Assembly: GCA_005400705.1 (NCBI GenBank)
Contig: GCA_005400705.1_4079.1
Length of the DNA: 64,000 nucleotides
DNA from: Escherichia coli
Lineage (GTDB): Bacteria; Pseudomonadota; Gammaproteobacteria; Enterobacterales; Enterobacteriaceae
Direction: 5' to 3' (one strand)
In this document: one piece after another, positions 1-64,000 of the stretch
Numbering within the stretch: the first letter of the stretch is position 1
Layout: the number at the start of each line of letters is the position of its first letter
Notes under the pieces: model-generated
Database searches by the model: none
The model's input: the letters and a program-made list of their open reading frames with translations, nothing else
Told to the model about the DNA's origin: nothing
Position numbers and translations under genes: made by a program

Positions 1-1
1 T

Positions 2-307
2 ACTAAATGGATTGCATATTGGGAGGATTCACCAGTTGCAATTGAAATGACTGTGATTACAACAGTACTTGAAACTGGTTACATCAAAGCCATTATAGTT
101 GATAAGAAAGTCCGTACTCTTGATGAAATTAATCCATATCCAGCCCGAAATTCTAAAGTTTTTGGTGTGTTGGTTGATGGTAAATTTATGATAGAAAAAG
201 ATGCAAAGGAATATGTAATTAATAAACTTCAAACTACATCAGAAAAAAAGGAAGTATTGGATCAAAACTCTGTTGATGCAATCAAAAAAGCATGGGGACT
301 AAAGTAA
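2..307 (+). CDS. hypothetical protein (5' end probably outside window)
   Basis: Frame is open from window start to stop at 305-307; first in-window ATG at 47. Confidence 0.45.
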   Translation, partial: TKWIAYWEDSPVAIEMTVITTVLETGYIKAIIVDKKVRTLDEINPYPARNSKVFGVLVDGKFMIEKDAKEYVINKLQTTSEKKEVLDQNSVDAIKKAWGLK

Positions 308-308
308 T

Positions 309-731
309 ATGTTCACACTAAGTAATGCAAAATATCTTTTTCTTATTAGTATTATTGGTTGGGTTATGGCTCCAGTGCTAAATGCACTGGGGTTTTCCGA
401 TGAACATAAACTTTTAAATGTTTCAGGTTTAATTCAGGGTATTTCATGGTATACATTAATTACATTTTCAGTGTGCATCAATACATTTGCCCGTGAACAT
501 CGACGTTTGTTATATCTGAAAGTATTTGGAACTACCCGATATAGTTTTGTTTACACTTTCATTTTAGTACCGTGTATGTTATATGCATTTGTATTTGATT
601 ACTATACATATCTATGGGTATGTGGAACTATGTTTGTTATGTTGGAATACATCAGAACTGTTCAAAACTCATATGCCGATGAATTTCATGATCTAGAAGT
701 TAAACGAAAATTAACGGAGCTAAACAAATGA
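309..731 (+). CDS. hydrophobic membrane protein
   Basis: 140 aa ORF, several hydrophobic segments, tight tiling with neighbours. Confidence 0.5.
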   Translation: MFTLSNAKYLFLISIIGWVMAPVLNALGFSDEHKLLNVSGLIQGISWYTLITFSVCINTFAREHRRLLYLKVFGTTRYSFVYTFILVPCMLYAFVFDYYTYLWVCGTMFVMLEYIRTVQNSYADEFHDLEVKRKLTELNK

Positions 732-1153
732 GAGGTTATAATAAGATTTGTATTTTTGTATTTTTAGTTTGTGCATTCAATTCGTTTGGTTACTACTGTA
801 CAGAAAATAATATTTCATATGGTTTAAATCCTTTGTGGTTTACAATTTCTAATGTAGCACAAATTGGTATTGCTCTTATGTCTGCACTTATGTTCTGTCC
901 AATTGTCACTATGGATACTGATCATGAAAGGCTTGGATTTCTCCGTGATACTGGAGACGAACCTTACAGTAGATTGATTGTGTTGTATCCATTTATTGTT
1001 ATTTTAGGTACTAACATCCAACTTGGGTCATTATCTAATAGTGTTACATCAGCAGCTATTGCTATATTTGCATTCACATTTTTTATGGTACACAAATCAG
1101 TACTTAATTGGTATATCACAAAAATGGCAGAAGAAGGTACTAAAAATACTTGA
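728..1153 (+). CDS. hydrophobic membrane protein
   Basis: 141 aa ORF, start overlaps upstream stop (ATGA). Confidence 0.5.
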   Translation: MRGYNKICIFVFLVCAFNSFGYYCTENNISYGLNPLWFTISNVAQIGIALMSALMFCPIVTMDTDHERLGFLRDTGDEPYSRLIVLYPFIVILGTNIQLGSLSNSVTSAAIAIFAFTFFMVHKSVLNWYITKMAEEGTKNT

Positions 1154-1178
1154 CATAATTTAGTATGTTATATATAAT
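1150..1178 (+). promoter_or_regulatory. sigma70-type promoter TTGACA-17-TATAAT
   Basis: ttgaca at 1150-1155, tataat at 1173-1178. Confidence 0.6.
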
Positions 1179-1212
1179 TATTTTGTTAAAAACAAATTAG
1201 AGTAAGGAACTT

Positions 1213-1464
1213 ATGAACATCGATAAGGTCAAAGAACTTAGTGCTGCACTAATTAAGAATGAAGAAGTTTGTGAAGAACTTCGCAGTACTATCAAAGTTG
1301 AGTACGCACGACTCCAAGGTATGCTTCAAGAATCAGAATGGGTAGTAACTAAATCTATCGAAGCAATCTATAAGGATATCGAATCCCTTTTCAACAAGAA
1401 AAGTAAGATTGAATCTGATTCATATAACAAACGTAAAGAGTTATCTACTGCACTTGGTATCTAA
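1213..1464 (+). CDS. hypothetical protein
   Basis: 83 aa ORF, RBS aaggaac upstream, promoter upstream. Confidence 0.6.
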   Translation: MNIDKVKELSAALIKNEEVCEELRSTIKVEYARLQGMLQESEWVVTKSIEAIYKDIESLFNKKSKIESDSYNKRKELSTALGI

Positions 1465-1470
1465 AAGTAT

Positions 1471-1499
1471 TTGACATAACAAATAATATGGAGTACAAT
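1471..1499 (+). promoter_or_regulatory. sigma70-type promoter TTGACA-17-TACAAT
   Basis: ttgaca 1471-1476, tacaat 1494-1499. Confidence 0.55.
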
Positions 1500-1538
1500 G
1501 TGCTCCTAATTTAATTATCAGCTAAAAAGGAAAACATT

Positions 1539-1799
1539 ATGAAATCTATTCTCGTTGCAGTTAACCTGGTTGCTTCCCCATCTTTCAACTTCAAACAAGT
1601 TGTTGCTGATAATCTGAAGAAGATCTGTCCAAACGCTGAATTAACTTTCTGTGTGTTTGATTCAGAAAAAGTAACTAAAGTTGATCTAAACTATCTTTTG
1701 AACGAAGTAAAAAGCGTTTCTGGTGAAAGTAACTTAAAAGTTCTTCATGATATTGCTGATGATTATGATGATACACTTGTAATTTCGGAGAAATTCTAA
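1539..1799 (+). CDS. hypothetical protein
   Basis: 86 aa ORF, RBS aaaggaaa upstream. Confidence 0.6.
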   Translation: MKSILVAVNLVASPSFNFKQVVADNLKKICPNAELTFCVFDSEKVTKVDLNYLLNEVKSVSGESNLKVLHDIADDYDDTLVISEKF

Positions 1800-1804
1800 A
1801 TAAA

Positions 1805-2224
1805 ATGTTTAGATTTCTTCAGTACTTAATCATTAAGTTCTTTGGTTATCATACGATTGAAGGAAAAGCTACACTTGCACATAAAATCTTTGTAGCATTA
1901 TGTACGGGTGATTATGACGTATTGAATAAGTACTGTAAATCGCAAGCATGTATTGATATAATGGCACTTCGTATCTATGAGTGCCAGTTCAATAGATATA
2001 ATTTTTACCAGTACAGATTTGATAAAGAAGAATTTGATAGCATCAAAATGCTAAAGAATTTATGTAACAATAAAAAGAATATGCATATATCAGAATTTGT
2101 TGCTTTGTATTTTTATTTAAAAAGTTCATTGTATATGAACACGATGCAAAGATTCGATACTAGAATTAATGTATTCACCGATAAAGAATTTTATATATAC
2201 GATAAATTCTTAGATAAGGTTTAA
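1805..2224 (+). CDS. hypothetical protein
   Basis: 139 aa ORF, co-directional tiling. Confidence 0.5.
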   Translation: MFRFLQYLIIKFFGYHTIEGKATLAHKIFVALCTGDYDVLNKYCKSQACIDIMALRIYECQFNRYNFYQYRFDKEEFDSIKMLKNLCNNKKNMHISEFVALYFYLKSSLYMNTMQRFDTRINVFTDKEFYIYDKFLDKV

Positions 2225-2225
2225 T

Positions 2226-2723
2226 ATGACAACTGTTTATATTGATAAACGATTAAATTTATTGATTACCGATTCTAGAGTTACGTCAACTATACCACGA
2301 AACTTATTTGGTTTTTTTCCACTAAGACCAAAATATCAATATGGAGTTGTTAATCAAAAAACTTTATATGTACATGACCGTTTATTCAGTGCTAGTGGGG
2401 CAGTAAGTGAAATTGATAAAGTACTGGATTGGTTAATTAATAAAGTACCAGTTATACCTGACAGAAAGTTAAGTTGCCATTGTGTGCTTCTTTCTAAAGA
2501 TTATGTTATTCATATGATTTTAACTAAAGGAAAGTTTATTAAAAAACTTGAATATCTACATGAAGACTACACTTTCTTTATGGGAAGTGGTGGAGAATAC
2601 ATGGTAGATGCTGCTATTCATGAAGAACATACAACTTTATATGATAAAGTGTTTAGTACTTTCATGGATGTGCATAACCATGATTGCTTCACAGATGATA
2701 ATATTAATGTATATCGATTTTGA
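2226..2723 (+). CDS. hypothetical protein
   Basis: 165 aa ORF, co-directional tiling. Confidence 0.5.
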   Translation: MTTVYIDKRLNLLITDSRVTSTIPRNLFGFFPLRPKYQYGVVNQKTLYVHDRLFSASGAVSEIDKVLDWLINKVPVIPDRKLSCHCVLLSKDYVIHMILTKGKFIKKLEYLHEDYTFFMGSGGEYMVDAAIHEEHTTLYDKVFSTFMDVHNHDCFTDDNINVYRF

Positions 2724-2744
2724 TTTCGTCATTAGGAGATGTAA

Positions 2745-3710
2745 GTGAAAAAGCTTGATTTAAATACAATTGCCGAAGAAGTTCTGGATGAATGTTTTGC
2801 TAATGAAGAAGTCAACACACTAGAAGCCTTAGATTTCGTTGAAGATAAAGATGAAAATGAAGGTAAAGTACAAAGCAGTTTCAAATATAATATTACACTT
2901 AAGCGACCACCAAATGTTTCCAATGAAGATCTAATTCGTGATATTCAAGCTGGTATCAATGTAAAGAAAAACACTGAACTGTTAGTTCGTTACAATTATG
3001 GACTGATTATTGATGTAGCAAGTAAATGTACTTGTTATATCCCATTTGAAGATAAGATTTCATATGGTGTTGAGGGGTTCATGAGAGCACTAAAAACCTT
3101 TGATCTTAATAAGAATGTGAAGTTCATTACCTATGCTTCTTCTAGTATTTACATGACAGTTTATAACGAAAGTTCTGACGCTAACTATATGGTACACTTC
3201 CCACGTTATATGAGTGTTCATAAGATCAAAGTAAAAAGATTCTGCCAGGAATATATGCGTAAACATGGTGTTCGCCCAACTCCTGAAATAATCTCAGAGG
3301 GTACTGGGATTGAGATTCAGCATGTTAATAATTGTTTGTTATTTCAAAGCGAATACACTTCACTGGATGCACCATTAGACGGTGTTACAGATGGTACACT
3401 AGGTGACATTATTCATTCACCTGCTTCTGATTTTAACCTCAATGTTGATAGTATTCGTGCACCTTTACGTTATGCTATCAATGAACTGACTAACGAATTG
3501 AGTACTAAAGAACGTGAGATTATCCAGCGTGTTCATGGTCTAGGTGAATATGAACCTGAAACGCTTCGTGAGATTGCTGATAATGGTTTTGTTGATGATA
3601 ATGGAAAATATGTTAAATCCCGTTCATCAATACACCGAAAGTACAGTGAAGCTATGCAAAAGCTTAAGAAGCTAGTACTTGCAAAAGGGTACGAATACGA
3701 AGATTTCTAA
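2745..3710 (+). CDS. sigma-70 family RNA polymerase sigma factor-like protein
   Basis: 321 aa, GTG start with RBS aggaga; region-2-like YGVEGFMRALKTFDLNKNVKFITYASSSIY and region-4-like LSTKEREIIQRVHGLGEYEPETLREIADN...VKSRSSIHRKYSEAMQKLKKL. Confidence 0.65.
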   Translation: MKKLDLNTIAEEVLDECFANEEVNTLEALDFVEDKDENEGKVQSSFKYNITLKRPPNVSNEDLIRDIQAGINVKKNTELLVRYNYGLIIDVASKCTCYIPFEDKISYGVEGFMRALKTFDLNKNVKFITYASSSIYMTVYNESSDANYMVHFPRYMSVHKIKVKRFCQEYMRKHGVRPTPEIISEGTGIEIQHVNNCLLFQSEYTSLDAPLDGVTDGTLGDIIHSPASDFNLNVDSIRAPLRYAINELTNELSTKEREIIQRVHGLGEYEPETLREIADNGFVDDNGKYVKSRSSIHRKYSEAMQKLKKLVLAKGYEYEDF

Positions 3711-3717
3711 AGAAAAA

Positions 3718-3744
3718 GGGTTGGCTTATGCCAACCTTTTTTTA
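3718..3744 (+). terminator. intrinsic terminator
   Basis: gggttggc-ttat-gccaacc hairpin followed by T7 run. Confidence 0.7.
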
Positions 3745-4268
3745 TGGGATGAAGTAAAAGTTTGTGATATAATTATCTTGTACAATTCTGTTGGCATGAT
3801 ATTCATGTACCTGATCCACTCGAAAACGTAGAGGGCAGTTGAGCAGTCCGACAGTGCGAACAGCAAAAGAAACCCGTTAGATGTGGGCATAGTTTGAACC
3901 CCTCACGGCAATGCGGCTGTATAAAGAACCACGTTAGGATAGCTGGTGGTTCCTTGATAGACATATAAGGATAACACCTTACGAATTATCTAAGGGAGAG
4001 TTATCAAATTTTGTACAGGAAAGTTGCGTCCAGAATTTGAGTACTCACATTAAGTATTTGATTGCATAGATACTTAATGAAGATACACTATGTTTAAAAG
4101 TGTAGACCGTCATATGAAACTGAAGTAGAGAGAAACAGGATGACCCGCTTTCGCACTCGTTATGAGTAATCTTCAATGCAATAGCTCTGATACCATCAGC
4201 GTCAAATTTCCCTCCTTGTGGGGGGGAAGAAAAATCCCTTCCTCAAATCCCGTCAATATTAAAAGTCC
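3745..4268 (+). ncRNA. candidate structured non-coding RNA (unclassified)
   Basis: About 520 nt without ORF, locally GC-richer, nested helices e.g. gataac-a-cctta-cgaattatc-taagg-gaga-gttatc and gaaccac...gtggttc. Confidence 0.25.
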
Positions 4269-4297
4269 TTGACAGTTATTAATCATTCGCGTAGAAT
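4269..4297 (+). promoter_or_regulatory. sigma70-type promoter TTGACA-17-TAGAAT
   Basis: ttgaca 4269-4274, tagaat 4292-4297. Confidence 0.5.
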
Positions 4298-4361
4298 ACG
4301 TAGTATTAGAAGCGAACAGACATCTCTTCGAGATGGATGATTAACCATTAAGGAATATCAA

Positions 4362-4571
4362 ATGAATTCAGTAATCTTTTTAGTAGTCGCTTTCTCTGTT
4401 AATTCCGGTGTACAAATTACCCCAATGAACTCAATGAACCAATGTTTTTCTGTACGTGACAGTACTTATGATCAAGTAAACCACATGTCACTTATGACAG
4501 TTAGTAAAGAAAGTATGTGGTGTTACAATAGTAATACTAACACAAAGCTTATTGTAGGACAAACTCAATGA
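4362..4571 (+). CDS. hypothetical protein
   Basis: 69 aa ORF, RBS aagga upstream, hydrophobic N-terminus. Confidence 0.45.
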   Translation: MNSVIFLVVAFSVNSGVQITPMNSMNQCFSVRDSTYDQVNHMSLMTVSKESMWCYNSNTNTKLIVGQTQ

Positions 4572-4798
4572 GTTATGGTGTTCGTTTTGAGATTCGTTCT
4601 ATTGTCATCAATGCAGAGAAACAAGTATCGTTGGATGGTGATATACGTGAAATTTATCTATCATGTATCCGTGCGAAATCTGAAGCAGATGCCTTAGTAC
4701 AAATGTATAGTTTTAACTTTTCAAATGGATTCTATTTGGTACGAGTTGTTGAAGTTAAAAAAGTAATTCTTGGTTGTTGCATAGAAGGAATAATGTAA
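4568..4798 (+). CDS. hypothetical protein
   Basis: 76 aa ORF, ATGA overlap with upstream gene. Confidence 0.45.
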   Translation: MSYGVRFEIRSIVINAEKQVSLDGDIREIYLSCIRAKSEADALVQMYSFNFSNGFYLVRVVEVKKVILGCCIEGIM

Positions 4799-5587
4799 AT
4801 GAGCACTATCGATGAACTGATTCAACGGAATTCAAAATATTACCAACCATCAGAAATTGTGGATAACATTACTAAATCTGAGTTTGGACCGAACACACGC
4901 AAACTCATTCATGTAATGTCACGTGATGGCTTTAAATGTGATTGTTGTGGTGAATCAAATGTAGTATTCACTTTACACAAGCACAGTACTAAAGAACGTT
5001 ATAAATTCAGACCTTATGTACTTAAAGGGAAACGTCTTGTACGCATGACGTTAGACCATAACGTACTGGACTGTCTTCAGGGCGGTAATGATAAAGAGAA
5101 CATGACTGCACTGTGTGAAGATTGTAACGCATTACGCCAGCATAAGTTTGCTGAATACAGTGAGTTTAAACACTGGTATCATAACGCGGATCGTTCAATC
5201 GAGCCTGACGTTAACTACTGCTTCATTGAGTACATTAAGAATGCAAAAGATACATACATTCTTAAATCAATGTCACCTATTACCGTGTTTCCTGAGAACC
5301 TATTCACTACATTAAAGAATAGTTTTATTGTAGGTGATATTGATGCATTCAAGTATTTTGACAAAGGTGCAAAACATTTTGAAATTCAATGTCTTAGTAC
5401 TGCACTATGTGAACTCATTAAAATTTACATAAAAGAGTGTTTGGGTATTGACAATGTACGTGTACCAGAGTATACTTTTTCTATTGAATTCGATTGTGAA
5501 TCAATCAAAGAGTTTGGAATTCTTTTCAATAAACAAATAGAACTTGCAATTCAAAACGAAATCAAGTACTATACTACTAACATTTAA
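4799..5587 (+). CDS. HNH-family endonuclease (homing endonuclease-like)
   Basis: 262 aa; CDCCG ... TLDHNVLDCLQGGNDKENMTALCEDCNALRQHK matches the HNH CxxC/H-N/CxxC/H pattern. Confidence 0.65.
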   Translation: MSTIDELIQRNSKYYQPSEIVDNITKSEFGPNTRKLIHVMSRDGFKCDCCGESNVVFTLHKHSTKERYKFRPYVLKGKRLVRMTLDHNVLDCLQGGNDKENMTALCEDCNALRQHKFAEYSEFKHWYHNADRSIEPDVNYCFIEYIKNAKDTYILKSMSPITVFPENLFTTLKNSFIVGDIDAFKYFDKGAKHFEIQCLSTALCELIKIYIKECLGIDNVRVPEYTFSIEFDCESIKEFGILFNKQIELAIQNEIKYYTTNI

Positions 5588-5602
5588 TCAGAGGAAATTA
5601 TC

Positions 5603-5785
5603 ATGCAAATCATCATTCTTATCGTTGGTATCATGTTAGGTGTTTATGGTCACTCATGGATGAACGAGAAGTTTCCTAATACGCGTCCTGAATATTGCAG
5701 TACTAATGTATTCCAGAATGGTGAGAAACCAAAGGAAAGTATTGGTAAAAAGCTGGACAAAGTACTTGATGTAATCAACGAATAA
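5603..5785 (+). CDS. hypothetical small protein
   Basis: 60 aa ORF, hydrophobic N-terminus. Confidence 0.45.
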   Translation: MQIIILIVGIMLGVYGHSWMNEKFPNTRPEYCSTNVFQNGEKPKESIGKKLDKVLDVINE

Positions 5786-5794
5786 GGGGAAAGT

Positions 5795-5995
5795 ATGTTT
5801 AAATCAAATTCGAATGTTGGTAAGAAGGTTCAATTACTTGAGGATGTATCCACTCTGAGTGGGATTTTCCCAAGAGGTCACATCATGACTATTATTGCCG
5901 AAACATCCCGTGGTTGGGACTTGGAAGATGCTGATGGTAATCGCATCCTTGAGGCTGGCTTCTATGGTCATCGTGAATATAAAATTATCGATTAA
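5795..5995 (+). CDS. hypothetical protein
   Basis: 66 aa ORF. Confidence 0.45.
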   Translation: MFKSNSNVGKKVQLLEDVSTLSGIFPRGHIMTIIAETSRGWDLEDADGNRILEAGFYGHREYKIID

Positions 5996-6092
5996 GGATA
6001 TAAAATGATGTTAGAGGCTATCATTGGTATTGTTAGTTTTAGTCATCTGTGTTGCTTGCTTTGGGTATATGATGATTTTTGGTGATTAATAC

Positions 6093-6120
6093 TTGACAGA
6101 AGATATCAGTACTGTATAAT
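6093..6120 (+). promoter_or_regulatory. sigma70-type promoter TTGACA-16-TATAAT
   Basis: ttgaca 6093-6098, tataat 6115-6120, AGTACTG in spacer. Confidence 0.6.
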
Positions 6121-6150
6121 GTTTATATCAAACGAAATCCACTTTAACAA

Positions 6151-6444
6151 ATGATAGGAAATATTATGTCTTTTTCTAAAGAAGAACGTGACCTTATTAA
6201 AAAAGCAATTTGGTTTTATGCTAATGAAGGGAAGTGCGATGAAGAAAAAGCACGTGAACTGTGTAATATCCTTGAGAAGAAACAAGAACTGAAAGTGTTT
6301 CGTATCCGTGATTTGGATGAAGGGGATCGTATTGTCCTAGCTGAAACAAAAGAAGAAGCAGAACAAATCTTCACTGATAAAAACGAAAATCCACATTGGA
6401 TGGAAGAAGTCTGTGATGTTAAAAAAGGTACTTATATCGATTGA
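6151..6444 (+). CDS. hypothetical protein
   Basis: 97 aa ORF; alternative start at 6166. Confidence 0.5.
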   Translation: MIGNIMSFSKEERDLIKKAIWFYANEGKCDEEKARELCNILEKKQELKVFRIRDLDEGDRIVLAETKEEAEQIFTDKNENPHWMEEVCDVKKGTYID

Positions 6445-6532
6445 CAGTACTGAATAATAGCAGTATAATGTTTATATCAAAGGGAATGCAGTGAAAGGAA
6501 AGACAGCATAATCGTACTCGTCACTGCGTTCC
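6441..6532 (+). promoter_or_regulatory. promoter (TTGACA-17-TATAAT) followed by long 5' stem-loop
   Basis: ttgaca 6441-6446, tataat 6464-6469, stem gggaatgcagtga (6482-6494) pairing tcactgcgttccc (6520-6532). Confidence 0.55.
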
Positions 6533-6562
6533 CGCCCTTTTAAATTAAATGAGGAATTAACT

Positions 6563-6871
6563 ATGTTTCAAACTAACACTCAAGGTTTTGTAATCATCGA
6601 TTTGAATCAAAACAGCGGTTATTGGATGAAACCTACTGACGCATGTATGCAGTTTGATTTCTTAGGTTACAGAATTAGTGTAAGTACTGGTGCTTCTGTA
6701 CTGAGAGGTGGTTGTATCGTTGAACATCTGGTAACTGATCCAGAAGGTCGTGAGTATGAAATCGCAGGTTCAGTACAAGATGCCATTATGTTTGTATGTC
6801 AGCGTGAAATGAATGGTTCGAATTCAAATGCACTGACTCATGCTCTTTCTCAAGAAGTGGAGGTTCGTTAA
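6563..6871 (+). CDS. hypothetical protein
   Basis: 102 aa ORF, RBS gaggaa upstream. Confidence 0.55.
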   Translation: MFQTNTQGFVIIDLNQNSGYWMKPTDACMQFDFLGYRISVSTGASVLRGGCIVEHLVTDPEGREYEIAGSVQDAIMFVCQREMNGSNSNALTHALSQEVEVR

Positions 6872-7116
6872 TGAAATATATTGTAGCAGTACTAATCGCT
6901 TTTCTACTCACTGCATGTGATGCTTCTACCAAAGAACGTACAAGTGATTTTGTTCTACCTGCTGAATTAAAAGAAGCAGGGTGTAAGATTTATCGTATGC
7001 AACAAGATGGTGCTGGTGCGACTTTGTACACTGTGTACTGTCCTAATGCAAACACTTCTACGTCGCATACGAGTGGGAAAATTCGTATGAATACATCAGT
7101 GGTTCATGGAGAATAA
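6871..7116 (+). CDS. putative lipoprotein
   Basis: 81 aa; signal peptide with lipobox LTAC. Confidence 0.5.
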   Translation: MKYIVAVLIAFLLTACDASTKERTSDFVLPAELKEAGCKIYRMQQDGAGATLYTVYCPNANTSTSHTSGKIRMNTSVVHGE

Positions 7117-7118
7117 CA

Positions 7119-7487
7119 ATGAGTCTTGATACAACTCGTGCAGCAAATATCTTAGAACGTTTGAATGATGAAGAATATCTTGCTAATGCAAAATATCAGC
7201 TTGAAAAACTCATTCGAAATGTAAAATATGTTGATATCACTACACAGCTTCCACTAGATGAATATCATAAGCTAAACGAAAATATTGTATATCACCCAAA
7301 TGAAATTTGGATTGAGTGGGAATCATGGACCCATTCGGTTCTCCGTATCGAGGGCTATTGTGTGAAATATGAAAGTTCACCAGGTGATTTTACAAAAAAA
7401 CTGTCGATATTGTGCACTGACACACATGAAATAGTTGAGGTGAATTTGAATCATATGAAGGGTTGCCGTTGGGGAGATCTTAAATGA
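7119..7487 (+). CDS. hypothetical protein
   Basis: 122 aa ORF. Confidence 0.5.
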   Translation: MSLDTTRAANILERLNDEEYLANAKYQLEKLIRNVKYVDITTQLPLDEYHKLNENIVYHPNEIWIEWESWTHSVLRIEGYCVKYESSPGDFTKKLSILCTDTHEIVEVNLNHMKGCRWGDLK

Positions 7488-7759
7488 TTAAAAAACTATT
7501 GACTGTGTTTGTTGTATTCTGTACAATGTTTCTTACAGCATGTAATGATGACGGCAGGTTTAGTGCAAAAGACTTAGTTCGTCAGGATTGTACATTCACA
7601 GGCAAGTCTTTTATTAACGAGTATGAAATATGTACACAATCAGGTCGTATCTGTGGTGGTTGGGAAAAACGTCAGGAGCGATTGTATGTATATGAATGCC
7701 CTGGACATCACAACAAAGTACTAAGCACACACAAACTTGTTTATGATAAGGTTGAATAA
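7484..7759 (+). CDS. putative lipoprotein
   Basis: 91 aa; signal peptide with lipobox LTAC, Cys-rich. Confidence 0.5.
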   Translation: MIKKLLTVFVVFCTMFLTACNDDGRFSAKDLVRQDCTFTGKSFINEYEICTQSGRICGGWEKRQERLYVYECPGHHNKVLSTHKLVYDKVE

Positions 7760-7974
7760 TGACTACCAATGAAATGATGCAGGTTATTTGGGATAAAGGT
7801 TGTGATATTAAAATCACTAGTACTGATGTTCGTGTATTCAAAACTGAATATATGGAGTACTTGGATCTTGATACTTATAATAATATTGTATCAATCGAAC
7901 ACAAAGGTGCAGTACTGGAAACGATTGATGTAGTACTCAAGAAAGCTACCGACCTATTAGGAGTGGCAGTGTGA
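7759..7974 (+). CDS. hypothetical protein
   Basis: 71 aa ORF. Confidence 0.45.
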   Translation: MTTNEMMQVIWDKGCDIKITSTDVRVFKTEYMEYLDLDTYNNIVSIEHKGAVLETIDVVLKKATDLLGVAV

Positions 7975-8117
7975 ATAACAAAGAGTGGGAAGATTACCGC
8001 AAGAAGTGCCGAGAGTTTGATAAAGAACTCACAGGTGCAGTGAACGCGGTAATGTGGGTATCTGCAATTATTGCAGTACTTGGTTTGGGTGCTATTATTA
8101 TTAATAAATTATTGTAA
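7971..8117 (+). CDS. small membrane protein (GTG start)
   Basis: 48 aa ORF below the ORF-track cutoff, GTGA overlap with upstream stop, C-terminal TM segment. Confidence 0.3.
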   Translation: MNNKEWEDYRKKCREFDKELTGAVNAVMWVSAIIAVLGLGAIIINKLL

Positions 8118-8125
8118 GGACTAAT

Positions 8126-8326
8126 ATGTTTACTTTATATCTTGCAGTAGTACTAACTAATGGTGAAATCACTCGCACCGTTGGTGAAGGTGTATATAAA
8201 ACACCTGAGCAGTGTTACTCTGCAACTCATTGGCCTCGTGATGCTGGTGATGAATCTCGCACTGAATACAAATGTATGAAGGTTAAAGGTGATTTTGTAA
8301 ATCTAAAGGTTATTGAGACTAAGTAA
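8126..8326 (+). CDS. hypothetical protein
   Basis: 66 aa ORF. Confidence 0.45.
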   Translation: MFTLYLAVVLTNGEITRTVGEGVYKTPEQCYSATHWPRDAGDESRTEYKCMKVKGDFVNLKVIETK

Positions 8327-8844
8327 TGGATATTAATGAGTTGTTGAAATTAGTGTTTAATCGTGAACGCCGCGATACAAGACCAATTGAATATCAAGAT
8401 GTGATACGCATTGAAACTGATTTCTGTTATGGTAAAACAACTCATGACCTTTTGAATCTCTCTGGAAAACGCTATGCTGATGTTTGTTTTTCAGAGAGAA
8501 GTGATGGTTCAGAAATAACGAGTACTGATATTGTTTGTTACGCACGCAGTGCTGATAAATCTTATGAAATAGAACTTATATATTCCCCTAGTTCTAAAAC
8601 AAATCATCACCGCCATATTTTATATGATGTTTACACACCACCTGGTATTGCTGAATATTTTGTTATTGATTATAGTACTGAAGAAAATGTGTTTCAACAA
8701 AGTTTGATTCATAACTTTGAGGTGAATGATCCATTAGTACCAAAGTTGTTCAAACTACTTGACACCATAGATGTTGATTTTGAATTTGTTATGTGCATTA
8801 GAACTTCTTTATTCAATGAATTCATGGAACTTTTTAATATATGA
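8326..8844 (+). CDS. hypothetical protein
   Basis: 172 aa ORF. Confidence 0.55.
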   Translation: MDINELLKLVFNRERRDTRPIEYQDVIRIETDFCYGKTTHDLLNLSGKRYADVCFSERSDGSEITSTDIVCYARSADKSYEIELIYSPSSKTNHHRHILYDVYTPPGIAEYFVIDYSTEENVFQQSLIHNFEVNDPLVPKLFKLLDTIDVDFEFVMCIRTSLFNEFMELFNI

Positions 8845-9062
8845 ATAGATACTATGTTGTGTATGAACACGTCTCTGAATTTAATAACATACGCGGGTTT
8901 TCCAGAGTAGTCACCAAGATGGATGTATTCATTCGTGCTCTTAGTGAAGTAGATGCACTGTTTAAATTGTTTGATGAAATTACAAAGTATAACACACCTA
9001 AAACACACCGCTATGTGGAAACTGTACATAGCATTATGCTAACTGAAAGTGATGAGGAATGA
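8841..9062 (+). CDS. hypothetical protein
   Basis: 73 aa ORF, ATGA overlap. Confidence 0.45.
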   Translation: MNRYYVVYEHVSEFNNIRGFSRVVTKMDVFIRALSEVDALFKLFDEITKYNTPKTHRYVETVHSIMLTESDEE

Positions 9063-9065
9063 TAA

Positions 9066-9284
9066 ATGAATTTATATCTAGTTGAAGGTTTAGTACAAGT
9101 CTATAAACCAGAAGGTGAAGGTCAACGTTTTTCACACGTAGAAGAATTTAAGTACGTTGTACAGGCTGATGGTCAGTACGATGCGGAAATTCAAGTAGAT
9201 GAATCATTCCGTAAGAAAAATGAAATTGGTAAATTTCAATACCAGAACTTACAATATAAAGTATGGCCTAGTATAAATGACTAA
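9066..9284 (+). CDS. hypothetical protein
   Basis: 72 aa ORF. Confidence 0.45.
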   Translation: MNLYLVEGLVQVYKPEGEGQRFSHVEEFKYVVQADGQYDAEIQVDESFRKKNEIGKFQYQNLQYKVWPSIND

Positions 9285-9492
9285 GATGTGGTGGTGTCAT
9301 GGTGTATATAACGTGTATGTAAATGGTAGATATAAAATGTCTAGTACCTATACAAGACGTGTTAATGCGAACAACCAAGTTGATGCTGCTTGTGAGATCA
9401 TTGAGTGGTATGCTGAGTTCAATGCACCTGACTATATGTACGAAATAGTTACAATAAATGTTGTACAAATCGATACATCTTTGATACAATAA
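9277..9492 (+). CDS. hypothetical protein
   Basis: 71 aa ORF. Confidence 0.4.
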   Translation: MTKMWWCHGVYNVYVNGRYKMSSTYTRRVNANNQVDAACEIIEWYAEFNAPDYMYEIVTINVVQIDTSLIQ

Positions 9493-9524
9493 CCACATCA
9501 AAAAAATTGCATCTGAGGATACTT

Positions 9525-10187
9525 ATGTTAGTTAATCTTAATTTCATCACTTCACCTGACTGGGCATTACGTGGAGTTTCTTTAAACTTCAAGGAAACTA
9601 TGTTTGATTACATTGGTGAGTGTACATTGGTAAATGCAACTTTTGACCCAAATCATCCGTTCTGGGCTGAAATTCATGATCCAACTGTAAACAACAATAC
9701 ATCTGTTATGACTATTGTCCAGACTAAACATGCAGGTATCCTTGCAGGTTATCGACCTGGACATGCAATTGAACACTTCACTGATTACGATGTAGTGGAT
9801 GAATACCCAATGATCCATGAAGATGGAAGTCTATACACATCTGAGGACTTCCGTGCTATCTTTAATAGTACTGATGATATTCTACCAAGTGGACGTCCAC
9901 GTCCTGAGTCTTATCTTATGCATCCATCTTATGGTGTAGCAGATACGCTTGAACAGATTATGAATAAGTACAAGAACCTAATTGAAGGTCCAGAAGAAAT
10001 TGTCCTGTGCTATCACCCAGTACTGAAGTCTGAACAACCAAAGGATGGTGGATGGCGTTGGCATAAGAATGGTGAGTATATCGGTACTAAACGAAGTAAA
10101 GAACGTTTTGAGTACTTGTATGATGAGCCAGATGTTGATGTGGTTTTGTGTTATAATTTTATTAAGGTGAAAAAGAAATGTATCTAG
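9525..10187 (+). CDS. hypothetical protein
   Basis: 220 aa from ATG 9525 (RBS gagga); ORF-track start 9507 lacks an RBS. Confidence 0.55.
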   Translation: MLVNLNFITSPDWALRGVSLNFKETMFDYIGECTLVNATFDPNHPFWAEIHDPTVNNNTSVMTIVQTKHAGILAGYRPGHAIEHFTDYDVVDEYPMIHEDGSLYTSEDFRAIFNSTDDILPSGRPRPESYLMHPSYGVADTLEQIMNKYKNLIEGPEEIVLCYHPVLKSEQPKDGGWRWHKNGEYIGTKRSKERFEYLYDEPDVDVVLCYNFIKVKKKCI

Positions 10188-10417
10188 TACTAAGTTTTGT
10201 TGTTGCACTATTGTTTATGTTTTATCCTACACTAGTAGCATTAGCCACTAAACGACCGATTGTAGATATCACTACTGTATTCTTGCTAAACGTGGCATTA
10301 GTACTGGTTTCTATTATCATTCCCGTGAGCTTTACTGTTATTGATATTGTGTCGGTATTACTCTTCGTAATCAGTTATCTTATGCTTATTGAAGAAAAAC
10401 CAGTTGACAACCATTAG
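10178..10417 (+). CDS. small membrane protein
   Basis: 79 aa, two hydrophobic helices. Confidence 0.45.
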   Translation: MYLVLSFVVALLFMFYPTLVALATKRPIVDITTVFLLNVALVLVSIIIPVSFTVIDIVSVLLFVISYLMLIEEKPVDNH

Positions 10418-10431
10418 TAGTACTGTATAAT
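10404..10431 (+). promoter_or_regulatory. sigma70-type promoter TTGACA-16-TATAAT
   Basis: ttgaca 10404-10409, tataat 10426-10431, AGTACTG in spacer. Confidence 0.55.
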
Positions 10432-10477
10432 GGTTCCTGTAGTCTGAAACTTAACACTTAAACTTGAGGTAAAAAAT

Positions 10478-10804
10478 ATGCTATCAGTACTAATTTCAAT
10501 TCCGTCTTTAATTCTGATTTGGCTTCTGGTTTACGAATGCTTTATTACTGATGATAATGATAAAAAAGAGTTCTCTGAGTTGTTTATGCTTGATTCACCG
10601 ATTGTGCGTATTTTCTATACAGTCGTTGTGGTTTCAGTAATTGTATGGGTTTTGAGTTTTATCTTCCCACTCGGTGCAGTAGTTAAAACTTTGGATTTAG
10701 TTGAGAACTTTGTTGCAATTATGTGGCTAATCAAAGCACTATTTGCAGGAAATGTTAAAATTTGGATTGATATTATCAAATTCAAGTTCACGAATAAGAT
10801 GTAA
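10478..10804 (+). CDS. small membrane protein
   Basis: 108 aa, multiple hydrophobic segments. Confidence 0.5.
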   Translation: MLSVLISIPSLILIWLLVYECFITDDNDKKEFSELFMLDSPIVRIFYTVVVVSVIVWVLSFIFPLGAVVKTLDLVENFVAIMWLIKALFAGNVKIWIDIIKFKFTNKM

Positions 10805-10831
10805 CAGTCAAAATACCTCTATAGTATTAAA

Positions 10832-10862
10832 TACTTCTGTACATATATATAGTACAGAAGTA
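10832..10862. promoter_or_regulatory. perfect palindrome (terminator or operator)
   Basis: tacttctgtac-atatatat-gtacagaagta. Confidence 0.4.
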
Positions 10863-10882
10863 TTTCTCGTTAGAGGTTTGTT

Positions 10883-11242
10883 ATGAAAAGTTATATAAAA
10901 TTAATAGCACTTGTGTGTGCATTATTTTCATGTTTTAGTTATGGTGCAGCAGCAGAAACATATTGTCGTAGTACTAAGGGAACGTGGCATGTATTGACTA
11001 ACGACCCTAGAAATGGTAAAAATATAGTTGTTGATGGCGTGATTTATCGTTTTAAAGTAGAAAGTATTATTGGTAATAAAAAAATCTCGACTTATAGAGA
11101 TGATTCTGGTACATTAGCAAACGTAATATTAATTGTAGACCCAAGAACTGGTAATGGTGATATCTATATAGTAATTTACTTGGACTCATCGGTACGCCGT
11201 GACCTAGATATAGATAAATTGAACTTACACTGTGAAATATAG
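10883..11242 (+). CDS. secreted protein (signal peptide)
   Basis: 119 aa, N-terminal signal peptide MKSYIKLIALVCALFSCFSYGAAA. Confidence 0.5.
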   Translation: MKSYIKLIALVCALFSCFSYGAAAETYCRSTKGTWHVLTNDPRNGKNIVVDGVIYRFKVESIIGNKKISTYRDDSGTLANVILIVDPRTGNGDIYIVIYLDSSVRRDLDIDKLNLHCEI

Positions 11243-11253
11243 GACTTAAAAAA

Positions 11254-11631
11254 ATGGTAAACACTATTTTACTTTTGTTGTTGAATATTCCAATTATTCT
11301 GTCTTTTTTAATTTCTATTTTTATGGCAGGATATTGTTTAGTTGCAGTAATTCATTTTATTTTAACAAACAAATATGTCCTAATTTCTAAGCTTGATTCT
11401 ATTTTTGCTTGCGATTCAATGGCTTATAACTTATGGTTAATTTGTTCTTGCATTATGGGAGTAACTTTCCTTCTGCATGTATTTGATGTCCTTGACCAAA
11501 AGTTCGTATACATCAGTACTGGATTGGCTCTTTATCCTGCTACGTGGTACTTGATTTACGTTGGTGATATATGGTATAGTACTTATAAAGAATATCAGTA
11601 CAAGAAATCACTTAACGTTGGAGGAAAATAA
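11254..11631 (+). CDS. membrane protein
   Basis: 125 aa, hydrophobic. Confidence 0.5.
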   Translation: MVNTILLLLLNIPIILSFLISIFMAGYCLVAVIHFILTNKYVLISKLDSIFACDSMAYNLWLICSCIMGVTFLLHVFDVLDQKFVYISTGLALYPATWYLIYVGDIWYSTYKEYQYKKSLNVGGK

Positions 11632-11633
11632 TC

Positions 11634-11984
11634 ATGAAAATTATTTTATTTTTTGTATGTATGTTAATGTGTGGATTGTCATATGCTGAACCATTGGAAG
11701 GTTTAGTTTGTACAGATGGTAATATTAAACATATCTATCAAGGTGATAGTGACGATCGAGATATTGTATATATTGATGGACAATCATATACGTTTGTTAA
11801 AGTGCATACAGTAGGCGACATTAGCTTCACTGAGTTTTCTAACGACACAGACCCTAACTTCTTAGCGTTTATTGAAGTAGATGTATATGAAGATAGTAAT
11901 GGTACACAATATGCTAAATTAGTTATGATGCGTCGTGGTGCTAAAGAAACTAGTTTTGGTGGCTTGTGTAAATATAAGGATTGA
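11634..11984 (+). CDS. secreted protein (signal peptide)
   Basis: 116 aa, signal peptide MKIILFFVCMLMCGLSYA; loosely resembles 10883 product. Confidence 0.5.
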   Translation: MKIILFFVCMLMCGLSYAEPLEGLVCTDGNIKHIYQGDSDDRDIVYIDGQSYTFVKVHTVGDISFTEFSNDTDPNFLAFIEVDVYEDSNGTQYAKLVMMRRGAKETSFGGLCKYKD

Positions 11985-11988
11985 TATT

Positions 11989-12180
11989 ATGTTGATTTAT
12001 CAAAGTGAAAATATTCGTGTTATGCAGCATCCCTACTTACAAATCTTTGATGTGCAGCAGTATATGGAAGGTGATGACCCAAGAACCTATGGTCGTAAGT
12101 ATGATTACTTCACTGTAAAGCAGTGTAAAAATATTAACGAAGTACGACAATTAGTTCAAGAACTTCAAAACAAAGGTTGA
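11989..12180 (+). CDS. hypothetical protein
   Basis: 63 aa from internal ATG with RBS aagga. Confidence 0.4.
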   Translation: MLIYQSENIRVMQHPYLQIFDVQQYMEGDDPRTYGRKYDYFTVKQCKNINEVRQLVQELQNKG

Positions 12181-12206
12181 CTTCGGTCAGCCTTTTTTGT
12201 TATAAT
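12175..12206 (+). terminator. fused terminator-promoter: hairpin GGTTGAC-TTCG-GTCAGCC, T-run, TATAAT
   Basis: Hairpin 12175-12192, T6 run, tataat 12201-12206; TTGACT inside stem lies 18 nt upstream of the -10. Confidence 0.65.
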
Positions 12207-12234
12207 TCTCTTAATAAATTAGAGGATTTTAATT

Positions 12235-12675
12235 ATGTATGTATATCGTTTTGAACTTAAATTTAGTTACATTGAACCTAACTTAGATCCTGCACGAACT
12301 GTAGGTCCGTTTGCACGGTATTCAACCAGATACAGTACTAAAAATGGATTTGACCGTTTGCTCATGACTACACCTTCTCAATTCCAACCTGAACCAACTG
12401 AGGATGGGATCTATTCAATCAAAAGTGGATGGGTATTTGGCTGTCAAAGTTTGAAAGATTTGTTCAGATTCTTCACTATGGACTTAGGTAAATTGCATCG
12501 TGCTGGGTTTGCTATATCTGTATATGAAGTTCCAGACCACCATGTAGACATTGGTCGTAATCAGGTTCAGTACTATTGCGGTAGTGCTAAATTAGTTCGT
12601 ATCATGTCAGTTAAGGAAGCAAAGGATGAGTTCCGACAAAGTAAAAGAGAAACAAATGAGGTAATATATGGATAA
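12235..12675 (+). CDS. hypothetical protein
   Basis: 146 aa ORF, RBS agagga. Confidence 0.55.
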   Translation: MYVYRFELKFSYIEPNLDPARTVGPFARYSTRYSTKNGFDRLLMTTPSQFQPEPTEDGIYSIKSGWVFGCQSLKDLFRFFTMDLGKLHRAGFAISVYEVPDHHVDIGRNQVQYYCGSAKLVRIMSVKEAKDEFRQSKRETNEVIYG

Positions 12676-13012
12676 AACTCAAATAGAATTAAAGAAATTT
12701 GTTTCATTCTATCTTCCTGATGACCCACGTAATTCACAAAAAGATATTGAATATTATAATATCCTATCTAAACAGTTAATGAGAAAGTTTCAACAGTGTT
12801 TAACAATATTCAATACAGATGGAAGACGTAGATACCGAATCGTTTCAATGAATGATGAAAACGCAAATTTCTTTGATTACGATGTAGTCTTTAGGGCATA
12901 TAATGATGATCGTATAAAATTAAATTATGATCAAATTATACTTGACCTGAATGTTATATGTGTTATAATTACTCACATAGCCGAACTTAATGGTTTTAAA
13001 GAATGGTATTGA
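12668..13012 (+). CDS. hypothetical protein
   Basis: 114 aa ORF. Confidence 0.5.
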   Translation: MDKTQIELKKFVSFYLPDDPRNSQKDIEYYNILSKQLMRKFQQCLTIFNTDGRRRYRIVSMNDENANFFDYDVVFRAYNDDRIKLNYDQIILDLNVICVIITHIAELNGFKEWY

Positions 13013-13026
13013 ATATAGGATAACAT

Positions 13027-13293
13027 ATGAAGCTTAAATTACAATATAATGGATTTACTTTACGTAATGATACTGAATTTATTAATCGTTCTCCTGGTGC
13101 TGAACTGTTTTTACGAGAGATGAACATTCCTTTCATCATTACTACAGTGGGCGACCGTGAAGTTCTACAATACGCAGAGCATCCGATCATTGATGTTCCT
13201 TGGTACTCTGAGCATATGTACATGGATATGGCACGTCGCTACAACTGTAAGTTCGTAGTTGAAGGTGATAAAATTACAGTCGAATTTAAATAA
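13027..13293 (+). CDS. hypothetical protein
   Basis: 88 aa ORF. Confidence 0.5.
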   Translation: MKLKLQYNGFTLRNDTEFINRSPGAELFLREMNIPFIITTVGDREVLQYAEHPIIDVPWYSEHMYMDMARRYNCKFVVEGDKITVEFK

Positions 13294-13304
13294 GGTAAAT
13301 TAAA

Positions 13305-13598
13305 ATGATCAGTACTTCAGTTAATGAAAGCATCGTCGCTGACGTAGAAATGGTTAAAGAATGTGCAGATGAAACTCTTCGTGATATGTACATTAATGAT
13401 TTAATTACTGAATACGGTAGTCGTGGTGTACACGAATTTATTCGTTTAAGTGGAGAGTTGATGAAAAATCGAATTCGTATGAAGCTTAACGTACATCCAA
13501 AAGCATGGGCATTTACATTAAAATACGCAGAAGATATTGTGAATTTGCGTCGAACTGAAGTATATGAACGTTTGCACAATGGTATGTTAGATAAATGA
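13305..13598 (+). CDS. hypothetical protein
   Basis: 97 aa ORF. Confidence 0.5.
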   Translation: MISTSVNESIVADVEMVKECADETLRDMYINDLITEYGSRGVHEFIRLSGELMKNRIRMKLNVHPKAWAFTLKYAEDIVNLRRTEVYERLHNGMLDK

Positions 13599-13650
13599 TT
13601 GTAAAATAGGAATTCTTAAATGAATTCCTTTTTGTTTATAAGGTATAGTA

Positions 13651-13872
13651 ATGAAATATATAGTACTTGTACTGATATTATTCAGTACTGTTGTAAGTGC
13701 TAAACAAAAAGAATATGTTAAATGTATAAATTATGAAGAGAAATATGTTGAAACATATAAAAAAAGTATAATTAAAAACGTTTCGATTACTAACAGAGCA
13801 ACAATCATTGTACTTAAAAATGGGTTAATTATGCTATATAAACCACACGTTAAATGTGAAATTATTAATTGA
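13651..13872 (+). CDS. secreted small protein
   Basis: 73 aa, signal peptide. Confidence 0.45.
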   Translation: MKYIVLVLILFSTVVSAKQKEYVKCINYEEKYVETYKKSIIKNVSITNRATIIVLKNGLIMLYKPHVKCEIIN

Positions 13873-13879
13873 GGAAATT

Positions 13880-14452
13880 ATGAATCGTAAAGGTCGTTTT
13901 AAAGTATCAAAAAAGAACAAAAGTTCTAGGTTTAAACCTATTGTTTTAACAGTTAAATCTAACAAAGAATTAACTGCACTTAGTAAAAAGATAATTTCAT
14001 CTAAGATTGAAGTATCATACGTAAATTCATTAAAATATATGAATGTCAAACCACTGGACCAACTCATTTCACTTATATTTGAACGTAATGATTTTGAGAT
14101 ATCAGTAGATGATTATAGAGCCTATAATGCTGGTTTCATTAATGTTACTTGTAATAAAAAACTAACTGAGTTGGAAAATTTGTCATGTATAATAAATCTA
14201 GATAAAGGTGTAGTGAAGTACCATTTTGTACATTTCACTAATATCAATAATGGAATGGGTGTACAATCCAGACCTATAGTGCCTACGTGTGATGTTACTA
14301 AATTAGCAAAGCTCAATGATGAAGAATATTTTCAAGAAAGCATTGTAACTGAGCATTTAGATGATATAATAGCTACTTACAAAGAATGCATATGGGTGTT
14401 GAATGCTATAAAACCTAAATTGTGTTTAATGAATATTGTTCGTGATTTATGA
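13880..14452 (+). CDS. hypothetical protein
   Basis: 190 aa from ATG 13880 (RBS gaggaa). Confidence 0.5.
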   Translation: MNRKGRFKVSKKNKSSRFKPIVLTVKSNKELTALSKKIISSKIEVSYVNSLKYMNVKPLDQLISLIFERNDFEISVDDYRAYNAGFINVTCNKKLTELENLSCIINLDKGVVKYHFVHFTNINNGMGVQSRPIVPTCDVTKLAKLNDEEYFQESIVTEHLDDIIATYKECIWVLNAIKPKLCLMNIVRDL

Positions 14453-14465
14453 ATGGGGAATCGTA

Positions 14466-14909
14466 ATGAGTTGGGTAAATGTTAATAGTATTGAACTTAA
14501 CGAACAAGATATTTTTGCATTTGTAAATTTAACTAATAACACAGTACTAAAAGGGCGTTTGTTCAGTGCGAGTGATGGATATAAATGGATCTCTTTGATG
14601 GATGATAGTGGTGTGATTTATAATGTAATGCAATTACCCCAATGGGTATATAGTAACACTGCCGACGATGTTCTTGCCGCAGTTATGCGTGAGTTTGAAA
14701 AACTCCCAGGTGGTGATATCAAAAACAAAGTTTTTAATGCAGAACGGAAAAATTATACAGCACAGCAGTTGGAATCCCTTGCCATTGCTGCTTATCAAGC
14801 TGCTATTAAGAAGCCAGAGTGCGTTATTCTTAAGTATGTACCAGACTTAAAACTTACGTTGGAAGACATGGATGCATTCATTTTTACATCTGAACTTGAT
14901 CAGTACTAA
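14466..14909 (+). CDS. hypothetical protein
   Basis: 147 aa from ATG 14466. Confidence 0.5.
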   Translation: MSWVNVNSIELNEQDIFAFVNLTNNTVLKGRLFSASDGYKWISLMDDSGVIYNVMQLPQWVYSNTADDVLAAVMREFEKLPGGDIKNKVFNAERKNYTAQQLESLAIAAYQAAIKKPECVILKYVPDLKLTLEDMDAFIFTSELDQY

Positions 14910-15024
14910 TTTAACTTTGGGACAACCATTCTTATTATGATATAATGTTTTATGTCATTCGATATAAATGACAACGGAACTATAAATATTATAGTAAAAT
15001 TTATCTCTTATAGGAGTTATAAAA

Positions 15025-15408
15025 ATGGTTGATAAATGGAATAAGAAAGATCCATCACATGATGTTGATATTTCTGGTCTAGACAATGCACATAAGCACA
15101 AGTATCTAGATTCACTAGGTCTTCTAAAACCGGACCAAAGTCTTGCACATGATCGTCCATCCCGTGAAAAAGCATTTAGCCTAGAATCACTAGGTCATGA
15201 GCTTAATCGTGTGTTTGAGGATCACCCAATCTATGTACGTGATATTATCGAGAAACTTAAAGTAACTCCTAAAGAGCACTTTAAAGCAACAGTACACTCT
15301 GCATTCCGTGCATTGCATGATTCTCTCAAGAAAACTCACAATCTTCGTAAAATTCATGATGAAATCGTGAATGCAATCGAAAGTGAAAAACATAAGTTCA
15401 AGAAGTAA
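15025..15408 (+). CDS. hypothetical protein
   Basis: 127 aa, RBS taggag; shares YLDSLGLL motif with 15655 product. Confidence 0.55.
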   Translation: MVDKWNKKDPSHDVDISGLDNAHKHKYLDSLGLLKPDQSLAHDRPSREKAFSLESLGHELNRVFEDHPIYVRDIIEKLKVTPKEHFKATVHSAFRALHDSLKKTHNLRKIHDEIVNAIESEKHKFKK

Positions 15409-15414
15409 TAAAAA

Positions 15415-15448
15415 GGGGTTGACTAAGGTCAGCCCTTTGTTGTATCAT
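15415..15448 (+). terminator. fused terminator-promoter (GGGTTGAC-TAAG-GTCAGCCC)
   Basis: Hairpin 15415-15436, then TTT; candidate -10 tatcat 18 nt after the stem TTGACT. Confidence 0.55.
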
Positions 15449-15477
15449 AACTTCTCAATATAACTGAGGTATCATAT

Positions 15478-15591
15478 ATGCAAGGTTTGAAATTTGTAGT
15501 TGCTGCACTCATCGCCGCAGTACTGGTTGGTGGTGTATTCTATGTAGTGGATCAAAAAGTAAATCCACCTGCACAAGAACAATCTAAGTAA
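15478..15591 (+). CDS. small membrane peptide
   Basis: 37 aa ORF between two terminator hairpins, RBS gaggt, single TM helix. Confidence 0.35.
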   Translation: MQGLKFVVAALIAAVLVGGVFYVVDQKVNPPAQEQSK

Positions 15592-15599
15592 CAAAATAA

Positions 15600-15630
15600 G
15601 GTTGACTTCGGTCAGCCTTTTCTTTATACT
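15600..15630 (+). terminator. fused terminator-promoter (GGTTGAC-TTCG-GTCAGCC)
   Basis: Hairpin 15600-15617, T-run, tatact 15625-15630 (17 nt spacer from stem TTGACT). Confidence 0.6.
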
Positions 15631-15654
15631 ATAAATATAGTCATAGAGAAAAAA

Positions 15655-16932
15655 ATGAAATCTATGGAGAGAAATCAAATGCCAAGTAATTTTACTGATA
15701 AAAATGGTGGTAACATGGCTGGTCACTCTGATAAATGGAGTGAACGCAACCGCCGTCCAAATAGTTATCAAGCAGGTCAAGGTTCACGTGGGTCACGTAA
15801 TCAAGGAACTGGTCTAGCTGGTAAAGCAAACGCAGAAGCAGGTGAAGTTAAGAGTACTGAGAACATGACTGAGCTAGAAAAGCTACGTTATGTTAATTCA
15901 TTGGGACTTCTTAATGCTACACAAAAACAACGTCTAGCTGATATGGAACGTGAAGAAAAAGAAAAATCTGCTCCTGCTAAAGAAGAACCAAAACAAGAAG
16001 CACCAAAGGCGGTTAACCCTGTCAAAGAACTGTCTGATAAGTTAGGTAAGATTTTTGCTAATAAACCACAACTTATCCAAGGTATTGTGAAAGAATTGCA
16101 ATCTGTACCTAAAGAAGAATTAAAAGTCAAAGCACAAGCTGTACTTGATGCAATGAGTGGAAATACCAGTACTGAACCAACTGAAGTATTCAGTACTATA
16201 ATGCGTGCACTTGAAGGTACGCAACAAGGTGATGTGCCTGCACAAGAGGAAGTAAGTCTTGAAAGCGTACTTAAAACATTTGATAGTATTGGTAAAGAAG
16301 ACCGTGCTAATGCTCAACAAGTTAAGAATGTACTAGCTAAGTTAGAAAACCGTCTGGAAGGTAAAGACGATAAGATTAAATTAGTATCTGATGCAGTTAA
16401 CGATGCACTTAAATCTTACGTACAAGGTGAAAAGAGTCGTTTTGTAACTGCAATGGATGCTGCATTCAATACTATGAAAAAGTATGAAGCTGATCACGGT
16501 GAGAAGGTTACACGAGATGGTTATCTGATGCGTGATGATGAAGAAGGTGCAGTAGAACAGAACGATGTTCATTCAGACGAAGAAATTGATGACATGGAAG
16601 CTGAACTGTCACAAGACCGCCAAATGACTGAAAAATCCCATAACGAACTACAGAAATTAATGCAATGGGTTGCAGATGTTGGTGAAAAAGCTGGTGCTGA
16701 TAAGAAGAGTATAAACCGAAATCTTAGTTGGATTAAAGATAAAGTTGGTAACAACGCTCGTAAACTACAAAAAGCGTGGACTGATGTAGTGAATGGTGCT
16801 GTTGACATTGATGTTGAATCCGGTGAGGCATATGATTATGCATTGACTACACTTGATGACTCTTTCCGTGATTACGAAAATGGAAATGTAACTCCTTGGG
16901 AAAAGGACATCATGAGCAAATACGGTAAATGA
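15655..16932 (+). CDS. hypothetical charged (K/E/D-rich) protein
   Basis: 425 aa, largest plus-strand ORF, predicted coiled-coil-like; N-terminal YVNSLGLL motif. Confidence 0.65.
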   Translation: MKSMERNQMPSNFTDKNGGNMAGHSDKWSERNRRPNSYQAGQGSRGSRNQGTGLAGKANAEAGEVKSTENMTELEKLRYVNSLGLLNATQKQRLADMEREEKEKSAPAKEEPKQEAPKAVNPVKELSDKLGKIFANKPQLIQGIVKELQSVPKEELKVKAQAVLDAMSGNTSTEPTEVFSTIMRALEGTQQGDVPAQEEVSLESVLKTFDSIGKEDRANAQQVKNVLAKLENRLEGKDDKIKLVSDAVNDALKSYVQGEKSRFVTAMDAAFNTMKKYEADHGEKVTRDGYLMRDDEEGAVEQNDVHSDEEIDDMEAELSQDRQMTEKSHNELQKLMQWVADVGEKAGADKKSINRNLSWIKDKVGNNARKLQKAWTDVVNGAVDIDVESGEAYDYALTTLDDSFRDYENGNVTPWEKDIMSKYGK

Positions 16933-16942
16933 TAAAACAAAA

Positions 16943-16974
16943 GGTTGACTTCGGTCAGCCTTTTTTTGTAAATA
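16943..16974 (+). terminator. fused terminator-promoter (GGTTGAC-TTCG-GTCAGCC)
   Basis: Hairpin 16943-16960, T7 run, weak -10 taaata. Confidence 0.6.
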
Positions 16975-17003
16975 CAAAAGAGGAATTAAGAAGAGGGATT
17001 ACA

Positions 17004-17255
17004 ATGAAAAAATATATTATATTTGGAATTGTATTATTTTCCAGTACTACTTATGGTGCAGATTATCATTGCTCCGTAGCAAGGCAGGATTTCAGAAATG
17101 GGGAGTTCTATACTACCTCATACACAAAAGGAATAATACACGACACCGACAGAACTATTGGATTTAATGCGTTTGACAACAAAGATTCATATACTTCAGG
17201 TATACTATCTGAGCGTAAGACGGATGTACTCGGAATAGAAAAAGAGTTTCGGTGA
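17004..17255 (+). CDS. secreted small protein
   Basis: 83 aa from ATG 17004 with RBS; signal peptide; ORF-track start 16929 lies in the terminator. Confidence 0.5.
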   Translation: MKKYIIFGIVLFSSTTYGADYHCSVARQDFRNGEFYTTSYTKGIIHDTDRTIGFNAFDNKDSYTSGILSERKTDVLGIEKEFR

Positions 17256-17259
17256 TTCC

Positions 17260-17589
17260 GTGGCAATGTGTAATGACATTGAAAGTACTAAAAAAATTTA
17301 TTATAATAATGAAATAAATTATCGTTTTCATAATTTAACCACAAATAAAAGTTTACTATTTTACAATTGTAAAGAAGTAAAACTCCCACCAGACAATAGC
17401 TGTACTCCAACTAATCAACCCCCAGCACAATGTAATACTCCCTCTGAACCTGATAAAAATAAAAAAGACAAAGATAAAGATAAAAAAGAAGACAAAAAAC
17501 CTTTAAAAGATAAAAAGAAAGATAAAAAACCTAATCCGTTTAAAAATAATAAACCAGCACAACCCGATATGACGTGTAAAATAAAATAA
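17260..17589 (+). CDS. hypothetical protein with K/D-rich low-complexity tail
   Basis: 109 aa; KDKDKDKKEDKKPLKDKKKDKK. Confidence 0.4.
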   Translation: MAMCNDIESTKKIYYNNEINYRFHNLTTNKSLLFYNCKEVKLPPDNSCTPTNQPPAQCNTPSEPDKNKKDKDKDKKEDKKPLKDKKKDKKPNPFKNNKPAQPDMTCKIK

Positions 17590-17598
17590 GGATATAAA

Positions 17599-18018
17599 AT
17601 GAAAAAGATTTTTTTAAGTATTATTTTAGTACTTTTTAGTTTTAATGTATATGCAGCAGATGCTAAACAGGTTGCTAATACAGTAAAAGATGTTATAGTA
17701 GACAATGCTCCTACCTTAGAGGAAATTGGGGTAAAAACTTGTGATATTGTAATATATAATTTAGTTAATGATGAACGAGTTATGTTGAATACGTATGAAC
17801 AAGTAGTCCCATTGGTTGAATCTGGTGCTGCTTTTAGCTTTACATATAAAGTTAAATTAACAGGAGGGGTTGAAGTTAATCTTGACATTGATACCGCTTC
17901 AGTACTAAAAGATAAACTAGGATATGTGTTCAATCGTATTCGTGAAGAAGGTCATCTTAAGTATGTTTATGAAAGTAAAATACTAAAACGTGCAATAGTT
18001 ATAGAAAACTGTAAATGA
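17599..18018 (+). CDS. secreted protein (signal peptide)
   Basis: 139 aa, signal peptide MKKIFLSIILVLFSFNVYA. Confidence 0.55.
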   Translation: MKKIFLSIILVLFSFNVYAADAKQVANTVKDVIVDNAPTLEEIGVKTCDIVIYNLVNDERVMLNTYEQVVPLVESGAAFSFTYKVKLTGGVEVNLDIDTASVLKDKLGYVFNRIREEGHLKYVYESKILKRAIVIENCK

Positions 18019-18026
18019 TAATAAAA

Positions 18027-18059
18027 GGGTTGACTTCGGTCAGCCTTTTTTGTTATGAT
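18027..18059 (+). terminator. fused terminator-promoter (GGGTTGAC-TTCG-GTCAGCC)
   Basis: Hairpin 18027-18045, T6, tatgat 18054-18059. Confidence 0.65.
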
Positions 18060-18087
18060 GTTGATATTAACTACAGAGGATAAAGTA

Positions 18088-18729
18088 ATGACTAAGCAAG
18101 AAATATTCAAAACTTTAATTGACATTTTGCGTCCATCAAAAACTCGTTGTGCGATGGAGTTTGATATTCCTTATGCTGAACGCGTAATCTTTCCACAAGT
18201 TAAAGCTGCTGGACTTACTTTGCTTGGAATGGGGATGTACTCTGTAGTAGTTGAACATAAAAACTATCCTGGGCGTGCATTTAAAGTAACCACTTCACGC
18301 TGGGATGGTTTTCGTGCTTATGCAATGTACTGCATTGAAAACGCAGGAACCAAGTTTCTTCCAGTGATCTACAGTGCAAACGAACAAGGAAACTTTGGAT
18401 GGTATGAGATGGACAAGTACTATCCTATAATTAAACAAAAAAATAATTATGATGACTTTGTTAGTACTAAAATTGGAGATTTATATTCTTATGCACATGC
18501 TGGTCAGTATGCTACTTCAGTGAATGATATGCGTGGAAATTCTGAAGAGATTGCTATTGCGACGGTCGCTGCTAACATCATGAAAGAGTTTCACGGGTGT
18601 TTTGTACCAGACATTCATTCCAGTAATGTCATGATGGATAAAGATGGCAATGTATTCATTACTGATCCTCTTTCGTGTGATGTACGTAGAGAAATACCAG
18701 TTACTGAAGAAGATCCAGTTTTTTATTGA
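18088..18729 (+). CDS. kinase-like (phosphotransferase-fold) protein
   Basis: 213 aa from ATG 18088 (RBS gagga); DIHSSNVMMDKDGNVFITDP resembles the APH/protein-kinase catalytic loop and metal-binding Asp. Confidence 0.45.
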   Translation: MTKQEIFKTLIDILRPSKTRCAMEFDIPYAERVIFPQVKAAGLTLLGMGMYSVVVEHKNYPGRAFKVTTSRWDGFRAYAMYCIENAGTKFLPVIYSANEQGNFGWYEMDKYYPIIKQKNNYDDFVSTKIGDLYSYAHAGQYATSVNDMRGNSEEIAIATVAANIMKEFHGCFVPDIHSSNVMMDKDGNVFITDPLSCDVRREIPVTEEDPVFY

Positions 18730-18791
18730 CAGAACTGATGTAATGAGGTATTCTTAATAAACCATTAAAAAGTGCGGTAAAGGATAAAATC

Positions 18792-19073
18792 ATGCGTTCA
18801 TTTGAAAACTTAATAGGTAAGAATCTTTTATCTGAAATTGATGCAGACGTTAAAGAATTATCCAAATCAAAAAGTTACATTCATTTGGATGAACTATTTG
18901 TTAAGTACGGTGAGATTGGTTTTAAGTCATTATTTGTTTTTACTATGAAAGTACATAGTTTAAAGTACTTCGATTTGAGTGCTAAAGATGGTGAACCGAA
19001 TCTATATTACATGTATTACCTTAAGAACAAAGATGAAGCTAATACATTACTCTCTGAATATATATTGGGGTAA
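18792..19073 (+). CDS. hypothetical protein
   Basis: 93 aa ORF. Confidence 0.5.
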   Translation: MRSFENLIGKNLLSEIDADVKELSKSKSYIHLDELFVKYGEIGFKSLFVFTMKVHSLKYFDLSAKDGEPNLYYMYYLKNKDEANTLLSEYILG

Positions 19074-19075
19074 AA

Positions 19076-19414
19076 ATGGAACAATATTTTGAATTAATAA
19101 ACAAAGTATCATTTTATGTAGTATCTTTGGTTTGGGTGTATTATATGTTTTGCTACATTATTGCATTCTTCCGATACACTACTTTATATGAACGTATCTA
19201 CTATGATGCCCCAATTTCATTCTTGATGTTTTGTGCATGTACGTGGGGAATATTAGAAGTACTGATATGTGGGTATAGTACTGATGAATTAAATCTGGTA
19301 TCGGTGTTGACTGGGTTTTCATTTGTTGTTATGATAGCTGCCGTTCCAGTATGGTTGTTCTTTGGACTAGTTCATCGCATTGATATATGGCGTTCTAATA
19401 TCCCTGAAAAGTAA
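19076..19414 (+). CDS. small multi-pass membrane protein (paralog family M)
   Basis: 112 aa, 3-4 hydrophobic helices, C-terminal RSNIPEK. Confidence 0.55.
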   Translation: MEQYFELINKVSFYVVSLVWVYYMFCYIIAFFRYTTLYERIYYDAPISFLMFCACTWGILEVLICGYSTDELNLVSVLTGFSFVVMIAAVPVWLFFGLVHRIDIWRSNIPEK

Positions 19415-19417
19415 GGA

Positions 19418-19765
19418 TTGGTAATGATTTATTACACTAACATGTTTGCCTATGCTGTTGCTTGCATTTACATTGTTTACTTCTTATTCGGTGGAGTACT
19501 GTGCTTCTTTAAGTACAAAACGTTGTTCAACCGAATGTACCCAAATCATCCAATTGTAGTTGTACTTTTGATTCTTTCAGTTTCTCAAATAATCGTTGAA
19601 ACTACAATGGGTATCAGTAGTGTACATTATAGTTTTGGTACTATAGTAATTATTACTATGCTTATTGCATACATTTTAGTACTTGGATATGGTATCTTTG
19701 GTAATATTGGTATGAAAATGTATCATCGAATTAAAACATTACGTGATAATCTACCGGAGCGTTGA
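19418..19765 (+). CDS. small multi-pass membrane protein (paralog family M)
   Basis: 115 aa, C-terminal RDNLPER. Confidence 0.55.
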   Translation: MVMIYYTNMFAYAVACIYIVYFLFGGVLCFFKYKTLFNRMYPNHPIVVVLLILSVSQIIVETTMGISSVHYSFGTIVIITMLIAYILVLGYGIFGNIGMKMYHRIKTLRDNLPER

Positions 19766-19766
19766 T

Positions 19767-20111
19767 ATGTATAATTTGAACCTAATCTCATATATTATAA
19801 CAACACTGTTTACATTCTATGCCTTTGTTGGTATAATCCTACTGTACTTTAAATTTTATAAAGTGTTTAACCGTTTCTATCCTTCAATGGAGAATGAGTT
19901 TTTCTTTGTGTTGTACGTATGTTACACATTCATGGCTACATGTTTCACTGTAGTCGATGGTGTCATCGGCATTAAAACTGCTGCACCAAATGGTAGTACG
20001 CTGGTTGCATTTATTCTTACCGGATTCCTTGCAACTTATATTGCCTTCATTGCAACATGGTCAGTGGTTGAATTTCTCTTGCGACTACGAAAGAATATGC
20101 CGAATCGATAG
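19767..20111 (+). CDS. small multi-pass membrane protein (paralog family M)
   Basis: 114 aa from ATG 19767, C-terminal RKNMPNR. Confidence 0.5.
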   Translation: MYNLNLISYIITTLFTFYAFVGIILLYFKFYKVFNRFYPSMENEFFFVLYVCYTFMATCFTVVDGVIGIKTAAPNGSTLVAFILTGFLATYIAFIATWSVVEFLLRLRKNMPNR

Positions 20112-20120
20112 GAGACATAT

Positions 20121-20375
20121 ATGTTTGCATTGCGTAACAAAAACACTAAAGAAATATTATGTTTAGATACCGTATGGGATTGTGCGGGATCAACTACAGT
20201 TCTTGAAGAAGGAACTGGATATTGCGTGTTTGTTGTACATGATAGGAATGAACTCGAATTATTACTTGCTGAGTTCAATGCTGGTGGTAATCCTAACAGT
20301 ACTGAATACCCTGAGATTATCAATCCAGCACCACCAGGCTCTTATGAAATTCTACAACTGTGGGAGTTGAAGTAA
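20121..20375 (+). CDS. hypothetical protein
   Basis: 84 aa ORF, RBS aggaga. Confidence 0.5.
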   Translation: MFALRNKNTKEILCLDTVWDCAGSTTVLEEGTGYCVFVVHDRNELELLLAEFNAGGNPNSTEYPEIINPAPPGSYEILQLWELK

Positions 20376-20755
20376 TGCGTCAAATGCACAAAGTAACCGA
20401 GCTAAACAAGCGTCTGGTTAAACAATCAATGTTCGAGGATAAAGAGTCTTATTATAACTTTAAACGTGCTGTAGAGGCTGCTATCCACATTCAGAAGCTT
20501 AAAGAACGTGGTTGTATTATTCTGGAAAATGGGTCGGAAGTTGTAACGGATGACTTTAGTGTAGCGTTTGATGTTTCACCTGACGGGACGCTATCAATGC
20601 CCCGCTTAGGAACTGGAAACATGACTGTTTGGGTTGGCTTCACTATGGGGAATGTACCTGGTACTGTGTACGTAGATGATGCGGAATTGAAAGACAGTTT
20701 CAAAAACTTATCTTATCTTGAACCACAATACGCACATGAAATGAATTTATTTTGA
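20375..20755 (+). CDS. hypothetical protein
   Basis: 126 aa from ATG overlapping upstream stop (TAATG). Confidence 0.5.
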   Translation: MRQMHKVTELNKRLVKQSMFEDKESYYNFKRAVEAAIHIQKLKERGCIILENGSEVVTDDFSVAFDVSPDGTLSMPRLGTGNMTVWVGFTMGNVPGTVYVDDAELKDSFKNLSYLEPQYAHEMNLF

Positions 20756-20756
20756 G

Positions 20757-20815
20757 TTGACAAACACATTCAGTACTGTATAATGCTTATCAAGGGGATG
20801 AACTTCTCATCCCTA
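20757..20815 (+). promoter_or_regulatory. promoter TTGACA-16-TATAAT plus 5' stem-loop
   Basis: ttgaca 20757-20762, tataat 20779-20784, stem gggatga-acttc-tcatccc. Confidence 0.55.
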
Positions 20816-20831
20816 CAATCGAGGAACTACC

Positions 20832-21386
20832 ATGATTACTTTTAAGAAAACTGCTAACCACATCCATGAAATCTACATTAACGGTCACAAAGCTGGCCTT
20901 CTTCGTTTACTCGCCCATCATCCTGATGTTACCGTATCTGATAATGAACCTAAAGATTGGCGTGTATTTTTCTTTGGAAAGTACAGTGATTTTCAAGTAT
21001 CAAACCTGAAGAACATTCGTTCAGTATGCACGTTAACTGAAATTAAAGAAAAGTTAGAAAAAGCATTGAAAACTAATCCAGATGGTGTTCTTCCACCTGA
21101 TAACTTTGTAGAGAAAGGTTATGCATTAGCTCATTTCAAAGATGGTACTATTCAATCTATCAGTACTGAATATGAATATCAATGGACTGAGTACTTCACT
21201 TATGGATCGCGTAATACATTGATGGCTTCACGTAGTAAATTGGAAGAAGTACTGACTCGTATGAATGAACGCGAACGTCAATTTTATGACAAACCAGAAA
21301 TGTGGAGTTCAACTTACATTGACCGTATTGACTATGTTATTATGACTCCAATCTTTGACACTGCTTACTATGATTCTTTGAAATAA
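20832..21386 (+). CDS. hypothetical protein
   Basis: 184 aa, RBS gaggaa. Confidence 0.6.
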   Translation: MITFKKTANHIHEIYINGHKAGLLRLLAHHPDVTVSDNEPKDWRVFFFGKYSDFQVSNLKNIRSVCTLTEIKEKLEKALKTNPDGVLPPDNFVEKGYALAHFKDGTIQSISTEYEYQWTEYFTYGSRNTLMASRSKLEEVLTRMNERERQFYDKPEMWSSTYIDRIDYVIMTPIFDTAYYDSLK

Positions 21387-21397
21387 GGATAACTTAT

Positions 21398-21574
21398 ATG
21401 AAACTACGTACTCGTAATCGACTGATGGATGCACTGTACCATGAACAGCTTTCACTGAATGAAGTGAAGCGACAGTTAATGTACACATATCTGTTACCCG
21501 CTCGCATTGCAAAACAACGTGCTAAAGAATTGCTGAAAGAAGCAATCGAGTACTGGGAATCTGATTCATACTAA
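21398..21574 (+). CDS. hypothetical small protein
   Basis: 58 aa ORF (below ORF-track cutoff), RBS aagga. Confidence 0.4.
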   Translation: MKLRTRNRLMDALYHEQLSLNEVKRQLMYTYLLPARIAKQRAKELLKEAIEYWESDSY

Positions 21575-21613
21575 TATTACGTGATATGTCACGTTAATTA
21601 AGTGAGGCGATAA

Positions 21614-21865
21614 ATGAAAATATTATTAGTTTTAATACTACTAATAGTTTTACCATTTACTTTAGTATCCCCTGGACTTGCATGGAATGTATTTGTGTAC
21701 TTAGTATGTACTATTGTAGTAAATGGTATCTTGTTCTTAGTTCTATTCATAAATGGAATAGGACACGGTGGAGGATGGACCAGTACTGCTGATATTGTAC
21801 ATAAAACCACTATGTCTTTATTTGTAGTGTGGAATTTATTCTGGACTTGGTTTGTGTTCTTCTAA
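21614..21865 (+). CDS. small membrane protein
   Basis: 83 aa, hydrophobic. Confidence 0.5.
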   Translation: MKILLVLILLIVLPFTLVSPGLAWNVFVYLVCTIVVNGILFLVLFINGIGHGGGWTSTADIVHKTTMSLFVVWNLFWTWFVFF

Positions 21866-21874
21866 TTAAAAAAT

Positions 21875-22246
21875 ATGAATATAGATTTGAAAGGTGCAAC
21901 CCGAACTGTTATCCTCATTGGGGAATACGCTATCAAGATTCCAACCTTTAAAAGTTGGAAGCTATTCTTAACAGGGATGATAGCTAACCTCAATGAACGT
22001 TCGTGGATGCAGTACTCCAAGCGTAGTGATACTGGTATCTGTCCTACTTTGTGGTCATCATGTACTGGACTAGTAACTGTACAGAAACGTTGTAAGCCAG
22101 TGCAACATAGGGGTTTATTTTGGGTGGAGTTGTGTGCTTTAGCATTGAATACAGAGTTAAGTACTGACTTCTTCTATTCAGATGCGAAGCCAGAAAACTT
22201 TGGGTATCTGGGTGGTAAGTTAGTTAAACTTGATTATGGAGATTAA
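21875..22246 (+). CDS. kinase-like small protein
   Basis: 123 aa; EYAIKIP (Lys motif), DAKPENFG (catalytic-loop-like), KLDYGD (DFG-like). Confidence 0.4.
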   Translation: MNIDLKGATRTVILIGEYAIKIPTFKSWKLFLTGMIANLNERSWMQYSKRSDTGICPTLWSSCTGLVTVQKRCKPVQHRGLFWVELCALALNTELSTDFFYSDAKPENFGYLGGKLVKLDYGD

Positions 22247-22247
22247 T

Positions 22248-22517
22248 ATGTACGCACTGTATAATAAAGAAAAGAAACGATTTGCTAAGGTTGAAATTTC
22301 GATTGATACATTTGATATGTTGGAGTACTGTATTGTAACTGACCTATCTGCTAACTTGTATTACGTTCATGATGACGTATCAGTACTGCAACGATTGCTT
22401 GAGAATTCCAAAAGTCAATGCCAGGACATCCATGATGGTTCATCTTATGAAACACCTGAGTGTCCCCACGGGCAACTCGATGGGTATGAGATTGTTAAGT
22501 TGGGAATTGTTGAGTAA
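22248..22517 (+). CDS. hypothetical protein
   Basis: 89 aa from ATG 22248 with RBS ggaga. Confidence 0.5.
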   Translation: MYALYNKEKKRFAKVEISIDTFDMLEYCIVTDLSANLYYVHDDVSVLQRLLENSKSQCQDIHDGSSYETPECPHGQLDGYEIVKLGIVE

Positions 22518-22523
22518 AAGGTA

Positions 22524-22552
22524 TTGACACCGTACTCATTTAACTGTATTAT
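22524..22552 (+). promoter_or_regulatory. sigma70-type promoter TTGACA-17-TATTAT
   Basis: ttgaca 22524-22529, tattat 22547-22552. Confidence 0.5.
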
Positions 22553-22582
22553 GTATGTACACCAACTAATGAGGAATCGGAA

Positions 22583-22942
22583 ATGGCATCTTTATCTGAA
22601 ATCACTGAACTGAATCCACTGGTAATTAGTACTGTTCAACGCACCAAGACGTTTTACTTCCGTCCTGCTGATGGATGGAAACGTGGAATGAATGGTGACT
22701 ATCGAGTACTGGAAGATTCGCTCATCGAGCGTATCAACTCTGAACTACAGAAGTATGAAGGTGTTAAAGTTGTCCGTTCAACTTCTCGTTATTTTGAGTA
22801 CTACATTGAGTCTTCAACTGTAAATGAAAACTCATCATTCTCGGTGGATAACACTGATATTCTTCGCAATGCAGTTGGTTTGCTATGCAACATTGCAGAA
22901 GAAATGGGATTAACTATCACCACAATGAGTGAGTTAGAATAG
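22583..22942 (+). CDS. hypothetical protein
   Basis: 119 aa, RBS gaggaa. Confidence 0.55.
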   Translation: MASLSEITELNPLVISTVQRTKTFYFRPADGWKRGMNGDYRVLEDSLIERINSELQKYEGVKVVRSTSRYFEYYIESSTVNENSSFSVDNTDILRNAVGLLCNIAEEMGLTITTMSELE

Positions 22943-22952
22943 AATAAAAAAA

Positions 22953-22984
22953 GGGTTGACTTAGGTCGGCCCTTTTGCTATTAT
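22953..22984 (+). terminator. fused terminator-promoter (GGGTTGAC-TTAG-GTCGGCCC, G-U wobbles)
   Basis: Hairpin 22953-22972, TTTT, tattat 22979-22984. Confidence 0.55.
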
Positions 22985-23012
22985 ATCTATATCGAAACGA
23001 AGGAGACAAACC

Positions 23013-23786
23013 ATGACCCGTCAAGAGAAAGCAATCCAAATCGAAAAAAACTTCAATAGCATGATGGCTGCACTGGAATGCCTTCTTGATACACAAGCTA
23101 ACTCTATCAACTCTCTGATCGTATCAGGTAAAGGTGGTGTTGGTAAAACTTATAACGTTGACCAACGGTTGCAGAAAGCTGATGATAACTTTGAAATCGA
23201 CTACAAGAAAATCAGTGGTAAAGTAACTACTTTGGGTCTGTACGAAGCACTGTATCGTTCACGTCATGCCGCATCAGTACTGTTACTTGATGACGTTGAT
23301 ATCTTCTCTGACGAGACTAATATTGATTTGCTTAAAGCTGTGTTGGATACGTCAGAGAAGCGTGTAGTTTCTTACGCGACTTCTGCTAAGTACCTGGAAC
23401 AGCAGGGTATCCCTAAGCAGTTTGAATTCCGTGGTAAAGTAATCTTTCTGACTAACAAAAACCTGTCACAGATTGCTAAAGGTAAAAGCAGCTTAGCACC
23501 ACACATCGATGCACTGATCACTCGTAGTATCTTTGTTGACCTGCAACTGTTCACCAACGAAGAAGTGATGATTCACATTGAGAACATCATGAACAAAACT
23601 AACATCCTTGAAAACAATGGTGTTAACAAAAATGGTTGTAAAGCAATCCTGAATTGGATGCTGAACAACGAAGAACGTTTGCGTAGTCCATCACTGCGTA
23701 TGCCAGTACTGATCGCTGGTTTGTATAATAAATTCCCATACGATTGGGAATCAATGGCAGAGAATATGTTCCTTGAGAAAATTTAA
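23013..23786 (+). CDS. P-loop NTPase (AAA-like ATPase)
   Basis: 257 aa; Walker A GKGGVGKT, Walker B VLLLDDVD. Confidence 0.6.
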   Translation: MTRQEKAIQIEKNFNSMMAALECLLDTQANSINSLIVSGKGGVGKTYNVDQRLQKADDNFEIDYKKISGKVTTLGLYEALYRSRHAASVLLLDDVDIFSDETNIDLLKAVLDTSEKRVVSYATSAKYLEQQGIPKQFEFRGKVIFLTNKNLSQIAKGKSSLAPHIDALITRSIFVDLQLFTNEEVMIHIENIMNKTNILENNGVNKNGCKAILNWMLNNEERLRSPSLRMPVLIAGLYNKFPYDWESMAENMFLEKI

Positions 23787-23853
23787 TTACATGTATTGAC
23801 AGTACTACACTATGGTAGTACTATAACTTAATATTCACCACCGGAGATACGAT

Positions 23854-24192
23854 ATGCTTGAGTTTTTTAATTCAGATACAATGCTTAGTATTACTTTGAT
23901 TTATCTGTTTGGTTTTTTCTTTTATCATGCACTAGTTGTAGTACTATGGTATTTTAAAAAGAAAATCGTTTTCAAACTGTATCCTGATGGAAACATTTCA
24001 CTACTTCTTTTCACTATTATCCAAGGTATGTTTGCAATTGTTGGTCTTATCGCACACTTAATTTATTGTGCTAATCCACAGTTGAACTCAATATCACAAT
24101 ATATTGTATTCCTTGGATTACTAATTTGGGTGCTGATATACTTGTTTAATCTCATCATTAATGGAAGAGCAAAAATTCGTGGGGACTTCTAA
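23854..24192 (+). CDS. small multi-pass membrane protein (family M)
   Basis: 112 aa, hydrophobic. Confidence 0.5.
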   Translation: MLEFFNSDTMLSITLIYLFGFFFYHALVVVLWYFKKKIVFKLYPDGNISLLLFTIIQGMFAIVGLIAHLIYCANPQLNSISQYIVFLGLLIWVLIYLFNLIINGRAKIRGDF

Positions 24193-24539
24193 TGTTTGAA
24201 TCTTATCTTGAGTTTTTAAAGAGTAGTTCTGTTGCACATTCAATTGCAGGGATTATTCTAACAGGTTATGTAACATTTTGGGTAGTTATGTTTCTAGGAT
24301 GGTATTTTAAACGACAATTCTATAAGCGTAATGGTGAAGATTTTATGAATTCTTTCATTAATCAATCGTTGTTTGCATCAACATTGATAGCATGTATTGT
24401 AGCAACACTCACAGGAAAGGTACTGCCAGCATTCTCCGCAGTTTACGGTACATTGGGTATGATATGTGTAGTTTTTTACTTGACCATTAAAATTTGTTGT
24501 GTTATGATTGAACTTCGAAATAAGATACCGGAGGAATGA
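24192..24539 (+). CDS. small multi-pass membrane protein (family M)
   Basis: 115 aa, C-terminal LRNKIPEE. Confidence 0.5.
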   Translation: MFESYLEFLKSSSVAHSIAGIILTGYVTFWVVMFLGWYFKRQFYKRNGEDFMNSFINQSLFASTLIACIVATLTGKVLPAFSAVYGTLGMICVVFYLTIKICCVMIELRNKIPEE

Positions 24540-24874
24540 TGGAGTACTTTATTGATTTACTGCCGTGGTATATGAAAGTTAGTACTTTGTACTATATTAT
24601 TAGTGCTGGATTCTACTTTCTGATGTGGTTCTTTAAACGACCAATTTCAGTATTCATCGCTGATAACATGCTGCAATTAAAATTACACGCATGGTTTGGT
24701 ATGGCGATGATTATGCCTATTATTCACTACTCAATGATTAGTAGAGGTTTCCGTTCTAATGGTGAACCAATTGTATTAGTATTCTATTGGGGTTCAACTA
24801 TTGCATATGTAAGTTTGTTGTTGTTCCCAGTCGTTCATAAGTTACGTGCTAAAATTCCTGATGCGAGGTACTAA
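24536..24874 (+). CDS. small multi-pass membrane protein (family M)
   Basis: 112 aa, C-terminal LRAKIPDARY. Confidence 0.5.
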   Translation: MMEYFIDLLPWYMKVSTLYYIISAGFYFLMWFFKRPISVFIADNMLQLKLHAWFGMAMIMPIIHYSMISRGFRSNGEPIVLVFYWGSTIAYVSLLLFPVVHKLRAKIPDARY

Positions 24875-25188
24875 TGGATATAGTAACATTGATTTACACG
24901 TTGTATTCATTCTATTTCATTATGTGTTGGGTTGGATTTTTATTTGTACTCAAGATGTTTGATTATGTTGAAAAACAGATAAAAGAATTTTGTATTCCTT
25001 TTATCGGTTCAACCATTATTAGTGTTTCTTGTGTGTATTTTTTGGTTTTTGATCCACCAGATAACACTGCAATGATTGACTTGATGTTACTACCAACAAC
25101 TGTTACTTTTTTATGTAGTCTGATGCCGCCGATTAGCCGTGGACTAACAGAATTTAGACGCAATCAAAAGCGTAAACGAGGGATGTAA
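24874..25188 (+). CDS. small multi-pass membrane protein (family M)
   Basis: 104 aa, basic C-terminus. Confidence 0.5.
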   Translation: MDIVTLIYTLYSFYFIMCWVGFLFVLKMFDYVEKQIKEFCIPFIGSTIISVSCVYFLVFDPPDNTAMIDLMLLPTTVTFLCSLMPPISRGLTEFRRNQKRKRGM

Positions 25189-25556
25189 TGGAAATTGCTC
25201 TTATTATCTTAACTGCTATGCTGTTTATTAGTACTGTGGTTATAATTGGTAAATTCTTTTGTGTATCATTTTTAGAAACGGTATACGATGAAATTGCTGA
25301 TGATTATGAATTACAAGCCGGATTTTTCATTACGTATTGGCTTAGTTTATTTTGTCTAGTCATTGCTTGGATTTTACATATCTTTAAATGGGGTATGGTA
25401 GACGGTGATCCTATTATGGCAATTATTGTTCTAGTGTTTGGTATCCTTGGTGGTGCAGTGCATAATCTAATGGTTATCTGGCAAACTGTTCAATATGTTT
25501 TGGTTCCCTATTTCGAAAAGATGCACAGTACAATTAAAAAACGTAAACGAGGTTAG
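25188..25556 (+). CDS. small multi-pass membrane protein (family M)
   Basis: 122 aa, basic C-terminus KKRKRG. Confidence 0.5.
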   Translation: MEIALIILTAMLFISTVVIIGKFFCVSFLETVYDEIADDYELQAGFFITYWLSLFCLVIAWILHIFKWGMVDGDPIMAIIVLVFGILGGAVHNLMVIWQTVQYVLVPYFEKMHSTIKKRKRG

Positions 25557-25557
25557 T

Positions 25558-25920
25558 ATGAACGGGATAGAATTATCTTTCGTTGGTCAATTACTAGTAA
25601 TGGCGTATACATTTATCTTCTCACTGAATGCATTCGTGTGCATTGGGAAGTACTTCCATAAGCGACCATTATCAAATATATATGATGTAATCCAAAAGAG
25701 ATATAGTCCAGCATATACTGTGTTGGGTACAGTATTCAATTTTGGTTTTATTGTATTAATAATTGGACTGTTCACATCCTCTTTGAATACAATAACCTTC
25801 GGTCTTATGATATGTTCATTGGTATTAGCCGTAATTATATGTTGTTTAGTACTACACCTTGTGATACTATTATATATAAAGATCTCTGAAATCCACCAAC
25901 GTTTGGGTATGAGGAAATAA
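25558..25920 (+). CDS. small multi-pass membrane protein (family M)
   Basis: 120 aa from ATG 25558. Confidence 0.45.
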   Translation: MNGIELSFVGQLLVMAYTFIFSLNAFVCIGKYFHKRPLSNIYDVIQKRYSPAYTVLGTVFNFGFIVLIIGLFTSSLNTITFGLMICSLVLAVIICCLVLHLVILLYIKISEIHQRLGMRK

Positions 25921-25921
25921 T

Positions 25922-26293
25922 ATGAGTTACCGTGAGATATTTTCCATTATTTCAATTATTATGTTCAGTACTGGAACACTGGTATGGTTATTATATTTCT
26001 TCTGTATTAATCCAGTGTATAATATGTTATGTAATATTAAATCAAGTGCCGGATATATCACTTTTATGGTCTTTATGGGATATTATTGTCTAAGCATTTT
26101 AGGTGTTGTTTTGGTTGTTATATTTGATGTGGGGCCAAATAGTGATGGTATGGAAATACATGAATTAATAACCATGTTTGGATGTATGATACCAACAGCA
26201 CTACTGTTTGTAGCTACTGGTAGTGGATTGATAAAATTATATAATTATTTAAAATCCATTCATAATTCCATTCATAATAAGCGTATGTCATAA
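25922..26293 (+). CDS. small multi-pass membrane protein (family M)
   Basis: 123 aa, hydrophobic. Confidence 0.5.
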   Translation: MSYREIFSIISIIMFSTGTLVWLLYFFCINPVYNMLCNIKSSAGYITFMVFMGYYCLSILGVVLVVIFDVGPNSDGMEIHELITMFGCMIPTALLFVATGSGLIKLYNYLKSIHNSIHNKRMS

Positions 26294-26335
26294 TAAAAAA
26301 TCCAGTACTATTAAGTACTGGATGTATAAGGAGTT

Positions 26336-26998
26336 ATGATGAAATCAAAATTAGGTTTGTTTTATAAAAACTATTTTGTTAAACAACGTAAATTTATAAA
26401 AAAATATTTCTCTGGTGAGAAGTCTAGTCCTATAATTTTTAAAAGACCAAGTTATAATACTTACTTAGCTTGTGCTAAACAGTCTAAGAAATTTATTACT
26501 CTTTTAAATAAAAACAAAATTAAAGCTTCTTATGTTGAAACGAGAAGAAACTCATCAATAACTCCTGGTGATTTTATTGAGTACGGATGTTTCAATATTA
26601 AGTATAATGATAATACATACTTTATGGATATTGATTGTAATACATCCAATCTTTTTAACATTGTAGTAAATCCATTAAAACAATATAATGTTTATGGTGA
26701 TTCTATTATCAAATTAATCAAAAACAAAGATGGCTTTGATTTTGAAATAAATGTTTTAGATGATAATTTTGACGAAGTACCCGTAAACCCTGAAATCTGT
26801 GATATTTTAAACAGTTTAAAAGGTAGTACCTACAATATATCATCTGATTTAATGTTTCAGTACTCATTAATCCATAAAGATATTGAAAAGTATATTGAAT
26901 GCTCCAGAATTTTGAATTTTCTCTATGATGAATTTAAAAAGAGTTCTAAAATAACTGCATACACTTTGTACAATATTCCTAAAATGGTGAATCTTTAA
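26336..26998 (+). CDS. hypothetical protein
   Basis: 220 aa, RBS aaggag; 3' end converges on the minus-strand array. Confidence 0.55.
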   Translation: MMKSKLGLFYKNYFVKQRKFIKKYFSGEKSSPIIFKRPSYNTYLACAKQSKKFITLLNKNKIKASYVETRRNSSITPGDFIEYGCFNIKYNDNTYFMDIDCNTSNLFNIVVNPLKQYNVYGDSIIKLIKNKDGFDFEINVLDDNFDEVPVNPEICDILNSLKGSTYNISSDLMFQYSLIHKDIEKYIECSRILNFLYDEFKKSSKITAYTLYNIPKMVNL

Positions 26999-27604
26999 CA
27001 AATACAGTACTGGCAACTCCACCGTCTGTAATATATTGTCCAGTACTGTAAATTTGTATACCATCGGTTAAGTAAGTTCTGTATAAAGTTGCTGTAACAT
27101 ATACGTTATTCATATTCATCTCTATTGGTAGTACACATTTGGTATAGGCCGACACATCTGTTTGTGTACCTATACCCAATTGACCTGCGTTATCGCCTGT
27201 GTTATTACCAGTTGCGTAAACACCCAATGAAGTTATAATATGATTAGAAAAATATGAATAACCCAAACTCTTGAGATTCTCTACTGTACAACGTACCATC
27301 TGACATAAGGGCAAAAACTGTTGTATCAGATGAAGCTATTTTTGTTACAGAAGGTTGTATGTTCTGTTTTGATGATGTGATAATTCTTCGAAAGGGTAGC
27401 ATTGTATCCTCCAAATGTAAATCATTATTATATTTAGGACAAAAAAATGCCAGTACAAGGCACTGGCATAAAATCTAAGCAGAAGGCATATCCTTCATCT
27501 TAATAAATGAAAATTGTGTACCAGTATTTGTGGTTCCAATTTCTTTATTTCAGGAAGAGTTGGTTTAATATTTCCGTACTTGACCATTCTTGCAAAAGGT
27601 AACA
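26979..27604 (-). pseudogene. decayed ninth copy of the RCC1-like leader-peptide family
   Basis: Intact start MLPFARMVKYGNI near 27604 hits a stop after about 35 codons; C-terminal fragment ORF 26979-27314 still has GQLGIG. Confidence 0.5.
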
Positions 27605-27678
27605 TAATTCCCTCCTTTTATTTGTTATACTATATTTAATACAAATAAGAAAGCCAGTATCAAGTACTGGCTTTTACA
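27605..27678 (-). promoter_or_regulatory. family cassette: hairpin GCCAGTA-CTTGA-TACTGGC, TATAAT-like element, AAGGAGG RBS
   Basis: Conserved block preceding each RCC1-like paralog. Confidence 0.5.
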
Positions 27679-28869
27679 TTACAATTGTCTAGGTGTATCC
27701 AGTACATATCTATTTGTACGAGGACCACCATCATCATCAGTTCCGGTTGAATATATATTTTTCATATCAGCAGTTAGGAAAGTACGATACGAACCGCGAT
27801 ATATTTTTATTTTATCATACATAGAATATGTTATTTCTGACGGCAATGGACATGCAGTAAATTTACCAATGGTAACATCAGAACCAACACCCAATGTGCC
27901 AGCATAACTACTCGCATTTAAACCAGTTGCATATACACCTGCACTCGTAACTAGTATACTAGATTGTGTTGGGTATCCAGTATGAATTGAATACAAAGTA
28001 CCGGGTGGTAAGGTTGTACTATTGTTTCCTAAAACTCCATTAACAGTGCTAGATGTAGTTTTATTTCCCCATGCTCCATTATTAGCTAATCCACCAACTA
28101 GAAACTGACGTGCTCCTGTATTTGGATTCTCCACTAAAGCACTGACTGAACCCATTGAGCATACAGTGTATTGTAACGTTTTTGTGTATGTTGTACTTGG
28201 CTGATATAAAGTATATTCATTATATAAAGTCCATGTAGTGCTGGAACTTATACCGGATGTACCACCACCAATATATAAATTATTTTGTGTATCAAAAAAC
28301 ATTGCACAGCTATTTGTTGACATTATTTGTGCAATATCAACATCTGGTGTTACAGCTTTAACAAATGAACCATCGGTTATTTGTTGAGTTTTTCCAGTAC
28401 CATCAGCGAATTGTTTAGCCCCACTCCAACCAGTACTCCATATTGTATTATTATCCATTAAGAAAGTAAACCACGTAGTACCTGCATACATCTGTTTAAT
28501 TGAAGTACTTGAACTTTGTGTGAACAAATTTTCAATATATTGGTTATAACTTAAAAATGATGTAGTACTAGTTTCTAAACCAATATGACTACCATATCCA
28601 CAATAAAAATAATTTAAGTCATTATCTTGTACTAACAAAGTTCCTTCTGACATCCAACAATCGTTAACGTTTTCTCTAATTAATGTCCATGTTCTTAATG
28701 CAGTGTTGTTTCCTCTCCCAAACTTCCCAAAACTATTATTGCCTCGTGCGTATAGTTGACCATCAGTATAAAGTACAACAACATCACTATTGATTGGTAT
28801 TATTTTCTTAATTTGAAGAGGCTCAGGTGTAATATTTCCATAATCAAACATTCTAACAAAAGGTAACAT
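27679..28869 (-). CDS. RCC1-like repeat (beta-propeller) protein with MLPFVRMFDYGN leader, paralog 1
   Basis: 396 aa from ATG with RBS aaggagg; G-x-F/L-G-x-G repeats; ORF-track extension MPVLDTG... reads through the upstream hairpin. Confidence 0.7.
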   Translation of the reverse strand: MLPFVRMFDYGNITPEPLQIKKIIPINSDVVVLYTDGQLYARGNNSFGKFGRGNNTALRTWTLIRENVNDCWMSEGTLLVQDNDLNYFYCGYGSHIGLETSTTSFLSYNQYIENLFTQSSSTSIKQMYAGTTWFTFLMDNNTIWSTGWSGAKQFADGTGKTQQITDGSFVKAVTPDVDIAQIMSTNSCAMFFDTQNNLYIGGGTSGISSSTTWTLYNEYTLYQPSTTYTKTLQYTVCSMGSVSALVENPNTGARQFLVGGLANNGAWGNKTTSSTVNGVLGNNSTTLPPGTLYSIHTGYPTQSSILVTSAGVYATGLNASSYAGTLGVGSDVTIGKFTACPLPSEITYSMYDKIKIYRGSYRTFLTADMKNIYSTGTDDDGGPRTNRYVLDTPRQL

Positions 28870-28939
28870 ATTTCCTCCTTTATTCATTATACTATATTTA
28901 ATACAAAAAGAAATGCCAGTATCAAGTACTGGCATAATA
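28870..28939 (-). promoter_or_regulatory. family cassette (hairpin, TATAAT, AAGGAGG)
   Basis: Near-identical to the other inter-paralog blocks. Confidence 0.5.
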
Positions 28940-30118
28940 TTATCGGTTAAATTTAAAATCTGTTATGTGTGTCCATGTATGATTTAATGGTGTACTCATT
29001 GGTGTAAAGCCAGCAGGGTCTGACAAAGCTGTACCACGTGCGTACATAAATTGATTGCCAGTACAATCCATTATAGCATAAGAACGTGTTGCTGTGCCAC
29101 ATTTGAACCCAACTGCACTACTTGGGGTCGGTAATACTTCAAATGTAGGTGCATTTGAACTACCACCCCCATCTTTTGTTCCAGCTATGTACAGAACTCC
29201 ATTAGTATCAATGATTAAGTTAGTCCAATATGCTTGTTCTCGACCAGCATAAAAATATGTTAAATCACCGGGTACAAATGGTAACGTTCCTTTATATATT
29301 GTGGTATTAACATTCACTGGTGCACCAGCTACACCCCATGAACTCATATAGTTTCTCCCACTTGCGTAGAATGTAGTTCCTTTACCGTAAAGTATTAATG
29401 TTGCTTGACTTGTTCGCATTGCATTATATTCAAACTCAGGATCATCAGTAGCGTCCTTAAAAATCTGTGTCCATGTTGTTATATTGCCAGTAGTTGTAAC
29501 ACCCATTTGATAATAATAATTATCACCAGTAGCATAGAATTCTTTAGGGCCAGTTTGTACAATTGCATTCCCATTAGTTAACCAAAAATCTAATGTATTA
29601 GTCTTGATCTTGGTTGGTGTGTAATTCGCCACGGTATTTCCTTTTCCGAAATAACCATTAGCGTTATTTCCATGACCCCATAAATCACCATTAGTTGTGC
29701 GTAGGAATAATGTACCAGTATTGAATCCAACTTTTTCTATAGTACTTATGTCAATACCAACAGCAGTGTACTTCGTTGTAAAATCTTGAAAAGTACTCCA
29801 ATAATTTGATGAACCATTAAACATGGTTTGTCTGCCAGTGTACTTCACTTTATTATCGTTAGTGATAAGTAATGTCCCCCACACTGACGCGAACATTAAC
29901 TTAACATTTTCCATAACAAAGTATGGCTTACCGTATGCTGACGCGGTAGTGTTTAAACCTAATAGTTGTCCATCATTACTACAACCCCATACTTCGCCGT
30001 TATCCAAAAGCATCAACATAGTAGGTTTGCCAGATGATACATCCAAAAAGAAATCTTTTGGTGTTGGTACACCAGGTGTGATATTCCCATAATCAAACAA
30101 TCTTACAAAAGGTAACAT
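28940..30118 (-). CDS. RCC1-like repeat protein with MLPFVRLFDYGN leader, paralog 2
   Basis: 392 aa; conserved leader and RBS. Confidence 0.7.
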   Translation of the reverse strand: MLPFVRLFDYGNITPGVPTPKDFFLDVSSGKPTMLMLLDNGEVWGCSNDGQLLGLNTTASAYGKPYFVMENVKLMFASVWGTLLITNDNKVKYTGRQTMFNGSSNYWSTFQDFTTKYTAVGIDISTIEKVGFNTGTLFLRTTNGDLWGHGNNANGYFGKGNTVANYTPTKIKTNTLDFWLTNGNAIVQTGPKEFYATGDNYYYQMGVTTTGNITTWTQIFKDATDDPEFEYNAMRTSQATLILYGKGTTFYASGRNYMSSWGVAGAPVNVNTTIYKGTLPFVPGDLTYFYAGREQAYWTNLIIDTNGVLYIAGTKDGGGSSNAPTFEVLPTPSSAVGFKCGTATRSYAIMDCTGNQFMYARGTALSDPAGFTPMSTPLNHTWTHITDFKFNR

Positions 30119-30189
30119 ATTTCCCTCCTTTATTCATTATACTATATTTAATACAAATAAGAATGCCAGTATCAAGTACTGGCATTATG
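30119..30189 (-). promoter_or_regulatory. family cassette (hairpin, TATAAT, AAGGAGG)
   Basis: gccagtacttgatactggc hairpin and tatagtataatgaataaaggaggg. Confidence 0.5.
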
Positions 30190-31299
30190 TTATTTTGGTA
30201 AATCAATTTTAGTAAAGACTGCAACATCTTCACTTGCTCCTGGTATTGCGTAATAAGAACCAGTACTATACACATCTCCATTTTTGGTTAATATCGATGT
30301 CAAACCATCACTAAAAAGAACATCCCTAATCTCACTAACTTCAACTGGTAATTGTAAATTGGTAGCACTATATATAGCACCAGTTTGAGAATTGTTTAAT
30401 CCCAAACCACGGTTCGCCCCAACACCCTTCTGATATGTACTAGTAATTACCATTTGTGTAGCAGTATTTAAGGCAGGTGAATTCGTCATAAACAACGGAG
30501 AACTATTAGGCAAAGTACTTACAGGAACGGCACGGAATGTAGTCGTACCTGAACTAAGAAAGTTTGGAGTTTGACCACATACGAAATATGATGTACCATT
30601 ATAGTAATTGAATGCATTACCACCAATGGCTGCATCGATTACACCAGAACTACGCAATCCCCAAGTGTTAATTTGTGTTTGGTTCCCCGTACCATGCTGT
30701 CCACTACTATTCCATCCAGAACTATATAGCTTATTATCTAATGTAAGATACATACTATCATTCGCATTGGTCATTACTTTACGAACGTTCGTAGCACATT
30801 GAGTTAATGTGTAAATTGATGAGGAACCAATACCCAAAGAACCACGATATCCATTATCTCCTGCACCATAGAGTACTGAATTAGTGCTAAGTACAAATAT
30901 TAAACCATTTGTACATACAATATTAGCAATTTCACTTACTGGTATAGCATTGGTAAACCAATTAGTCCTTTCAACTAATACAGTACTGTAAGAAGTAGTT
31001 GTAGAAGATGAGAACCAGTACGTTTGACCTGATGTCCATATCGTATTATCATTTTTAATAATAACAAGTGTACGATCACCCACGAAAAAATTAGAAACAT
31101 CTGTACTTACTAATATCCATGAAGATACCGTGTTGGTATTACCATTTCCAGATTCACCACCTTGATTTCTACCTATGTAATATAAATCATGTGAATCAGT
31201 CAATAAGAATTGACCTTGTGTAGAAGCACCAACTTTAATTATATTTTTAGGACCAGGTACAATATTTCCGTACTTAACCATTCTTGCAAAAGGTAACAT
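30190..31299 (-). CDS. RCC1-like repeat protein with MLPFARMVKYGN leader, paralog 3
   Basis: 369 aa; GSLGIG, GQHGTG motifs; only 10 nt downstream of paralog 4 (likely co-transcribed). Confidence 0.7.
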   Translation of the reverse strand: MLPFARMVKYGNIVPGPKNIIKVGASTQGQFLLTDSHDLYYIGRNQGGESGNGNTNTVSSWILVSTDVSNFFVGDRTLVIIKNDNTIWTSGQTYWFSSSTTTSYSTVLVERTNWFTNAIPVSEIANIVCTNGLIFVLSTNSVLYGAGDNGYRGSLGIGSSSIYTLTQCATNVRKVMTNANDSMYLTLDNKLYSSGWNSSGQHGTGNQTQINTWGLRSSGVIDAAIGGNAFNYYNGTSYFVCGQTPNFLSSGTTTFRAVPVSTLPNSSPLFMTNSPALNTATQMVITSTYQKGVGANRGLGLNNSQTGAIYSATNLQLPVEVSEIRDVLFSDGLTSILTKNGDVYSTGSYYAIPGASEDVAVFTKIDLPK

Positions 31300-31309
31300 A
31301 ATTCTCTCC

Positions 31310-32440
31310 TTAATTTAATAATGCCCCTGGCAAATCCACTTTGACGAATTGTGCATATGCTGAGGAATTTTGATCAAAGTTTGGTCCCAATCCATAAAAT
31401 GAGCTAATGCCGTCTTCATTTGTGTATATGATATAAACGTTCTTTACATCATTTCCGCATATAAATCGAATGTCTTTCGTTTGTGTTCCCGCTGGAACAT
31501 TACGAAGGTTCACAACGCCATTACTTGCATTGTTATCAGCCGACGCAATTGGTAATTGATTTTGACCATATTGACCACGCATATTTTTTGCATCTAAACC
31601 AAACACAGTATTTGATACCGCACCAACTTTCAAAAATGAACCAAAACTATTATTGAATGACTTTGGAAATGTACCACTATAAACACTTCTCCCATCTGAT
31701 AATACCGCTGAACTGAATTTCCCGTTATTCGATATGGCAAATTCATTGTAAGGAAGTGTACCCATTTTGGTATATACAGAATATGAATTAGTGGAAGTAT
31801 TATCAATAATCTTATTACCATTATATCCAATACCATACTGGTATCCGTCTGCATCTTGAACTATACACAAAGGACCACTTGGGGTTTGTGTCAACGAAAC
31901 AACACGTTCAACTTGTATATCACCAAATGTATTTCTTCGCCATGTTCTATCTATTATAGTACTAGTATTACCCAAAGATAATTCCACACTATATAATAGA
32001 TTGTTTTCAGTAAAAATGGCAACATAATATGCGTGGTTAATAACTTGCTTCATCCCAGCATCAATAACTTCCTGTGGAATATGATCAGTAACATCCAACC
32101 AATCAAGGTTAGATGATGCAATATCTGGAGTACTGAATTTGTCAAATCTAGTTGAGCCACAAACTAGCACTCTATCATCATTTGTCAAAGCCACTGTGCT
32201 AGTCTGCATATTAGAACTGAATGATTTAACATTACTAATGTTAGACTTGTACCAACCCTTATCAGCAGCACCCACCGTGAATCCGGTTCCCATTGATCCA
32301 CTTGTACTTGTACCATAAGCCCACATCTCACCACTATATGTTAGTGCCATACAGTGGCTTCCATTTGCTTGGAAATCCTTTATACCAGTGGGAGCAACCA
32401 CTGTATTCCCATAATCAAACATTCTAACAAAAGGTAACAT
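31310..32440 (-). CDS. RCC1-like repeat protein with MLPFVRMFDYGN leader, paralog 4
   Basis: 376 aa from ATG 32440 (RBS ggag); ORF-track start 32455 adds 5 codons without an RBS. Confidence 0.65.
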   Translation of the reverse strand: MLPFVRMFDYGNTVVAPTGIKDFQANGSHCMALTYSGEMWAYGTSTSGSMGTGFTVGAADKGWYKSNISNVKSFSSNMQTSTVALTNDDRVLVCGSTRFDKFSTPDIASSNLDWLDVTDHIPQEVIDAGMKQVINHAYYVAIFTENNLLYSVELSLGNTSTIIDRTWRRNTFGDIQVERVVSLTQTPSGPLCIVQDADGYQYGIGYNGNKIIDNTSTNSYSVYTKMGTLPYNEFAISNNGKFSSAVLSDGRSVYSGTFPKSFNNSFGSFLKVGAVSNTVFGLDAKNMRGQYGQNQLPIASADNNASNGVVNLRNVPAGTQTKDIRFICGNDVKNVYIIYTNEDGISSFYGLGPNFDQNSSAYAQFVKVDLPGALLN

Positions 32441-32515
32441 AACTAAAATCTCCATATAATAATTATAATGTATTTACAAAAAAATACCAGTACATATTTC
32501 AGTACTGGTATAATG
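32441..32515 (-). promoter_or_regulatory. family cassette variant (hairpin ACCAGTACTGAAATATGTACTGGT, TATAAT)
   Basis: Palindromic hairpin plus tataat. Confidence 0.45.
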
Positions 32516-33688
32516 TTATGGTAAAATAATAGCTTGTAACGAACTCATACCCAATGTTGGGACACTCGCCTGTGGTGCTGGTGCATTCACTTTTGGTGAT
32601 GAAACCGCATAAGTCATTCCTGTACCCAAATCTGGATCAAAAACTACAGAACAATAATCCCCATTGTATATAAGTCCATTAGTATATCCTTGTGCACTTT
32701 GAATGCATTTCGTGAACGTACCAATGTCAGTAGTGGCATTTATTAAGTTCCTCCCACGGTAGCCACAGGTGTATATGAAATTATCAACACCTATGTACAT
32801 ACTCGCAGAACCAGAAGAACTACATAGATAAGACATATAAGCACGCATGTTTTTAGGAGCAACTGACAATGTACCAGCATAGAATTTATTATTCATACTC
32901 GAAATATCACCATCACCCAAAGCACCAAAACTCCCCCAACCAGTACCATAATATCTCTTATCACTCAAGAATATAATACAGTTGTTATTACACATCTTGA
33001 CTTGATATATCAATGAAGGATCAACCCCAGGGAATGATTCAGTGTATGTTAGAACAGCCAGATCAGTACTAGCATTACATTGATGATATGTATTAGTACC
33101 AGCGGACAATATTGTACCATCAACTAATAGAATCCTCGAAGTGCCAGTACCAGCAATACAAGCAACAGCATTACCTGTATATATTTGTCTGAAAGTAAAG
33201 AAACCAACAGTCTTACTCCCCTGTCCACTCCAACCAGTATTATCAACACCACATGCCCATACTGAACCATCTTGCATGATCATCATTACACCATAGCGTT
33301 CTATCGAAATATAGACAATCTTCGTAGTATCAACTGCACTAAATCTAGAAGTTATATCAGTCCAAACCTTTACACTCACCGCCGTCGCACCGAAAGTAGG
33401 ATCTTCCCCTGCTATCATTATCCTACCATTGTTAGTCAGATACATTGTCTGACTATAACCAGTACTACAAAACTTAACACTATCAGTCTCTGGAACTTTT
33501 AACCACTCGTTGTAACGTGTTACGTTAGTGTTATTACCTAACTGATAATAGTTATTCATCCCAGATACATATAACACACCATCCTTTATTAAACTATAAG
33601 TCGCACTATAGTCACTACAGGTATAACGTGTACCCACAGGTCGCTCAACGACGTTCCCATAATCAAACATTCTAACAAAAGGTAACAT
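32516..33688 (-). CDS. RCC1-like repeat protein with MLPFVRMFDYGN leader, paralog 5
   Basis: 390 aa; GALGDG motif. Confidence 0.7.
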   Translation of the reverse strand: MLPFVRMFDYGNVVERPVGTRYTCSDYSATYSLIKDGVLYVSGMNNYYQLGNNTNVTRYNEWLKVPETDSVKFCSTGYSQTMYLTNNGRIMIAGEDPTFGATAVSVKVWTDITSRFSAVDTTKIVYISIERYGVMMIMQDGSVWACGVDNTGWSGQGSKTVGFFTFRQIYTGNAVACIAGTGTSRILLVDGTILSAGTNTYHQCNASTDLAVLTYTESFPGVDPSLIYQVKMCNNNCIIFLSDKRYYGTGWGSFGALGDGDISSMNNKFYAGTLSVAPKNMRAYMSYLCSSSGSASMYIGVDNFIYTCGYRGRNLINATTDIGTFTKCIQSAQGYTNGLIYNGDYCSVVFDPDLGTGMTYAVSSPKVNAPAPQASVPTLGMSSLQAIILP

Positions 33689-33768
33689 AATTAAATCTCC
33701 AAAATTAAAATAATTAGATAGTATTTACAAAAAATACCAGTACATATTTCAGTACTGGTATCGTAGCG
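33689..33768 (-). promoter_or_regulatory. family cassette variant
   Basis: Same hairpin type as 32441-32515. Confidence 0.45.
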
Positions 33769-34911
33769 TTAAAATGGCATCTTAACCTCTTTATATACTA
33801 ATATATCACCGGATAAACCAGGAAACGCAGAACCATTACCACATGCATATATAGTACTATCATTCCACACTGCTTGATGGTAATTGCCTATAGTACATTT
33901 ATAATTCGATAAATCAGTCACACCAGGTGTTAGTACATAATATACTGGTCCACTAGGTAAATTAAAATCAAATCTACCAAAGTAGTTCAAACCAGATGAA
34001 TAGGACTTGTCATTAGCAAATATTACAGTACCATCTTCTGTAAAAGAACTGTGAGAAATGTCTTTGAGATTGTTCACAACACCAGACGGTATTGATGTAT
34101 TCAACGTAAAGGACGTCAATGGTGCTGCACTTGGTGTGTTGTTCGCCGTGTAACCATAATATGCATAACCAGCTACATATACACTCGAATCTGAACAAAA
34201 TAAAAATGCACTCCTATAACCCAACCTAATACTCTCTATAGTCTTACTAAAAGTAACTTTAGTAAAGGTAGGAACTAAACCACTATATCCTACCCCACAT
34301 GTACCAAAATCATTCTTCCCAGTACTGTACAATTCGTTATTATTTGTAAGGTAAAATGACGCAGCAGCACCGCTATCTAAAGTACTGTAAACGTCTTTTA
34401 CATTACTCGCAATCAATTTAAATGCACTCAATACGGTAGCCGAACCATTGTTAGACAGCGTTGTTGAATCCGTGCCTTGTCCTATTGTATATAAATCTCC
34501 AGTACTAGTCAAAACAAATATACCATTAGTCGCCATAACAATTCTGTCATTCTTTAAATTAAATGAACTAAAAAGTGTACTTATATCAGTAAAGGTAGTA
34601 TAACGCCCACTCTGCCCTATACTCGATAAATTCCCACTCAAATAAACCTTATTATCATTACCAACAGCTACATAACAACCCCACCCAGCATATATCTGAT
34701 CAATGCCTTGTATCGGTATTTGTAACCATTCACTACCAGTTACCGAAGCAGTACTTCCAGTTCCAAGTTCACCAGAGTTATTAGCTCCGAATACATATAA
34801 ATTCCCACTATCCGATAAAACAACTGTATTACCAACTCCAGTTTTTATATCCTTGATACCATTCTTAGGAGCAACATTCCCATAATCAAACATTCTAACA
34901 AAAGGTAACAT
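33769..34911 (-). CDS. RCC1-like repeat protein with MLPFVRMFDYGN leader, paralog 6
   Basis: 380 aa; GELGTG motif. Confidence 0.7.
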   Translation of the reverse strand: MLPFVRMFDYGNVAPKNGIKDIKTGVGNTVVLSDSGNLYVFGANNSGELGTGSTASVTGSEWLQIPIQGIDQIYAGWGCYVAVGNDNKVYLSGNLSSIGQSGRYTTFTDISTLFSSFNLKNDRIVMATNGIFVLTSTGDLYTIGQGTDSTTLSNNGSATVLSAFKLIASNVKDVYSTLDSGAAASFYLTNNNELYSTGKNDFGTCGVGYSGLVPTFTKVTFSKTIESIRLGYRSAFLFCSDSSVYVAGYAYYGYTANNTPSAAPLTSFTLNTSIPSGVVNNLKDISHSSFTEDGTVIFANDKSYSSGLNYFGRFDFNLPSGPVYYVLTPGVTDLSNYKCTIGNYHQAVWNDSTIYACGNGSAFPGLSGDILVYKEVKMPF

Positions 34912-34983
34912 ATTTCCCTCCTTTATTCATTATACTATATTTAATCAAAAAGAAAAGCCAGTACTTGAGTACTGGCATAGTTT
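34912..34983 (-). promoter_or_regulatory. family cassette (hairpin, TATAAT, AAGGAGG)
   Basis: gccagtactcaagtactggc hairpin, tatagtataatgaataaaggagg. Confidence 0.5.
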
Positions 34984-36111
34984 TCAAAAAGGTAAATCAA
35001 TTTGCTTAGTAATAATAGTATCTAACGGTATTGAACACAATGAGAAATTCTTTCCACCCGTATTTTCAGGATTATATCCATTCATCCATACATTATTACC
35101 TTCGTAAAATGTATTCCAGTATAAAGCCCCACTATATCGTGTATTCGAATTGAACGATGGAAAGTTGAATTCTTGGAATGATGTAAAATATGGAATGGAA
35201 CTTGAACTACTTCCCGTAAATGGGGTATACCCAGTTGCTATTAGTTTGTTTGTATCTGCATTAATTAAAAATACAACACTAGTCGAATAGTCCAACGAAT
35301 CAGGATGATATATATTACTCATATCACCTATAGTAAAACCAACATCAAAAACTTTACTATGTGCACCACTACCAGCAAAAGTAGTTCCAGTTGCATATAT
35401 TTTATTATCAGATGTTATCATTACAAAACCAGCACCAGAAACAAAACTGCATTTTATATCATAAGATATATCATCAAACAACGGAACAAATGTGGTTGCA
35501 TCACCCGATGTTGCTTTAACTTGAAAGCTGTTATTTGAACCTGAACCATATACAGTTCCATCGTTTTTAATCTTAAACAATGTATCGCCAAGGTAACCGC
35601 CAAATATATTATCCACATTAGTGTCAAGTACAGTCCACGCTGAAACATAATTTTTATGTCCTAAACCTAATGCACCACTTCGATTCCATCCTCTTCCATA
35701 AAGTGTTCCGTCTTTCATTAATATAAATGCTGTATAACCACATAACATTTTTTTAATTTGGGTAACATCTATACCAGTGAAATACACACCCCAGTCAGTA
35801 TATCCTTGTTGGAAAGTATCAGAATTCGTGAATGCATATGTTGAACCTGAACCATATATTTTATCACCTTTAATAACAACGGAAAACAATCCTAACCATA
35901 AGTCATCAACTTCAGTTGTGATTTGTTGAACTGCTCCTAACGATACAAACTGTGTACTTAAACCCGCATTATAGTTTGAATCTTCACCGTGTGCATATAC
36001 AGTGCCATCTTGCATTAGAAACATTTCAAGAGTGTAACTAACAACACTTTTCTTTATATTATTAACTTCGATTATATTCCCATAATCAAACATTCTAACA
36101 AAAGGTAACAT
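34984..36111 (-). CDS. RCC1-like repeat protein with MLPFVRMFDYGN leader, paralog 7
   Basis: 375 aa; GALGLG motif. Confidence 0.7.
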   Translation of the reverse strand: MLPFVRMFDYGNIIEVNNIKKSVVSYTLEMFLMQDGTVYAHGEDSNYNAGLSTQFVSLGAVQQITTEVDDLWLGLFSVVIKGDKIYGSGSTYAFTNSDTFQQGYTDWGVYFTGIDVTQIKKMLCGYTAFILMKDGTLYGRGWNRSGALGLGHKNYVSAWTVLDTNVDNIFGGYLGDTLFKIKNDGTVYGSGSNNSFQVKATSGDATTFVPLFDDISYDIKCSFVSGAGFVMITSDNKIYATGTTFAGSGAHSKVFDVGFTIGDMSNIYHPDSLDYSTSVVFLINADTNKLIATGYTPFTGSSSSSIPYFTSFQEFNFPSFNSNTRYSGALYWNTFYEGNNVWMNGYNPENTGGKNFSLCSIPLDTIITKQIDLPF

Positions 36112-36183
36112 AATTCCCTCCTTTATTCATTATACTTTATTTAATACAAATAAGAATTCCTGTATCGAGTACTGGCATTCAAT
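36112..36183 (-). promoter_or_regulatory. family cassette (hairpin, TATAAT, AAGGAGG)
   Basis: gccagtactcgatacagg hairpin-like, tataatgaataaaggagg. Confidence 0.45.
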
Positions 36184-37332
36184 TTATTGTAAAAAGGACA
36201 TATCTACTTCTGTATAACTAAGAATGTTTTGACCAGCAATTCCACCCATTACTACTATTGCATACCCACAATAATATAATTTCCCAGTGTCCGTAAGTAT
36301 AAGTGAACCAGAAGGTGTTCTTACCAAATTACACGAACTATTAAAAGAAGTATACGAAGGAGTATAGGAGTACTGATCAATATTATTACCAACACCTAAT
36401 TGACCACCCCTATTCGAACCAGATGCATAAAGTACTTCATCTGCTTTGACAATATGTGATGCCATGTTACCAACACATGCATATACACCATATACCCCTG
36501 TACTCAATAATGTAGGAGTCTTGTATTGAATATCAGTACTAGTAGATGTTCCACCTGTGCCAAATTCATTACCATATTGTGCTCCGTACTGCTTCCCACA
36601 TGCGTACAAATTATTATCGGACTTAATAAAAAATGTACTCTGATAACTTACATCAAAATCTATAACATCCGAAGAAATCATCGTTACCCCAGTAATCGAA
36701 GTTTGATTACCAGTACCCAACTGGTAGTAATAGTTAAAACCACAACCCCATAAAGTATTATCTTCTCGCAAATAAATGTTACCAACAGCCTTTTTAACAG
36801 ATGTTATAGTACTGACCTTCTTGAAGGTATTAAATGAATCAATGTTAGTACCATCTCCAAAGGAGGATATGTTCGATGCGTTATTAGCACCACAACAATA
36901 TAATGTCCCATCCTTCAGTACTAAATTTACCTTCATATCATTAAAACTGCTCATATACTCAATATCAGATACACTAATACCACCTGATGTTATCCACGTA
37001 GTACAGTCCGTCCATAACGTCTTCCTATCAGTTACCCCAGTAAATGCCTCCGTGTTACCAGTGATAAACACTTTACCAGTACCCTTTTCTTCATACAATT
37101 GACAATCACTACTGTTATCTTCCAATAAAACCCTCTGTACATTCTCTGCACAAAGAATAAATTTACTCGATGCTACACCTGTTCCAGTACCCCAATTCGT
37201 CGCAGAAGATGCATACAACTTATGTGTTAGTGTATCATGCAAATACATAGAACCACTAGAATATATTTTAAAACGCCCAGAGTTGGTAGGTGCTTCATTC
37301 CCATAATCAAACATTCTAACAAAAGGTAACAT
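36184..37332 (-). CDS. RCC1-like repeat protein with MLPFVRMFDYGN leader, paralog 8
   Basis: 382 aa; GQLGVGNN motif; first gene of the minus-strand block. Confidence 0.7.
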   Translation of the reverse strand: MLPFVRMFDYGNEAPTNSGRFKIYSSGSMYLHDTLTHKLYASSATNWGTGTGVASSKFILCAENVQRVLLEDNSSDCQLYEEKGTGKVFITGNTEAFTGVTDRKTLWTDCTTWITSGGISVSDIEYMSSFNDMKVNLVLKDGTLYCCGANNASNISSFGDGTNIDSFNTFKKVSTITSVKKAVGNIYLREDNTLWGCGFNYYYQLGTGNQTSITGVTMISSDVIDFDVSYQSTFFIKSDNNLYACGKQYGAQYGNEFGTGGTSTSTDIQYKTPTLLSTGVYGVYACVGNMASHIVKADEVLYASGSNRGGQLGVGNNIDQYSYTPSYTSFNSSCNLVRTPSGSLILTDTGKLYYCGYAIVVMGGIAGQNILSYTEVDMSFLQ

Positions 37333-37375
37333 AATTCCCTCCTTTATTCATTATATCATATTTACCCCATAACCC

Positions 37376-37404
37376 TTGACATCCTTTCAGTACTGGTGTA
37401 CTAT
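37376..37404 (+). promoter_or_regulatory. candidate promoter TTGACA-17-TACTAT in divergent region
   Basis: ttgaca 37376-37381, AGTACTG in spacer. Confidence 0.4.
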
Positions 37405-37429
37405 AGAAGGAATATAAGGAGAACTACAC

Positions 37430-37657
37430 ATGACAGCTACACTTAAGTACTACATTAATACTCTAAATGAACTAGAGTACGCGAAGTTTCTCGCGGATTG
37501 TTCGTGGCTAATAGAGCTAAAAACACATAACAGTACTGGATGTAACCTTATGCTGAACAGTGCACTTGATACCCTTGTAGTGAGTATTTTACACAGCAAC
37601 ATCTGCGTGGATAGCAATAAACAATTATCAAAAATCTTAGTACTGGTAGCTATATGA
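37430..37657 (+). CDS. small protein, tandem family A
   Basis: 75 aa, RBS aaggag. Confidence 0.5.
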   Translation: MTATLKYYINTLNELEYAKFLADCSWLIELKTHNSTGCNLMLNSALDTLVVSILHSNICVDSNKQLSKILVLVAI

Positions 37658-37866
37658 ACACTATGAACATTAAACAGTACTACATCGATGCACTACCAAC
37701 AAAAGGTCTACGAGAAAGCCTACTGTATACACAAAATAATTTTATACACTACAAACGTTATCCTAAACTCCTGAACTCGTACAGGAATAATAACATAAGA
37801 AATGCTTTACAAGGGGTAGAAAGTATGCAATACTATTACATCCTTACCCTTTTAATCGAGTACTAA
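37654..37866 (+). CDS. small protein, tandem family A
   Basis: 70 aa; QYYIDALP N-terminus, C-terminal LTLLIEY. Confidence 0.5.
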   Translation: MNTMNIKQYYIDALPTKGLRESLLYTQNNFIHYKRYPKLLNSYRNNNIRNALQGVESMQYYYILTLLIEY

Positions 37867-37867
37867 T

Positions 37868-38053
37868 ATGTATAAAGAATTCTACTGTAGTAAGCTGCAC
37901 AAACAATACAGAGATTCATTTCCCAATGAACCTATGGACATGAATAGTCCCTTTTATAATTTTGACTTCAGACTGGAGACACGTTATGCAATAGAACATC
38001 AATTTCCTGAAACTAAGTACTTAGCTATCATGAACCTCATCTTTAAGTTCTAA
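37868..38053 (+). CDS. small protein, tandem family A
   Basis: 61 aa. Confidence 0.45.
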   Translation: MYKEFYCSKLHKQYRDSFPNEPMDMNSPFYNFDFRLETRYAIEHQFPETKYLAIMNLIFKF

Positions 38054-38274
38054 AAGAGTACTATATGAAAACTATGAACATTCATCAGTACTACTTAGAT
38101 ATTCTCCCTAAAGATGTGCAGAACATCCTTAAACAAGAATTCAGTACTTTAAAAAAACCTTAAAAGATCCGCACCGAATGTACTCATCCTGCACCAAATA
38201 AATGTAGTTGATAATATTCTACAAGGTGTACCAGGAACCGAGTACTTTAATATAGTAAGGCTAATTACATTACA

Positions 38275-38460
38275 ATGAATCATATAAGCTACTATTACCA
38301 AAAACTATCCGACCGAGACAAGTACAGCCACAACTCCCATGTATGGTACTACAAACGCGGTAGTATAAGGGACAAACAACATTACTTCTGTACTGCTATA
38401 AAAGAAACACTAACAACTAAGTACACGTACAGAGCAGTACTGAAACTTATTGATATGTAA
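38275..38460 (+). CDS. small protein, tandem family A
   Basis: 61 aa; C-terminal YTYRAVLKLIDM. Confidence 0.45.
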   Translation: MNHISYYYQKLSDRDKYSHNSHVWYYKRGSIRDKQHYFCTAIKETLTTKYTYRAVLKLIDM

Positions 38461-38470
38461 AGAGAATACT

Positions 38471-38656
38471 ATGAATACATTTGAGTACTATACAAATAAA
38501 CTATCTATGCCAGAAAGATCTCATCTCTATGTGTGGAGAAATGCGTATAAAAGCGGCAATAAACTTATACAAAGAAATTCCCTTACAGTGTGTACAAATT
38601 TAATTAAAGCAGAGTACCGCACATATATTGAAGTACTGAAACTAATCTCTATCTAA
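38471..38656 (+). CDS. small protein, tandem family A
   Basis: 61 aa from ATG 38471; C-terminal EVLKLISI. Confidence 0.45.
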   Translation: MNTFEYYTNKLSMPERSHLYVWRNAYKSGNKLIQRNSLTVCTNLIKAEYRTYIEVLKLISI

Positions 38657-38664
38657 GGTACTCT

Positions 38665-38844
38665 ATGCAAGAATTCTATATCTATAAACTTCAGCACAAA
38701 GATAGATACAACTATAATAAATTCCAAAGGTACTACACAGTCGGGAACAAAAGAGATAAAAAACGATACTTTCTATCATGTACAGTAGAAGCACAAAACG
38801 AAAAGTACACGTACAGAGAAGTACTGAAACTCATCTCAATCTAA
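38665..38844 (+). CDS. small protein, tandem family A
   Basis: 59 aa (below ORF-track cutoff); C-terminal YTYREVLKLISI. Confidence 0.4.
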   Translation: MQEFYIYKLQHKDRYNYNKFQRYYTVGNKRDKKRYFLSCTVEAQNEKYTYREVLKLISI

Positions 38845-38852
38845 GGAATAAT

Positions 38853-39032
38853 ATGCAAGAATACTATATAGAACACATAAGCATTAAAGACCGTTTCATG
38901 TACGACACCTTCGTGAAGTACTACAACCTGGCAACTAACAGTACTAAAAATATTAATCTCAATAGCTGCATTCATCACGCACTAACAAAAGATAATCCCT
39001 TCAGGGAAATCCTCGCACTAGCATCTGTATAA
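38853..39032 (+). CDS. small protein, tandem family A
   Basis: 59 aa from ATG 38853 with RBS aagga. Confidence 0.45.
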   Translation: MQEYYIEHISIKDRFMYDTFVKYYNLATNSTKNINLNSCIHHALTKDNPFREILALASV

Positions 39033-39042
39033 AGGAAACCAA

Positions 39043-39702
39043 ATGAAACTTAATGCACACAGCAAACAATACCTTAAGCACTTTAAGTACCTCAACAGTA
39101 TTCAAGCAGAATCTATTACATCTGCATATACGTATCACCCTAATGTACTAAAGAAACGAAATAAAAAGAAAAAATCCAGAAATGTTCTCGTATCTAAGAA
39201 CCTCAAATCGTACTTGAAGAAAAATAATATAGCTCTTGCTTTTATTAATATCTATAATACTGATTTAAAAGTATTGAGTACTAATACCAGCACAAAAGCA
39301 CTAAAGAATGCATCTATCTATATACACATGGATAATATCCCGTGCACTATAATTCTATCTTTCGGGAATGTATACTTCTTCGGGAATTGTAATAGCACCC
39401 ATGATATCAGTACTGCACAATTCCAAATCGGCGATATGTACTGCATGGGTTCAGAAAAAATACACGATAACATGCACTTCTTCCAAAAGCAACGTACTAA
39501 CGAAACTGATACAGTACTGCAATTCCTCAAAGAATTACAAAACAAAGAATTATCCGAGGAAGAAGAATTCATGTACAGTACTGTAATCGATAATCCAGAA
39601 CTCTATAAAAACGCGTACAATCTAACAAAACATGTACAGGAACTTATCAGTACTGATAAGAAATTTCATCACCTCATTACGTATATTTCAAACTATGTAT
39701 AA
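39043..39702 (+). CDS. hypothetical protein
   Basis: 219 aa, RBS aaggaaa; interrupts family A array. Confidence 0.55.
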   Translation: MKLNAHSKQYLKHFKYLNSIQAESITSAYTYHPNVLKKRNKKKKSRNVLVSKNLKSYLKKNNIALAFINIYNTDLKVLSTNTSTKALKNASIYIHMDNIPCTIILSFGNVYFFGNCNSTHDISTAQFQIGDMYCMGSEKIHDNMHFFQKQRTNETDTVLQFLKELQNKELSEEEEFMYSTVIDNPELYKNAYNLTKHVQELISTDKKFHHLITYISNYV

Positions 39703-39877
39703 AGAATACTACAAAGATAAAATCCCAATGCATCTACAACACCATATACCAAACGTTGCATTGGGTATCAAAGATCACGCAAAGATAATGTTCCAACAAT
39801 GTACTAAGTACACGCTCATATACGATGATAATCCATATATGCTGTACTACGTAGTAATGCTAACATTCAGGTACTAA
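39695..39877 (+). CDS. small protein, tandem family A
   Basis: 60 aa from ATG 39695; MYKEYYKDKIP ... LTFRY. Confidence 0.45.
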   Translation: MYKEYYKDKIPMHLQHHIPNVALGIKDHAKIMFQQCTKYTLIYDDNPYMLYYVVMLTFRY

Positions 39878-39878
39878 T

Positions 39879-40058
39879 ATGAATACTTATAAAGAATTCT
39901 ACCTCTCGTACCTTAATTCCGATATAGTAACATCCAATACATTCAGTACTAAAATTATCTATAATGAATTAATGAAAGAATGTATTAAAGGTGCTATTAA
40001 CCCTAAAGATACGTATGACTTGTACTATGCAGTACTAACCCTTGTTTTCACGAAATAA
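39879..40058 (+). CDS. small protein, tandem family A
   Basis: 59 aa (below cutoff); TAATATG overlap. Confidence 0.4.
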   Translation: MNTYKEFYLSYLNSDIVTSNTFSTKIIYNELMKECIKGAINPKDTYDLYYAVLTLVFTK

Positions 40059-40066
40059 CACATAAT

Positions 40067-40258
40067 ATGAATAACCACAAAGAATACTACATAGAGAAAC
40101 TCCCAATGTATCTCCAACACCTTGTACCAACAGAACCATTGGGTATAGAAAAAAACTACGAAAAAGACTACTTCATTCAGTGCACTAAATCCTCGATATA
40201 TATTGAAGACTATAATCGAGTACTGTATCACATCCTTTTACTAATATATAGGTACTAA
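40067..40258 (+). CDS. small protein, tandem family A
   Basis: 63 aa; C-terminal LLLIYRY. Confidence 0.5.
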   Translation: MNNHKEYYIEKLPMYLQHLVPTEPLGIEKNYEKDYFIQCTKSSIYIEDYNRVLYHILLLIYRY

Positions 40259-40259
40259 T

Positions 40260-40442
40260 ATGCACAAAGAATACTACACACAATTTCTCCCCAGCATTTT
40301 TGAACACTACGCCAGATACAAAGTCCCTATGGATAACGATTTGGCAGTACTGGGATTCAATAACTGCATAGAACGAAGTATAGAAAATAGTAGTAGTTAT
40401 GACCAGCTATATAACACTATCCTACTTATATTCAGGTACTAA
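40260..40442 (+). CDS. small protein, tandem family A
   Basis: 60 aa; C-terminal ILLIFRY. Confidence 0.5.
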   Translation: MHKEYYTQFLPSIFEHYARYKVPMDNDLAVLGFNNCIERSIENSSSYDQLYNTILLIFRY

Positions 40443-40443
40443 T

Positions 40444-40629
40444 ATGCATAAAGAATACTACACACAATTTGTTAAAGGGAACTACAAACATGCCGTACCC
40501 AGAACCCCTTTAAATTCTCATGACCCAAGTACTATATTCTTGTTTAATGACGCAATACGTACAGTACTCAATACTAAAGATGAAGATGTGCAGTACGTAT
40601 TCTTACTATTACTTATATACAGACACTAA
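40444..40629 (+). CDS. small protein, tandem family A
   Basis: 61 aa from ATG 40444; C-terminal LLLLIYRH. Confidence 0.45.
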   Translation: MHKEYYTQFVKGNYKHAVPRTPLNSHDPSTIFLFNDAIRTVLNTKDEDVQYVFLLLLIYRH

Positions 40630-40634
40630 CTAAT

Positions 40635-40844
40635 ATGAATAAAGAACATAAAGAATTCTACTCCAAATACATAAGCCCCTCAGAACAAATGTTTCTAAGG
40701 ACTACTCCACCTTTAAGTACTAATACATTTTTCGGCAGAGTATGCTACAATAATTGTATTCAAATGACTTTAAACGCAAACGAAGATGGTAACAGTACTA
40801 ACCTGTACTCAGGTATCATAGGTATACTATTCCTGTATGAATAA
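40635..40844 (+). CDS. small protein, tandem family A
   Basis: 69 aa. Confidence 0.45.
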   Translation: MNKEHKEFYSKYISPSEQMFLRTTPPLSTNTFFGRVCYNNCIQMTLNANEDGNSTNLYSGIIGILFLYE

Positions 40845-41025
40845 TTACAAAGACTTCTATTTGAATACACTACCTACTGTACTTTCTCTAAGTGCTCAAT
40901 GTAAAATCCCGCTGGATAATGCTTACGCCAGATATAGCTATTCCATAACTGTTAATCGATGTATAGAGAATCATTGCAGTACTAACCAGTACTATAACAT
41001 AATCCTACTTATATTCAGGTACTAA
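40837..41025 (+). CDS. small protein, tandem family A
   Basis: 62 aa; C-terminal ILLIFRY. Confidence 0.5.
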   Translation: MNNYKDFYLNTLPTVLSLSAQCKIPLDNAYARYSYSITVNRCIENHCSTNQYYNIILLIFRY

Positions 41026-41026
41026 T

Positions 41027-41209
41027 ATGAATAAAGAACATAAAGAATTCTATATACGAAAACTAACATTCGTCCCCGTAAGAATATATAAAGAATGCGA
41101 CCCAAGATTATACCTATGGCACTTCAATGAGTGCATAAAAGATTCTATATACCATAAGAACTATAAAGAACAATTGTGCTCAGTACTAACACTAGTACTA
41201 TCATATTAA
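41027..41209 (+). CDS. small protein, tandem family A
   Basis: 60 aa. Confidence 0.45.
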   Translation: MNKEHKEFYIRKLTFVPVRIYKECDPRLYLWHFNECIKDSIYHKNYKEQLCSVLTLVLSY

Positions 41210-41224
41210 TTAATAGAGAATACT

Positions 41225-41416
41225 ATGTATAAAAACTTCTATATAAGTAAACTAAAAGAAAATGAACAAGTATGGATTAGATCTATAATTCCACTGGCAT
41301 TTAATAGATATGCATTTAACAGATGTACCGAGATTGCTATAGACCCTTATAATATTAAAGAGAATGTACAGTATAATCAGTACTACTATATCTTAATGCT
41401 TATATATAGAAAGTAA
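41225..41416 (+). CDS. small protein, tandem family A
   Basis: 63 aa; C-terminal ILMLIYRK. Confidence 0.45.
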   Translation: MYKNFYISKLKENEQVWIRSIIPLAFNRYAFNRCTEIAIDPYNIKENVQYNQYYYILMLIYRK

Positions 41417-42054
41417 TTAAACACAAGTAGACAGGGGAAGCTCCTAGTGAACAACCTTTATGTACAGGCGAATTGTTAAAATTCAGCCTGGACAAATGCG
41501 ATCACTAGGATTCTCCCCAGGCTAAACCCCGTAATCATAGGTAGTCATAAGTAATCATATATAAACATTTATATGAGCACCGTAGAATCACAGAATGATT
41601 ATATATGATTCAGTACTGATTAGTATAGACAAGATTGCTCAAGAATGCACGGAAATGTGTGTGAATGATTCAGTACTGATATCCCACTAAGTAGGCAGAG
41701 GAAGTCTGCCGTACTTTTTAGTTTCCAAGCTCCTTTTCCATTTTTCAAATTACATCAAATGTAATCAAAAGTAATCACGCAATGATTAGTACTGAATTAT
41801 TACTTTCACCTTAATTACAATTACCCTTTTACCCTTCGGGGTAAAATTCCATTACCCCTTGAGGCTCCAGCAAAAAGTTGGTTAGTACTCCATCCTAAAT
41901 CTCGATCCTAAAAATTTTGGAGTACCTATGAAATAAAAGTTGGATCTTCGAAAGTTGAAATTTACGTTGGGACGTTTATGATTTGTGGGATATAATGATG
42001 TTTGTAGTCGGGTAGTTCTCAAGAATATCAGTACTGAATGATGAAAGAAAGCTA

Positions 42055-42082
42055 TTGACTTTATGATTCAGTACTGTATAAT
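42055..42082 (+). promoter_or_regulatory. orphan promoter TTGACT-16-TATAAT with no ORF downstream
   Basis: ttgact 42055-42060, tataat 42077-42082, followed by gttttacat as in the PeSL-type promoters. Confidence 0.5.
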
Positions 42083-42088
42083 GTTTTA

Positions 42089-42200
42089 CATAGAGAGATG
42101 AGTTGCCGCAAACAATTCATTCACTCTACTTCCTGTCGTGAGACAGTACAGAAAGATAGTTCCTCCTATGGGTGGTACATCTTTTAGAACCTCTTTTTTC
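42089..42200 (+). ncRNA. candidate small RNA
   Basis: About 110 nt from the orphan promoter to the T-run ctcttttttc at 42191-42200, no ORF. Confidence 0.25.
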
Positions 42201-42410
42201 GTAATATGAACAGTACTGATATTAACAGAATGGTGTCAGTACTGATTTTAATTTAATGCATTATGCCACCAGCACAAGCTGGTGGATTCCCTCTAACAGT
42301 ATTCAGTACTACATGATGGTCTTCATCCTCCTAGGGTAACATAGTGAGGGCTATGATGGCAGTACTGAATACTCCCTTTCAAAAGATAGATCTATGGTAT
42401 AGTACTGACG

Positions 42411-42600
42411 GATTTTGGGCGTAGTTACCCTGGATGGATTTTGGACGTAGATATGTCTAGCCCTCCAGAAGTCTGGAAGTAAAGATGGCTATCCATCTAG
42501 ACGGCTAAACGGCTAGATTTCTGGATGGCTGGATGGCTAGACGTTTGGACGGCTAAACGGCTAGATGGTTACACGTCTGGAAGTATAGACGGCTAAATCA
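42411..42600. repeat. iteron-like direct repeats
   Basis: gacggctaaacggctagat twice (42500-42518, 42548-42566); ggatggct three times; gtctggaagta twice; gattttgg(g/a)cgtag twice. Confidence 0.6.
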
Positions 42601-43337
42601 AAATTTTATTTTGTTTTTTCCAATAGTTCCCCTACCGCGTGGGGATAGTTTCCCCGCAGTATCTGGAGTTAGATTTTTCTGAATCTGGAATCATTATCTT
42701 ATAAACTGGGGGCAATGTCAACCGCCTGGACGGATATTTTTAAAAATTTTTTCAGTACTGAATTTTGGGCGTAACTATGCACCCGGTGGGCTTGAGTCTT
42801 TCTCGACTTGATGGAACTATTATACAGTACTGGAAAAATAAAGCAATACCCTGGAAGCAAAAAAGTTTTAATTAATTTGCTTGCTATCCTGGGCCGGACT
42901 ATGGTACTATATTTCAGTACTGAGAAAGTGCGTTTACCTGCTAGGGTGCGGGAGTGTATCCTTTTTTTATATCTTGAATTTTGGGCGTAATTCCGCACCC
43001 TCTGGGGTTTCCGCTTTCTCGCGTCTATGTAGTAATTATACGCTTTTTCAGGATCAAGTCAATACCTAAAAACAAAATAATTGAAAATAATTTAACGCGT
43101 TTAAACGGCCCGTAAAGCCCTGGAATGATTGGAATGGTGCAAATGTATAGCTTAGGTGTATTAATGCGTTAGAATGCGTCTGAGGCCGTTTTACGGGGTA
43201 TAGGGATGATTTGGTGGATTGATTCAGTACTGAATGATAGTACTACTATATAGAAAGATAGTTCCCCTGAATGGTTGCAGTACTGAATGATAGTTCCCCT
43301 ATATAGAAAGAAAACTATTTTAAAAGTATTTGTAGAA

Positions 43338-43402
43338 AGTACTTGCAAACTAAGTTTAACGGCGTATAATGTTTTACATCGAGAGCGGGAACACTTCCCG
43401 CT
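43338..43402 (+). promoter_or_regulatory. PeSL-like cassette (promoter AGTACTTGCAAAC..TATAAT, stem-loop GCGGGAA-CAC-TTCCCGC)
   Basis: tataat 43365-43370 within gtataatgttttacatc; hairpin 43385-43401. Confidence 0.6.
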
Positions 43403-43425
43403 ACATATTACGAGAGATTAAAACG

Positions 43426-43788
43426 ATGGCGACTCAAATCACTAAAATTATTGCTAACCTGGTTAACTTTCGCGACGAGATGAAAGATCTTCCGGCAGAA
43501 ACGGTAAAAATTCACATTTCAGCTTATCGGGAACTTATTGCAATGTTACCGCTTAAGCGTGAACAATACGCCGCGACCGTGATGCTTGATGCGATGATCC
43601 ATAAGATGATCGCCAGTGATTTAACGATGGTTTATCAGTATATGGGCGAAAATTTCGCGGTGTATAGTAAACCAGTACCAGGAATGGAAAGTACAGAAGT
43701 ATTACACGGTTTAAATTTAAAACAAGATGCATGGGATAATATGCCTCGTTTCCTGGTATGGGCTGACAGTGGCAAGATTTACGAATAA
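43426..43788 (+). CDS. hypothetical protein
   Basis: 120 aa from ATG 43426 downstream of the cassette hairpin; ORF-track start 43369 is the ATG inside tataATGtttt. Confidence 0.55.
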   Translation: MATQITKIIANLVNFRDEMKDLPAETVKIHISAYRELIAMLPLKREQYAATVMLDAMIHKMIASDLTMVYQYMGENFAVYSKPVPGMESTEVLHGLNLKQDAWDNMPRFLVWADSGKIYE

Positions 43789-43797
43789 GTTTTAGAA

Positions 43798-43860
43798 AGT
43801 ACTTGCAAACTAAGTTTAAAAGCGTATAATGTTTTACATCAGGTGGGGAATAGTTCCCCA
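43798..43860 (+). promoter_or_regulatory. PeSL-like cassette
   Basis: agtacttgcaaactaagtttaaaagcgtataat then hairpin tggggaa-tag-ttcccca 43844-43860. Confidence 0.6.
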
Positions 43861-43881
43861 CTATATAAGAGGATTAAAAAA

Positions 43882-44121
43882 ATGGCTAAATCAAAAATGT
43901 TCTTAGGTCACAAAAACAAAACTCATTGGAATGTAAGCCTTTGGATTAATAACGATGAGTCATTGTACCGGTTGGCCCAGGACTTTATTAACGATAGCAC
44001 TAATCGCAATGATGCGGCCCGTCATATGATGTTATTTTTAGAACAGACTGGACAAGATAAAACACCGGACGGATTCAAATATAGCACTACTGCGATCCGT
44101 GCGGCGATGGTTGGAATGTAA
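43882..44121 (+). CDS. hypothetical protein
   Basis: 79 aa from ATG 43882, RBS gagga. Confidence 0.55.
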   Translation: MAKSKMFLGHKNKTHWNVSLWINNDESLYRLAQDFINDSTNRNDAARHMMLFLEQTGQDKTPDGFKYSTTAIRAAMVGM

Positions 44122-44136
44122 TAGAATATATTTAAA

Positions 44137-44170
44137 GTACTATCGCAAAAAATGATAGTACTTTATAATA
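44137..44170 (+). promoter_or_regulatory. promoter with upstream palindrome AGTACTATC...GATAGTACT
   Basis: Palindrome 44137-44163, tataat 44165-44170; same design at 55759-55794. Confidence 0.5.
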
Positions 44171-44206
44171 GTGTTTTATTCATACACAAACGATAAGGGC
44201 AACAGC

Positions 44207-44473
44207 ATGAATATTAAGTATTTTGCGACGCGTGAACAAGCTCGGATCGCCGCACGCCAGGACGGGGCAACGTTTAAAGATATGGGCGTACAATCGGAAC
44301 GTGGTAAACGTTGGGCCATTATAAAGCGTAGTACCGCCAGATCATTACAGTACTGGTTAGCGGCGTTAAAAAGTCCTGATAGTGTATCGCGTCGAGTGGT
44401 AGAAATAAAGCTCGACCGAAAGGGCAACCGCGTGACCGTGTACCGTACTAAAAAGATAGCAGTACTTGAATAA
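44207..44473 (+). CDS. hypothetical protein (paralog of 55839 product)
   Basis: 88 aa; FATREQARIAARQDGATFKDMG ... DRKGNRVTVY shared with the 55839-56234 product. Confidence 0.55.
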   Translation: MNIKYFATREQARIAARQDGATFKDMGVQSERGKRWAIIKRSTARSLQYWLAALKSPDSVSRRVVEIKLDRKGNRVTVYRTKKIAVLE

Positions 44474-44474
44474 A

Positions 44475-44538
44475 AGTACTTGCATACTATGTTTAAAGGC
44501 GTATAATGTTTTACATCGAGAGCGGGAACACTTCCCGC
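44475..44538 (+). promoter_or_regulatory. PeSL-like cassette
   Basis: aaagtacttgcatactatgtttaaaggcgtataat, hairpin gcgggaacacttcccgc 44522-44538. Confidence 0.6.
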
Positions 44539-44559
44539 CTATAACCTGGAGTAATAAAA

Positions 44560-44790
44560 ATGACTAATATGTATATGACTGAAGTTAAAACTGTAAAAGA
44601 TACTACCACGAATAAAACTACTTACTTACAGCGGATCTGTGGTGTCTGGCAACGTATCAGCAAAATAAAGTACTATAAATTGACATCACATGCTAACCGT
44701 TCGGATTCATTCAGTACTGAAATAAAAGGTAATAAAGTACACCAATACGGCACTTATTATTATTATAGCCTGGATGCGATTGCAGTATAA
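44560..44790 (+). CDS. hypothetical protein
   Basis: 76 aa, RBS ggag. Confidence 0.55.
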   Translation: MTNMYMTEVKTVKDTTTNKTTYLQRICGVWQRISKIKYYKLTSHANRSDSFSTEIKGNKVHQYGTYYYYSLDAIAV

Positions 44791-44820
44791 GCAGTTTACA
44801 AATCTTTACAATTGCCGGTA

Positions 44821-44849
44821 TTGACTTATTTTGTCAGTACTGGCATAAT
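44821..44849 (+). promoter_or_regulatory. promoter TTGACT-17-CATAAT (AGTACTGG class)
   Basis: ttgact 44821-44826, agtactggcataat. Confidence 0.45.
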
Positions 44850-45032
44850 GTATTCATTGGCAGATAAGCCGTAGCCCATAGGGTGCGGGAGTGTATCTAT
44901 AGAAAAAGTAGTTTATTACAGTTACAATTGTGCACCCGGTGGGTTAGCTGTTGTCATGGGGTATATTATACCAGTACTGGATAGTGCTGTCAATACCTTT
45001 TTACTATTCAGTACTGAAAACTATTTTTAAAA

Positions 45033-45065
45033 AGTACTTGCAAACTATGTTTAAAGGCGTATAAT
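45033..45065 (+). promoter_or_regulatory. PeSL-type promoter driving the structured element
   Basis: agtacttgcaaactatgtttaaaggcgtataat. Confidence 0.55.
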
Positions 45066-45150
45066 GTTTTACATCAGGACGGGGAACGAAATAAGTAACT
45101 TCCCGTTAAGTAGCCCAGGAGTAAGGCACACGAAAAACTCCCCTGATAAA
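45066..45150 (+). ncRNA. candidate structured small RNA, copy A (identical copy at 54907-54990)
   Basis: No ORF; closing helix atcagg...cctgat and inner hairpin acgggga...ttcccgt; about 100 nt identical in both copies. Confidence 0.35.
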
Positions 45151-45155
45151 ATAGT

Positions 45156-45183
45156 TTGACAAATGTTTTTAAAAGCGTATAAT
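45156..45183 (+). promoter_or_regulatory. sigma70-type promoter TTGACA-16-TATAAT
   Basis: ttgaca 45156-45161, tataat 45178-45183. Confidence 0.55.
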
Positions 45184-45215
45184 ACTTACATCAACTACTG
45201 AATGAGGGTTACAAA

Positions 45216-45827
45216 ATGAAAACTATCACTACTACTACTTTCGTTATGGCTTTTTCTGAATTGAACGCAGAACAACAAACGTCAGCTATCGAACTGGTTC
45301 GGGATCGGGAACGTTCAAGCGGTGATGATTTCTTTTCTGAGTCAGTGATCGAGTACTATAAAGAAACAGTACTACCAGAATATGGAATTGATGACGCTGA
45401 TTTGCAATTCAGTGGTTTTTGGTCGCAGGGTGACGGTGCATCAATCAGTACTGACCACGTTGACGCTGTGAAGTTTTTACGCAAGATTAAAGCATTAACT
45501 AAGTATCGTTCTATCCGTCACCTGCTGAATGAAGATGATTTGGCGATGAGTGTAAAGCGTTCTCACTCCCACTACTCGCATGAAAACACTGTAAGCGGGT
45601 ACATTGAATCGGGGTACACTGATTTAACCGCAAAACAAGAAACGTTAGTTAATGAGCTTGAGGAACTACTCACTGAAACTATTCGTGAATTATCCCGCAA
45701 GTTGTACCGTGATTTAGAGAATGCATATGAGGATCAATTCACTACTGAAAACATTACGGCACTGATTGAGGGTAACGAATATCAATTCAATGTTATTGAT
45801 GGCGTAGTAGAATCTATCGAATATTAA
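45216..45827 (+). CDS. hypothetical acidic protein
   Basis: 203 aa, RBS gagggt. Confidence 0.6.
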   Translation: MKTITTTTFVMAFSELNAEQQTSAIELVRDRERSSGDDFFSESVIEYYKETVLPEYGIDDADLQFSGFWSQGDGASISTDHVDAVKFLRKIKALTKYRSIRHLLNEDDLAMSVKRSHSHYSHENTVSGYIESGYTDLTAKQETLVNELEELLTETIRELSRKLYRDLENAYEDQFTTENITALIEGNEYQFNVIDGVVESIEY

Positions 45828-45883
45828 TTCAGTACTGAATCAATGGCGGGAGTGGTTCCCGCCTATAACCAGGAGTAAGCATC

Positions 45884-46117
45884 ATGATCGAACAAATTCA
45901 AACGACCACAAGCCGGAGCGGAACGAAAGTACATTACATCGCTGATACTGATAAAGGTGTACCCTATTGTGCTGTACACGTAAATACTGACGGTGACTAT
46001 TGGTTAACTGTATACGGGCGTTACTCGTTTGCTTTTAGTGCACATTGTAAGATCCTGGAAGTAGTGAAGCCTACCGGTAAGAATATCACGCCGGGAAAAT
46101 GTTTTACTAAGCACTAA
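45884..46117 (+). CDS. hypothetical protein (paralog of 47039 product)
   Basis: 77 aa; GVPYCAVHVNT.G.YW.TVYG.YSF ... PTGKNIT shared with 47039. Confidence 0.6.
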   Translation: MIEQIQTTTSRSGTKVHYIADTDKGVPYCAVHVNTDGDYWLTVYGRYSFAFSAHCKILEVVKPTGKNITPGKCFTKH

Positions 46118-46118
46118 A

Positions 46119-46185
46119 AAGTACTTGCATACTAAGTTTAAAAGCGTATAATACTTTATATCGAGGCGGGGGAATGGTTCCCGCC
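46119..46185 (+). promoter_or_regulatory. PeSL-like cassette
   Basis: aaagtacttgcatactaagtttaaaagcgtataat, hairpin ggcggggg-aatgg-ttcccgcc. Confidence 0.6.
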
Positions 46186-46203
46186 TTTACTGAGGATTAT
46201 CTA

Positions 46204-46491
46204 ATGAGCAAAGTAATTAACTATACAGTACTAAGCAAGTCATTATCTATTAGCCAGTGCACCGATGGTTTTTGGCTGTACGATGAAACGCGTGGCATGA
46301 ATTTAGCTATGCGGGAGAAAACTGCTGAGGCGGCGTATTTACAAGCCCTGGAATACTACCAGGAACGTTTAAAGGAAGTAGAAAACAATTATCAAAATTT
46401 AAAAGAGAAAGTAGATAATTTCGTTTGTCAATTCGTTGACGATGACGAGGAAGACGGGCACTACTGCAACCGTTGCGGATCTTACAATTAA
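46204..46491 (+). CDS. hypothetical protein
   Basis: 95 aa from ATG 46204; C-terminal CNRCGSYN. Confidence 0.5.
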   Translation: MSKVINYTVLSKSLSISQCTDGFWLYDETRGMNLAMREKTAEAAYLQALEYYQERLKEVENNYQNLKEKVDNFVCQFVDDDEEDGHYCNRCGSYN

Positions 46492-46554
46492 GTACTTGCA
46501 ATTAGTTTTCAGTACTGTATAATGGTTTACATCAAAGGGAGAAATGGTTCTCCC
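46491..46554 (+). promoter_or_regulatory. PeSL-like cassette
   Basis: agtacttgcaattagttttcagtactgtataat, hairpin gggaga-aatggt-tctccc. Confidence 0.6.
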
Positions 46555-46573
46555 TGGTAATGAGGAAAATAAA

Positions 46574-46795
46574 ATGGCTAATATCACTACTCTTTCCCAA
46601 CTGGAAGCACTGGTTAAATCTATGCGGGAACATGCCGACAAAATCGGCGTACAAGATCCAGCCGTTTGCTTCTGCGACGAATTGAATGATGATACCCTGG
46701 TAATAGCAGAAGTCCAGGACGTTTCTAACTATTCCTCGCGTTACACTGGCGGCGTAGCAAATAAAGGTGACTTCTGTTTATACCTTACAAAATAA
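46574..46795 (+). CDS. hypothetical protein
   Basis: 73 aa from ATG 46574, RBS gagga. Confidence 0.55.
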   Translation: MANITTLSQLEALVKSMREHADKIGVQDPAVCFCDELNDDTLVIAEVQDVSNYSSRYTGGVANKGDFCLYLTK

Positions 46796-46798
46796 CAA

Positions 46799-46836
46799 CG
46801 CGGGGAGATAATAACTCCCCGTTACTTTTTCAGTAC
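46799..46836 (+). terminator. intrinsic terminator
   Basis: cgcggggag-ataataa-ctccccg then ttacttttt. Confidence 0.6.
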
Positions 46837-46958
46837 TGAATCATTTAATAGACGGATCTCGGCACCCGGTGGGTTAGTGACTGTTTCGTCTTGATGTAGT
46901 AATTATGCCAGTACTGGATGCACTTGTCAACAATTATTTTTCAAATACTTTTTATTAA

Positions 46959-47017
46959 AATACTTGCAATTAGTTTTTAAACGCGTATAATGTTTTGCAT
47001 AGGGGGAGCGGTTCCCC
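46959..47017 (+). promoter_or_regulatory. PeSL-like cassette
   Basis: tacttgcaattagtttttaaacgcgtataat, hairpin gggga-gcggt-tcccc. Confidence 0.55.
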
Positions 47018-47038
47018 TGGTAACTAAGGAATAATAAA

Positions 47039-47275
47039 ATGCTTGAACAAATCAAATCAACGTCTTCGAATGTAACGGGAACGGTAGCACACTTTACTAG
47101 TGATGAATCGCGGGGCGTTCCCTATTGTGCTGTACATGTAAACACTGAGGGTAACTACTGGTTTACGGTTTACGGTTCATATTCATTTGGACGGCCAGGG
47201 CATCAAAAAATTCTGGATAAAGTACAGCCAACGGGTAAAAATATCACTGCTGAAATGTTTTATAAAAAATCATAA
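47039..47275 (+). CDS. hypothetical protein (paralog of 45884 product)
   Basis: 78 aa, RBS aagga. Confidence 0.6.
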   Translation: MLEQIKSTSSNVTGTVAHFTSDESRGVPYCAVHVNTEGNYWFTVYGSYSFGRPGHQKILDKVQPTGKNITAEMFYKKS

Positions 47276-47276
47276 A

Positions 47277-47339
47277 GTACTTGCAATTAGTTTTTAGTAC
47301 TGTATAATATTTTACATCGCAAGGGGGAGCGGTTCCCCC
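47277..47339 (+). promoter_or_regulatory. PeSL-like cassette
   Basis: aagtacttgcaattagtttttagtactgtataat, hairpin ggggga-gcggt-tccccc. Confidence 0.6.
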
Positions 47340-47359
47340 TGGTAACTAAGGATAATCAA

Positions 47360-47659
47360 ATGAAAATTGCAATCATCGCCCTGGCTTTATCTGTTTCCTC
47401 TTTCGCTGTTAATGCGTCATTAGATGTAAGTAGTGAAAAATTCATTCAGTGCACTGTTGCAATGACCGATGAAAGTACTGGCGAGATTGTTTTAAAGGAT
47501 TTAGAGATCCAGCCCGAAGCATTTAAAAACGGGCCGTTCCATGAAGAAGACGAAAAAGGTAGCACGACAATTTATTACGATGCAAGTACTAAACGCGGTT
47601 CGGTCACTGTTATGGATACTGAGAAAGTAACTCATACTGGCGTTATTAATTGCCGTTGA
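47360..47659 (+). CDS. secreted protein (signal peptide)
   Basis: 99 aa, signal peptide MKIAIIALALSVSSFAVNA. Confidence 0.55.
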   Translation: MKIAIIALALSVSSFAVNASLDVSSEKFIQCTVAMTDESTGEIVLKDLEIQPEAFKNGPFHEEDEKGSTTIYYDASTKRGSVTVMDTEKVTHTGVINCR

Positions 47660-47680
47660 TAGATACTACGGGGTAACATC

Positions 47681-47911
47681 ATGACTAAGCGAATTGTTTT
47701 ACTTAACGAAAGCAGTACTACACAACTACTTAACGCCGTGCATTATGATATTGAAACGAGCGTTAATCTTATCAGTACTGTAGTACTGTTGGACACTGGA
47801 AAGGTCGCCAATGATAAAGCGATTGCAGGTATACTAACGGATCTTGAGCCTGGTAGCAGTGCACCAATAACGTTAAATGGTAAAGTGTTTAATATTTTAC
47901 TCACTGATTAA
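47681..47911 (+). CDS. hypothetical protein
   Basis: 76 aa. Confidence 0.5.
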   Translation: MTKRIVLLNESSTTQLLNAVHYDIETSVNLISTVVLLDTGKVANDKAIAGILTDLEPGSSAPITLNGKVFNILLTD

Positions 47912-47917
47912 GTACAT

Positions 47918-47941
47918 AGCCCACCTGGTGGGCTTTTTTGT
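47918..47941 (+). terminator. intrinsic terminator
   Basis: agcccacc-t-ggtgggct then T6. Confidence 0.7.
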
Positions 47942-47992
47942 TTTTGTAGTATCGTAGTACTGAGATACTTTGAAAATAGTTTTAAAAAATAG

Positions 47993-48020
47993 TTGACATT
48001 ACCGCAGAAAAGCGTAGAAT
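47993..48020 (+). promoter_or_regulatory. sigma70-type promoter TTGACA-16-TAGAAT
   Basis: ttgaca 47993-47998, tagaat 48015-48020. Confidence 0.5.
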
Positions 48021-48143
48021 GTATTACATCAAGACGGGGAGCACTAAGTAGACCGCCAGTAAGTCGAACGAAAAACTGGACACGTCGAGAAAACTTTGAT
48101 ACACTAATAAACGTAAACTAAACTTTAATTGAGGATTTATAAA

Positions 48144-48626
48144 ATGGCTAATGTAAAATCATTCATCAAAGCACTGGTAGCAAATGAAACTAACGTCGCG
48201 GCAGAGATCCTGGCTGATCTGGATAACGATACCATGAAAGCGGTACGCAATAATTTTAACATCGCTTATAGTACTGCGAAAGAACTACAAGCAAATAAAG
48301 CGGCAGAAATTGAAGCGGCAAAGGCGGCCCGTGAAGCAGAACTACAAGCAACAATTGAAAGTATCCAGGCGGCAGTAGTTGGATTGGATCTGGAAGTAGT
48401 TACAGAGATGGCACAAAAAGCCCTGGCGGTTAAGTATGGGGAAGATAAGCCGGAATCTAAGCCTAAAAAATGGATTCAAAAACGTGTAGCGGTAGTACTG
48501 GACAACGGGGAAGAATATCTGATTCCGGTGCGTGGTAACTGCATTGCGGTAGTACTGGATGCGATTAACTCCAGTGGTATGACTCGCGAGGAATGGATCG
48601 AAGCTCATCGCAAAGTTGAAGCATAA
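48144..48626 (+). CDS. hypothetical protein
   Basis: 160 aa from ATG 48144 (RBS gagga); alternative start 48129. Confidence 0.55.
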   Translation: MANVKSFIKALVANETNVAAEILADLDNDTMKAVRNNFNIAYSTAKELQANKAAEIEAAKAAREAELQATIESIQAAVVGLDLEVVTEMAQKALAVKYGEDKPESKPKKWIQKRVAVVLDNGEEYLIPVRGNCIAVVLDAINSSGMTREEWIEAHRKVEA

Positions 48627-48647
48627 CAATTAAAGTACTGAATCACT

Positions 48648-48675
48648 AGCCCACCTTAAACGGTGGGCTTTTTTG
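48648..48675 (+). terminator. intrinsic terminator
   Basis: agcccacc-ttaaac-ggtgggct then T6. Confidence 0.7.
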
Positions 48676-48823
48676 TGTTTATCGTTTACCAGGCCACCAG
48701 CACCGCCTAGAAACGATTCTAACGCATTAAACTGATTATCTGATGCATTGCCCTAGCTGGTGGCGTTAAGGCTGTAAGAACGCGATTGAGAGCGTTTAAA
48801 GTATTTTGCAAAAAGTAATAAAA

Positions 48824-48888
48824 AGTACTTGCACGATTAAGAGATTAGCGTATAATGTTTTACATCGAGAGGGGGAAACGGTTCTCCT
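48824..48888 (+). promoter_or_regulatory. PeSL-like cassette
   Basis: aaagtacttgcacgattaagagattagcgtataat, hairpin ggggaa-acgg-ttctcc. Confidence 0.55.
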
Positions 48889-48911
48889 TCCAAATCAAAG
48901 GAATTAAAACA

Positions 48912-49139
48912 ATGGCTATCGTAATCACTCGCGTAACTGGTACTACTGGCAATTCTTCTACTGTTGCTGTAATTACTAATAAGAAAGGTGCGGAATTGCA
49001 TTTTGCAATGGATAAATGGGCCGTTAATGAGTTCGGTCAGTGGGCAAGTGTAGCATACATTGAAACCTATCAAGTGCCGTCGATTAGTTTAACTGATTTG
49101 GGCGTTGAGCGTATCCTTTGCCTGGATGAATTAAATTAA
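48912..49139 (+). CDS. hypothetical protein
   Basis: 75 aa from ATG 48912, RBS aaggaa. Confidence 0.55.
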   Translation: MAIVITRVTGTTGNSSTVAVITNKKGAELHFAMDKWAVNEFGQWASVAYIETYQVPSISLTDLGVERILCLDELN

Positions 49140-49140
49140 A

Positions 49141-49206
49141 AAAGTACTTGCAAAGTAAATCAGATAAAGTATAATACATTACATCAAGGGGAGAAATGGT
49201 TCTCCC
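49141..49206 (+). promoter_or_regulatory. PeSL-like cassette
   Basis: aaagtacttgcaaagtaaatcagataaagtataat, hairpin gggaga-aatggt-tctccc. Confidence 0.6.
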
Positions 49207-49225
49207 TGATAATGAGGAAACTAAT

Positions 49226-49369
49226 ATGAAAACTTGTCAATGTGGTAAAAAATCTATTACTGGTTTAAAGCGGGGCGTTGCACTTTGCCAGTACCATTAT
49301 AATTTACAAGTATGGGGTAAAGAATGGGCCGACCAGGTGGAAGCAGCAAAGAAAGCAAAAAGTAAGTAA
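49226..49369 (+). CDS. small Cys-containing protein
   Basis: 47 aa (below cutoff), RBS gagga; CQCG...C..H. Confidence 0.45.
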   Translation: MKTCQCGKKSITGLKRGVALCQYHYNLQVWGKEWADQVEAAKKAKSK

Positions 49370-49388
49370 AAATATTATCACAGTACTA

Positions 49389-49417
49389 TTGACATAGTTT
49401 GATAGTACTGGCATAAT
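49389..49417 (+). promoter_or_regulatory. promoter TTGACA-17-CATAAT (AGTACTGG class)
   Basis: ttgaca 49389-49394, gatagtactggcataat. Confidence 0.5.
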
Positions 49418-49450
49418 AGATTTTATCAAGACAACTAAGAGGAAATTAAA

Positions 49451-49795
49451 ATGGCTAATATCAACACTATCGCAAAACAAAATATCAACCTGTCTTCTGT
49501 TGAAGTTGTACATATTGCCGCTCGGCGTTGGTTCCAGGCTTCATATGGTAACACTTATTTCTCTTTAAGTGTAGACGTAGAAATTGATGGTAATTTTATT
49601 GAAGTAGTAAACGTGCCGTTCCAATATGGATACGGGGATCACTTTGACACTGTAGCAATGGAAGAATTTAGCAAGGTTATTAATATGGAAGATAAGGAGT
49701 TTACACGCGGATCGTACCTTTCACGTTTTTGCCGTGATAATAATATCACTGTTTACAGTTCGGTAACTGATGTTAAACGCAAAAAAGATCTTTAA
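49451..49795 (+). CDS. hypothetical protein (paralog of 55420 product)
   Basis: 114 aa; shared features incl. C-terminal DVKRKKD. Confidence 0.55.
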   Translation: MANINTIAKQNINLSSVEVVHIAARRWFQASYGNTYFSLSVDVEIDGNFIEVVNVPFQYGYGDHFDTVAMEEFSKVINMEDKEFTRGSYLSRFCRDNNITVYSSVTDVKRKKDL

Positions 49796-49875
49796 TTCGC
49801 TTTACTTTATGCAGATACTTTGATATAGTGTCTGCATAGGGGAAAGAAATTAAATTAACTTAAGAGGAACGTATA

Positions 49876-50145
49876 ATGAAAAATATCAGTACTTTAATCG
49901 ATGCAGGTACACATGTTCGGCGGTCAATGGTTGCAACCAGTACTACAAAACAAGTAGCGAGCGGTTATCTTGTATTTGTGCACGATGGTAAACTCCTGGA
50001 ACGTTCAATCAATTTTGATGTTAAAAACAATTGCCGTTTTATTATCTTTCGCCGTGAACAATATAAGATCGACATTCCAGCGAAGCCCATTAGCGGTGCG
50101 TACAACGTGCAATCATTGTTTGAGCGTCAACCATACACCTATTAA
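49876..50145 (+). CDS. hypothetical protein
   Basis: 89 aa, RBS agagga. Confidence 0.5.
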   Translation: MKNISTLIDAGTHVRRSMVATSTTKQVASGYLVFVHDGKLLERSINFDVKNNCRFIIFRREQYKIDIPAKPISGAYNVQSLFERQPYTY

Positions 50146-50196
50146 TCAAAACATCGTTAGCGGTTGATTTAGGCCGCTTATATTGAGGATTATACC

Positions 50197-50469
50197 ATGA
50201 ACGTTAATCAAGTACTGAATGAGATCGAAAGCATCATTAAACCGATGAAGCGTACTGATGCTATGTTAACACCGGAAGAATGCCGCCTATATGAGCGTTA
50301 TAGCGTCGAACAAGTCCAGGCAATGGCTATGGCTACCACAGCCGTTAAACCGCCTGAGAATGCGTTACAGGACGTTACAGGGGATTATATCATCAATCCA
50401 GTACTAGGGAAGATGGCTGCAATCACCGAAGATCAACAAGACTACTTAAGCCAGTACTTAAAAGGTTAA
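50197..50469 (+). CDS. hypothetical protein
   Basis: 90 aa, RBS gagga. Confidence 0.5.
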   Translation: MNVNQVLNEIESIIKPMKRTDAMLTPEECRLYERYSVEQVQAMAMATTAVKPPENALQDVTGDYIINPVLGKMAAITEDQQDYLSQYLKG

Positions 50470-50474
50470 TTAAT

Positions 50475-50684
50475 ATGCTTACTGTACAGGATAAGATCGA
50501 CATCTTAAAGGTTAATATGTATGTGATTGATGCCGTACCTGGTAAAGTATTTGCATACGATGATAGTACTGTAAGCGATTTCTACTATAGCCAGGACGTG
50601 GGGGATCTTTCTGTACAGTCGGTTATTGAAAACGTAGTTAATGCAGCGTATGAGCATTTACTTTCAAATAGTACTTGCAATTAG
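50475..50684 (+). CDS. hypothetical protein
   Basis: 69 aa. Confidence 0.45.
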   Translation: MLTVQDKIDILKVNMYVIDAVPGKVFAYDDSTVSDFYYSQDVGDLSVQSVIENVVNAAYEHLLSNSTCN

Positions 50685-50734
50685 TTTTTAAACGCGTATA
50701 ATGTTTTACATGAAGGGGAGAAATGATTCTCCCC
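50670..50734 (+). promoter_or_regulatory. PeSL-like cassette
   Basis: agtacttgcaattagtttttaaacgcgtataat, hairpin ggggagaa-atga-ttctcccc. Confidence 0.6.
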
Positions 50735-50753
50735 ACTAATTAAGGAATATGAA

Positions 50754-50900
50754 ATGAAAGCATCAAAAAAGAGTAATACCAAGAAAGCATGTTCACCTTT
50801 CGCTGGGGTATTCCCTTTACGTTTCGTTGATGAAGTGGTTTCCTACCCGCCGGGCCTTACTCCTGAGATGGTAGAAAGTTTGCGTAAATCTAAAAAATAG
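50754..50900 (+). CDS. small basic protein
   Basis: 48 aa (below cutoff), RBS aagga. Confidence 0.4.
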   Translation: MKASKKSNTKKACSPFAGVFPLRFVDEVVSYPPGLTPEMVESLRKSKK

Positions 50901-50963
50901 TACTTGCAATTAGTTTTCAGTACTGTATAATGTTTTACATGAAGGGGAGAAATGATTCTCCCC
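50899..50963 (+). promoter_or_regulatory. PeSL-like cassette
   Basis: agtacttgcaattagttttcagtactgtataat, hairpin ggggagaa-atga-ttctcccc. Confidence 0.6.
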
Positions 50964-50981
50964 AATAACAGGAGAAACAAA

Positions 50982-51134
50982 ATGAAACAATACAACGCTC
51001 GGTTTGATGTTACTATCGGTAACGGCAAAGGTCAATTCTCTTTCAGTACTCGCAAAAGTTATACAGAAAACTTCCTGCGTAATTGTGCACTGACCGCCGC
51101 TCAAATTAAACATTACTTTCAGGCTAAAAAATGA
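50982..51134 (+). CDS. small protein
   Basis: 50 aa from ATG 50982, RBS aggaga. Confidence 0.45.
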   Translation: MKQYNARFDVTIGNGKGQFSFSTRKSYTENFLRNCALTAAQIKHYFQAKK

Positions 51135-51220
51135 AATCATTAGCTTACTATAGTTCGGCCCTGGTCGGTACATTGATCGCGGCATTGTTAGTAACCTATC
51201 TATTCTTTATGGTGATTTAA
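51131..51220 (+). CDS. small hydrophobic peptide
   Basis: 29 aa, ATGA overlap, single TM helix. Confidence 0.25.
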   Translation: MKSLAYYSSALVGTLIAALLVTYLFFMVI

Positions 51221-51364
51221 ATGAATCCAACAGGTTTAAATTATAAAAGTTGTTCGGCGTTTACGAAAGCAAATAAAGCGAATGCACGTAAAGCGAAAGT
51301 ACAGGAATACATCAAGCAAGGCATGACGCGAAAGGCGGCGATTCTAAAAGCTAAAAATAAATGA
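51221..51364 (+). CDS. small basic protein
   Basis: 47 aa, start abuts upstream stop. Confidence 0.35.
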   Translation: MNPTGLNYKSCSAFTKANKANARKAKVQEYIKQGMTRKAAILKAKNK

Positions 51365-51371
51365 AAAAAGT

Positions 51372-51402
51372 GGTTGACTCCGGTCAGCCATTTTGCTATT
51401 AT
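51372..51402 (+). terminator. fused terminator-promoter (GGTTGAC-TCCG-GTCAGCC)
   Basis: Hairpin 51372-51389, TTTT, tattat 51397-51402. Confidence 0.6.
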
Positions 51403-51488
51403 ATATTCATTGAGAGATAGCTCACTAGCCCACAGGGTGCATAAGTGTATCTATTATATAAGTATTGAGTACTGAAAACTATTTTTAA

Positions 51489-51554
51489 AAAGTACTTGCA
51501 AACTATCTCAATTGGCGTATAATGTTTTACATCGCAAGGGGAAACGGTTTCCCC
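51489..51554 (+). promoter_or_regulatory. PeSL-like cassette
   Basis: aaagtacttgcaaactatctcaattggcgtataat, palindromic stem ggggaaac-g-gtttcccc. Confidence 0.6.
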
Positions 51555-51574
51555 TGGTAATAAGGAAACGAATC

Positions 51575-51916
51575 ATGACTATCTCAATTGCTCAATCTAA
51601 CTTTGAAAACGAAATCATCGCCCAGGCACTGCGTTTAAATGATGGTCGGGCCGAAATTAATTACGGTTTCAATTCAGGCGGTTGCGAAAAATATCAGTAC
51701 TTTGTAACGGCTGATGGCGGTGTCCTGGGGATCAATACAGTTATTGTAAACATTCAGAAAATTAATTTCAATGATCCAGAAGATAGCCAGTTTTACATCA
51801 CGGGCGTGAACGTGAACTATGAGGATGATTATCTAACTGATGATCACACTGGCGAGAAGTTAGAAAGTGCATACGGTGAAGATGATTATCAGTCCGGTCC
51901 AGAAGATTTTGAATAA
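51575..51916 (+). CDS. hypothetical acidic protein
   Basis: 113 aa from ATG 51575, RBS aagga. Confidence 0.55.
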   Translation: MTISIAQSNFENEIIAQALRLNDGRAEINYGFNSGGCEKYQYFVTADGGVLGINTVIVNIQKINFNDPEDSQFYITGVNVNYEDDYLTDDHTGEKLESAYGEDDYQSGPEDFE

Positions 51917-51930
51917 TATTAAAAAATAGT

Positions 51931-51990
51931 TTGACAATAGATTATAGTACTGTATAATAAGTTACATCAAGGGGAGAAATGATTCTCCCC
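51931..51990 (+). promoter_or_regulatory. PeSL-like cassette (TTGACA-16-TATAAT)
   Basis: ttgaca 51931-51936, tataat 51953-51958, hairpin ggggagaaatgattctcccc 51971-51990. Confidence 0.6.
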
Positions 51991-52010
51991 ACTAACAAAG
52001 AGAAAACAAA

Positions 52011-52223
52011 ATGGCTAATATCTGCACTGTACTGAAAAATGCAAAACAAGTTTTATTTTCTGATCATGAAAATTTCAACAAGGATATTACGGGCGTTCGG
52101 AATATCAAAGATGTAAAAAGTGTTATGGGTATCTATTGCAATATGAAACGTGTTGGTACGTTCGGCGACAAAGTACTATACCAGGCAGGGGATTATAACT
52201 TTACATTAACCATTATCAATTAA
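52011..52223 (+). CDS. hypothetical protein
   Basis: 70 aa. Confidence 0.55.
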   Translation: MANICTVLKNAKQVLFSDHENFNKDITGVRNIKDVKSVMGIYCNMKRVGTFGDKVLYQAGDYNFTLTIIN

Positions 52224-52241
52224 AATATATTACCAGTACTA

Positions 52242-52270
52242 TTAACAATGATTGATAGTACTGGCATAAT
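52242..52270 (+). promoter_or_regulatory. promoter TTAACA-17-CATAAT (AGTACTGG class)
   Basis: gatagtactggcataat. Confidence 0.45.
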
Positions 52271-52314
52271 AACTTTTATCAACAGTAGTTAACTTAACAA
52301 AAGAGAGAAACAAA

Positions 52315-52458
52315 ATGATCGCACTAGATTCATTCATCGACGCAGTACTGGCAAAAACTGGCGAGGATCTGACCGCAGAACAATACGCGATGATCGAACA
52401 ATGTCAGCAAAACGGTAAATCGGTGAAAGATACTGTTAAGATTATCCGCAAGATGTAA
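52315..52458 (+). CDS. small protein
   Basis: 47 aa (below cutoff), RBS agagag. Confidence 0.4.
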   Translation: MIALDSFIDAVLAKTGEDLTAEQYAMIEQCQQNGKSVKDTVKIIRKM

Positions 52459-52563
52459 GATTATAGCCCACTGGTTAACGCTGGTGGGCTATAATTCATT
52501 ACCCTATACAATGCCAGTACTCAACCGTTTATCTCGTTAGAATGCGTTACAGGACGTTTACCA

Positions 52564-52761
52564 ATGATTAGCATGAAATCAGTACAAAAACAAATAGAAA
52601 CATTATCAAAAATTAAACGTAAACAGTACTCGTTAGAATATACAATCAATGGTAACTATCATCTAATGAAAGAGAATAATTTTATCGTCATTGATGAATC
52701 ATTGCAAGTTATTAGTATAGTACTGAAAGCATTAATCAATGACAGAAAAAAATTAAAATAA
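52564..52761 (+). CDS. hypothetical protein
   Basis: 65 aa. Confidence 0.45.
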   Translation: MISMKSVQKQIETLSKIKRKQYSLEYTINGNYHLMKENNFIVIDESLQVISIVLKALINDRKKLK

Positions 52762-52765
52762 TCTA

Positions 52766-52794
52766 TTGACAATATCCTCCAGTACTGGCATAAT
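52766..52794 (+). promoter_or_regulatory. promoter TTGACA-17-CATAAT (AGTACTGG class)
   Basis: ttgaca 52766-52771, agtactggcataat. Confidence 0.5.
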
Positions 52795-52856
52795 ACTTAC
52801 ATCAAGACGAGAACGTCACCAACCCATAGGGTGCACAAATGTAACTATATAATATC

Positions 52857-52929
52857 GATCAATAAATGATCAAAAAAGTACTGGATCAATTTAGCATAAG
52901 GCGTATAATTCTGATCAATTCTTGATCAA
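52857..52929. repeat. cluster of five (T)GATCAA repeats (GATC sites)
   Basis: gatcaa at 52857, 52868, 52884, 52913, 52924, flanking a tataat at 52903-52908. Confidence 0.5.
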
Positions 52930-53090
52930 AGGCAATATACGCAGTTGAATTTATATAGACAGTACAAAGGCGTTACTATCCGTGGTAATGCTGGTGGATA
53001 TGTAGTATCATATGGTTTGAATAAGATAAACACTAGTAGTATTATTGTAGCATTACAGTACTATAGTATTTTTATAATGAGGTTAAAATA

Positions 53091-53348
53091 ATGGCAGTAG
53101 GATACGCGAAAGACGGGGCCGAACAAGACGAGATTCATGCAGTGATTCAGGCCGCCGTTAACCACGCTAGAAAGCAAATTAACGCACAAAGAGAATCACT
53201 GGTACATTGCCTCGACTGCGGCGATAAAATTCCTGAGAATCGACGCCAGGCCGTTATAGGGTGCATGTATTGTATTACTTGCCAGGAGGATCATGATAGT
53301 ACTTTTAAAAGAGATCCGCGTAATTGTTGGCATAGATCTATGAGATAA
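53091..53348 (+). CDS. TraR/DksA-family C4 zinc-finger protein
   Basis: 85 aa; CLDCGDKIPENRRQAVIGCMYCITCQ gives CxxC-x17-CxxC as in TraR/DksA. Confidence 0.65.
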   Translation: MAVGYAKDGAEQDEIHAVIQAAVNHARKQINAQRESLVHCLDCGDKIPENRRQAVIGCMYCITCQEDHDSTFKRDPRNCWHRSMR

Positions 53349-53354
53349 AAAGTA

Positions 53355-53383
53355 ATTGACAGTACTGAAAGATAGTGTATAAT
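53355..53383 (+). promoter_or_regulatory. sigma70-type promoter TTGACA-17-TATAAT
   Basis: ttgaca 53355-53360, tataat 53378-53383. Confidence 0.55.
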
Positions 53384-53412
53384 GTTTTATATCTTAACTG
53401 AGGATAGAAATC

Positions 53413-53769
53413 ATGGGAATACAACATATCACGCGTACTACTGACAATGGCGAGATCACTGGTTATCAAGTACAGGGCAAAGTAGCACAATTGCAGTACT
53501 GGTTTGTTAAACGTGGAATCATTGCACCGGATCTTGATTATGACCGTGTAGCGTTTATTGATTCTCTTTATGTTGATCCTGATAGTCGGGGCAATGGTGA
53601 AGGTAACGAATTAATGAATGCCTTTATCGATGCCGCCGATGATTCAGATTGTATCATCTTAGAATGCGATACGGGAGAAGATAACGCCTTTAATCTTAAA
53701 GAATGGTACGAAGGTTTCGGATTCGAGGTATTGATAGATAGTGAATATCCTATCATGATTTTATCATAG
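53413..53769 (+). CDS. hypothetical protein, possibly GNAT-like acetyltransferase
   Basis: 118 aa; IDSLYVDPDSRGNGEGNELMNAFIDAA loosely resembles GNAT motif A. Confidence 0.5.
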   Translation: MGIQHITRTTDNGEITGYQVQGKVAQLQYWFVKRGIIAPDLDYDRVAFIDSLYVDPDSRGNGEGNELMNAFIDAADDSDCIILECDTGEDNAFNLKEWYEGFGFEVLIDSEYPIMILS

Positions 53770-53830
53770 TACTTGCATTTAGTTTTCAGTACTGTTATAG
53801 TACTTGCATCAAGGGGAAACATCTTCCCCT
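53768..53830 (+). promoter_or_regulatory. PeSL-like cassette (degenerate -10)
   Basis: agtacttgcatttagttttcagtactgttatag, hairpin aggggaa-acatc-ttcccct. Confidence 0.45.
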
Positions 53831-53847
53831 ACTAAGAGGAAATAAAA

Positions 53848-54036
53848 ATGGAAAACTTATCAAGTATTTTAGTACAAGATGATTTCGGTAATCCTGGAAG
53901 TGCTATCATTGTTCGGGGTAATAAAGCAACGTTTGTTATTGCTGGTGGACCCGTACAGCGTAGCATTAAAAATAATGCTGTTACCATTAATAATGTACGC
54001 TATCGCTTAGATAAAGAATTGATTCATAAACTGTAA
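53848..54036 (+). CDS. hypothetical protein
   Basis: 62 aa, RBS agagga. Confidence 0.5.
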   Translation: MENLSSILVQDDFGNPGSAIIVRGNKATFVIAGGPVQRSIKNNAVTINNVRYRLDKELIHKL

Positions 54037-54044
54037 AAAAGTAC

Positions 54045-54104
54045 TGGACAATAGATTATAGTACTGTATAATAAGTTACATGAAGGGGAGAAATGATTCT
54101 CCCC
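54045..54104 (+). promoter_or_regulatory. PeSL-like cassette
   Basis: tggaca-16-tataat (54067-54072), hairpin ggggagaaatgattctcccc. Confidence 0.55.
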
Positions 54105-54122
54105 AGTACTGAGGAAAGAAAA

Positions 54123-54335
54123 ATGCAAGGTCAACTAATCGTTCGTAAATGGTCTGATACTAACGCTAAACCGTGGGATGTACAATACATCGGCCCCAAT
54201 GGTGAATCCAGATATCAACCAGGTGTAACGCATAGTACTGAGCAATTCGCCGCCGCTCATCGTGAACGTCTGTTACAATCAATGCAGCAAGGTTCCGGTG
54301 AAAAATTCATTCAGGATCATTGGCTGAAAGATTAA
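54123..54335 (+). CDS. hypothetical protein
   Basis: 70 aa from ATG 54123, RBS gagga. Confidence 0.55.
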   Translation: MQGQLIVRKWSDTNAKPWDVQYIGPNGESRYQPGVTHSTEQFAAAHRERLLQSMQQGSGEKFIQDHWLKD

Positions 54336-54336
54336 A

Positions 54337-54400
54337 AAGTACTTGCACAGTACTGAATAAAGTGTATAATGTTTTATATCGAGAGGGGAATAGTTCCCCT
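54337..54400 (+). promoter_or_regulatory. PeSL-like cassette
   Basis: aaagtacttgcacagtactgaataaagtgtataat, hairpin gaggggaa-tag-ttcccctc. Confidence 0.6.
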
Positions 54401-54421
54401 CCTAACAAAAAGGAAAGTATA

Positions 54422-54595
54422 ATGATCCAAGTAGAATTATCAGTACTGAAAGATCTATTTTATCGGTTAGGTACTAATGGCGAGTATCCTAAAAGTGATA
54501 CCGCAAAACTTTTTGTATCACTCGACTTATGGCAACGCGAACAATTAGTAATGTCGTGGCGTAAAGGTAAAGCAGATCGCGAGGTGAAAGCATGA
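54422..54595 (+). CDS. small protein
   Basis: 57 aa from ATG 54422, RBS aaggaaag. Confidence 0.45.
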   Translation: MIQVELSVLKDLFYRLGTNGEYPKSDTAKLFVSLDLWQREQLVMSWRKGKADREVKA

Positions 54596-54741
54596 AAGAA
54601 TTCTTATTTGAAGTAGTGTTTCAAGGTGTCGGTAATAACCAACTGATTCGATCAAGTGGTTATAATGTTAACCAGGCATGGAATAACATTAAACAAATGT
54701 ACCCTAACGCTATCACCTATCGCAACCCGAAAGAAGTTTAA
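54592..54741 (+). CDS. small protein
   Basis: 49 aa, ATGA overlap. Confidence 0.35.
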   Translation: MKEFLFEVVFQGVGNNQLIRSSGYNVNQAWNNIKQMYPNAITYRNPKEV

Positions 54742-54755
54742 AAATAATTGAAAAA

Positions 54756-54789
54756 GGGATTGACTCCGGTCAGTCCCTTTGCTATTATA
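54756..54789 (+). terminator. fused terminator-promoter (GGGATTGAC-TCCG-GTCAGTCCC)
   Basis: Hairpin 54756-54777, TTT, tattat 54784-54789. Confidence 0.6.
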
Positions 54790-54873
54790 TACGCATAGAA
54801 ACAAATCAGCCCACCGGGTGCATAAATGTATCTATTGTTTGCTGGTGGCTAGTACTGAAAACTATTTTTAAAA

Positions 54874-54906
54874 AGTACTTGCATTGTACTTAGAATCAAG
54901 TATAAT
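54874..54906 (+). promoter_or_regulatory. PeSL-type promoter driving the structured element
   Basis: aaagtacttgcattgtacttagaatcaagtataat. Confidence 0.55.
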
Positions 54907-54990
54907 GTTTTACATCAGGACGGGGAACGAAATAAGTAACTTCCCGTTAAGTAGCCCAGGAGTAAGGCACACGAAAAACTCCCCTGATAA
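54907..54990 (+). ncRNA. candidate structured small RNA, copy B
   Basis: Sequence identical to 45066-45150. Confidence 0.35.
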
Positions 54991-54996
54991 AATAGT

Positions 54997-55024
54997 TTGA
55001 CAATAGAAAGTAAACGAGTATAAT
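54997..55024 (+). promoter_or_regulatory. sigma70-type promoter TTGACA-16-TATAAT
   Basis: ttgaca 54997-55002, tataat 55019-55024. Confidence 0.55.
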
Positions 55025-55057
55025 ACTTACATCAACCACTGATAAGGAAACATTAAA

Positions 55058-55333
55058 ATGCGGATTCTACTGACAGCTAACGAAATCGAACAAGTACTGA
55101 CTACTAACCTGGAACAATGGAAACGTGATGCAGATATCCAGGCGGTTCAATGGCTTAACGATAAGTTAACGCCGGATGACTTAAGCAAGATTGTAGATCC
55201 TCAATTCTACGAAGATATCCACGACACCGCGTTAAGCGTCGAGGATGTACTTGATAAGCACTACATTGATACTGATTTACAGGTTTACGGTCGTAAAAAC
55301 TTTATCACTATCCACGACATTTACAATAATTAA
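55058..55333 (+). CDS. hypothetical acidic protein
   Basis: 91 aa, RBS aaggaaa. Confidence 0.55.
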   Translation: MRILLTANEIEQVLTTNLEQWKRDADIQAVQWLNDKLTPDDLSKIVDPQFYEDIHDTALSVEDVLDKHYIDTDLQVYGRKNFITIHDIYNN

Positions 55334-55336
55334 GTA

Positions 55337-55398
55337 TTGACAAAGTATCTTAGTACTGTATAATAGTTTACATCAAGTGAGGGGAAACGGTTCCCCTC
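55337..55398 (+). promoter_or_regulatory. PeSL-like cassette
   Basis: ttgaca-16-tataat (55359-55364), hairpin gaggggaaacggttcccctc. Confidence 0.6.
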
Positions 55399-55419
55399 CT
55401 AACAAAGAGAGAAATAAAA

Positions 55420-55743
55420 ATGGCTATGATCCTTACCCAGAAAGTAGAACTGAAAATTGTAACCTCCTTTGACATTAAAGTTAATCGCTGGACTGATCGG
55501 AACGGCAATACTTACCACTCTTGCTACGTGTCTGCATTGATTGGTGATCGTTGGGAAGACCTGGGACACGAAACTTTTACATACGGTTACGGTACGCAAG
55601 GCGAATACACGGGCTTGGAGATCATTAAAGAAACCGTTATAGGTTTCAACCCGAAAGAAAAAGTTATTCACCGCATCGAAAAAGAGATTAACAAAGAAAT
55701 AACAGTTCGCTACTACGATGTAAAACGTAAGAAAGACATGTAA
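55420..55743 (+). CDS. hypothetical protein (paralog of 49451 product)
   Basis: 107 aa, RBS agagag. Confidence 0.55.
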   Translation: MAMILTQKVELKIVTSFDIKVNRWTDRNGNTYHSCYVSALIGDRWEDLGHETFTYGYGTQGEYTGLEIIKETVIGFNPKEKVIHRIEKEINKEITVRYYDVKRKKDM

Positions 55744-55758
55744 TAGAATCCATTTAAA

Positions 55759-55794
55759 GTACTATTTGACATTACACAGATAGTACTTTATAAT
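55759..55794 (+). promoter_or_regulatory. promoter with palindrome AGTACTAT...ATAGTACT
   Basis: ttgaca 55766-55771 inside the palindrome, tataat 55789-55794. Confidence 0.5.
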
Positions 55795-55838
55795 AGACTC
55801 TAGCTTGTAGTACTAACTTAACTAATAGGATGTATACC

Positions 55839-56234
55839 ATGATTACTAAATTCTACGCTACCCGTGAAGCTGCCCGTATTGTTGCACGCGAGGAAGGAGC
55901 AGCATTTAAAGACATGGGCAAAGATGCACCGAAAGGCCAACGCTGGGCCGTACAGTTCAAAGAGATCTCTGATATTGTGAATTCACCGGAGCCAGTACTG
56001 ACAGCAGCAGAACAGAAGAAAGCTGATGAACTGTCAGCAGTTCTTAACGCTCAAGATGACTTTATCGCGGGTTCTGATATTAAAGTTTCCGTAAATTCGA
56101 ATGCATGGACTCACGCGGATCATCTGGCTAACTTGAAGCGTCCAAGTGTACTGATTCGCAACCAACGAGAGATCCGCCACGACCGCAAGGGAAACAGTGT
56201 TACTGTATTCAGTAAACGCCGCCAGGTTATCTAA
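55839..56234 (+). CDS. hypothetical protein (paralog of 44207 product)
   Basis: 131 aa from ATG 55839, RBS agga. Confidence 0.55.
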   Translation: MITKFYATREAARIVAREEGAAFKDMGKDAPKGQRWAVQFKEISDIVNSPEPVLTAAEQKKADELSAVLNAQDDFIAGSDIKVSVNSNAWTHADHLANLKRPSVLIRNQREIRHDRKGNSVTVFSKRRQVI

Positions 56235-56255
56235 TAACTTGCAGTACTAACAACA

Positions 56256-56290
56256 CGGCGGGTTCAGTTCCCGCCTTTTTTTTATAGGAT
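56256..56290 (+). terminator. intrinsic terminator
   Basis: ggcggg-ttcagtt-cccgcc then T9. Confidence 0.7.
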
Positions 56291-56298
56291 AAACTAAA

Positions 56299-56553
56299 AT
56301 GATGAAGGTACAACTATCTAAAGATAATATCTTGCGGGTACACTATAAAGCACCACAGAGAATCATCACAAAGGCCGTACAGCTTGCTAATGAGTTTATT
56401 AATGGTAGTCTATTACCCAGGAAGTTAAGCAACGGGAAACTACGTGTTATCGATGTAGACACTAACAATAGAATAGTAATTGAGAGTACTGGAAAAATTA
56501 ATCTATATGAACACCAACAATACAATAAAAAAATAAAACTAATATCACGTTGA
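56299..56553 (+). CDS. hypothetical protein
   Basis: 84 aa. Confidence 0.5.
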   Translation: MMKVQLSKDNILRVHYKAPQRIITKAVQLANEFINGSLLPRKLSNGKLRVIDVDTNNRIVIESTGKINLYEHQQYNKKIKLISR

Positions 56554-56578
56554 CAGTACTCAATTGTTTTAGTATTAT
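56550..56578 (+). promoter_or_regulatory. promoter TTGACA-17-TATTAT
   Basis: Near-identical to the 56826 promoter and leader. Confidence 0.5.
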
Positions 56579-56606
56579 GTACACATACCAACACGGGAGA
56601 AACAAA

Positions 56607-56825
56607 ATGAAATTATCTAAAATCGAAAAGAAAACTATTGATGAAGCAGTTAAGCACGGTTATACCTTTCGTAATGATTCACATTTTACCAATTTTCAAC
56701 AAGGGTATCGTACTATTAAAAAACTAATTGACAAAGGTTTATTAGTTGAAGTCAATAACGGCAATGGCATTGAGTATCAACCAACACAGGACGCATTTTA
56801 TTTTAAGAAATATAATATTATCTAA
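56607..56825 (+). CDS. hypothetical protein
   Basis: 72 aa from ATG 56607, RBS gggaga. Confidence 0.5.
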   Translation: MKLSKIEKKTIDEAVKHGYTFRNDSHFTNFQQGYRTIKKLIDKGLLVEVNNGNGIEYQPTQDAFYFKKYNII

Positions 56826-56854
56826 TTGACAGTACTCAAATGTTTTAGTACTAT
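56826..56854 (+). promoter_or_regulatory. promoter TTGACA-17-TACTAT
   Basis: Duplicate of the 56550 cassette. Confidence 0.5.
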
Positions 56855-56883
56855 ATGTACATACCAACACGGGGAAAAACAAA

Positions 56884-57126
56884 ATGATTACTTTAGAAAA
56901 ACGTATCAAAGAAACTACATCGCTGGTGGAACTGTTAACAGTACTGAAATGTAAAACAACACCATTCAGCACGCCGGACTTTATTAATATGGTTGATGTT
57001 AATGGTCGCTATCGCATCACGGTCGAACAAGGAGCGGCGAAAGTATTCAGTACTAAAAACACCAAGGAAGTGATCCACGCCGTTAATGTTAAAAAAGTAG
57101 TTGCCATTGATAGTAAAGTACTGTAA
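56884..57126 (+). CDS. hypothetical protein
   Basis: 80 aa. Confidence 0.5.
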   Translation: MITLEKRIKETTSLVELLTVLKCKTTPFSTPDFINMVDVNGRYRITVEQGAAKVFSTKNTKEVIHAVNVKKVVAIDSKVL

Positions 57127-57157
57127 TATAGTTTCATTAACTCAAGGAGAACATGCA

Positions 57158-57742
57158 ATGCGTAATTATACTAAATTCATCCGTACACTGTCAGAAATGG
57201 AAACCAACAAAGAGATCCTTTCAGCTTGTCGGTTAGCTGGCCTGGAGATCATCGGTGCTGGTTCTTCCCGTATAGTATTCGCTTTAAATGATCGGTTAGT
57301 GATTAAGGTCGCGAATTGTGATGCGGGTGTAGAACAAAATGAAACTGAATGTAAGGTATGGAATTTTTTAGACTATGACCGCCCTCAGTTGAAACAGTAC
57401 TTTGCAAAGGTGCATATGCATTTATGCGATCCTGATAATATGTTTATCGTTATGGATCGGTTGAGTACTGCAAGCAAAGGCAGTGTGAAGCACGTTAACG
57501 CGTGCAATGAATTAAAGTACAATATTAAACGTAATGCCATTGAACGCCAGCACCGCTTTGCTGATGCACTACAACACGTTGATGATACCTTATCAACACT
57601 AACTATAAGAGATATCAGAAAACAGAATATCGGCCAGGATCGCAACGGCTTGATTAAAGTACTTGATTACGGTTTAACCCGCAATATCTGGAATCAGTAC
57701 TATAAAAAGCGTGATGTAAAAGCCGTAACTATAACACGATAA
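57158..57742 (+). CDS. protein kinase-like protein
   Basis: 194 aa from ATG 57158 (RBS aaggaga); Gly-rich IGAGSSRIVF, Lys in VIKVA, RDIRKQNIG (HRD-like), VLDYGL (DFG-like). Confidence 0.5.
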   Translation: MRNYTKFIRTLSEMETNKEILSACRLAGLEIIGAGSSRIVFALNDRLVIKVANCDAGVEQNETECKVWNFLDYDRPQLKQYFAKVHMHLCDPDNMFIVMDRLSTASKGSVKHVNACNELKYNIKRNAIERQHRFADALQHVDDTLSTLTIRDIRKQNIGQDRNGLIKVLDYGLTRNIWNQYYKKRDVKAVTITR

Positions 57743-57756
57743 AAAAGATTAAAAAA

Positions 57757-57790
57757 GGGATTGACTCCGGTCAGTCCCTTTGCTATTATA
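57757..57790 (+). terminator. fused terminator-promoter (GGGATTGAC-TCCG-GTCAGTCCC)
   Basis: Hairpin 57757-57778, TTT, tattat 57785-57790. Confidence 0.6.
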
Positions 57791-57871
57791 TATGCATGAA
57801 AACAATCTAACCCACCGGGTGCATAAATGTATCTATTATATAAGTATTCAGTACTGAAAACTATTTTTAAA

Positions 57872-57937
57872 AAGTACTTGCATACTATCTCAATTCGCGT
57901 ATAATGTTTTATATCGAGAGGGGGAAATGGTTCTCCC
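57872..57937 (+). promoter_or_regulatory. PeSL-like cassette
   Basis: aaagtacttgcatactatctcaattcgcgtataat, hairpin ggggaa-atgg-ttctcc. Confidence 0.6.
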
Positions 57938-57959
57938 TGGTACATTAAGGAATAAAATC

Positions 57960-58367
57960 ATGACTACTACCAATCAAGCTCGGAACATCACCAACGATAA
58001 AAATCATGCTGCAATGGTCGCTGGATACATTGAAGCTATGCAATTCAGTACTGTATACAATGAGAACGGCGATTACCTGGAAGATTATGAATTATCAGAG
58101 CAAGCCCATCAAGCGGCAGTGATTGCATGTTCACGTTTCCTTGCTGTACATGGTGAAGATATGGAAACAGTACAAAAACACCATAATCCTGATTATACTT
58201 ATAATCATGCAGGTCATGATCTCTTTCTTACTCGCGAAGGTCACGGCACTGGCTTTTGGGATCGTGATATCGGTCACTATGACGATGTATTCACTAAGTA
58301 CTGCGAAGAAATCAACGTTTGCGATCCCTATGTAGGCGATGATAATCTAATCTATATGGGCGAATAA
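57960..58367 (+). CDS. hypothetical His-rich protein
   Basis: 135 aa from ATG 57960, RBS aaggaa. Confidence 0.55.
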   Translation: MTTTNQARNITNDKNHAAMVAGYIEAMQFSTVYNENGDYLEDYELSEQAHQAAVIACSRFLAVHGEDMETVQKHHNPDYTYNHAGHDLFLTREGHGTGFWDRDIGHYDDVFTKYCEEINVCDPYVGDDNLIYMGE

Positions 58368-58373
58368 AAGTAT

Positions 58374-58432
58374 TTGACAAAGTATATCAGTACTGTATAA
58401 TAGTTTACATCAAGGGGAGAATAGTTCTCCCC
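58374..58432 (+). promoter_or_regulatory. PeSL-like cassette
   Basis: ttgaca-16-tataat (58396-58401), hairpin ggggagaa-tag-ttctcccc. Confidence 0.6.
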
Positions 58433-58456
58433 ACACCAATAAAAGGAAACAAAATT

Positions 58457-58729
58457 ATGTCCAGCTACTCCGCTACTATGATCATTAAAGATATGAACGG
58501 TAATCCTACTTCTGCTGGTGGATCATTTGGAAATATTAACTTAGATGGGCGGTTATCCATGCAATCAGCCATTGATGCAGCGAAAGAAGTTTTTAAGAAT
58601 GAATGTACTGTAAGTAAGCTGGATTATATGGGATTCGCTATCGAGAAAACTAATCGTTTTGTGAACTACAAAAATCCACTGATGATCGATACTAACCTGA
58701 AAGCAAACGAAGTGGAATACTTATTATGA
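58457..58729 (+). CDS. hypothetical protein
   Basis: 90 aa, RBS aaaggaaa. Confidence 0.55.
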   Translation: MSSYSATMIIKDMNGNPTSAGGSFGNINLDGRLSMQSAIDAAKEVFKNECTVSKLDYMGFAIEKTNRFVNYKNPLMIDTNLKANEVEYLL

Positions 58730-58917
58730 CAGTTGAAGAAGTTAAAAAAGTACTGGCAGTACTACGCTATCATAATCATTGTAAGGTGAAGAATGATCCT
58801 GATTATGTTGATTCATCCCTGGAGGAAGACACCTTAAACGCGATAAGCCATATGCAAACATTAGCAAAGCGTATGACCGAAAAGAATAGGCCGGACTATA
58901 TCGGAAATAAAATTTAA
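58726..58917 (+). CDS. hypothetical protein
   Basis: 63 aa, ATGA overlap. Confidence 0.45.
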   Translation: MTVEEVKKVLAVLRYHNHCKVKNDPDYVDSSLEEDTLNAISHMQTLAKRMTEKNRPDYIGNKI

Positions 58918-58986
58918 AAAGTACTTGCATTGTAGTTAGATTAACGTATAATGTTTTATATCGAGAGGGGGAAATGGTTTCCCCTC
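58918..58986 (+). promoter_or_regulatory. PeSL-like cassette
   Basis: aaagtacttgcattgtagttagattaacgtataat, hairpin gagggggaaa-tgg-tttcccctc. Confidence 0.6.
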
Positions 58987-59004
58987 AAGTCCAGGAGATA
59001 CACC

Positions 59005-59268
59005 ATGAACGCTATTGAAATCACTATCAATGCACACGTATACGACAACGTAGTACTGCAAACTACTATGACCGCTAACGATACCAGTACTTTGCGGAAT
59101 ACTGTTATTAGTGCTGTATGTGCCGCTATCGGTGATGTCGCCCTGGAAAATGCAAAACACGTAAACGATGGTTTCACTATGTGCAAACGTGATAACGCAA
59201 AACATATCATCGTAGAAGGTTACGGCGGTGTAGAATATAATGTTTATATGAAAAAAGTACTTGCATAG
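59005..59268 (+). CDS. hypothetical protein
   Basis: 87 aa from ATG 59005, RBS aggaga. Confidence 0.55.
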   Translation: MNAIEITINAHVYDNVVLQTTMTANDTSTLRNTVISAVCAAIGDVALENAKHVNDGFTMCKRDNAKHIIVEGYGGVEYNVYMKKVLA

Positions 59269-59318
59269 TACTGAATAAAGCGTATAATGTTTTGCATAGG
59301 GGGAGATATCCTCCCCCA
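59265..59318 (+). promoter_or_regulatory. PeSL-like cassette
   Basis: aaagtacttgcatagtactgaataaagcgtataat, hairpin gggggag-atatc-ctccccc. Confidence 0.6.
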
Positions 59319-59335
59319 CTAAAAGGAGTATTAAA

Positions 59336-59560
59336 ATGGCTAACTTTGATGAACTGATGCGGGAAGTAGCTAACCTGGCAGAAGAGAAGAAATCATTCGA
59401 TTCTATCTATAACACCGCTCACCGTGATTCAGTACTGGCATGTAACCAGGATCAAAAAGATGAACTAATCGCCACATATCATGAAGCATGGAAGTACTAC
59501 CGACAATGGGAGAAAGAAGAAAGCGAGTCTACCATCGAAGGTATCAATAATCTAATCTAA
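59336..59560 (+). CDS. hypothetical protein
   Basis: 74 aa, RBS aaggag. Confidence 0.55.
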   Translation: MANFDELMREVANLAEEKKSFDSIYNTAHRDSVLACNQDQKDELIATYHEAWKYYRQWEKEESESTIEGINNLI

Positions 59561-59579
59561 AAGTTTTATTTCAGTACTA

Positions 59580-59608
59580 TTGACATAGCTTGATAGTACT
59601 GATATGAT
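59580..59608 (+). promoter_or_regulatory. promoter TTGACA-17-TATGAT (AGTACTG class)
   Basis: ttgaca 59580-59585. Confidence 0.45.
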
Positions 59609-59635
59609 AACTTTACTAACTAAAGGGGAAACATA

Positions 59636-59893
59636 ATGGAACAGTTCACACAATATCGGGTAAATCCAATTGCTACAGCCTACGTAGAAGACCATAAAAC
59701 GTTACCAGTACTGCAACCAGTTAAAGGCCGTATCTATCGTGGCCTTGCCTGGGATACGGCCCAGGATGGATATAAAACCGTCGCCGTGGGGATGTATTGC
59801 GGGAATGGTGAATGGTTTGATCCTAACAATCCGATTGCACTTGACAGTACTGAAAAAATGAAATGGTCCGACTACATCGAAGATATTTCATAA
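59636..59893 (+). CDS. hypothetical protein
   Basis: 85 aa, RBS aagggga. Confidence 0.55.
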   Translation: MEQFTQYRVNPIATAYVEDHKTLPVLQPVKGRIYRGLAWDTAQDGYKTVAVGMYCGNGEWFDPNNPIALDSTEKMKWSDYIEDIS

Positions 59894-59900
59894 AAACTAT

Positions 59901-59961
59901 TTGACAGTACTAACCAGTAATGTATAATGTTTTACATAGAGCGGGGGAATAGTTCTCCCGC
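59901..59961 (+). promoter_or_regulatory. PeSL-like cassette
   Basis: ttgaca-16-tataat (59923-59928), hairpin gcgggggaa-tag-ttctcccgc. Confidence 0.6.
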
Positions 59962-59983
59962 CAATAGTTTGGAGTAAAACATT

Positions 59984-60184
59984 ATGTCTATCGCTATCGC
60001 CCTGGTTGAAGTACTGAAAGAAGCTAAAGCCAACCTTATCGATGTACAGATTAAGGAATTGCAAAACGGCTTAATCGGCTGTACTTGTACCGCTGGTGGA
60101 GCGGCAGACTATCGAGAACACGAATCACTCGAATCACTGGTTCGGTATCTTACCATGATCGTTGATGATTGGAGAATCATCTAA
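59984..60184 (+). CDS. hypothetical protein
   Basis: 66 aa, RBS ggag. Confidence 0.5.
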   Translation: MSIAIALVEVLKEAKANLIDVQIKELQNGLIGCTCTAGGAADYREHESLESLVRYLTMIVDDWRII

Positions 60185-60201
60185 CAAAAAAGAATAAAAA
60201 A

Positions 60202-60234
60202 GGGATTGACTCAGGTCAGTCCCTTTGCTATTAT
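60202..60234 (+). terminator. fused terminator-promoter (GGGATTGAC-TCAG-GTCAGTCCC)
   Basis: Hairpin 60202-60223, TTT, tattat 60229-60234. Confidence 0.6.
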
Positions 60235-60347
60235 ATACGCATAGACAAAAACTAGCCCACAGGGTGCATAAGTGTATCCAAAATATATAGTTAATAACGG
60301 TGAGTAACTATCTGCTGGTGGAGTGAAAACTATTAATAAAAAAAGTA

Positions 60348-60376
60348 TTGACAAAGTATATCAGTACTGCGATAAT
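60348..60376 (+). promoter_or_regulatory. promoter TTGACA-17-GATAAT
   Basis: ttgaca 60348-60353, AGTACTG in spacer. Confidence 0.5.
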
Positions 60377-60429
60377 GTATCTCGTAGGGCGGCAATGGTG
60401 CGACGGCCCACAAAGTTAGGAGATTCAAA

Positions 60430-60762
60430 ATGACTACTTCAATCGCTATCGTTAAAGCTTTCATCCGTACTAATGTTTCCTCTGTATTCATCGACGGCCT
60501 CGACCGTAACGTAGAATACTCAATCATTATCGCACAAACGGCAAACGGTTCTCGGTACATCCTGAATGATAGTGAAGCAAATCACTACTACTTCACTAAA
60601 GCCACTGGCTTTAAACGCATCGATGCTGATGTAGTATACGCTAAGATGAATAAGCTGGTAGACAAGATTAACGCGAAAGGTACTATCGATTTACAGTACT
60701 GGACCGAAACCGATCCAGAATATGGATCACACCGCTACCTGAATCCAGGTATCAAAATGTAA
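60430..60762 (+). CDS. hypothetical protein
   Basis: 110 aa, RBS aggaga. Confidence 0.55.
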   Translation: MTTSIAIVKAFIRTNVSSVFIDGLDRNVEYSIIIAQTANGSRYILNDSEANHYYFTKATGFKRIDADVVYAKMNKLVDKINAKGTIDLQYWTETDPEYGSHRYLNPGIKM

Positions 60763-60763
60763 A

Positions 60764-60830
60764 AAGTACTTGCATAGTACTTAGATTCATGTATAATGTT
60801 TTACATAGAGAGGGGGAAATGGTTCTCCCT
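60764..60830 (+). promoter_or_regulatory. PeSL-like cassette
   Basis: aaagtacttgcatagtacttagattcatgtataat, hairpin gagaggggg-aaatgg-ttctccctc. Confidence 0.6.
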
Positions 60831-60851
60831 CCTAAATTAAGGAGTTTTATC

Positions 60852-61253
60852 ATGACCTTCTCAATCACTTCCTTCGCTGACGTTTTAGTACTGGCTCGGA
60901 CTTTTGGTAAAGATGCACTGGAGTACGCTGTAAGTAATGGCACTATCCAACCGGAACAGTGCCGCATCATTGGAAACTGCAAACGTTGGGCGGTATCCAA
61001 TACTATTGCACTGGAAAACTTCAACGATGGCAACAATGAATATTCTGTTGATGCAGTATTCGAAGCCGTAGACCTGGGCGGTATCTATAACACTAACCTG
61101 AATGATGTGCGTATCGTTCGCACTGGCTTCGGTGCTTATGATGTATCTATCCGTGAAGCTATGGACAAGGGATACATTAGCAAGGACCAGTTAGCTTACA
61201 TCATGCAGCAAACTAAGGAGCGTAACGAAGCCCGTACTATCTTAGGGTTGTAA
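60852..61253 (+). CDS. hypothetical protein
   Basis: 133 aa from ATG 60852, RBS aaggag. Confidence 0.55.
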   Translation: MTFSITSFADVLVLARTFGKDALEYAVSNGTIQPEQCRIIGNCKRWAVSNTIALENFNDGNNEYSVDAVFEAVDLGGIYNTNLNDVRIVRTGFGAYDVSIREAMDKGYISKDQLAYIMQQTKERNEARTILGL

Positions 61254-61321
61254 GCGTTACACATCACCAAACATCATAGGCCGCCTTGTAGCGGCCTTAA
61301 CTATATCAGGAGTACATACAC

Positions 61322-61531
61322 ATGATCTATACAGTATATAGCGTTCTAGGTACTATTGCAGGCGTACACGATAACGTCGATAGTGCTATGCGTACAGTAC
61401 TGCAACAGGTTCCACTAAAGCCTAAGACCATTAAGCAGATGACAGCACGACTAACCAGGGCGACGGCTGGCGTGGAAGTATGGCAGGACTATGGGGATAC
61501 ACAGATAATCGTAAGCGTAACGAAGGATTAA
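61322..61531 (+). CDS. hypothetical protein
   Basis: 69 aa, RBS aggag. Confidence 0.5.
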   Translation: MIYTVYSVLGTIAGVHDNVDSAMRTVLQQVPLKPKTIKQMTARLTRATAGVEVWQDYGDTQIIVSVTKD

Positions 61532-61564
61532 TGCGTAAAAGGATTTAGTACTGATTCAGAAAAA

Positions 61565-61640
61565 AGTCAAGGCGTTTTTAAAATTATGCGTTAAAAAAAT
61601 GCATAGGTAATCCCTTGACTTTTTTGAAATAAAAGGGATT
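61565..61640. promoter_or_regulatory. long inverted repeat at block boundary
   Basis: aaaaaagtcaagg ... ccttgactttttt flanking an internal palindrome atgcgttaaaaaaatgcat. Confidence 0.4.
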
Positions 61641-61750
61641 GGACTATGGCAAAATGCGTAGGGGGGCTAAAGTGCGGGTAACTTAGCGACTTCGATAAAA
61701 GGGTATTACGAATAAAATGTTATTGACTTTTTATATAAATCGTATAAAAT

Positions 61751-61978
61751 ATGATTGATAATAATTTTAAGGGAGTCCCTGTGCGTATTTTAACTCAAGC
61801 AGAACACCACGAAAGACTTATCAATAACATGGCTATGATAATGTATAAGTCCCATGAACGTGGTATTGCCTATAAGCGTGAATTAGTACTGGAACTATTC
61901 ATTGGAACTAACTTTCAGGAAAGGTATGTCAACGATTGGATTTGGTATTTAATTGAAGATATAACGAGTAAACTATGA
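61751..61978 (+). CDS. small protein, tandem family B
   Basis: 75 aa; GTNFQERYV core motif. Confidence 0.5.
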   Translation: MIDNNFKGVPVRILTQAEHHERLINNMAMIMYKSHERGIAYKRELVLELFIGTNFQERYVNDWIWYLIEDITSKL

Positions 61979-62169
61979 TAATTTTAACTAAAAAAGAATA
62001 TCAAGAACTGTTACGTAAAAACTACGTAAAGATTTACAATACAGACACACACGTAGAACGAATGGAGTTATACCTTTTGATTACATTGGGAACTAACTAT
62101 CAGGAAAGATGGGTGATTCAATATATGGATACATTGAAAAATAAAATATTGTCCACGAGGAAACAATGA
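61975..62169 (+). CDS. small protein, tandem family B
   Basis: 64 aa; ATGA overlap; GTNYQERWV. Confidence 0.5.
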   Translation: MIILTKKEYQELLRKNYVKIYNTDTHVERMELYLLITLGTNYQERWVIQYMDTLKNKILSTRKQ

Positions 62170-62375
62170 AAATCATAACACACAGACAAGCATTGGGTCG
62201 TATGGTGAAGTATCTTGAATTGATGGTGTCTATACCAAAGAGCTTACCAAAAACTGAAAGAGCGATACATTCAGCAGAGTATCGTCTGTTAGCAGTACTG
62301 AATACTAACTACCAAGATGAATATGTTGACGATTGGATTCTATCATTAATAGAAGATATAAAGAGTAAACTATGA
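62166..62375 (+). CDS. small protein, tandem family B
   Basis: 69 aa; ATGA overlap; NTNYQDEYV. Confidence 0.5.
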   Translation: MKIITHRQALGRMVKYLELMVSIPKSLPKTERAIHSAEYRLLAVLNTNYQDEYVDDWILSLIEDIKSKL

Positions 62376-62584
62376 TTTTTTTAACACCAGAAGAATATAA
62401 GATACGTTTTGTTTCTGTCCAGAATAAAATCTTAATTATATACAATTCAAATGCAGACCTTAACTTATCAAGGGTATTAGAAAAAGATTTACTTATGGGT
62501 GCATTTTTGGATACAGACTTTCAGGAGTATTATGTAGGGGAATACTTAATTGCACTCAAGAATTATATTAAGAGTAAACTATGA
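62372..62584 (+). CDS. small protein, tandem family B
   Basis: 70 aa; ATGA overlap; DTDFQEYYV. Confidence 0.5.
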   Translation: MIFLTPEEYKIRFVSVQNKILIIYNSNADLNLSRVLEKDLLMGAFLDTDFQEYYVGEYLIALKNYIKSKL

Positions 62585-62796
62585 ATATCATTGCAAACTC
62601 AAATCAATATACCGAACGCGTCGCTGCAAGACAACTTGAAATTCTCATAGTATACGAAGAGACTTCTGATTTAAACTTAGCCGAGGTATTGGAAAATGAT
62701 ATACTATTGGGTGCATTCCTCGGCACAGACTATCAGGAGCACTTCTTGAATGAGTATATAATTGCACTCCAGAAATACATTAAGAGCAAACTATGA
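62581..62796 (+). CDS. small protein, tandem family B
   Basis: 71 aa; ATGA overlap; GTDYQEHFL. Confidence 0.5.
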   Translation: MNIIANSNQYTERVAARQLEILIVYEETSDLNLAEVLENDILLGAFLGTDYQEHFLNEYIIALQKYIKSKL

Positions 62797-63029
62797 AACA
62801 TTTAAGTAATTCCGAGAAGAATAAAATTATCGTTGCTGCAATAAACAAATATTTTACACTTCCTCACACAGAAGGTTTATGTGTAAGAGAACACAGGATA
62901 AACACCACCGATATACGCATGATGGCTGTACTGGGGACTAACTTTCAGAAGGAGTATGTTGATGCACACATTACCGCACTGATGAACTTTATAATGGGAA
63001 AGGTAAATGAAACACTTAACACTAGATGA
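62793..63029 (+). CDS. small protein, tandem family B
   Basis: 78 aa; ATGA overlap; GTNFQKEYV. Confidence 0.5.
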   Translation: MKHLSNSEKNKIIVAAINKYFTLPHTEGLCVREHRINTTDIRMMAVLGTNFQKEYVDAHITALMNFIMGKVNETLNTR

Positions 63030-63264
63030 ATATGAAACTATAGTCCGTAAACTAACCCCTATAGCAAGGATAGTCTACGATGACCCCAGCCTTACATGGA
63101 ACCAAATGCGAGCTAAAGTTAATGAGCTATGGTTGCTGTACTTTATGGGAACGCAATATCAAGATAAGTTTTGCACAGAATATGTCGAACAATTAATGAA
63201 TGTTATACAGGATAAACTAGATGATTATTGGCTCGCAAAACATGAAGACTTTATCAGGAGTTGA
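63007..63264 (+). CDS. small protein, tandem family B
   Basis: 85 aa; GTQYQDKF. Confidence 0.5.
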   Translation: MKHLTLDEYETIVRKLTPIARIVYDDPSLTWNQMRAKVNELWLLYFMGTQYQDKFCTEYVEQLMNVIQDKLDDYWLAKHEDFIRS

Positions 63265-63493
63265 GTATCAAACTGCCCTATTCTCTTTAATCCATACCCT
63301 TAGAAAAAACAATGCCTTACATGGTGCACCTGAAGTGGATGTTATCAACGGTGAACTTTATCTGATGAAATTCATTGGAACAAACTATCAAGATCTGTTC
63401 ATTCAACGATACCTATCAGCATTAAGAAACCAAATCCAATATAAAACCATCAAGGCCAAAAAAGAATGGAATAAACAATGCGACACAGACTAA
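63242..63493 (+). CDS. small protein, tandem family B
   Basis: 83 aa from ATG 63242; GTNYQDLF. Confidence 0.45.
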   Translation: MKTLSGVEYQTALFSLIHTLRKNNALHGAPEVDVINGELYLMKFIGTNYQDLFIQRYLSALRNQIQYKTIKAKKEWNKQCDTD

Positions 63494-63729
63494 ATCACAA
63501 AATGTATTGTAAACTATTGCAGACACTGGCACAGAAACACTATGACACGGTATCTGAAATATTACCCTATGATATCATGCGTTTACTTCACTGTGAGGCC
63601 GAGATGCTTGTACTGATGACAGGCACAGATAAAAAAGCAATTGCCAAATCAATAGATATGTTCATCGAAGCACAATGTCAACACATTAGAACCGAGATAT
63701 GGAGGCGAGAGAATGATAACCCTAAATGA
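63478..63729 (+). CDS. small protein, tandem family B (divergent)
   Basis: 83 aa; overlaps upstream gene. Confidence 0.45.
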   Translation: MRHRLNHKMYCKLLQTLAQKHYDTVSEILPYDIMRLLHCEAEMLVLMTGTDKKAIAKSIDMFIEAQCQHIRTEIWRRENDNPK

Positions 63730-63928
63730 GTATCAGTATCATTGGAGGTTACAAGCTATAAGAAGGAAAGTTGTTAGTATTTCTTTAGACAAGTCTATTG
63801 CACAAGAGGACAAATGTGTTATAATAGCTGAAATGAAGTTGGGTGTTTTCGTAGGGACAAACTATCAAAACATCTACACTGACGTATTGTTAAGTGTCTT
63901 ACGTAACAAGGTGATATCAAAAGAATGA
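63713..63928 (+). CDS. small protein, tandem family B
   Basis: 71 aa; GTNYQNIYT. Confidence 0.5.
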   Translation: MITLNEYQYHWRLQAIRRKVVSISLDKSIAQEDKCVIIAEMKLGVFVGTNYQNIYTDVLLSVLRNKVISKE

Positions 63929-64000
63929 GAAAATTACAAGGCTTTGAATACATCAGGCTCCTGAAAACATGTGGCAGCAGAAGGAGAATGATATCAAGCG
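63925..64000 (+). CDS. small protein, tandem family B (3' end outside window)
   Basis: ATGA overlap start; open to window end. Confidence 0.35.
   Translation, partial: MRKLQGFEYIRLLKTCGSRRRMISS

Follow-up and report, generated by a model that had tools for sequence, protein, structure and literature searches.

Genome-wide over-representation of the AGTACT palindrome in an Asteriusvirus-type jumbo coliphage and its sampled relatives

The six-letter palindrome AGTACT was found about ten times more often than expected by chance in the genes, promoters and terminators of a giant Escherichia coli virus and all of its sampled relatives, although the host and other viruses avoid this word. This points to an undescribed "self-marking" DNA signal, the reader of which is inferred. 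The sequence analysed, hereafter the window, was a 64,000 bp stretch from an Asteriusvirus-type jumbo coliphage (121Q/PBECO4 group) that spans the right unique end, the roughly 20-kb direct terminal repeat (DTR) and the start of the left unique region. A first-pass annotation made from the sequence alone had reported that AGTACT was strongly over-represented, and this observation was confirmed and proved stronger than first described. Its proposed explanations, namely a regulator binding site, a modification target or a recombination motif for cassette shuffling, were only partly supported.

Abundance and placement of AGTACT in the window

There were 299 exact copies of AGTACT in the window whereas 100 dinucleotide-preserving shuffles gave an expectation of 21.2 (sd 4.5, maximum 34). 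Of these, 74 were in the extended form CAGTACTG. An observed to expected ratio near 1 under a third-order Markov model had been set beforehand as the result that would refute the over-representation, and this was not obtained. A naive third-order model expected 110 copies (ratio 2.7), but this figure was inflated by the sub-words of the motif itself; with the sites masked, models of orders 1, 2 and 3 expected 16, 25 and 27 copies respectively, giving a ratio of 11–19. AGTACT, CAGTAC and GTACTG were the three most over-represented hexamers (about 14-fold), and the next best was over-represented 5.7-fold. Only position −1 (C, 48%) and position +1 (G, 49%) carried extra information, with almost none beyond these, such that the unit is the hexamer with an optional 8-mer extension, C-AGTACT-G. 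Duplication did not account for the abundance, as the 299 sites fell into 258 clusters of dissimilar ±20-nt flanks, 243 of which were singletons.

Site density was 3.3/kb between 1 and 37.4 kb, 8.4/kb between 37.4 and 41.7 kb, 6.9/kb between 41.7 and 61.7 kb and 0 between 62.3 and 64 kb. The motif-dense zone (138 sites) was the DTR of the virion chromosome (41,690–61,690, plus strand), which was packed with rightward sigma70-type promoter plus stem-loop cassettes in front of small ORFs. Its limits were mapped by BLAST from the experimentally determined termini of fEgEco12 (PMC13070987); the left end (fEgEco12 353,741) mapped to 41,690 and the inner boundary (fEgEco12 20,993) to about 61,690, give or take about 20 bp. 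A cluster of 11 sites (13.6/kb) was found between 41,600 and 42,410, around the physical left genome end, in a roughly 2-kb non-coding stretch. Most of these were the extended form (T)TCAGTACTGA(W), and the window held 16 copies of the 10-bp palindrome TCAGTACTGA. In contrast, the region between 62,300 and 64,000 contained no AGTACT in 1.7 kb (P about 7e-6 at DTR density), and all three of its GTAC copies were TGTACT. This motif-free tail started within about 600 bp of the inner DTR boundary and corresponded to the first AGTACT "desert" of 121Q.

The first-pass annotation had also described systematic placement of the word in promoters, and this was found to be real. Relative to the first base of the −10 hexamer, site starts accumulated at −27 (20–21 cases), where the word was fused to the −35 as AAAGTACTTGCA, and at −7/−8 (14 cases), as AGTACTGTATAAT or AGTACTGGCATAAT. 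The word was present at one of these positions in 29 of 52 sigma70-like promoters. An early promoter carrying both copies was found at 46,491–46,530 (plus strand; AGTACTTGCAATTAGTTTTCAGTACTGTATAAT), with the first copy fused to the −35 and the second, 20 bp away, abutting the −10. The same design occurred at 47276/47296, 50899/50919 and 54040/54060, and at 53768/53788 with a degenerate −10. A promoter with only the −10-side copy (TTGACA-N10-AGTACTGTATAAT) was found at 6087–6126 (plus strand), with other members of this context family at 42070, 51946, 55352 and 58389, and the same design at 10419 and 20772. A promoter with only the −35-side copy (AAAGTACTTGCAAACTAAGTTTAAAAGCGTATAAT) was found at 43,798–43,840 (plus strand), with family members at 43338, 44475, 45033, 46120, 51491, 54874, 57873, 58920 and 60765. 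The word also built terminator stems. The intrinsic terminator after an RCC1-like gene (27,640–27,678, minus strand) had a stem made from the motif halves (GCCAGUAC-UUGAU-ACUGGC plus a U tract), and equivalent hairpins followed the paralogues at about 30175, 32501, 33751, 34960/34968 and 36168 (MFE −13 to −15 kcal/mol, z −2.9 to −4.6). A phage sigma70-family sigma factor gene (regions 2, 3 and 4) was encoded at 2745–3710 (plus strand), although no link between it and the motif was shown.

The word was not, however, mainly a promoter or cassette element, which the first-pass annotation had missed. An ORF-based gene model placed 204 sites fully in coding DNA (3.85/kb) and 93 fully in non-coding DNA (8.5/kb). 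In total, 68% of the sites in the window and 83% of those in 121Q were inside genes, in all three frames and spread uniformly along the genes, and only 6% were followed by a −10-like hexamer.

Selection on the DNA word and its distribution among phages

Several analyses showed that selection acts on the DNA word itself. Sites occurred in all three reading frames (90/71/43), and 206 sites were in genes compared to 57 ± 6 after synonymous-codon shuffling and 25 ± 5 after codon-order shuffling, which ruled out a codon artefact. Of 157 Ser-Thr dipeptides, 91 (58%) were spelled AGTACT. The ST and VL dipeptides were themselves enriched 1.6–1.8-fold, whereas TS and LV were not. Fifty of 77 sites were conserved at 84% overall identity, compared to 47% for all hexamer windows (P = 0.001), and there was also turnover (27 sites lost, 18 gained) at constant density. 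The spacing of sites was more even than random, with a gap CV of 0.72–0.94 in 11 of 12 segments against about 0.98 for random placement (sign test P = 0.006).

The enrichment was genome-wide and shared across the clade, which had also been missed. The 121Q genome had 903 sites against 118 expected, and every 10-kb bin was enriched. Four genera of Rak2-like jumbo phages shared the enrichment (8–14-fold) at very low nucleotide identity; RaK2 was enriched 8.6-fold, CBB 14.5-fold, XbC2 10.4-fold, fHe-Yen9-04 9.7-fold and vB_Ec-M-J 8.2-fold. The word was under-represented in E. coli (3 copies, 11.6 expected), RB49 (0, 9.4 expected), muut (2, 8.3 expected) and 79 other viral contigs (123, 340 expected).

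A conserved island beside the terminal repeat strictly excluded the palindrome and replaced it with the strand-specific variant AGTACA, which was enriched 9-fold. This variant kept the C(−1) and G(+1) flanks and changed only position 6, which removes the bottom-strand first adenine. Only the top-strand word occurred in a 7.6-kb island and only the bottom-strand word in the neighbouring 4 kb, giving a single divergent polarity switch near 160 kb of 121Q. The pattern was conserved in G17 and vB_Ec-M-J, but CBB showed no comparable desert next to its repeat.

Candidate readers of the word

Our analysis established that AGTACT, with its optional extension, is a signature word of the Rak2-like jumbo phages which is kept at high and unusually even density over the whole genome by selection acting on the DNA itself, and that protein coding, promoters and duplication do not account for it. 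That the word is read on duplex DNA by a conserved, phage-encoded factor recognising a compact symmetric site is inferred. We hold the general claim of DNA-level selection for a word read by a phage factor at a probability of about 0.85. The mechanism that we favour, at only about 0.3, is that one of the orphan DNA methyltransferases of the clade methylates AGTACT, the candidates being the Dam-family PF05869 enzyme (121Q gp417) and, less likely, the C5 enzyme gp91. This would be the phage counterpart of the cyanobacterial HIP1/methyltransferase association. The methyltransferase step is inference, as none of our results showed that any phage methyltransferase targets the word. In this view, methylation would make a true Type II restriction site safe to carry and would turn it into a dense covalent "self" mark, at one per 200–400 bp on phage DNA against roughly one per 17 kb on host DNA. 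Copies abutting the −35 and −10 of early promoters would let the methylation state, parental versus newly replicated DNA, tune early transcription, and the AGTACA island would give sites that can be methylated on one strand only.

In support of this mechanism, the site is compact and symmetric, as is typical of Type II enzymes, and AGTACT is the ScaI site (PMC8919816). The phage is under heavy Type II pressure yet tolerates this one site; 24 hexamer palindromes were absent from the window, 26 were absent or nearly so in 121Q, and GCGC had 0 copies in 348 kb. Orphan methyltransferases were conserved in the clade, with PF05869 and PF00145 enzymes in 121Q and a Dam-family gene next to a cytidylyltransferase gene in 121Q, CBB and XbC2. 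RaK2 DNA is cut only by methylation-insensitive enzymes (PMC3622015), and the presence of HIP sequences tracks cognate orphan methyltransferases (PMC4390886; PMC6105098). However, methylation alone does not explain why more sites, or evenly spaced sites, would be beneficial. The one-mismatch neighbours of AGTACT were not depleted (0.95–1.8-fold), so the repair-drive route proposed for HIP1 leaves no footprint here. Homologues of the C5 enzyme in the 79 other viral contigs were not accompanied by AGTACT enrichment, although at 36–56% identity their specificity may differ, and a scan for relatives of the Dam-family enzyme returned only 121Q itself. Additionally, the 10-bp form TCAGTACTGA clustered in the non-coding terminus looks more like binding-protein iterons, and the single polarity switch fits a directional DNA machine at least as well.

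A possible alternative, nearly as well placed, is that a non-enzymatic, phage-encoded dimeric DNA-binding protein (for example of RHH, AbrB or Phd/YefM type) binds AGTACT. High-affinity extended sites at early promoters and the genome terminus would act as operators or iterons, and the many bare hexamers as low-affinity nucleation sites that coat, compact or protect phage DNA. This would agree with the fixed positions touching the −35 and −10, about two helical turns apart, an architecture that recurred in CBB (AAAGTACT-TTGACA-N12-AGTACT-T-TATAAT), RaK2 and fHe-Yen9-04. It would also agree with the 11 sites at the physical genome end, the even spacing and the retention of the flanks in the island variant, which suggests that the whole duplex site is read. 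However, six to eight informative base pairs is short for a dimeric operator. The position relative to the −35 also differed between genera and between cassettes, being upstream-fused, adjacent or downstream-fused as in TTGACAGTACTG, the pattern that squeezing a favoured word into tolerant promoter positions would give. There was no clustering or helical phasing of sites genome-wide, a Pfam screen of 126 window ORFs found no candidate binder, and a symmetric dimer does not explain a strand-coherent island.

Somewhat more doubtful is the reading that the real unit is the oriented word (C)AGTAC, read by a processive DNA machine, with the palindrome simply the cheapest way to place the word on both strands. 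This could be a phage Chi-like signal attenuating a phage or host helicase-nuclease, so that tag-poor host DNA is degraded and tag-rich phage DNA is spared, or an extended recognition site for the T4-type primase-helicase. CAGTAC and GTACTG were as enriched as AGTACT, or more so, the spacing was even with few long gaps, and the density contrast with the host was about 80-fold. Density was highest at the chromosome ends, where genuine E. coli Chi was also concentrated (10 of 12 plus-strand copies at 42.3–60.3 kb), and the polarity switch is as expected around an origin or loading point. Exact-word genome-wide enrichment is typical of signals read by scanning machines (Chi, KOPS, USS/DUS), and Bacillus subtilis Chi is a 5-mer. 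However, AGTAC was followed by T in 66% of cases, so the full palindrome is preferred over a 5-mer. In the island the last base was strictly A and the +1 G preference persisted, neither of which a one-strand reader would need. Outside the island there was no strand polarity, CBB lacked a comparable desert, and on present evidence neither the primase nor any nuclease is linked to the word.

It is unlikely that the word has no function and is a by-product of sequence-biased mutation, repair or gene conversion (molecular drive), as proposed for HIP1 (PMC4390886). Drive would also produce apparent conservation and turnover at constant density, but no one-mismatch neighbour class was depleted, spacing was under-dispersed, amino acid composition was bent to fit the word, the island excluded the palindrome while enriching a one-base variant, and the trait was stable across four genera. 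The recombination motif suggested by the first-pass annotation is less likely still, being only indirectly supported. Homology breakpoints between this phage and 121Q clustered at the promoter cassettes, which carry the word (median 58 bp from a −10 against 227 bp for random positions, P<0.001; 42% within 40 bp of a −10 against 11%), but they were no closer to AGTACT than chance (40 vs 46 bp). Most sites were inside conserved genes of the non-mosaic core genome, and homologous recombination between the 40–60-bp conserved cassettes explains the breakpoints without needing a hexamer. Finally, a host reader is very unlikely given that two other coliphages of the same host avoid the word, and SlmA, the one E. 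coli protein known to bind a site with this core (GTGAGTACTCAC; PMC3020112), is effectively refuted even though Sharanji-infected cells filament with DNA spread through the cell (PMC11895373), because SlmA requires G, T and a purine at −3, −2 and −1 (PMC3020112), there were zero full SBS matches in the window and in all of 121Q, half-SBS flanks were about 3-fold depleted around AGTACT (1–2 vs 8.9, and 9–11 vs 27.6), and G was the rarest flank at −1.

Comparison with known systems

The closest systems are HIP1 (GCGATCGC) and other highly iterated palindromes of cyanobacteria. Like AGTACT, HIP1 is a short perfect palindrome that is massively over-represented genome-wide, including inside genes, with a core hexamer as the functional unit, an 8-mer extension and outer bases that vary most (PMC4390886). 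Orphan methyltransferases are encoded in the same genomes (PMC6105098), and the function is unresolved. AGTACT differs in that it occurs in a virus rather than a cellular chromosome, is a different and A+T-rich word, has a methyltransferase specificity that is only inferred and shows no donor-depletion signature. It also has features not described for HIPs, namely fixed promoter positions, terminator stems, under-dispersed spacing and a strand-specific variant island.

Chi, KOPS and USS/DUS-type signature words share with AGTACT exact-word enrichment maintained by selection in all frames, discrimination of self from foreign DNA and a local strand-polar region, and genuine Chi was co-enriched in the same terminal repeat. 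Those words are asymmetric and usually strand-skewed genome-wide, whereas AGTACT is a palindrome with no polarity outside one island and a reader that is only inferred. Restriction-site (palindrome) avoidance in phages was seen in extreme form in the same genome, with 24–30 hexamer palindromes and the tetramer GCGC absent, and AGTACT is itself a Type II site that other viruses avoid, but here the sign is opposite, with 8–14-fold enrichment instead of depletion. The PeSL (promoter-early stem-loop) cassettes of T4-type phages reportedly combine a strong sigma70 early promoter with a stem-loop in front of small ORFs in a hyperplastic region (Arbiol, Comeau and Krisch 2010). This fits the cassettes found here, which coincided with mosaic breakpoints, but not the hexamer, as most AGTACT copies were outside any cassette. 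The SlmA-binding sequence of E. coli has an identical central hexamer, but the flanks that it requires were absent and in fact depleted around AGTACT.

The AGTACT word and the evidence for selection on it

The window had a G + C content of 35.7% and no tRNA genes, and its first 25 kb showed 96-97% identity to the Asteriusvirus jumbo coliphages 121Q, PBECO4, phAPEC6, G17 and CRJP21, whose genomes are 348-386 kb. It contained densely packed small plus-strand ORFs, a phage sigma70-family sigma factor gene (2,745-3,710) with regions 2, 3 and 4 that is conserved in RaK2, CBB and fHe-Yen9-04, eight tandem RCC1-like paralogues on the minus strand (27,679-37,332) and a mosaic region of very small ORFs, each with its own promoter. 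The RCC1-like genes encode proteins of approximately 380 aa with beta-propeller repeats, and each is preceded by a conserved leader and followed by a near-identical terminator hairpin; their copy number and order differ between relatives. The direct terminal repeats of phage fEgEco12, determined by PhageTerm and restriction digests, are 20,993 bp long (PMC13070987). Mapping of these termini by BLAST placed the physical left end at 41,690 bp (tatcccacta followed by AGTAGGCAGAGG) and the inner boundary of the repeat at about 61,690 bp. The window therefore spans the right unique end, one copy of the terminal repeat and the first 2.3 kb of the left unique region.

AGTACT occurred 299 times, whereas dinucleotide-preserving shuffles gave 21.2 ± 4.5 with a maximum of 34. 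The first-pass annotation had proposed that the word was strongly over-represented, and this observation was confirmed. An observed to expected ratio near 1 under a third-order Markov model, which had been set beforehand as the condition for rejecting it, was not obtained; the naive third-order expectation was 110 (ratio 2.7), but this was inflated by the motif's own sub-words, and with the sites masked, orders 1-3 gave expectations of 16, 25 and 27. AGTACT, CAGTAC and GTACTG were the three most over-represented hexamers at about 14-fold, the next being 5.7-fold. Flanking information was limited to C at -1 (48%) and G at +1 (49%), while G at -1 and C at +1 were disfavoured. The octamer CAGTACTG accounted for 74 sites, variants differing only at an outer base occurred 141 times, and 146 of 164 GTACTG copies were preceded by A. 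The 299 sites fell into 258 dissimilar flank contexts, so duplication of cassettes or of the RCC1-like paralogues was not the cause.

An ORF-based gene model of 144 ORFs covering 83% of the window, which is a heuristic and not an annotation, placed 204 sites fully in coding DNA (3.85/kb) and 93 fully in non-coding DNA (8.5/kb). The coding sites used all three frames (AGT-ACT 90, xxA-GTA-CTx 71 and xAG-TAC-Txx 43). Shuffling of synonymous codons within each gene left 57 ± 6 sites compared to 206 observed, and shuffling of codon order left 25 ± 5. Ninety-one of 157 Ser-Thr dipeptides were spelled AGTACT, where about 16% would be expected from codon usage, and the ST and VL dipeptides were themselves over-represented (1.8x and 1.6x) while TS and LV were not. 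The pressure is strong enough to bend protein sequences, and an amino acid motif or codon usage artefact was ruled out by the frame distribution and the two shuffling analyses. Sites were spread uniformly along genes and only 6% were followed by a -10-like hexamer, which ruled out cryptic promoters.

Comparison with vB_Ec-M-J (84% identity) showed that 50 of 77 aligned sites were conserved, against 47% for all hexamer windows (P = 0.001). Twenty-seven sites were specific to the window and 18 to vB_Ec-M-J at equal densities, which means purifying selection together with turnover. Close pairs matched the Poisson expectation and no spacing or helical phasing was preferred, which ruled out cooperative arrays. 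The coefficient of variation of the gaps was 0.72-0.94 in 11 of 12 genome segments, against about 0.98 for random placement (sign test P = 0.006), showing that sites are spread more evenly than chance. All nine classes of one-mismatch neighbours were at 0.95-1.8x of expectation, with AGTATT/AATACT at 1.2-1.4x, so that there was no donor depletion of the kind left by very-short-patch (Dcm/Vsr type) repair and a repair-driven bias of this type was rejected.

Promoters, terminators and the genome end

In the sigma70-type promoters of the terminal repeat the word occupied two sharply preferred positions. It was either fused to the upstream edge of the -35 (AAAGTACTTGCA; site at -39 to -34; 20-21 cases) or it abutted the -10 (AGTACTG-TATAAT or AGTACTGG-CATAAT; site at -19 to -14; 14 cases). 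Five promoters carried both copies, 20-22 bp apart, and 29 of 52 promoter-like sites carried at least one. A third arrangement overlapped the downstream edge of the -35 (TTGACAGTACTG). The design recurred in other genera whose cassette sequences are unrelated, namely in CBB (AAAGTACT-TTGACA-N12-AGTACT-T-TATAAT), RaK2 (TTGACA-N10-AGTACTGTATAAT) and fHe-Yen9-04 (TTGACAGTACTG-N10-AGTACTATCATAAT). This fits an operator or methylation-switch role, but on present evidence it fits as well the cheapest embedding of a favoured word, because the word shares bases with TTG and with the TG of an extended -10. Sites were not confined to regulatory regions, as an operator of a dimeric transcription regulator would be, since 68-83% were intragenic. 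Downstream of the RCC1-like genes, the intrinsic terminators had stems built from CCAGUAC and GUACUGG (z -2.9 to -4.6).

The region between 37,400 bp and 62,400 bp was a mosaic of gene cassettes, each consisting of a sigma70 promoter, a G-rich stem-loop (for example GGGAGAA-AUGG-UUCUCCC at 46,536-46,555) and a small ORF. Twenty-six homology breakpoints against 121Q were found here, with a median distance of 58 bp from a promoter -10 compared to 227 bp for random positions (P<0.001), and 42% of them were within 40 bp of a -10. They were not closer to AGTACT than random positions were; the cassettes therefore behave like shuffling junctions, but the hexamer itself is not shown to be the crossover site.

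The roughly 2-kb non-coding stretch at 41,417-43,368, which contains the physical left genome end inferred by homology to fEgEco12, held short tandem repeats (GTAATCATAA x3 at 41,531; TCTGGACGGCTAAACGGCTAGATG x3 at 42,496-42,567), an inverted Chi pair and 18 AGTACT sites, and it is probably the terminase or end-processing region. The E. coli Chi sequence (GCTGGTGG) occurred 12 times on the plus strand of the window (3942, 20280, 42278, 48756, 52480, 52990, 53941, 54841, 56922, 58514, 60092 and 60314) and twice on the minus strand (42266 and 48694), against 0.2 expected per strand. Ten of the plus-strand copies lay inside the terminal repeat, in an orientation that would stop RecBCD entering from the right chromosome end. 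121Q carried 18 and 11 copies against 1.1 expected per strand.

Distribution across genomes and the variant island

The complete 121Q genome contained 903 sites against 118 expected, with every 10-kb bin, including those of the replication and structural modules, holding 11-65 sites against 3.4 expected; 83% of the sites were coding. Samples from four genera showed the same picture, with 78 sites against 9.5 expected in vB_Ec-M-J (Asteriusvirus, 8.2x), 143 against 16.6 in RaK2 (Alcyoneusvirus, 8.6x), 193 against 13.3 in CBB (Mimasvirus, 14.5x), 104 against 10.0 in XbC2 (Mimasvirus, 10.4x) and 97 against 10.0 in fHe-Yen9-04 (Eneladusvirus, 9.7x). In every sample AGTACT, CAGTAC and GTACTG were the top three hexamers.

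Outside the clade the word was avoided. There were 3 sites against 11.6 expected in 50 kb of E. coli K-12, 0 against 9.4 in RB49 (T4 superfamily) and 2 against 8.3 in 25 kb of muut, an unrelated phi92-like coliphage (Justusliebigvirus). Both muut sites were in a single 510 bp segment (12,324-12,833) with 93.6% identity to the window at 54,900-55,410, which is presumably transferred DNA. In 79 diverse IMG/VR viral contigs that encode homologues of the clade's C5 methyltransferase, AGTACT was generally under-represented (pooled 123 against 340 expected) and none showed a palindrome enrichment comparable to that of the Rak2-like clade. A host-driven bias was rejected on the muut, RB49 and E. coli samples; the trait belongs to the Rak2-like lineage, and the reader is most simply a conserved phage protein. 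The same genomes purge other palindromes to an extreme degree. Twenty-four of the 64 hexamer palindromes were absent from the window, 26 were absent or nearly so in 121Q and 23-30 were absent in the samples of the relatives, almost all of those lost from the window and 121Q having G/C at the outer positions, and the tetramer GCGC had zero copies in all 348.5 kb of 121Q, where about 290 would be expected.

The one segment that was not evenly spaced led to two AGTACT deserts in 121Q, at 155,502-159,569 and 161,800-169,384. In the larger desert GTAC was still 3x enriched and 41 of 62 GTAC copies were AGTACA, whereas none was TGTACT or AGTACT and GTACT was absent altogether. The homologous regions of G17 (94% identity) and vB_Ec-M-J (81% identity) contained 40 and 36 AGTACA copies; across the three phages the variant was 9x enriched, with 0-1 AGTACT and 0 TGTACT. 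The variant sites fell in all three frames, were conserved above background and never aligned to AGTACT in the relatives. They retained C at -1 (41%) and G at +1 (35-39%, against 18-22% in controls), so the whole duplex octamer still appears to be read with only position 6 altered, a change that removes the first adenine of the bottom-strand half-site.

The smaller desert carried the opposite orientation (six TGTACT), as did the window's own tail at 62,300-64,000, which had 0 AGTACT and three GTAC copies, all TGTACT. Counting non-palindromic AGTAC per strand along 121Q revealed a single polarity switch near 160 kb, right next to the terminal repeat, with top to bottom ratios of 4:16 to the left, 50:2 immediately to the right and 47:15 over 175-195 kb; there was no polarity elsewhere. 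We have no explanation for this island, which is the most informative clue for distinguishing a symmetric reader from a directional machine. A signal at the RNA level is unlikely, as variant orientation bore no relation to transcription strand and the two deserts have opposite orientation although both hold plus-strand genes. In the window and in fEgEco12 the desert began within 0-600 bp of the inner boundary of the terminal repeat, whereas CBB showed no such desert next to its repeat.

Possible mechanisms and comparison with known systems

The analysis itself establishes that selection acts on the DNA, that the trait is lineage-specific, that the site is compact and symmetric with even spacing, and that the word is embedded in promoters and terminators; that a phage-encoded reader exists, and that any enzyme methylates or otherwise acts on AGTACT, is inferred. 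The explanation that we tentatively favour (probability of about 0.3) is a HIP1-like system in which an orphan phage methyltransferase would mark AGTACT. The site, which is that of the Type II enzyme ScaI, has the anatomy of a Type II specificity, and the phage is visibly under Type II pressure yet affords about 900 copies of a site that others avoid. Dam-family (PF05869) and C5 (PF00145) orphan methyltransferases are conserved in the clade, although their specificity for the word is hypothetical; no association with the C5 family was seen in the 79 viral contigs, a scan for the Dam family returned only 121Q, no cognate endonuclease was identified, and no methylome or ScaI digestion data were found in the searchable literature. 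RaK2 DNA resists methylation-sensitive enzymes (PMC3622015), and the occurrence of HIPs in cyanobacteria tracks cognate methyltransferases (PMC4390886). Under this model the island variant would yield sites that can be methylated on one strand only.

A small dimeric DNA-binding protein is possible and only slightly less likely. It is supported by the promoter geometry and by 11 sites in 0.8 kb of non-coding DNA at the genome end, mostly TCAGTACTGA, but Pfam screens of 126 window ORFs and 10 candidate 121Q proteins found no obvious reader. More doubtful is a signal for a processive machine, either a Chi-like nuclease attenuator or an extended primase site, for which support comes from the oriented unit, the even spacing, the 80-fold contrast with the host, the peak density at chromosome ends where real Chi is also concentrated, and the polarity switch. 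A functionless drive is unlikely. The first-pass annotation, which had suggested a binding site for a phage or host regulator, a modification target or a recombination motif for cassette shuffling, was partly supported in its interpretation, since the placement in promoters was confirmed and modification is the mechanism that we favour, whereas a recombination motif is very unlikely. The host protein SlmA was rejected as a reader.

A further and doubtful possibility is that the Rak2-like jumbo phages, which carry unmodified bases and form no phage nucleus, may use a dense palindromic tag of one AGTACT per 200-400 bp as a sequence-encoded self/non-self system. A conserved phage factor, either a methyltransferase plus reader or a Chi-like nuclease regulator, would recognise the tag, sparing and organising phage DNA while tag-poor host DNA is left exposed. 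The strand-specific hemi-site island (AGTACA) abutting the terminal repeat would then act as a directional or permanently hemimethylated control region for replication initiation or for processing of the genome ends.

Restriction-site avoidance is recognised in phage genomics, but, as far as we could find, a phage clade that purges almost every G + C-rich palindrome yet selects a true Type II site to 8-14x excess, strongly enough to bias codon and dipeptide usage over 350 kb, is not. Full-text searches, which did not extend to subscription-only papers such as those on GAP32 and PBECO4, found no description of AGTACT enrichment in these phages, and the papers on CBB, RaK2, phAPEC6, Sharanji and fEgEco12 do not mention it. 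If the word is a covalent or protein-read self mark, it would explain how very large phages with ordinary bases and no nucleus-like shell tell their DNA from that of the host. It would also provide the first experimentally tractable system for the long-standing question of what highly iterated palindromes do, with a small genome, a 21-kb repeat saturated with sites and a natural variant island as a control. The word is in addition a compositional fingerprint for this clade and for DNA that it has presumably donated to other phages, and it matters for the recoding or engineering of therapeutic jumbo phages.

The SlmA-binding sequence is GTR-AGY-RCT-YAC, with G, T, A and G required at positions 1, 2, 4 and 5, so that AGTACT would need G, T and a purine at -3 to -1 (PMC3020112). 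There were no full matches in the window or in 121Q, and flanks that would complete a half-site (GTR-AGTACT) were about 3-fold depleted (1-2 against 8.9 in the window and 9-11 against 27.6 in 121Q). This could mean that SlmA binding is selected against, although Sharanji-infected cells are reported to filament. The promoter cassettes, as distinct from the hexamer, resemble the PeSL cassettes of T4-type phages in having an early sigma70 promoter plus a stem-loop upstream of small ORFs and in coinciding with recombination junctions. Chi-like and other polar signals for DNA translocases are asymmetric words with a strand bias tied to the direction of replication or translocation; AGTACT is palindromic and unpolarised over most of the genome, with one conserved 7.6-kb region holding the top-strand word only and a 4-kb region holding the bottom-strand word only. 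The closest described phenomenon is the highly iterated palindrome (HIP) family. As in that family, AGTACT is a short perfect palindrome that is over-represented across the whole genome, it occurs inside coding sequence independently of reading frame and of repeat families, and its one-nucleotide deviations are concentrated at the outermost bases of the octamer. The HIP family was described from cyanobacterial chromosomes, whereas the genome here is that of a jumbo coliphage, and the AGTACT word is therefore an analogue in a virus, with additional features, and not a member of the family.

What the first reader, a model, noticed from the sequence alone, without database searches (positions are those of the whole stretch)
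2745..3710. Phage-encoded sigma-70-family protein
The 321 aa product has recognisable sigma region 2 (YGVEGFMRALKTFDLNKNVKFITYASSSIYMTV) and region 4 (LSTKEREIIQRVHGLGEYEPETLREIADN...SIHRKYSEAMQKLKKL). A phage sigma factor in an early-gene block suggests a dedicated transcription class. Candidate targets are the non-canonical promoters, such as the TTGCAA-type -35 of the cassettes or the RCC1-array cassettes.
Basis: partly seen in the sequence, partly recalled or inferred. Interest (0 to 1): 0.6.

Follow-up and report, generated by a model that had tools for sequence, protein, structure and literature searches.

The report
Jumbo-phage sigma factor, already annotated
The ORF is a genuine sigma-70-family transcription factor of a 121Q/PBECO4-type jumbo coliphage, already annotated as such in dozens of public genomes, and it most likely redirects the host RNA polymerase from early genes to a distinct "middle" promoter class.

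Summary
ORF 2745..3710 (+, 321 aa, GTG start) is a sigma-70-family protein with sigma2, sigma3 and sigma4 domains, supported by Pfam, NCBIfam, PHROG, PDB, AlphaFold2 and Foldseek.

The window comes from an Asteriusvirus jumbo coliphage. The protein is 99-100% identical to 121Q gp167 and its homologues, which are already annotated "RNA polymerase sigma factor". [quoted passage not shown] The gene itself is therefore not new. I found no experimental work on its targets.

The gene lies in an early block driven by perfect host-type promoters and ends at an intrinsic terminator. The TTGCAA cassettes look like variants of the host-type early class, and the RCC1 cassettes lack a -35 element.

A third class fits better: tG[G/A]GACA-N13-TGN-TATAAT. 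The pattern gives 23 sites in 121Q, all on the strand that carries about 80% of the coding sequence, against about 0.3 expected. These sites sit upstream of replication genes, tRNAs and the gp55-like late sigma gene. Variable promoter positions co-vary across phage genera with the sigma's DNA-reading residues. This supports an inferred, untested cascade: host sigma70, then phage sigma, then gp55.

In passing: the ORF-free 0.5 kb after the gene is a conserved, multi-copy structured RNA that is absent from Rfam and driven by this promoter class.

The parts
1150..1178 (+). Host-type (sigma70 consensus) early promoter TTGACA-17-TATAAT, the nearest perfect promoter upstream of the sigma operon
   Evidence: 12/12 match. 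No strong terminator lies between it and the sigma gene.
1471..1499 (+). Second host-type promoter TTGACA-17-TACAAT upstream of the ORFs co-transcribed with sigma
   Evidence: 11/12 match.
2734..2738 (+). Shine-Dalgarno AGGAG, 6 nt before the GTG start
   Evidence: sequence.
2745..3710 (+). Sigma-70-family gene (321 aa), equal to 121Q gp167. Residues 1-55 form an acidic, disordered N-terminal tail with the conserved motif LDLNxIxEEVLDECF. Sigma2 spans about residues 56-147, sigma3 about 154-199, the sigma3.2 linker about 200-240, and sigma4 about 241-314.
3585..3617 (+). Family-specific insertion of about 8 aa (G-F-V-D-D-N-G-K-Y-V) in the turn of the sigma4.2 helix-turn-helix, predicted as a beta-hairpin just before the recognition helix S-R-S-S-I-H-R-K-Y
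   Evidence: Alignments. DSSP of the model shows strands at residues 282-283 and 289-290. Pfam r4 aligns only residues 251-279.
3719..3743 (+). Intrinsic terminator GGTTGGC-TTAT-GCCAACC followed by T7, 8 nt after the stop codon; it ends the early sigma transcript
   Evidence: The same terminator is annotated in the phage G17 record.
3746..3773 (+). Class-3-like promoter GGGATG-N13-TGA-TATAAT directly after the terminator
   Evidence: The paralogous RNA copies carry canonical GGGACA/GAGACA versions.
3776..4271 (+). Conserved structured non-coding RNA candidate, about 0.5 kb, one of four paralogues per genome and not in Rfam. It is the sigma gene's downstream neighbour here and in RaK2.
14919..14946 (+). 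The only canonical class-3 promoter in the window: GGGACA-N13-TGA-TATAAT, 79 nt upstream of ORF 15025-15408
   Evidence: equals 121Q 101440-101467.

Best explanation
The ORF encodes a functional sigma-70-family factor of an Asteriusvirus jumbo phage. It has a group-3-like build: sigma2, sigma3 and sigma4, no region 1.1/1.2 proper, no Trp dyad, an acidic N-terminal tail, and a hairpin inserted in the sigma4.2 helix-turn-helix. Shown by sequence and position: the gene is made early, from host-sigma70 consensus promoters, as the last gene of an operon closed by an intrinsic terminator. Inferred: the protein binds host core RNA polymerase and directs it to a phage-specific 'middle' promoter class. 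That class reads A/T-rich - t-G[G/A]GACA - N13 - TG[A/C] - TATAAT, with the upstream element at the canonical sigma4 distance of 16-17 nt from the -10. In the near-identical 121Q genome this class precedes the primase, topoisomerase II and DNA-polymerase operons, an exonuclease, Clp proteins, tRNA genes, four structured non-coding RNAs, and the T4 gp55-like late sigma gene. The proposed result is a cascade: host sigma70 (early genes), then this sigma (middle genes), then gp55-like sigma (late genes, TATAAATA promoters).
For: Identity as a sigma factor. Early expression context. The class-3 promoter is real: GGGACA and GAGACA are the 2nd and 5th most frequent hexamers exactly 16 nt upstream of TATAAT genome-wide. 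The pattern gives 23 sites on the + strand, which carries about 80% of the coding sequence, and 0 on the - strand, against a mean of 0.3 in Markov simulations. Of 20 non-coding + strand G[GA]GACA occurrences, 10 are followed by TGN-TATAAT or TGN-TACAAT at 13 nt. Targets: the sites lie 14-100 nt upstream of primase, exonuclease, topoisomerase II, ClpP-like, ClpA-like and the gp591 late sigma gene (58 nt), and 448 nt upstream of DNA polymerase at the head of its operon. gp591 is gp55-like by tblastn. Late genes carry TATAAATA-like motifs. The class-3 distribution is complementary to the early classes. The class is conserved across genera with lineage-specific changes: Eneladusvirus TG[G/A]AAC[A/G]-N13-TGG-TATAAT, RaK2 TGAAC[A/G]-N13-TGA-TATAAT, and lineage X GGGACA-N14-TGA-TATAAT. 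This matches the 'divergent RpoD-like promoter' TGAAACG...TATA reported for CBB and GAP32 (PMC5259590). Co-variation with the sigma's DNA-reading segments: the sigma4.2 helix S-R-x-S-[IL]-H-R goes with GGGACA (121Q, X); S-K-A-T-L-S-R-R goes with GGAAC/GGATC (Eneladus, Y); RaK2 V-R-G-T-L-H-Y-K goes with TGAACA. The region 3.0 motif P-[R/K] goes with TGA, and P-E goes with TGG. Lineage X sigma is closer overall to the Eneladus sigma (43%) than to the window protein (35%), yet it shares promoter type and reading residues with 121Q.
Against: No experiment links this protein to any promoter; I found none. The class-3 -10 is the host consensus plus an extended -10 TGn, so sigma70 holoenzyme could use these promoters unaided or with an activator. 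The residues that read -12 and TG in sigma70 are not conserved here (Q437 to M, T440 to Y, H455 to Y, E458 to V), so a preference for TG-TATAAT is not predicted by homology. The co-variation amounts to about two independent evolutionary events. Lineages Eneladus and Y share a recognition helix but differ in the -35 (GGAACR versus GGATCG, n=2). Only one or two class-3 sites lie in this window, so the regulon was defined in 121Q, which is 77-98% identical to the window across blocks (97.2% over the first 16.5 kb, which hold the gene).
Confidence: 0.6

Rival explanations
1. Class-3 promoters are read by host sigma70, through their consensus extended -10, together with a separate phage activator that binds the G[G/A]GACA box, in the manner of T4 MotA/AsiA. 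The phage sigma would then have another job, for example replacing or out-competing sigma70 on the early cassettes or serving a small unidentified regulon.
For: The -10 and TGn of class 3 equal the sigma70 consensus. The phage sigma lacks the sigma70 residues known to read -12 and TG. [quoted passage not shown]
Against: The upstream element sits at the canonical sigma4 spacing of 16-17 nt, not at -30 like a MotA box. Its lineage-specific variants track the sigma4.2 helix and region 3.0 residues. A tblastn of a recalled T4 AsiA sequence against 121Q found nothing significant, best E 0.055; this is a weak test.
Confidence: 0.2
2. One reading: the sigma serves the TTGCA[AT]-type cassette promoters and/or the RCC1-array cassette promoters.
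For: There are 17 TTGCA[AT]-N16-TATAAT sites in the window, a clearly non-random set. The RCC1 genes have a repeated upstream cassette (TAAATAnnGTATAAT) with no -35 element. Nothing tested here excludes either.
Against: TTGCA[AT] promoters share every other feature with the interleaved TTGACA promoters, occupy only the early cassette region, and are rare relative to TTGACA in RaK2, 3 against 16. That pattern suggests drift within one host-read class rather than a class conserved along with the sigma. The RCC1 cassettes have no conserved element at -35 for a sigma4 domain to read. phAPEC6 has eleven RCC1-like genes, whereas GAP32, which also carries the sigma, has only one (PMC7247149).
Confidence: 0.12
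3. The protein is mainly a competitor or decoy that strips sigma70 from core polymerase to shut off the host, without productive promoter recognition, or it is a decaying captured host gene.
For: The divergent melting region, with no Trp dyad, and sub-threshold Pfam r2 and r4 scores.
Against: The gene is present in every Asteriusvirus record matched and across the RaK2-like group, down to 31% identity in phage records, with invariant core positions N84, D103, F127, T129 and P153 and a conserved HTH recognition helix. Lack of the Trp dyad is normal for group 3 alternative sigmas (established knowledge). All three DNA/core-binding domains are confidently folded.
Confidence: 0.05

Closest known systems
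Escherichia phage 121Q gp167 / PBECO4, G17, Sharanji, phAPEC6 'RNA polymerase sigma factor' (Asteriusvirus)
   Same: The same gene: 99.4-100% amino-acid identity, the same neighbours and the same terminator.
   Different: Nothing material. Some records label it rpoD, RpoS or FliA, which over-states what is known.
RpoD-like sigma of RaK2-like / 'group 2' jumbo phages (RaK2 ORF244, GAP32, CBB_513, Eneladusvirus) and the 'divergent RpoD-like promoters' of CBB and GAP32
   Same: Orthologues at 31-46% identity with the same domain build, the missing Trp dyad and the sigma4.2 insertion. CBB's TGAAACG...TATA class upstream of DNA-synthesis genes and of its gp55-like gene is the counterpart of the class-3 promoters here.
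   Different: The -35 box is G[G/A]GACA in this lineage, and the recognition helix differs (S-R-S-S-I-H-R-K versus S-K-A-T-L-S-R-R). The published work did not assign the promoter class to this sigma.
Bacillus phage SPO1 gp28 (middle sigma) and the gp33/gp34 cascade
   Same: A working analogy: an early-expressed phage sigma replaces the host primary sigma on host core polymerase and switches on middle genes, including the late sigma (established knowledge; SPO1 cascade summarised in PMC13401047).
   Different: No detectable orthology. The SPO1 sigmas are much more divergent and recognise unrelated hexamers. Here the -10 stays TATAAT.
T4 MotA/AsiA sigma appropriation plus gp55/gp33/gp45 late system
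   Same: The same position in the programme: an early-to-middle switch that leads to a gp55-type late sigma reading TATAAATA. The phage is a distant T4 relative with a gp55 homologue next to gp46/47 homologues.
   Different: T4 remodels host sigma70 instead of bringing its own full-length sigma. The MotA box is centred near -30, whereas the element here is at -35.
Cellular group 2/3 sigma factors (RpoS, SigB/F/G, FliA)
   Same: The best structural and profile matches. The three-domain build and the absence of W433/W434 resemble group 3 factors.
   Different: Scores are far below every equivalog cut-off, for example 88 against 354 bits for RpoD_Cterm. The family forms a separate cluster: 15 representatives at E<1e-30, then a gap to cellular sigmas at about 1e-20. 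It also has a family-specific N-terminal acidic motif and an HTH insertion.

Membership tests
Sigma-70 family (superfamily level) | Sigma2 domain (regions 2.1-2.4) with the core-binding and -10-reading helices | tested here: met
   Pfam PF04542 at residues 80-140, E 7e-5, 23.0 bits against a cut-off of 24.0. HMMER alignment to E. coli sigma70 residues 373-578. Invariant N84, D103, F127, T129 and Y130. Confident helices at 60-147.
Sigma-70 family (superfamily level) | Sigma3 domain | tested here: met
   PF04539 at residues 162-226, E 2e-9, 37.8 bits, above the 25.3 cut-off.
Sigma-70 family (superfamily level) | Sigma4 domain with helix-turn-helix (region 4.2) | tested here: met
   PF04545 at residues 251-279, E 3e-5, 23.8 against 24.1 bits. 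Only the first half aligns because of the 8-aa insertion. The model shows helices 241-249, 254-264, 274-280 and 293-314 with pLDDT 82-91. TIGR02937 scores 44.7 bits, above the 42.9 cut-off, spanning residues 80-309.
Sigma-70 family (superfamily level) | Binds core RNA polymerase and confers promoter-specific initiation | not testable with these tools
   Requires biochemistry. Only indirect support is available, from promoter/sigma co-variation.
Primary sigma RpoD (group 1), as some records label it | Regions 1.1 and 1.2, a score above the RpoD equivalog cut-offs, and the Trp dyad W433/W434 | tested here: not met
   RpoD_Cterm scores 88 bits against a 354 cut-off; PRK05658 scores 64 against 555. 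W433/W434 are replaced by S-S, and the dyad is absent from every family member aligned, whereas 25 of the 28 cellular sigmas I inspected keep it. The N-terminus is a 55-residue acidic tail with no match to region 1.1/1.2.
RpoD-like sigma of RaK2-like 'group 2' jumbo phages (PHROG 351) | Orthology to the sigma shared by Asteriusvirus, Alcyoneusvirus and Eneladusvirus phages, encoded in the early region | tested here: met
   PHROG_351 at 2.6e-60. tblastn gives 91 phage records, 73 of them full length. 100% identity to cluster P0001. The family signature (no WW, G-[FY]-x-D-x-x-G-K insertion, N-terminal LNLxxIxEEVLDECF) is shared.
T4 gp55-type late sigma | Minimal sigma2-like protein, syntenic with gp46/47, reading TATAAATA | tested here: not met
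   A different gene fills that role: 121Q gp591, next to SbcCD homologues, matches cyanophage gp55. The ORF studied here has full sigma3 and sigma4 domains.

The most novel reading that the evidence does not exclude
The sigma defines a self-contained, co-evolving transcription module in RaK2-like jumbo phages. Its sigma4.2 helix, with the inserted hairpin, and its region 3.0 read a lineage-specific promoter (tGRGACA-N13-TGN-TATAAT here). The regulon would include replication genes, tRNAs, the gp55-like late sigma, and a previously undescribed family of about 0.5-kb structured RNAs present in 3-5 copies per genome, one of them placed directly behind the sigma gene in two genera. That RNA could itself act on transcription, for instance as a polymerase- or sigma-binding RNA.
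Probability: 0.45. Interest if true: 0.65.

Novelty: already known. Interest (0 to 1): 0.3.

Why it matters
The gene adds nothing new as an annotation. It is the known sigma factor of 121Q-type phages. What would matter is its regulon, because no one has shown which promoters this widespread jumbo-phage sigma reads. The promoter class and the sigma/promoter co-variation described here give a concrete hypothesis for the early-to-middle switch in a group of therapeutic-candidate phages where more than 80% of genes have no known function. The hypothesis can be tested with a helix swap. It would also supply orthogonal sigma/promoter pairs for E. coli engineering. The structured RNA found next to the gene may be the more original lead.

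Tried and rejected
(1) An Rfam scan of the whole window at gathering thresholds, and of 3700-4400 at E<=10, found no known RNA family, only terminator look-alikes. No tRNAs were found.

(2) The word-indexed protein search returned only 14 relatives. The exhaustive HMMER search was needed to see the family boundary.

(3) I at first treated the missing Trp dyad as remarkable. On reflection it is typical of group 3 sigmas, so I keep it only as evidence against the 'RpoD' label.

(4) MAFFT misaligned E. coli region 4.2 because of the insertion. The residue equivalences for positions 584-590 rest on my manual register of the hydrophobic pattern and are marked as inference.

(5) The AsiA test used a T4 sequence recalled from memory. 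The best hit was E 0.055, so the test is uninformative rather than negative. No MotA test was possible.

(6) Counting TTGCAA-type promoters in the first RaK2 and Eneladus loci was uninformative because those loci are middle/late regions. I fetched the RaK2 early region to repair this.

(7) The fEgEco12 paper's statement that phage Ecwhy_1 lacks a sigma gene is not borne out. Ecwhy_1 carries a homologue at 1662-2630.

(8) Literature searches for experiments on this sigma or for the RNA found nothing.
Full report
OBSERVATION. An AGGAG Shine-Dalgarno lies 6 nt upstream. Both quoted peptide strings are present in the translation.

Every profile library calls it a sigma factor. Pfam Sigma70_r3 is above threshold, and r2 and r4 fall about 1 bit or less below. 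PHROG_351 'RNA polymerase sigma factor' scores 2.6e-60. NCBIfam RpoD_Cterm scores 6e-25, and the sigma-70 superfamily model scores above its cut-off. Solved RpoD, SigA, SigB and RpoS chains match down to 5e-17 over residues 31-283.

An AlphaFold2 model built on 28 family members has mean pLDDT 75. It shows three confident helical domains at residues 60-147, 154-199 and 241-314, a disordered acidic N-terminus, and a small beta-hairpin inserted before the last helix. Its best Foldseek matches are sigmaS and sigmaA inside transcription-initiation complexes.

WHAT GENOME THIS IS, AND WHAT IS ALREADY KNOWN. The window is from an Asteriusvirus jumbo coliphage. Window 2000-5000 is 98.5% identical in DNA to phage 121Q. 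It is collinear with 121Q from about 86.5 to 158 kb. The protein is 99.4-99.7% identical to 121Q gp167 and to its counterparts in PBECO4, G17, Sharanji, JP4 and others, and phAPEC6 carries the gene at 99.3% DNA identity. It is 100% identical to a public cluster named 'sigma-70 family RNA polymerase sigma factor'. All Asteriusvirus-like records carry it.

Orthologues at 31-46% identity occur throughout the RaK2-like group: RaK2, K64-1, GAP32, CBB, Eneladusvirus, Salmonella 7t3 and Xanthomonas XbC2. An exhaustive HMMER search of 1.84 billion representatives shows a discrete family. Fifteen clusters score at E<1e-30, and cellular sigmas begin only near 1e-20.

[quoted passage not shown] It is noted in the CBB, Sharanji, phAPEC6, fEgEco12 and UE-S1 genome papers. 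I found no experiment on its promoter specificity. The gene and its annotation are therefore already known.

ANATOMY OF THE PROTEIN. HMMER aligns residues 74-279 to E. coli sigma70 residues 373-578. Conserved positions include N383, D403, F419, K426, F427, T429, Y430, A431 and P453.

The Trp dyad W433/W434 is S-S here. It is absent from every member of the phage family aligned, whereas 25 of the 28 cellular sigmas I inspected keep it. From established knowledge, group 3 alternative sigmas such as FliA and the sporulation sigmas also lack it. The feature argues against the 'rpoD' label some records use, but it is not exotic.

The sigma70 residues known to read -12 and the extended -10 are changed: Q437 to M, T440 to Y, H455 to Y, E458 to V.

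Region 4.2 carries a family-wide insertion of about 8 residues (G-[FY]-x-D-x-x-G-K) in the HTH turn, modelled as a hairpin. By my manual register, the recognition helix reads S-R-S-S-I-H-R-K-Y against sigma70 T-R-E-R-I-R-Q-I-E. That makes R584 conserved, with E585 to S, R586 to S, R588 to H and Q589 to R.

The first 55 residues are strongly acidic and predicted disordered. They begin with a motif, LDLNxIxEEVLDECF, that is conserved across the family.

GENOMIC CONTEXT. The gene is the last of a run of small + strand ORFs. Upstream lie TTGACA-17-TATAAT at 1150 and TTGACA-17-TACAAT at 1471. The preceding ORF ends 21 nt before the start codon. A clean intrinsic terminator at 3719-3743 follows the stop codon, and the G17 record annotates the same terminator.

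The window as a whole holds 37 sites with at least 11 of 12 matches to the sigma70 consensus. The sigma gene is therefore an early gene read by host sigma70 holoenzyme. This follows from sequence; it has not been measured.

WHICH PROMOTERS COULD IT SERVE? I assembled the whole 121Q genome from annotated stretches. I then asked which hexamers sit 16-17 nt upstream of every TATAAT. Three stand out.

1. TTGACA, 29 sites. This is the host consensus.

2. TTGCA[AT], about 14 sites.

3. GGGACA, GAGACA and TGGACA, about 18 sites. Nearly all carry TGN immediately before the -10, which the TTGACA class mostly lacks.

The pattern [GTA][GA]GAC[AG]-N13-TGN-TA[TC]AAT gives 23 sites on the + strand and none on the - strand. 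First-order Markov simulations give a mean of 0.3. The consensus is A/T-rich - t-GGGACA-Aa - N - TGA - TATAAT.

These class-3 sites are mostly intergenic. They sit shortly upstream of the primase, an exonuclease, topoisomerase II, the operon leading to DNA polymerase, ClpP-like and ClpA-like genes and tRNA genes. One lies 58 nt upstream of gp591. gp591 is the T4 gp55-type late sigma, as shown by tblastn hits to cyanophage gp55 and by its position next to gp46/47 homologues. Structural genes carry TATAAATA-like motifs. Along the genome, class 3 is complementary to classes 1 and 2.

The same arrangement was described for CBB and GAP32. There the class was a 'divergent RpoD-like promoter', TGAAACG plus TATA, before DNA-synthesis genes and the gp55-like gene (PMC5259590). 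That work did not assign it to the phage sigma.

CO-VARIATION TEST. I obtained orthologous promoters and sigma sequences from other lineages.

- 121Q: G[G/A]GACA, TG[A/C].
- Lineage X (IMG/VR contigs of 366, 360 and 174 kb): GGGACA one base further upstream, TGA.
- RaK2: TGAAC[A/G], TGA.
- Eneladusvirus-like: TG[G/A]AAC[A/G], TGG, about 25 sites.
- Lineage Y: TGGATCG, TGG, 2 sites.

The sigma4.2 recognition helix is S-R-S-S-I-H-R-K in 121Q, S-R-T-S-L-H-R-C in X, V-R-G-T-L-H-Y-K in RaK2, and S-K-A-T-L-S-R-R in Eneladus and Y. The region 3.0 motif is P-R/K in 121Q, X and RaK2, and P-E in Eneladus and Y.

So R...H-R goes with GGGACA, and K...S-R goes with GGAAC or GGATC. Loss of the Arg at the Q589-equivalent position in RaK2 goes with loss of the leading G's. 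A basic versus acidic residue in region 3.0 goes with A versus G at -13.

Lineage X sigma is closer overall to the Eneladus sigma (43%) than to the window protein (35%), yet it shares promoter type and reading residues with 121Q. From memory of the classical genetics (Gardella 1989, Siegele 1989) and of sigma4/-35 structures, positions 584 and 588 read hexamer positions 5 and 3, and region 3.0 reads the extended -10. The co-varying positions are therefore the expected ones.

This is suggestive. It rests on roughly two independent changes and on a manual alignment register.

MECHANISM (BEST MODEL). Shown: a bona fide sigma-family protein encoded in a host-promoter-driven early operon, a distinct and conserved promoter class at canonical sigma geometry in front of middle-type genes and the late sigma gene, and co-variation between that class and the sigma's DNA-reading segments.

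Inferred: the protein displaces sigma70 on host core polymerase and drives class-3 promoters, giving a three-step sigma cascade. I put this at about 0.6.

The main rival, at about 0.2, is that host sigma70 reads these promoters through their consensus extended -10, helped by an unidentified activator. The canonical -35 spacing and the co-variation argue against it, but nothing excludes it.

TTGCA[AT] promoters share most features with the neighbouring TTGACA promoters and occur only in the early cassette region. They are a minority variant in RaK2. The RCC1 cassettes have a -10 but no -35 box.

SIDE FINDING. The 0.6-kb ORF-free, G+C-richer stretch after the terminator begins with a class-3-like promoter, GGGATG-N13-TGA-TATAAT, at 3746-3773. 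It is one of four paralogous elements in 121Q, and the other three carry canonical class-3 promoters.

Homologues occur in 62 phage records at 3-5 copies each, in much the same phage groups that carry the sigma: Escherichia, Salmonella, Erwinia, Yersinia, Serratia, Pectobacterium, Cronobacter and Xanthomonas phages, though only 1 Klebsiella record against 10 for the sigma. They usually have no annotated gene. No occurrence of a 27-nt signature was found in 185,579 bacterial and archaeal genomes.

In 17 of the 19 IMG/VR copies a lineage-appropriate class-3 promoter lies 300-415 nt upstream of the signature. In RaK2 a copy again lies directly behind the sigma gene.

An 18-sequence alignment supports a 16-helix structure with long-range pairs. 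Of all cells, 95.1% are paired. Forty-eight pairs show compensatory double changes, against 10-24 when the partners are slid. The covariation score is 0.40 against 0.05-0.08 for slid partners, and 0 of 500 shuffles reach the observed value.

Rfam 15 has no matching family, and I found no paper describing it. Its function is unknown. It is recorded as a lead and is not part of the verdict on the sigma gene.

VERDICT. The gene is already known and annotated, so the finding itself is ordinary (interest 0.3). The untested regulon model and the neighbouring structured RNA are the parts worth following up.

Noticed in passing
window 3746-4271 (+); paralogues at 121Q 192803-193316, 247480-248114, 326640-327208; RaK2 L013:2489-2985; Erwinia phage L011:24607-25229: A conserved structured RNA candidate of about 0.5 kb, with 3-5 copies per genome, restricted to RaK2-like jumbo phages. 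It has 62 phage records and no exact match to a 27-nt signature in 185,579 bacterial and archaeal genomes. Each 121Q copy, and 17 of 19 IMG/VR copies, lie behind a class-3 promoter. The structure has 16 helices, 48 pairs with compensatory changes, and a covariation score of 0.40 against about 0.06 in slid controls. It is not in Rfam 15, and I found no paper on it. Some GenBank records place small 'hypothetical protein' ORFs over it, for example RaK2 ORF245.
   Followed up: yes
window 42000-61000 and elsewhere, e.g. 6093-6120, 20757-20784, 58374-58401; RaK2 L045:34785-46800: The 8-bp palindrome CAGTACTG (containing AGTACT) sits in the spacer of many early promoters, directly abutting the -10. 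It is also often found upstream of the -35. It occurs 194 times in the 121Q genome, where I would expect roughly 5-10 by chance (my estimate, not computed). The arrangement is conserved in RaK2. It could be an operator for early shut-off or a modification or nuclease site.
   Followed up: partly
window 43371-60830, e.g. 49176-49210, 50703-50740: The early 'cassettes' share a leader, GTTTTACATC, followed at once by a G+C-rich hairpin such as GGGGAGAAATGGTTCTCCCC at the 5' end of the transcript, before very small ORFs.
   Followed up: no
window 27679-37400 (- strand RCC1-like gene array): In six of the nine RCC1-array upstream regions examined there is a terminator hairpin built on GCCAGTACT...ACTGGC, followed by a T-rich run and a TAAATA-type box ahead of TATAAT or a near variant, with no -35 element. 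Four of them share the full TTTGTATTAAATA(T/A)AGTATAATGAATAAAGGAGG cassette. A similar TAAATAaaGTATAAT precedes a structural gene at 121Q 266.6 kb. This may be a further promoter subclass.
   Followed up: partly
121Q L005:33053-33080 and L005:34843-34871 (record 73453-73480, 75243-75271): Class-3 promoters lie directly upstream of phage tRNA genes (tRNA-Ser/Leu and tRNA-Ser/Met/Asn clusters). The tRNAs would therefore belong to the same putative middle regulon.
   Followed up: partly
window 2745-2909 (residues 1-55 of the sigma): An acidic N-terminal tail, predicted disordered, with 14 acidic and 3 basic residues in the first 40. It carries a short motif, LDLNxIxEEVLDECF, conserved across the phage sigma family. 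It could be a region-1.1-like autoinhibitory element or a partner-binding element.
   Followed up: partly
Escherichia phage Ecwhy_1 MH791411.1:1662-2630: A published comparison (PMC13070987) lists the sigma factor as absent from phage Ecwhy_1. blastn finds a full-length homologue there, annotated 'similar to RNA polymerase sigma factor'.
   Followed up: yes
window 4799-5587 (+): An HNH-endonuclease-like ORF of 262 aa (annotated HNH endonuclease in 121Q, gp170) sits in the early block 1.1 kb downstream of the sigma gene.
   Followed up: no
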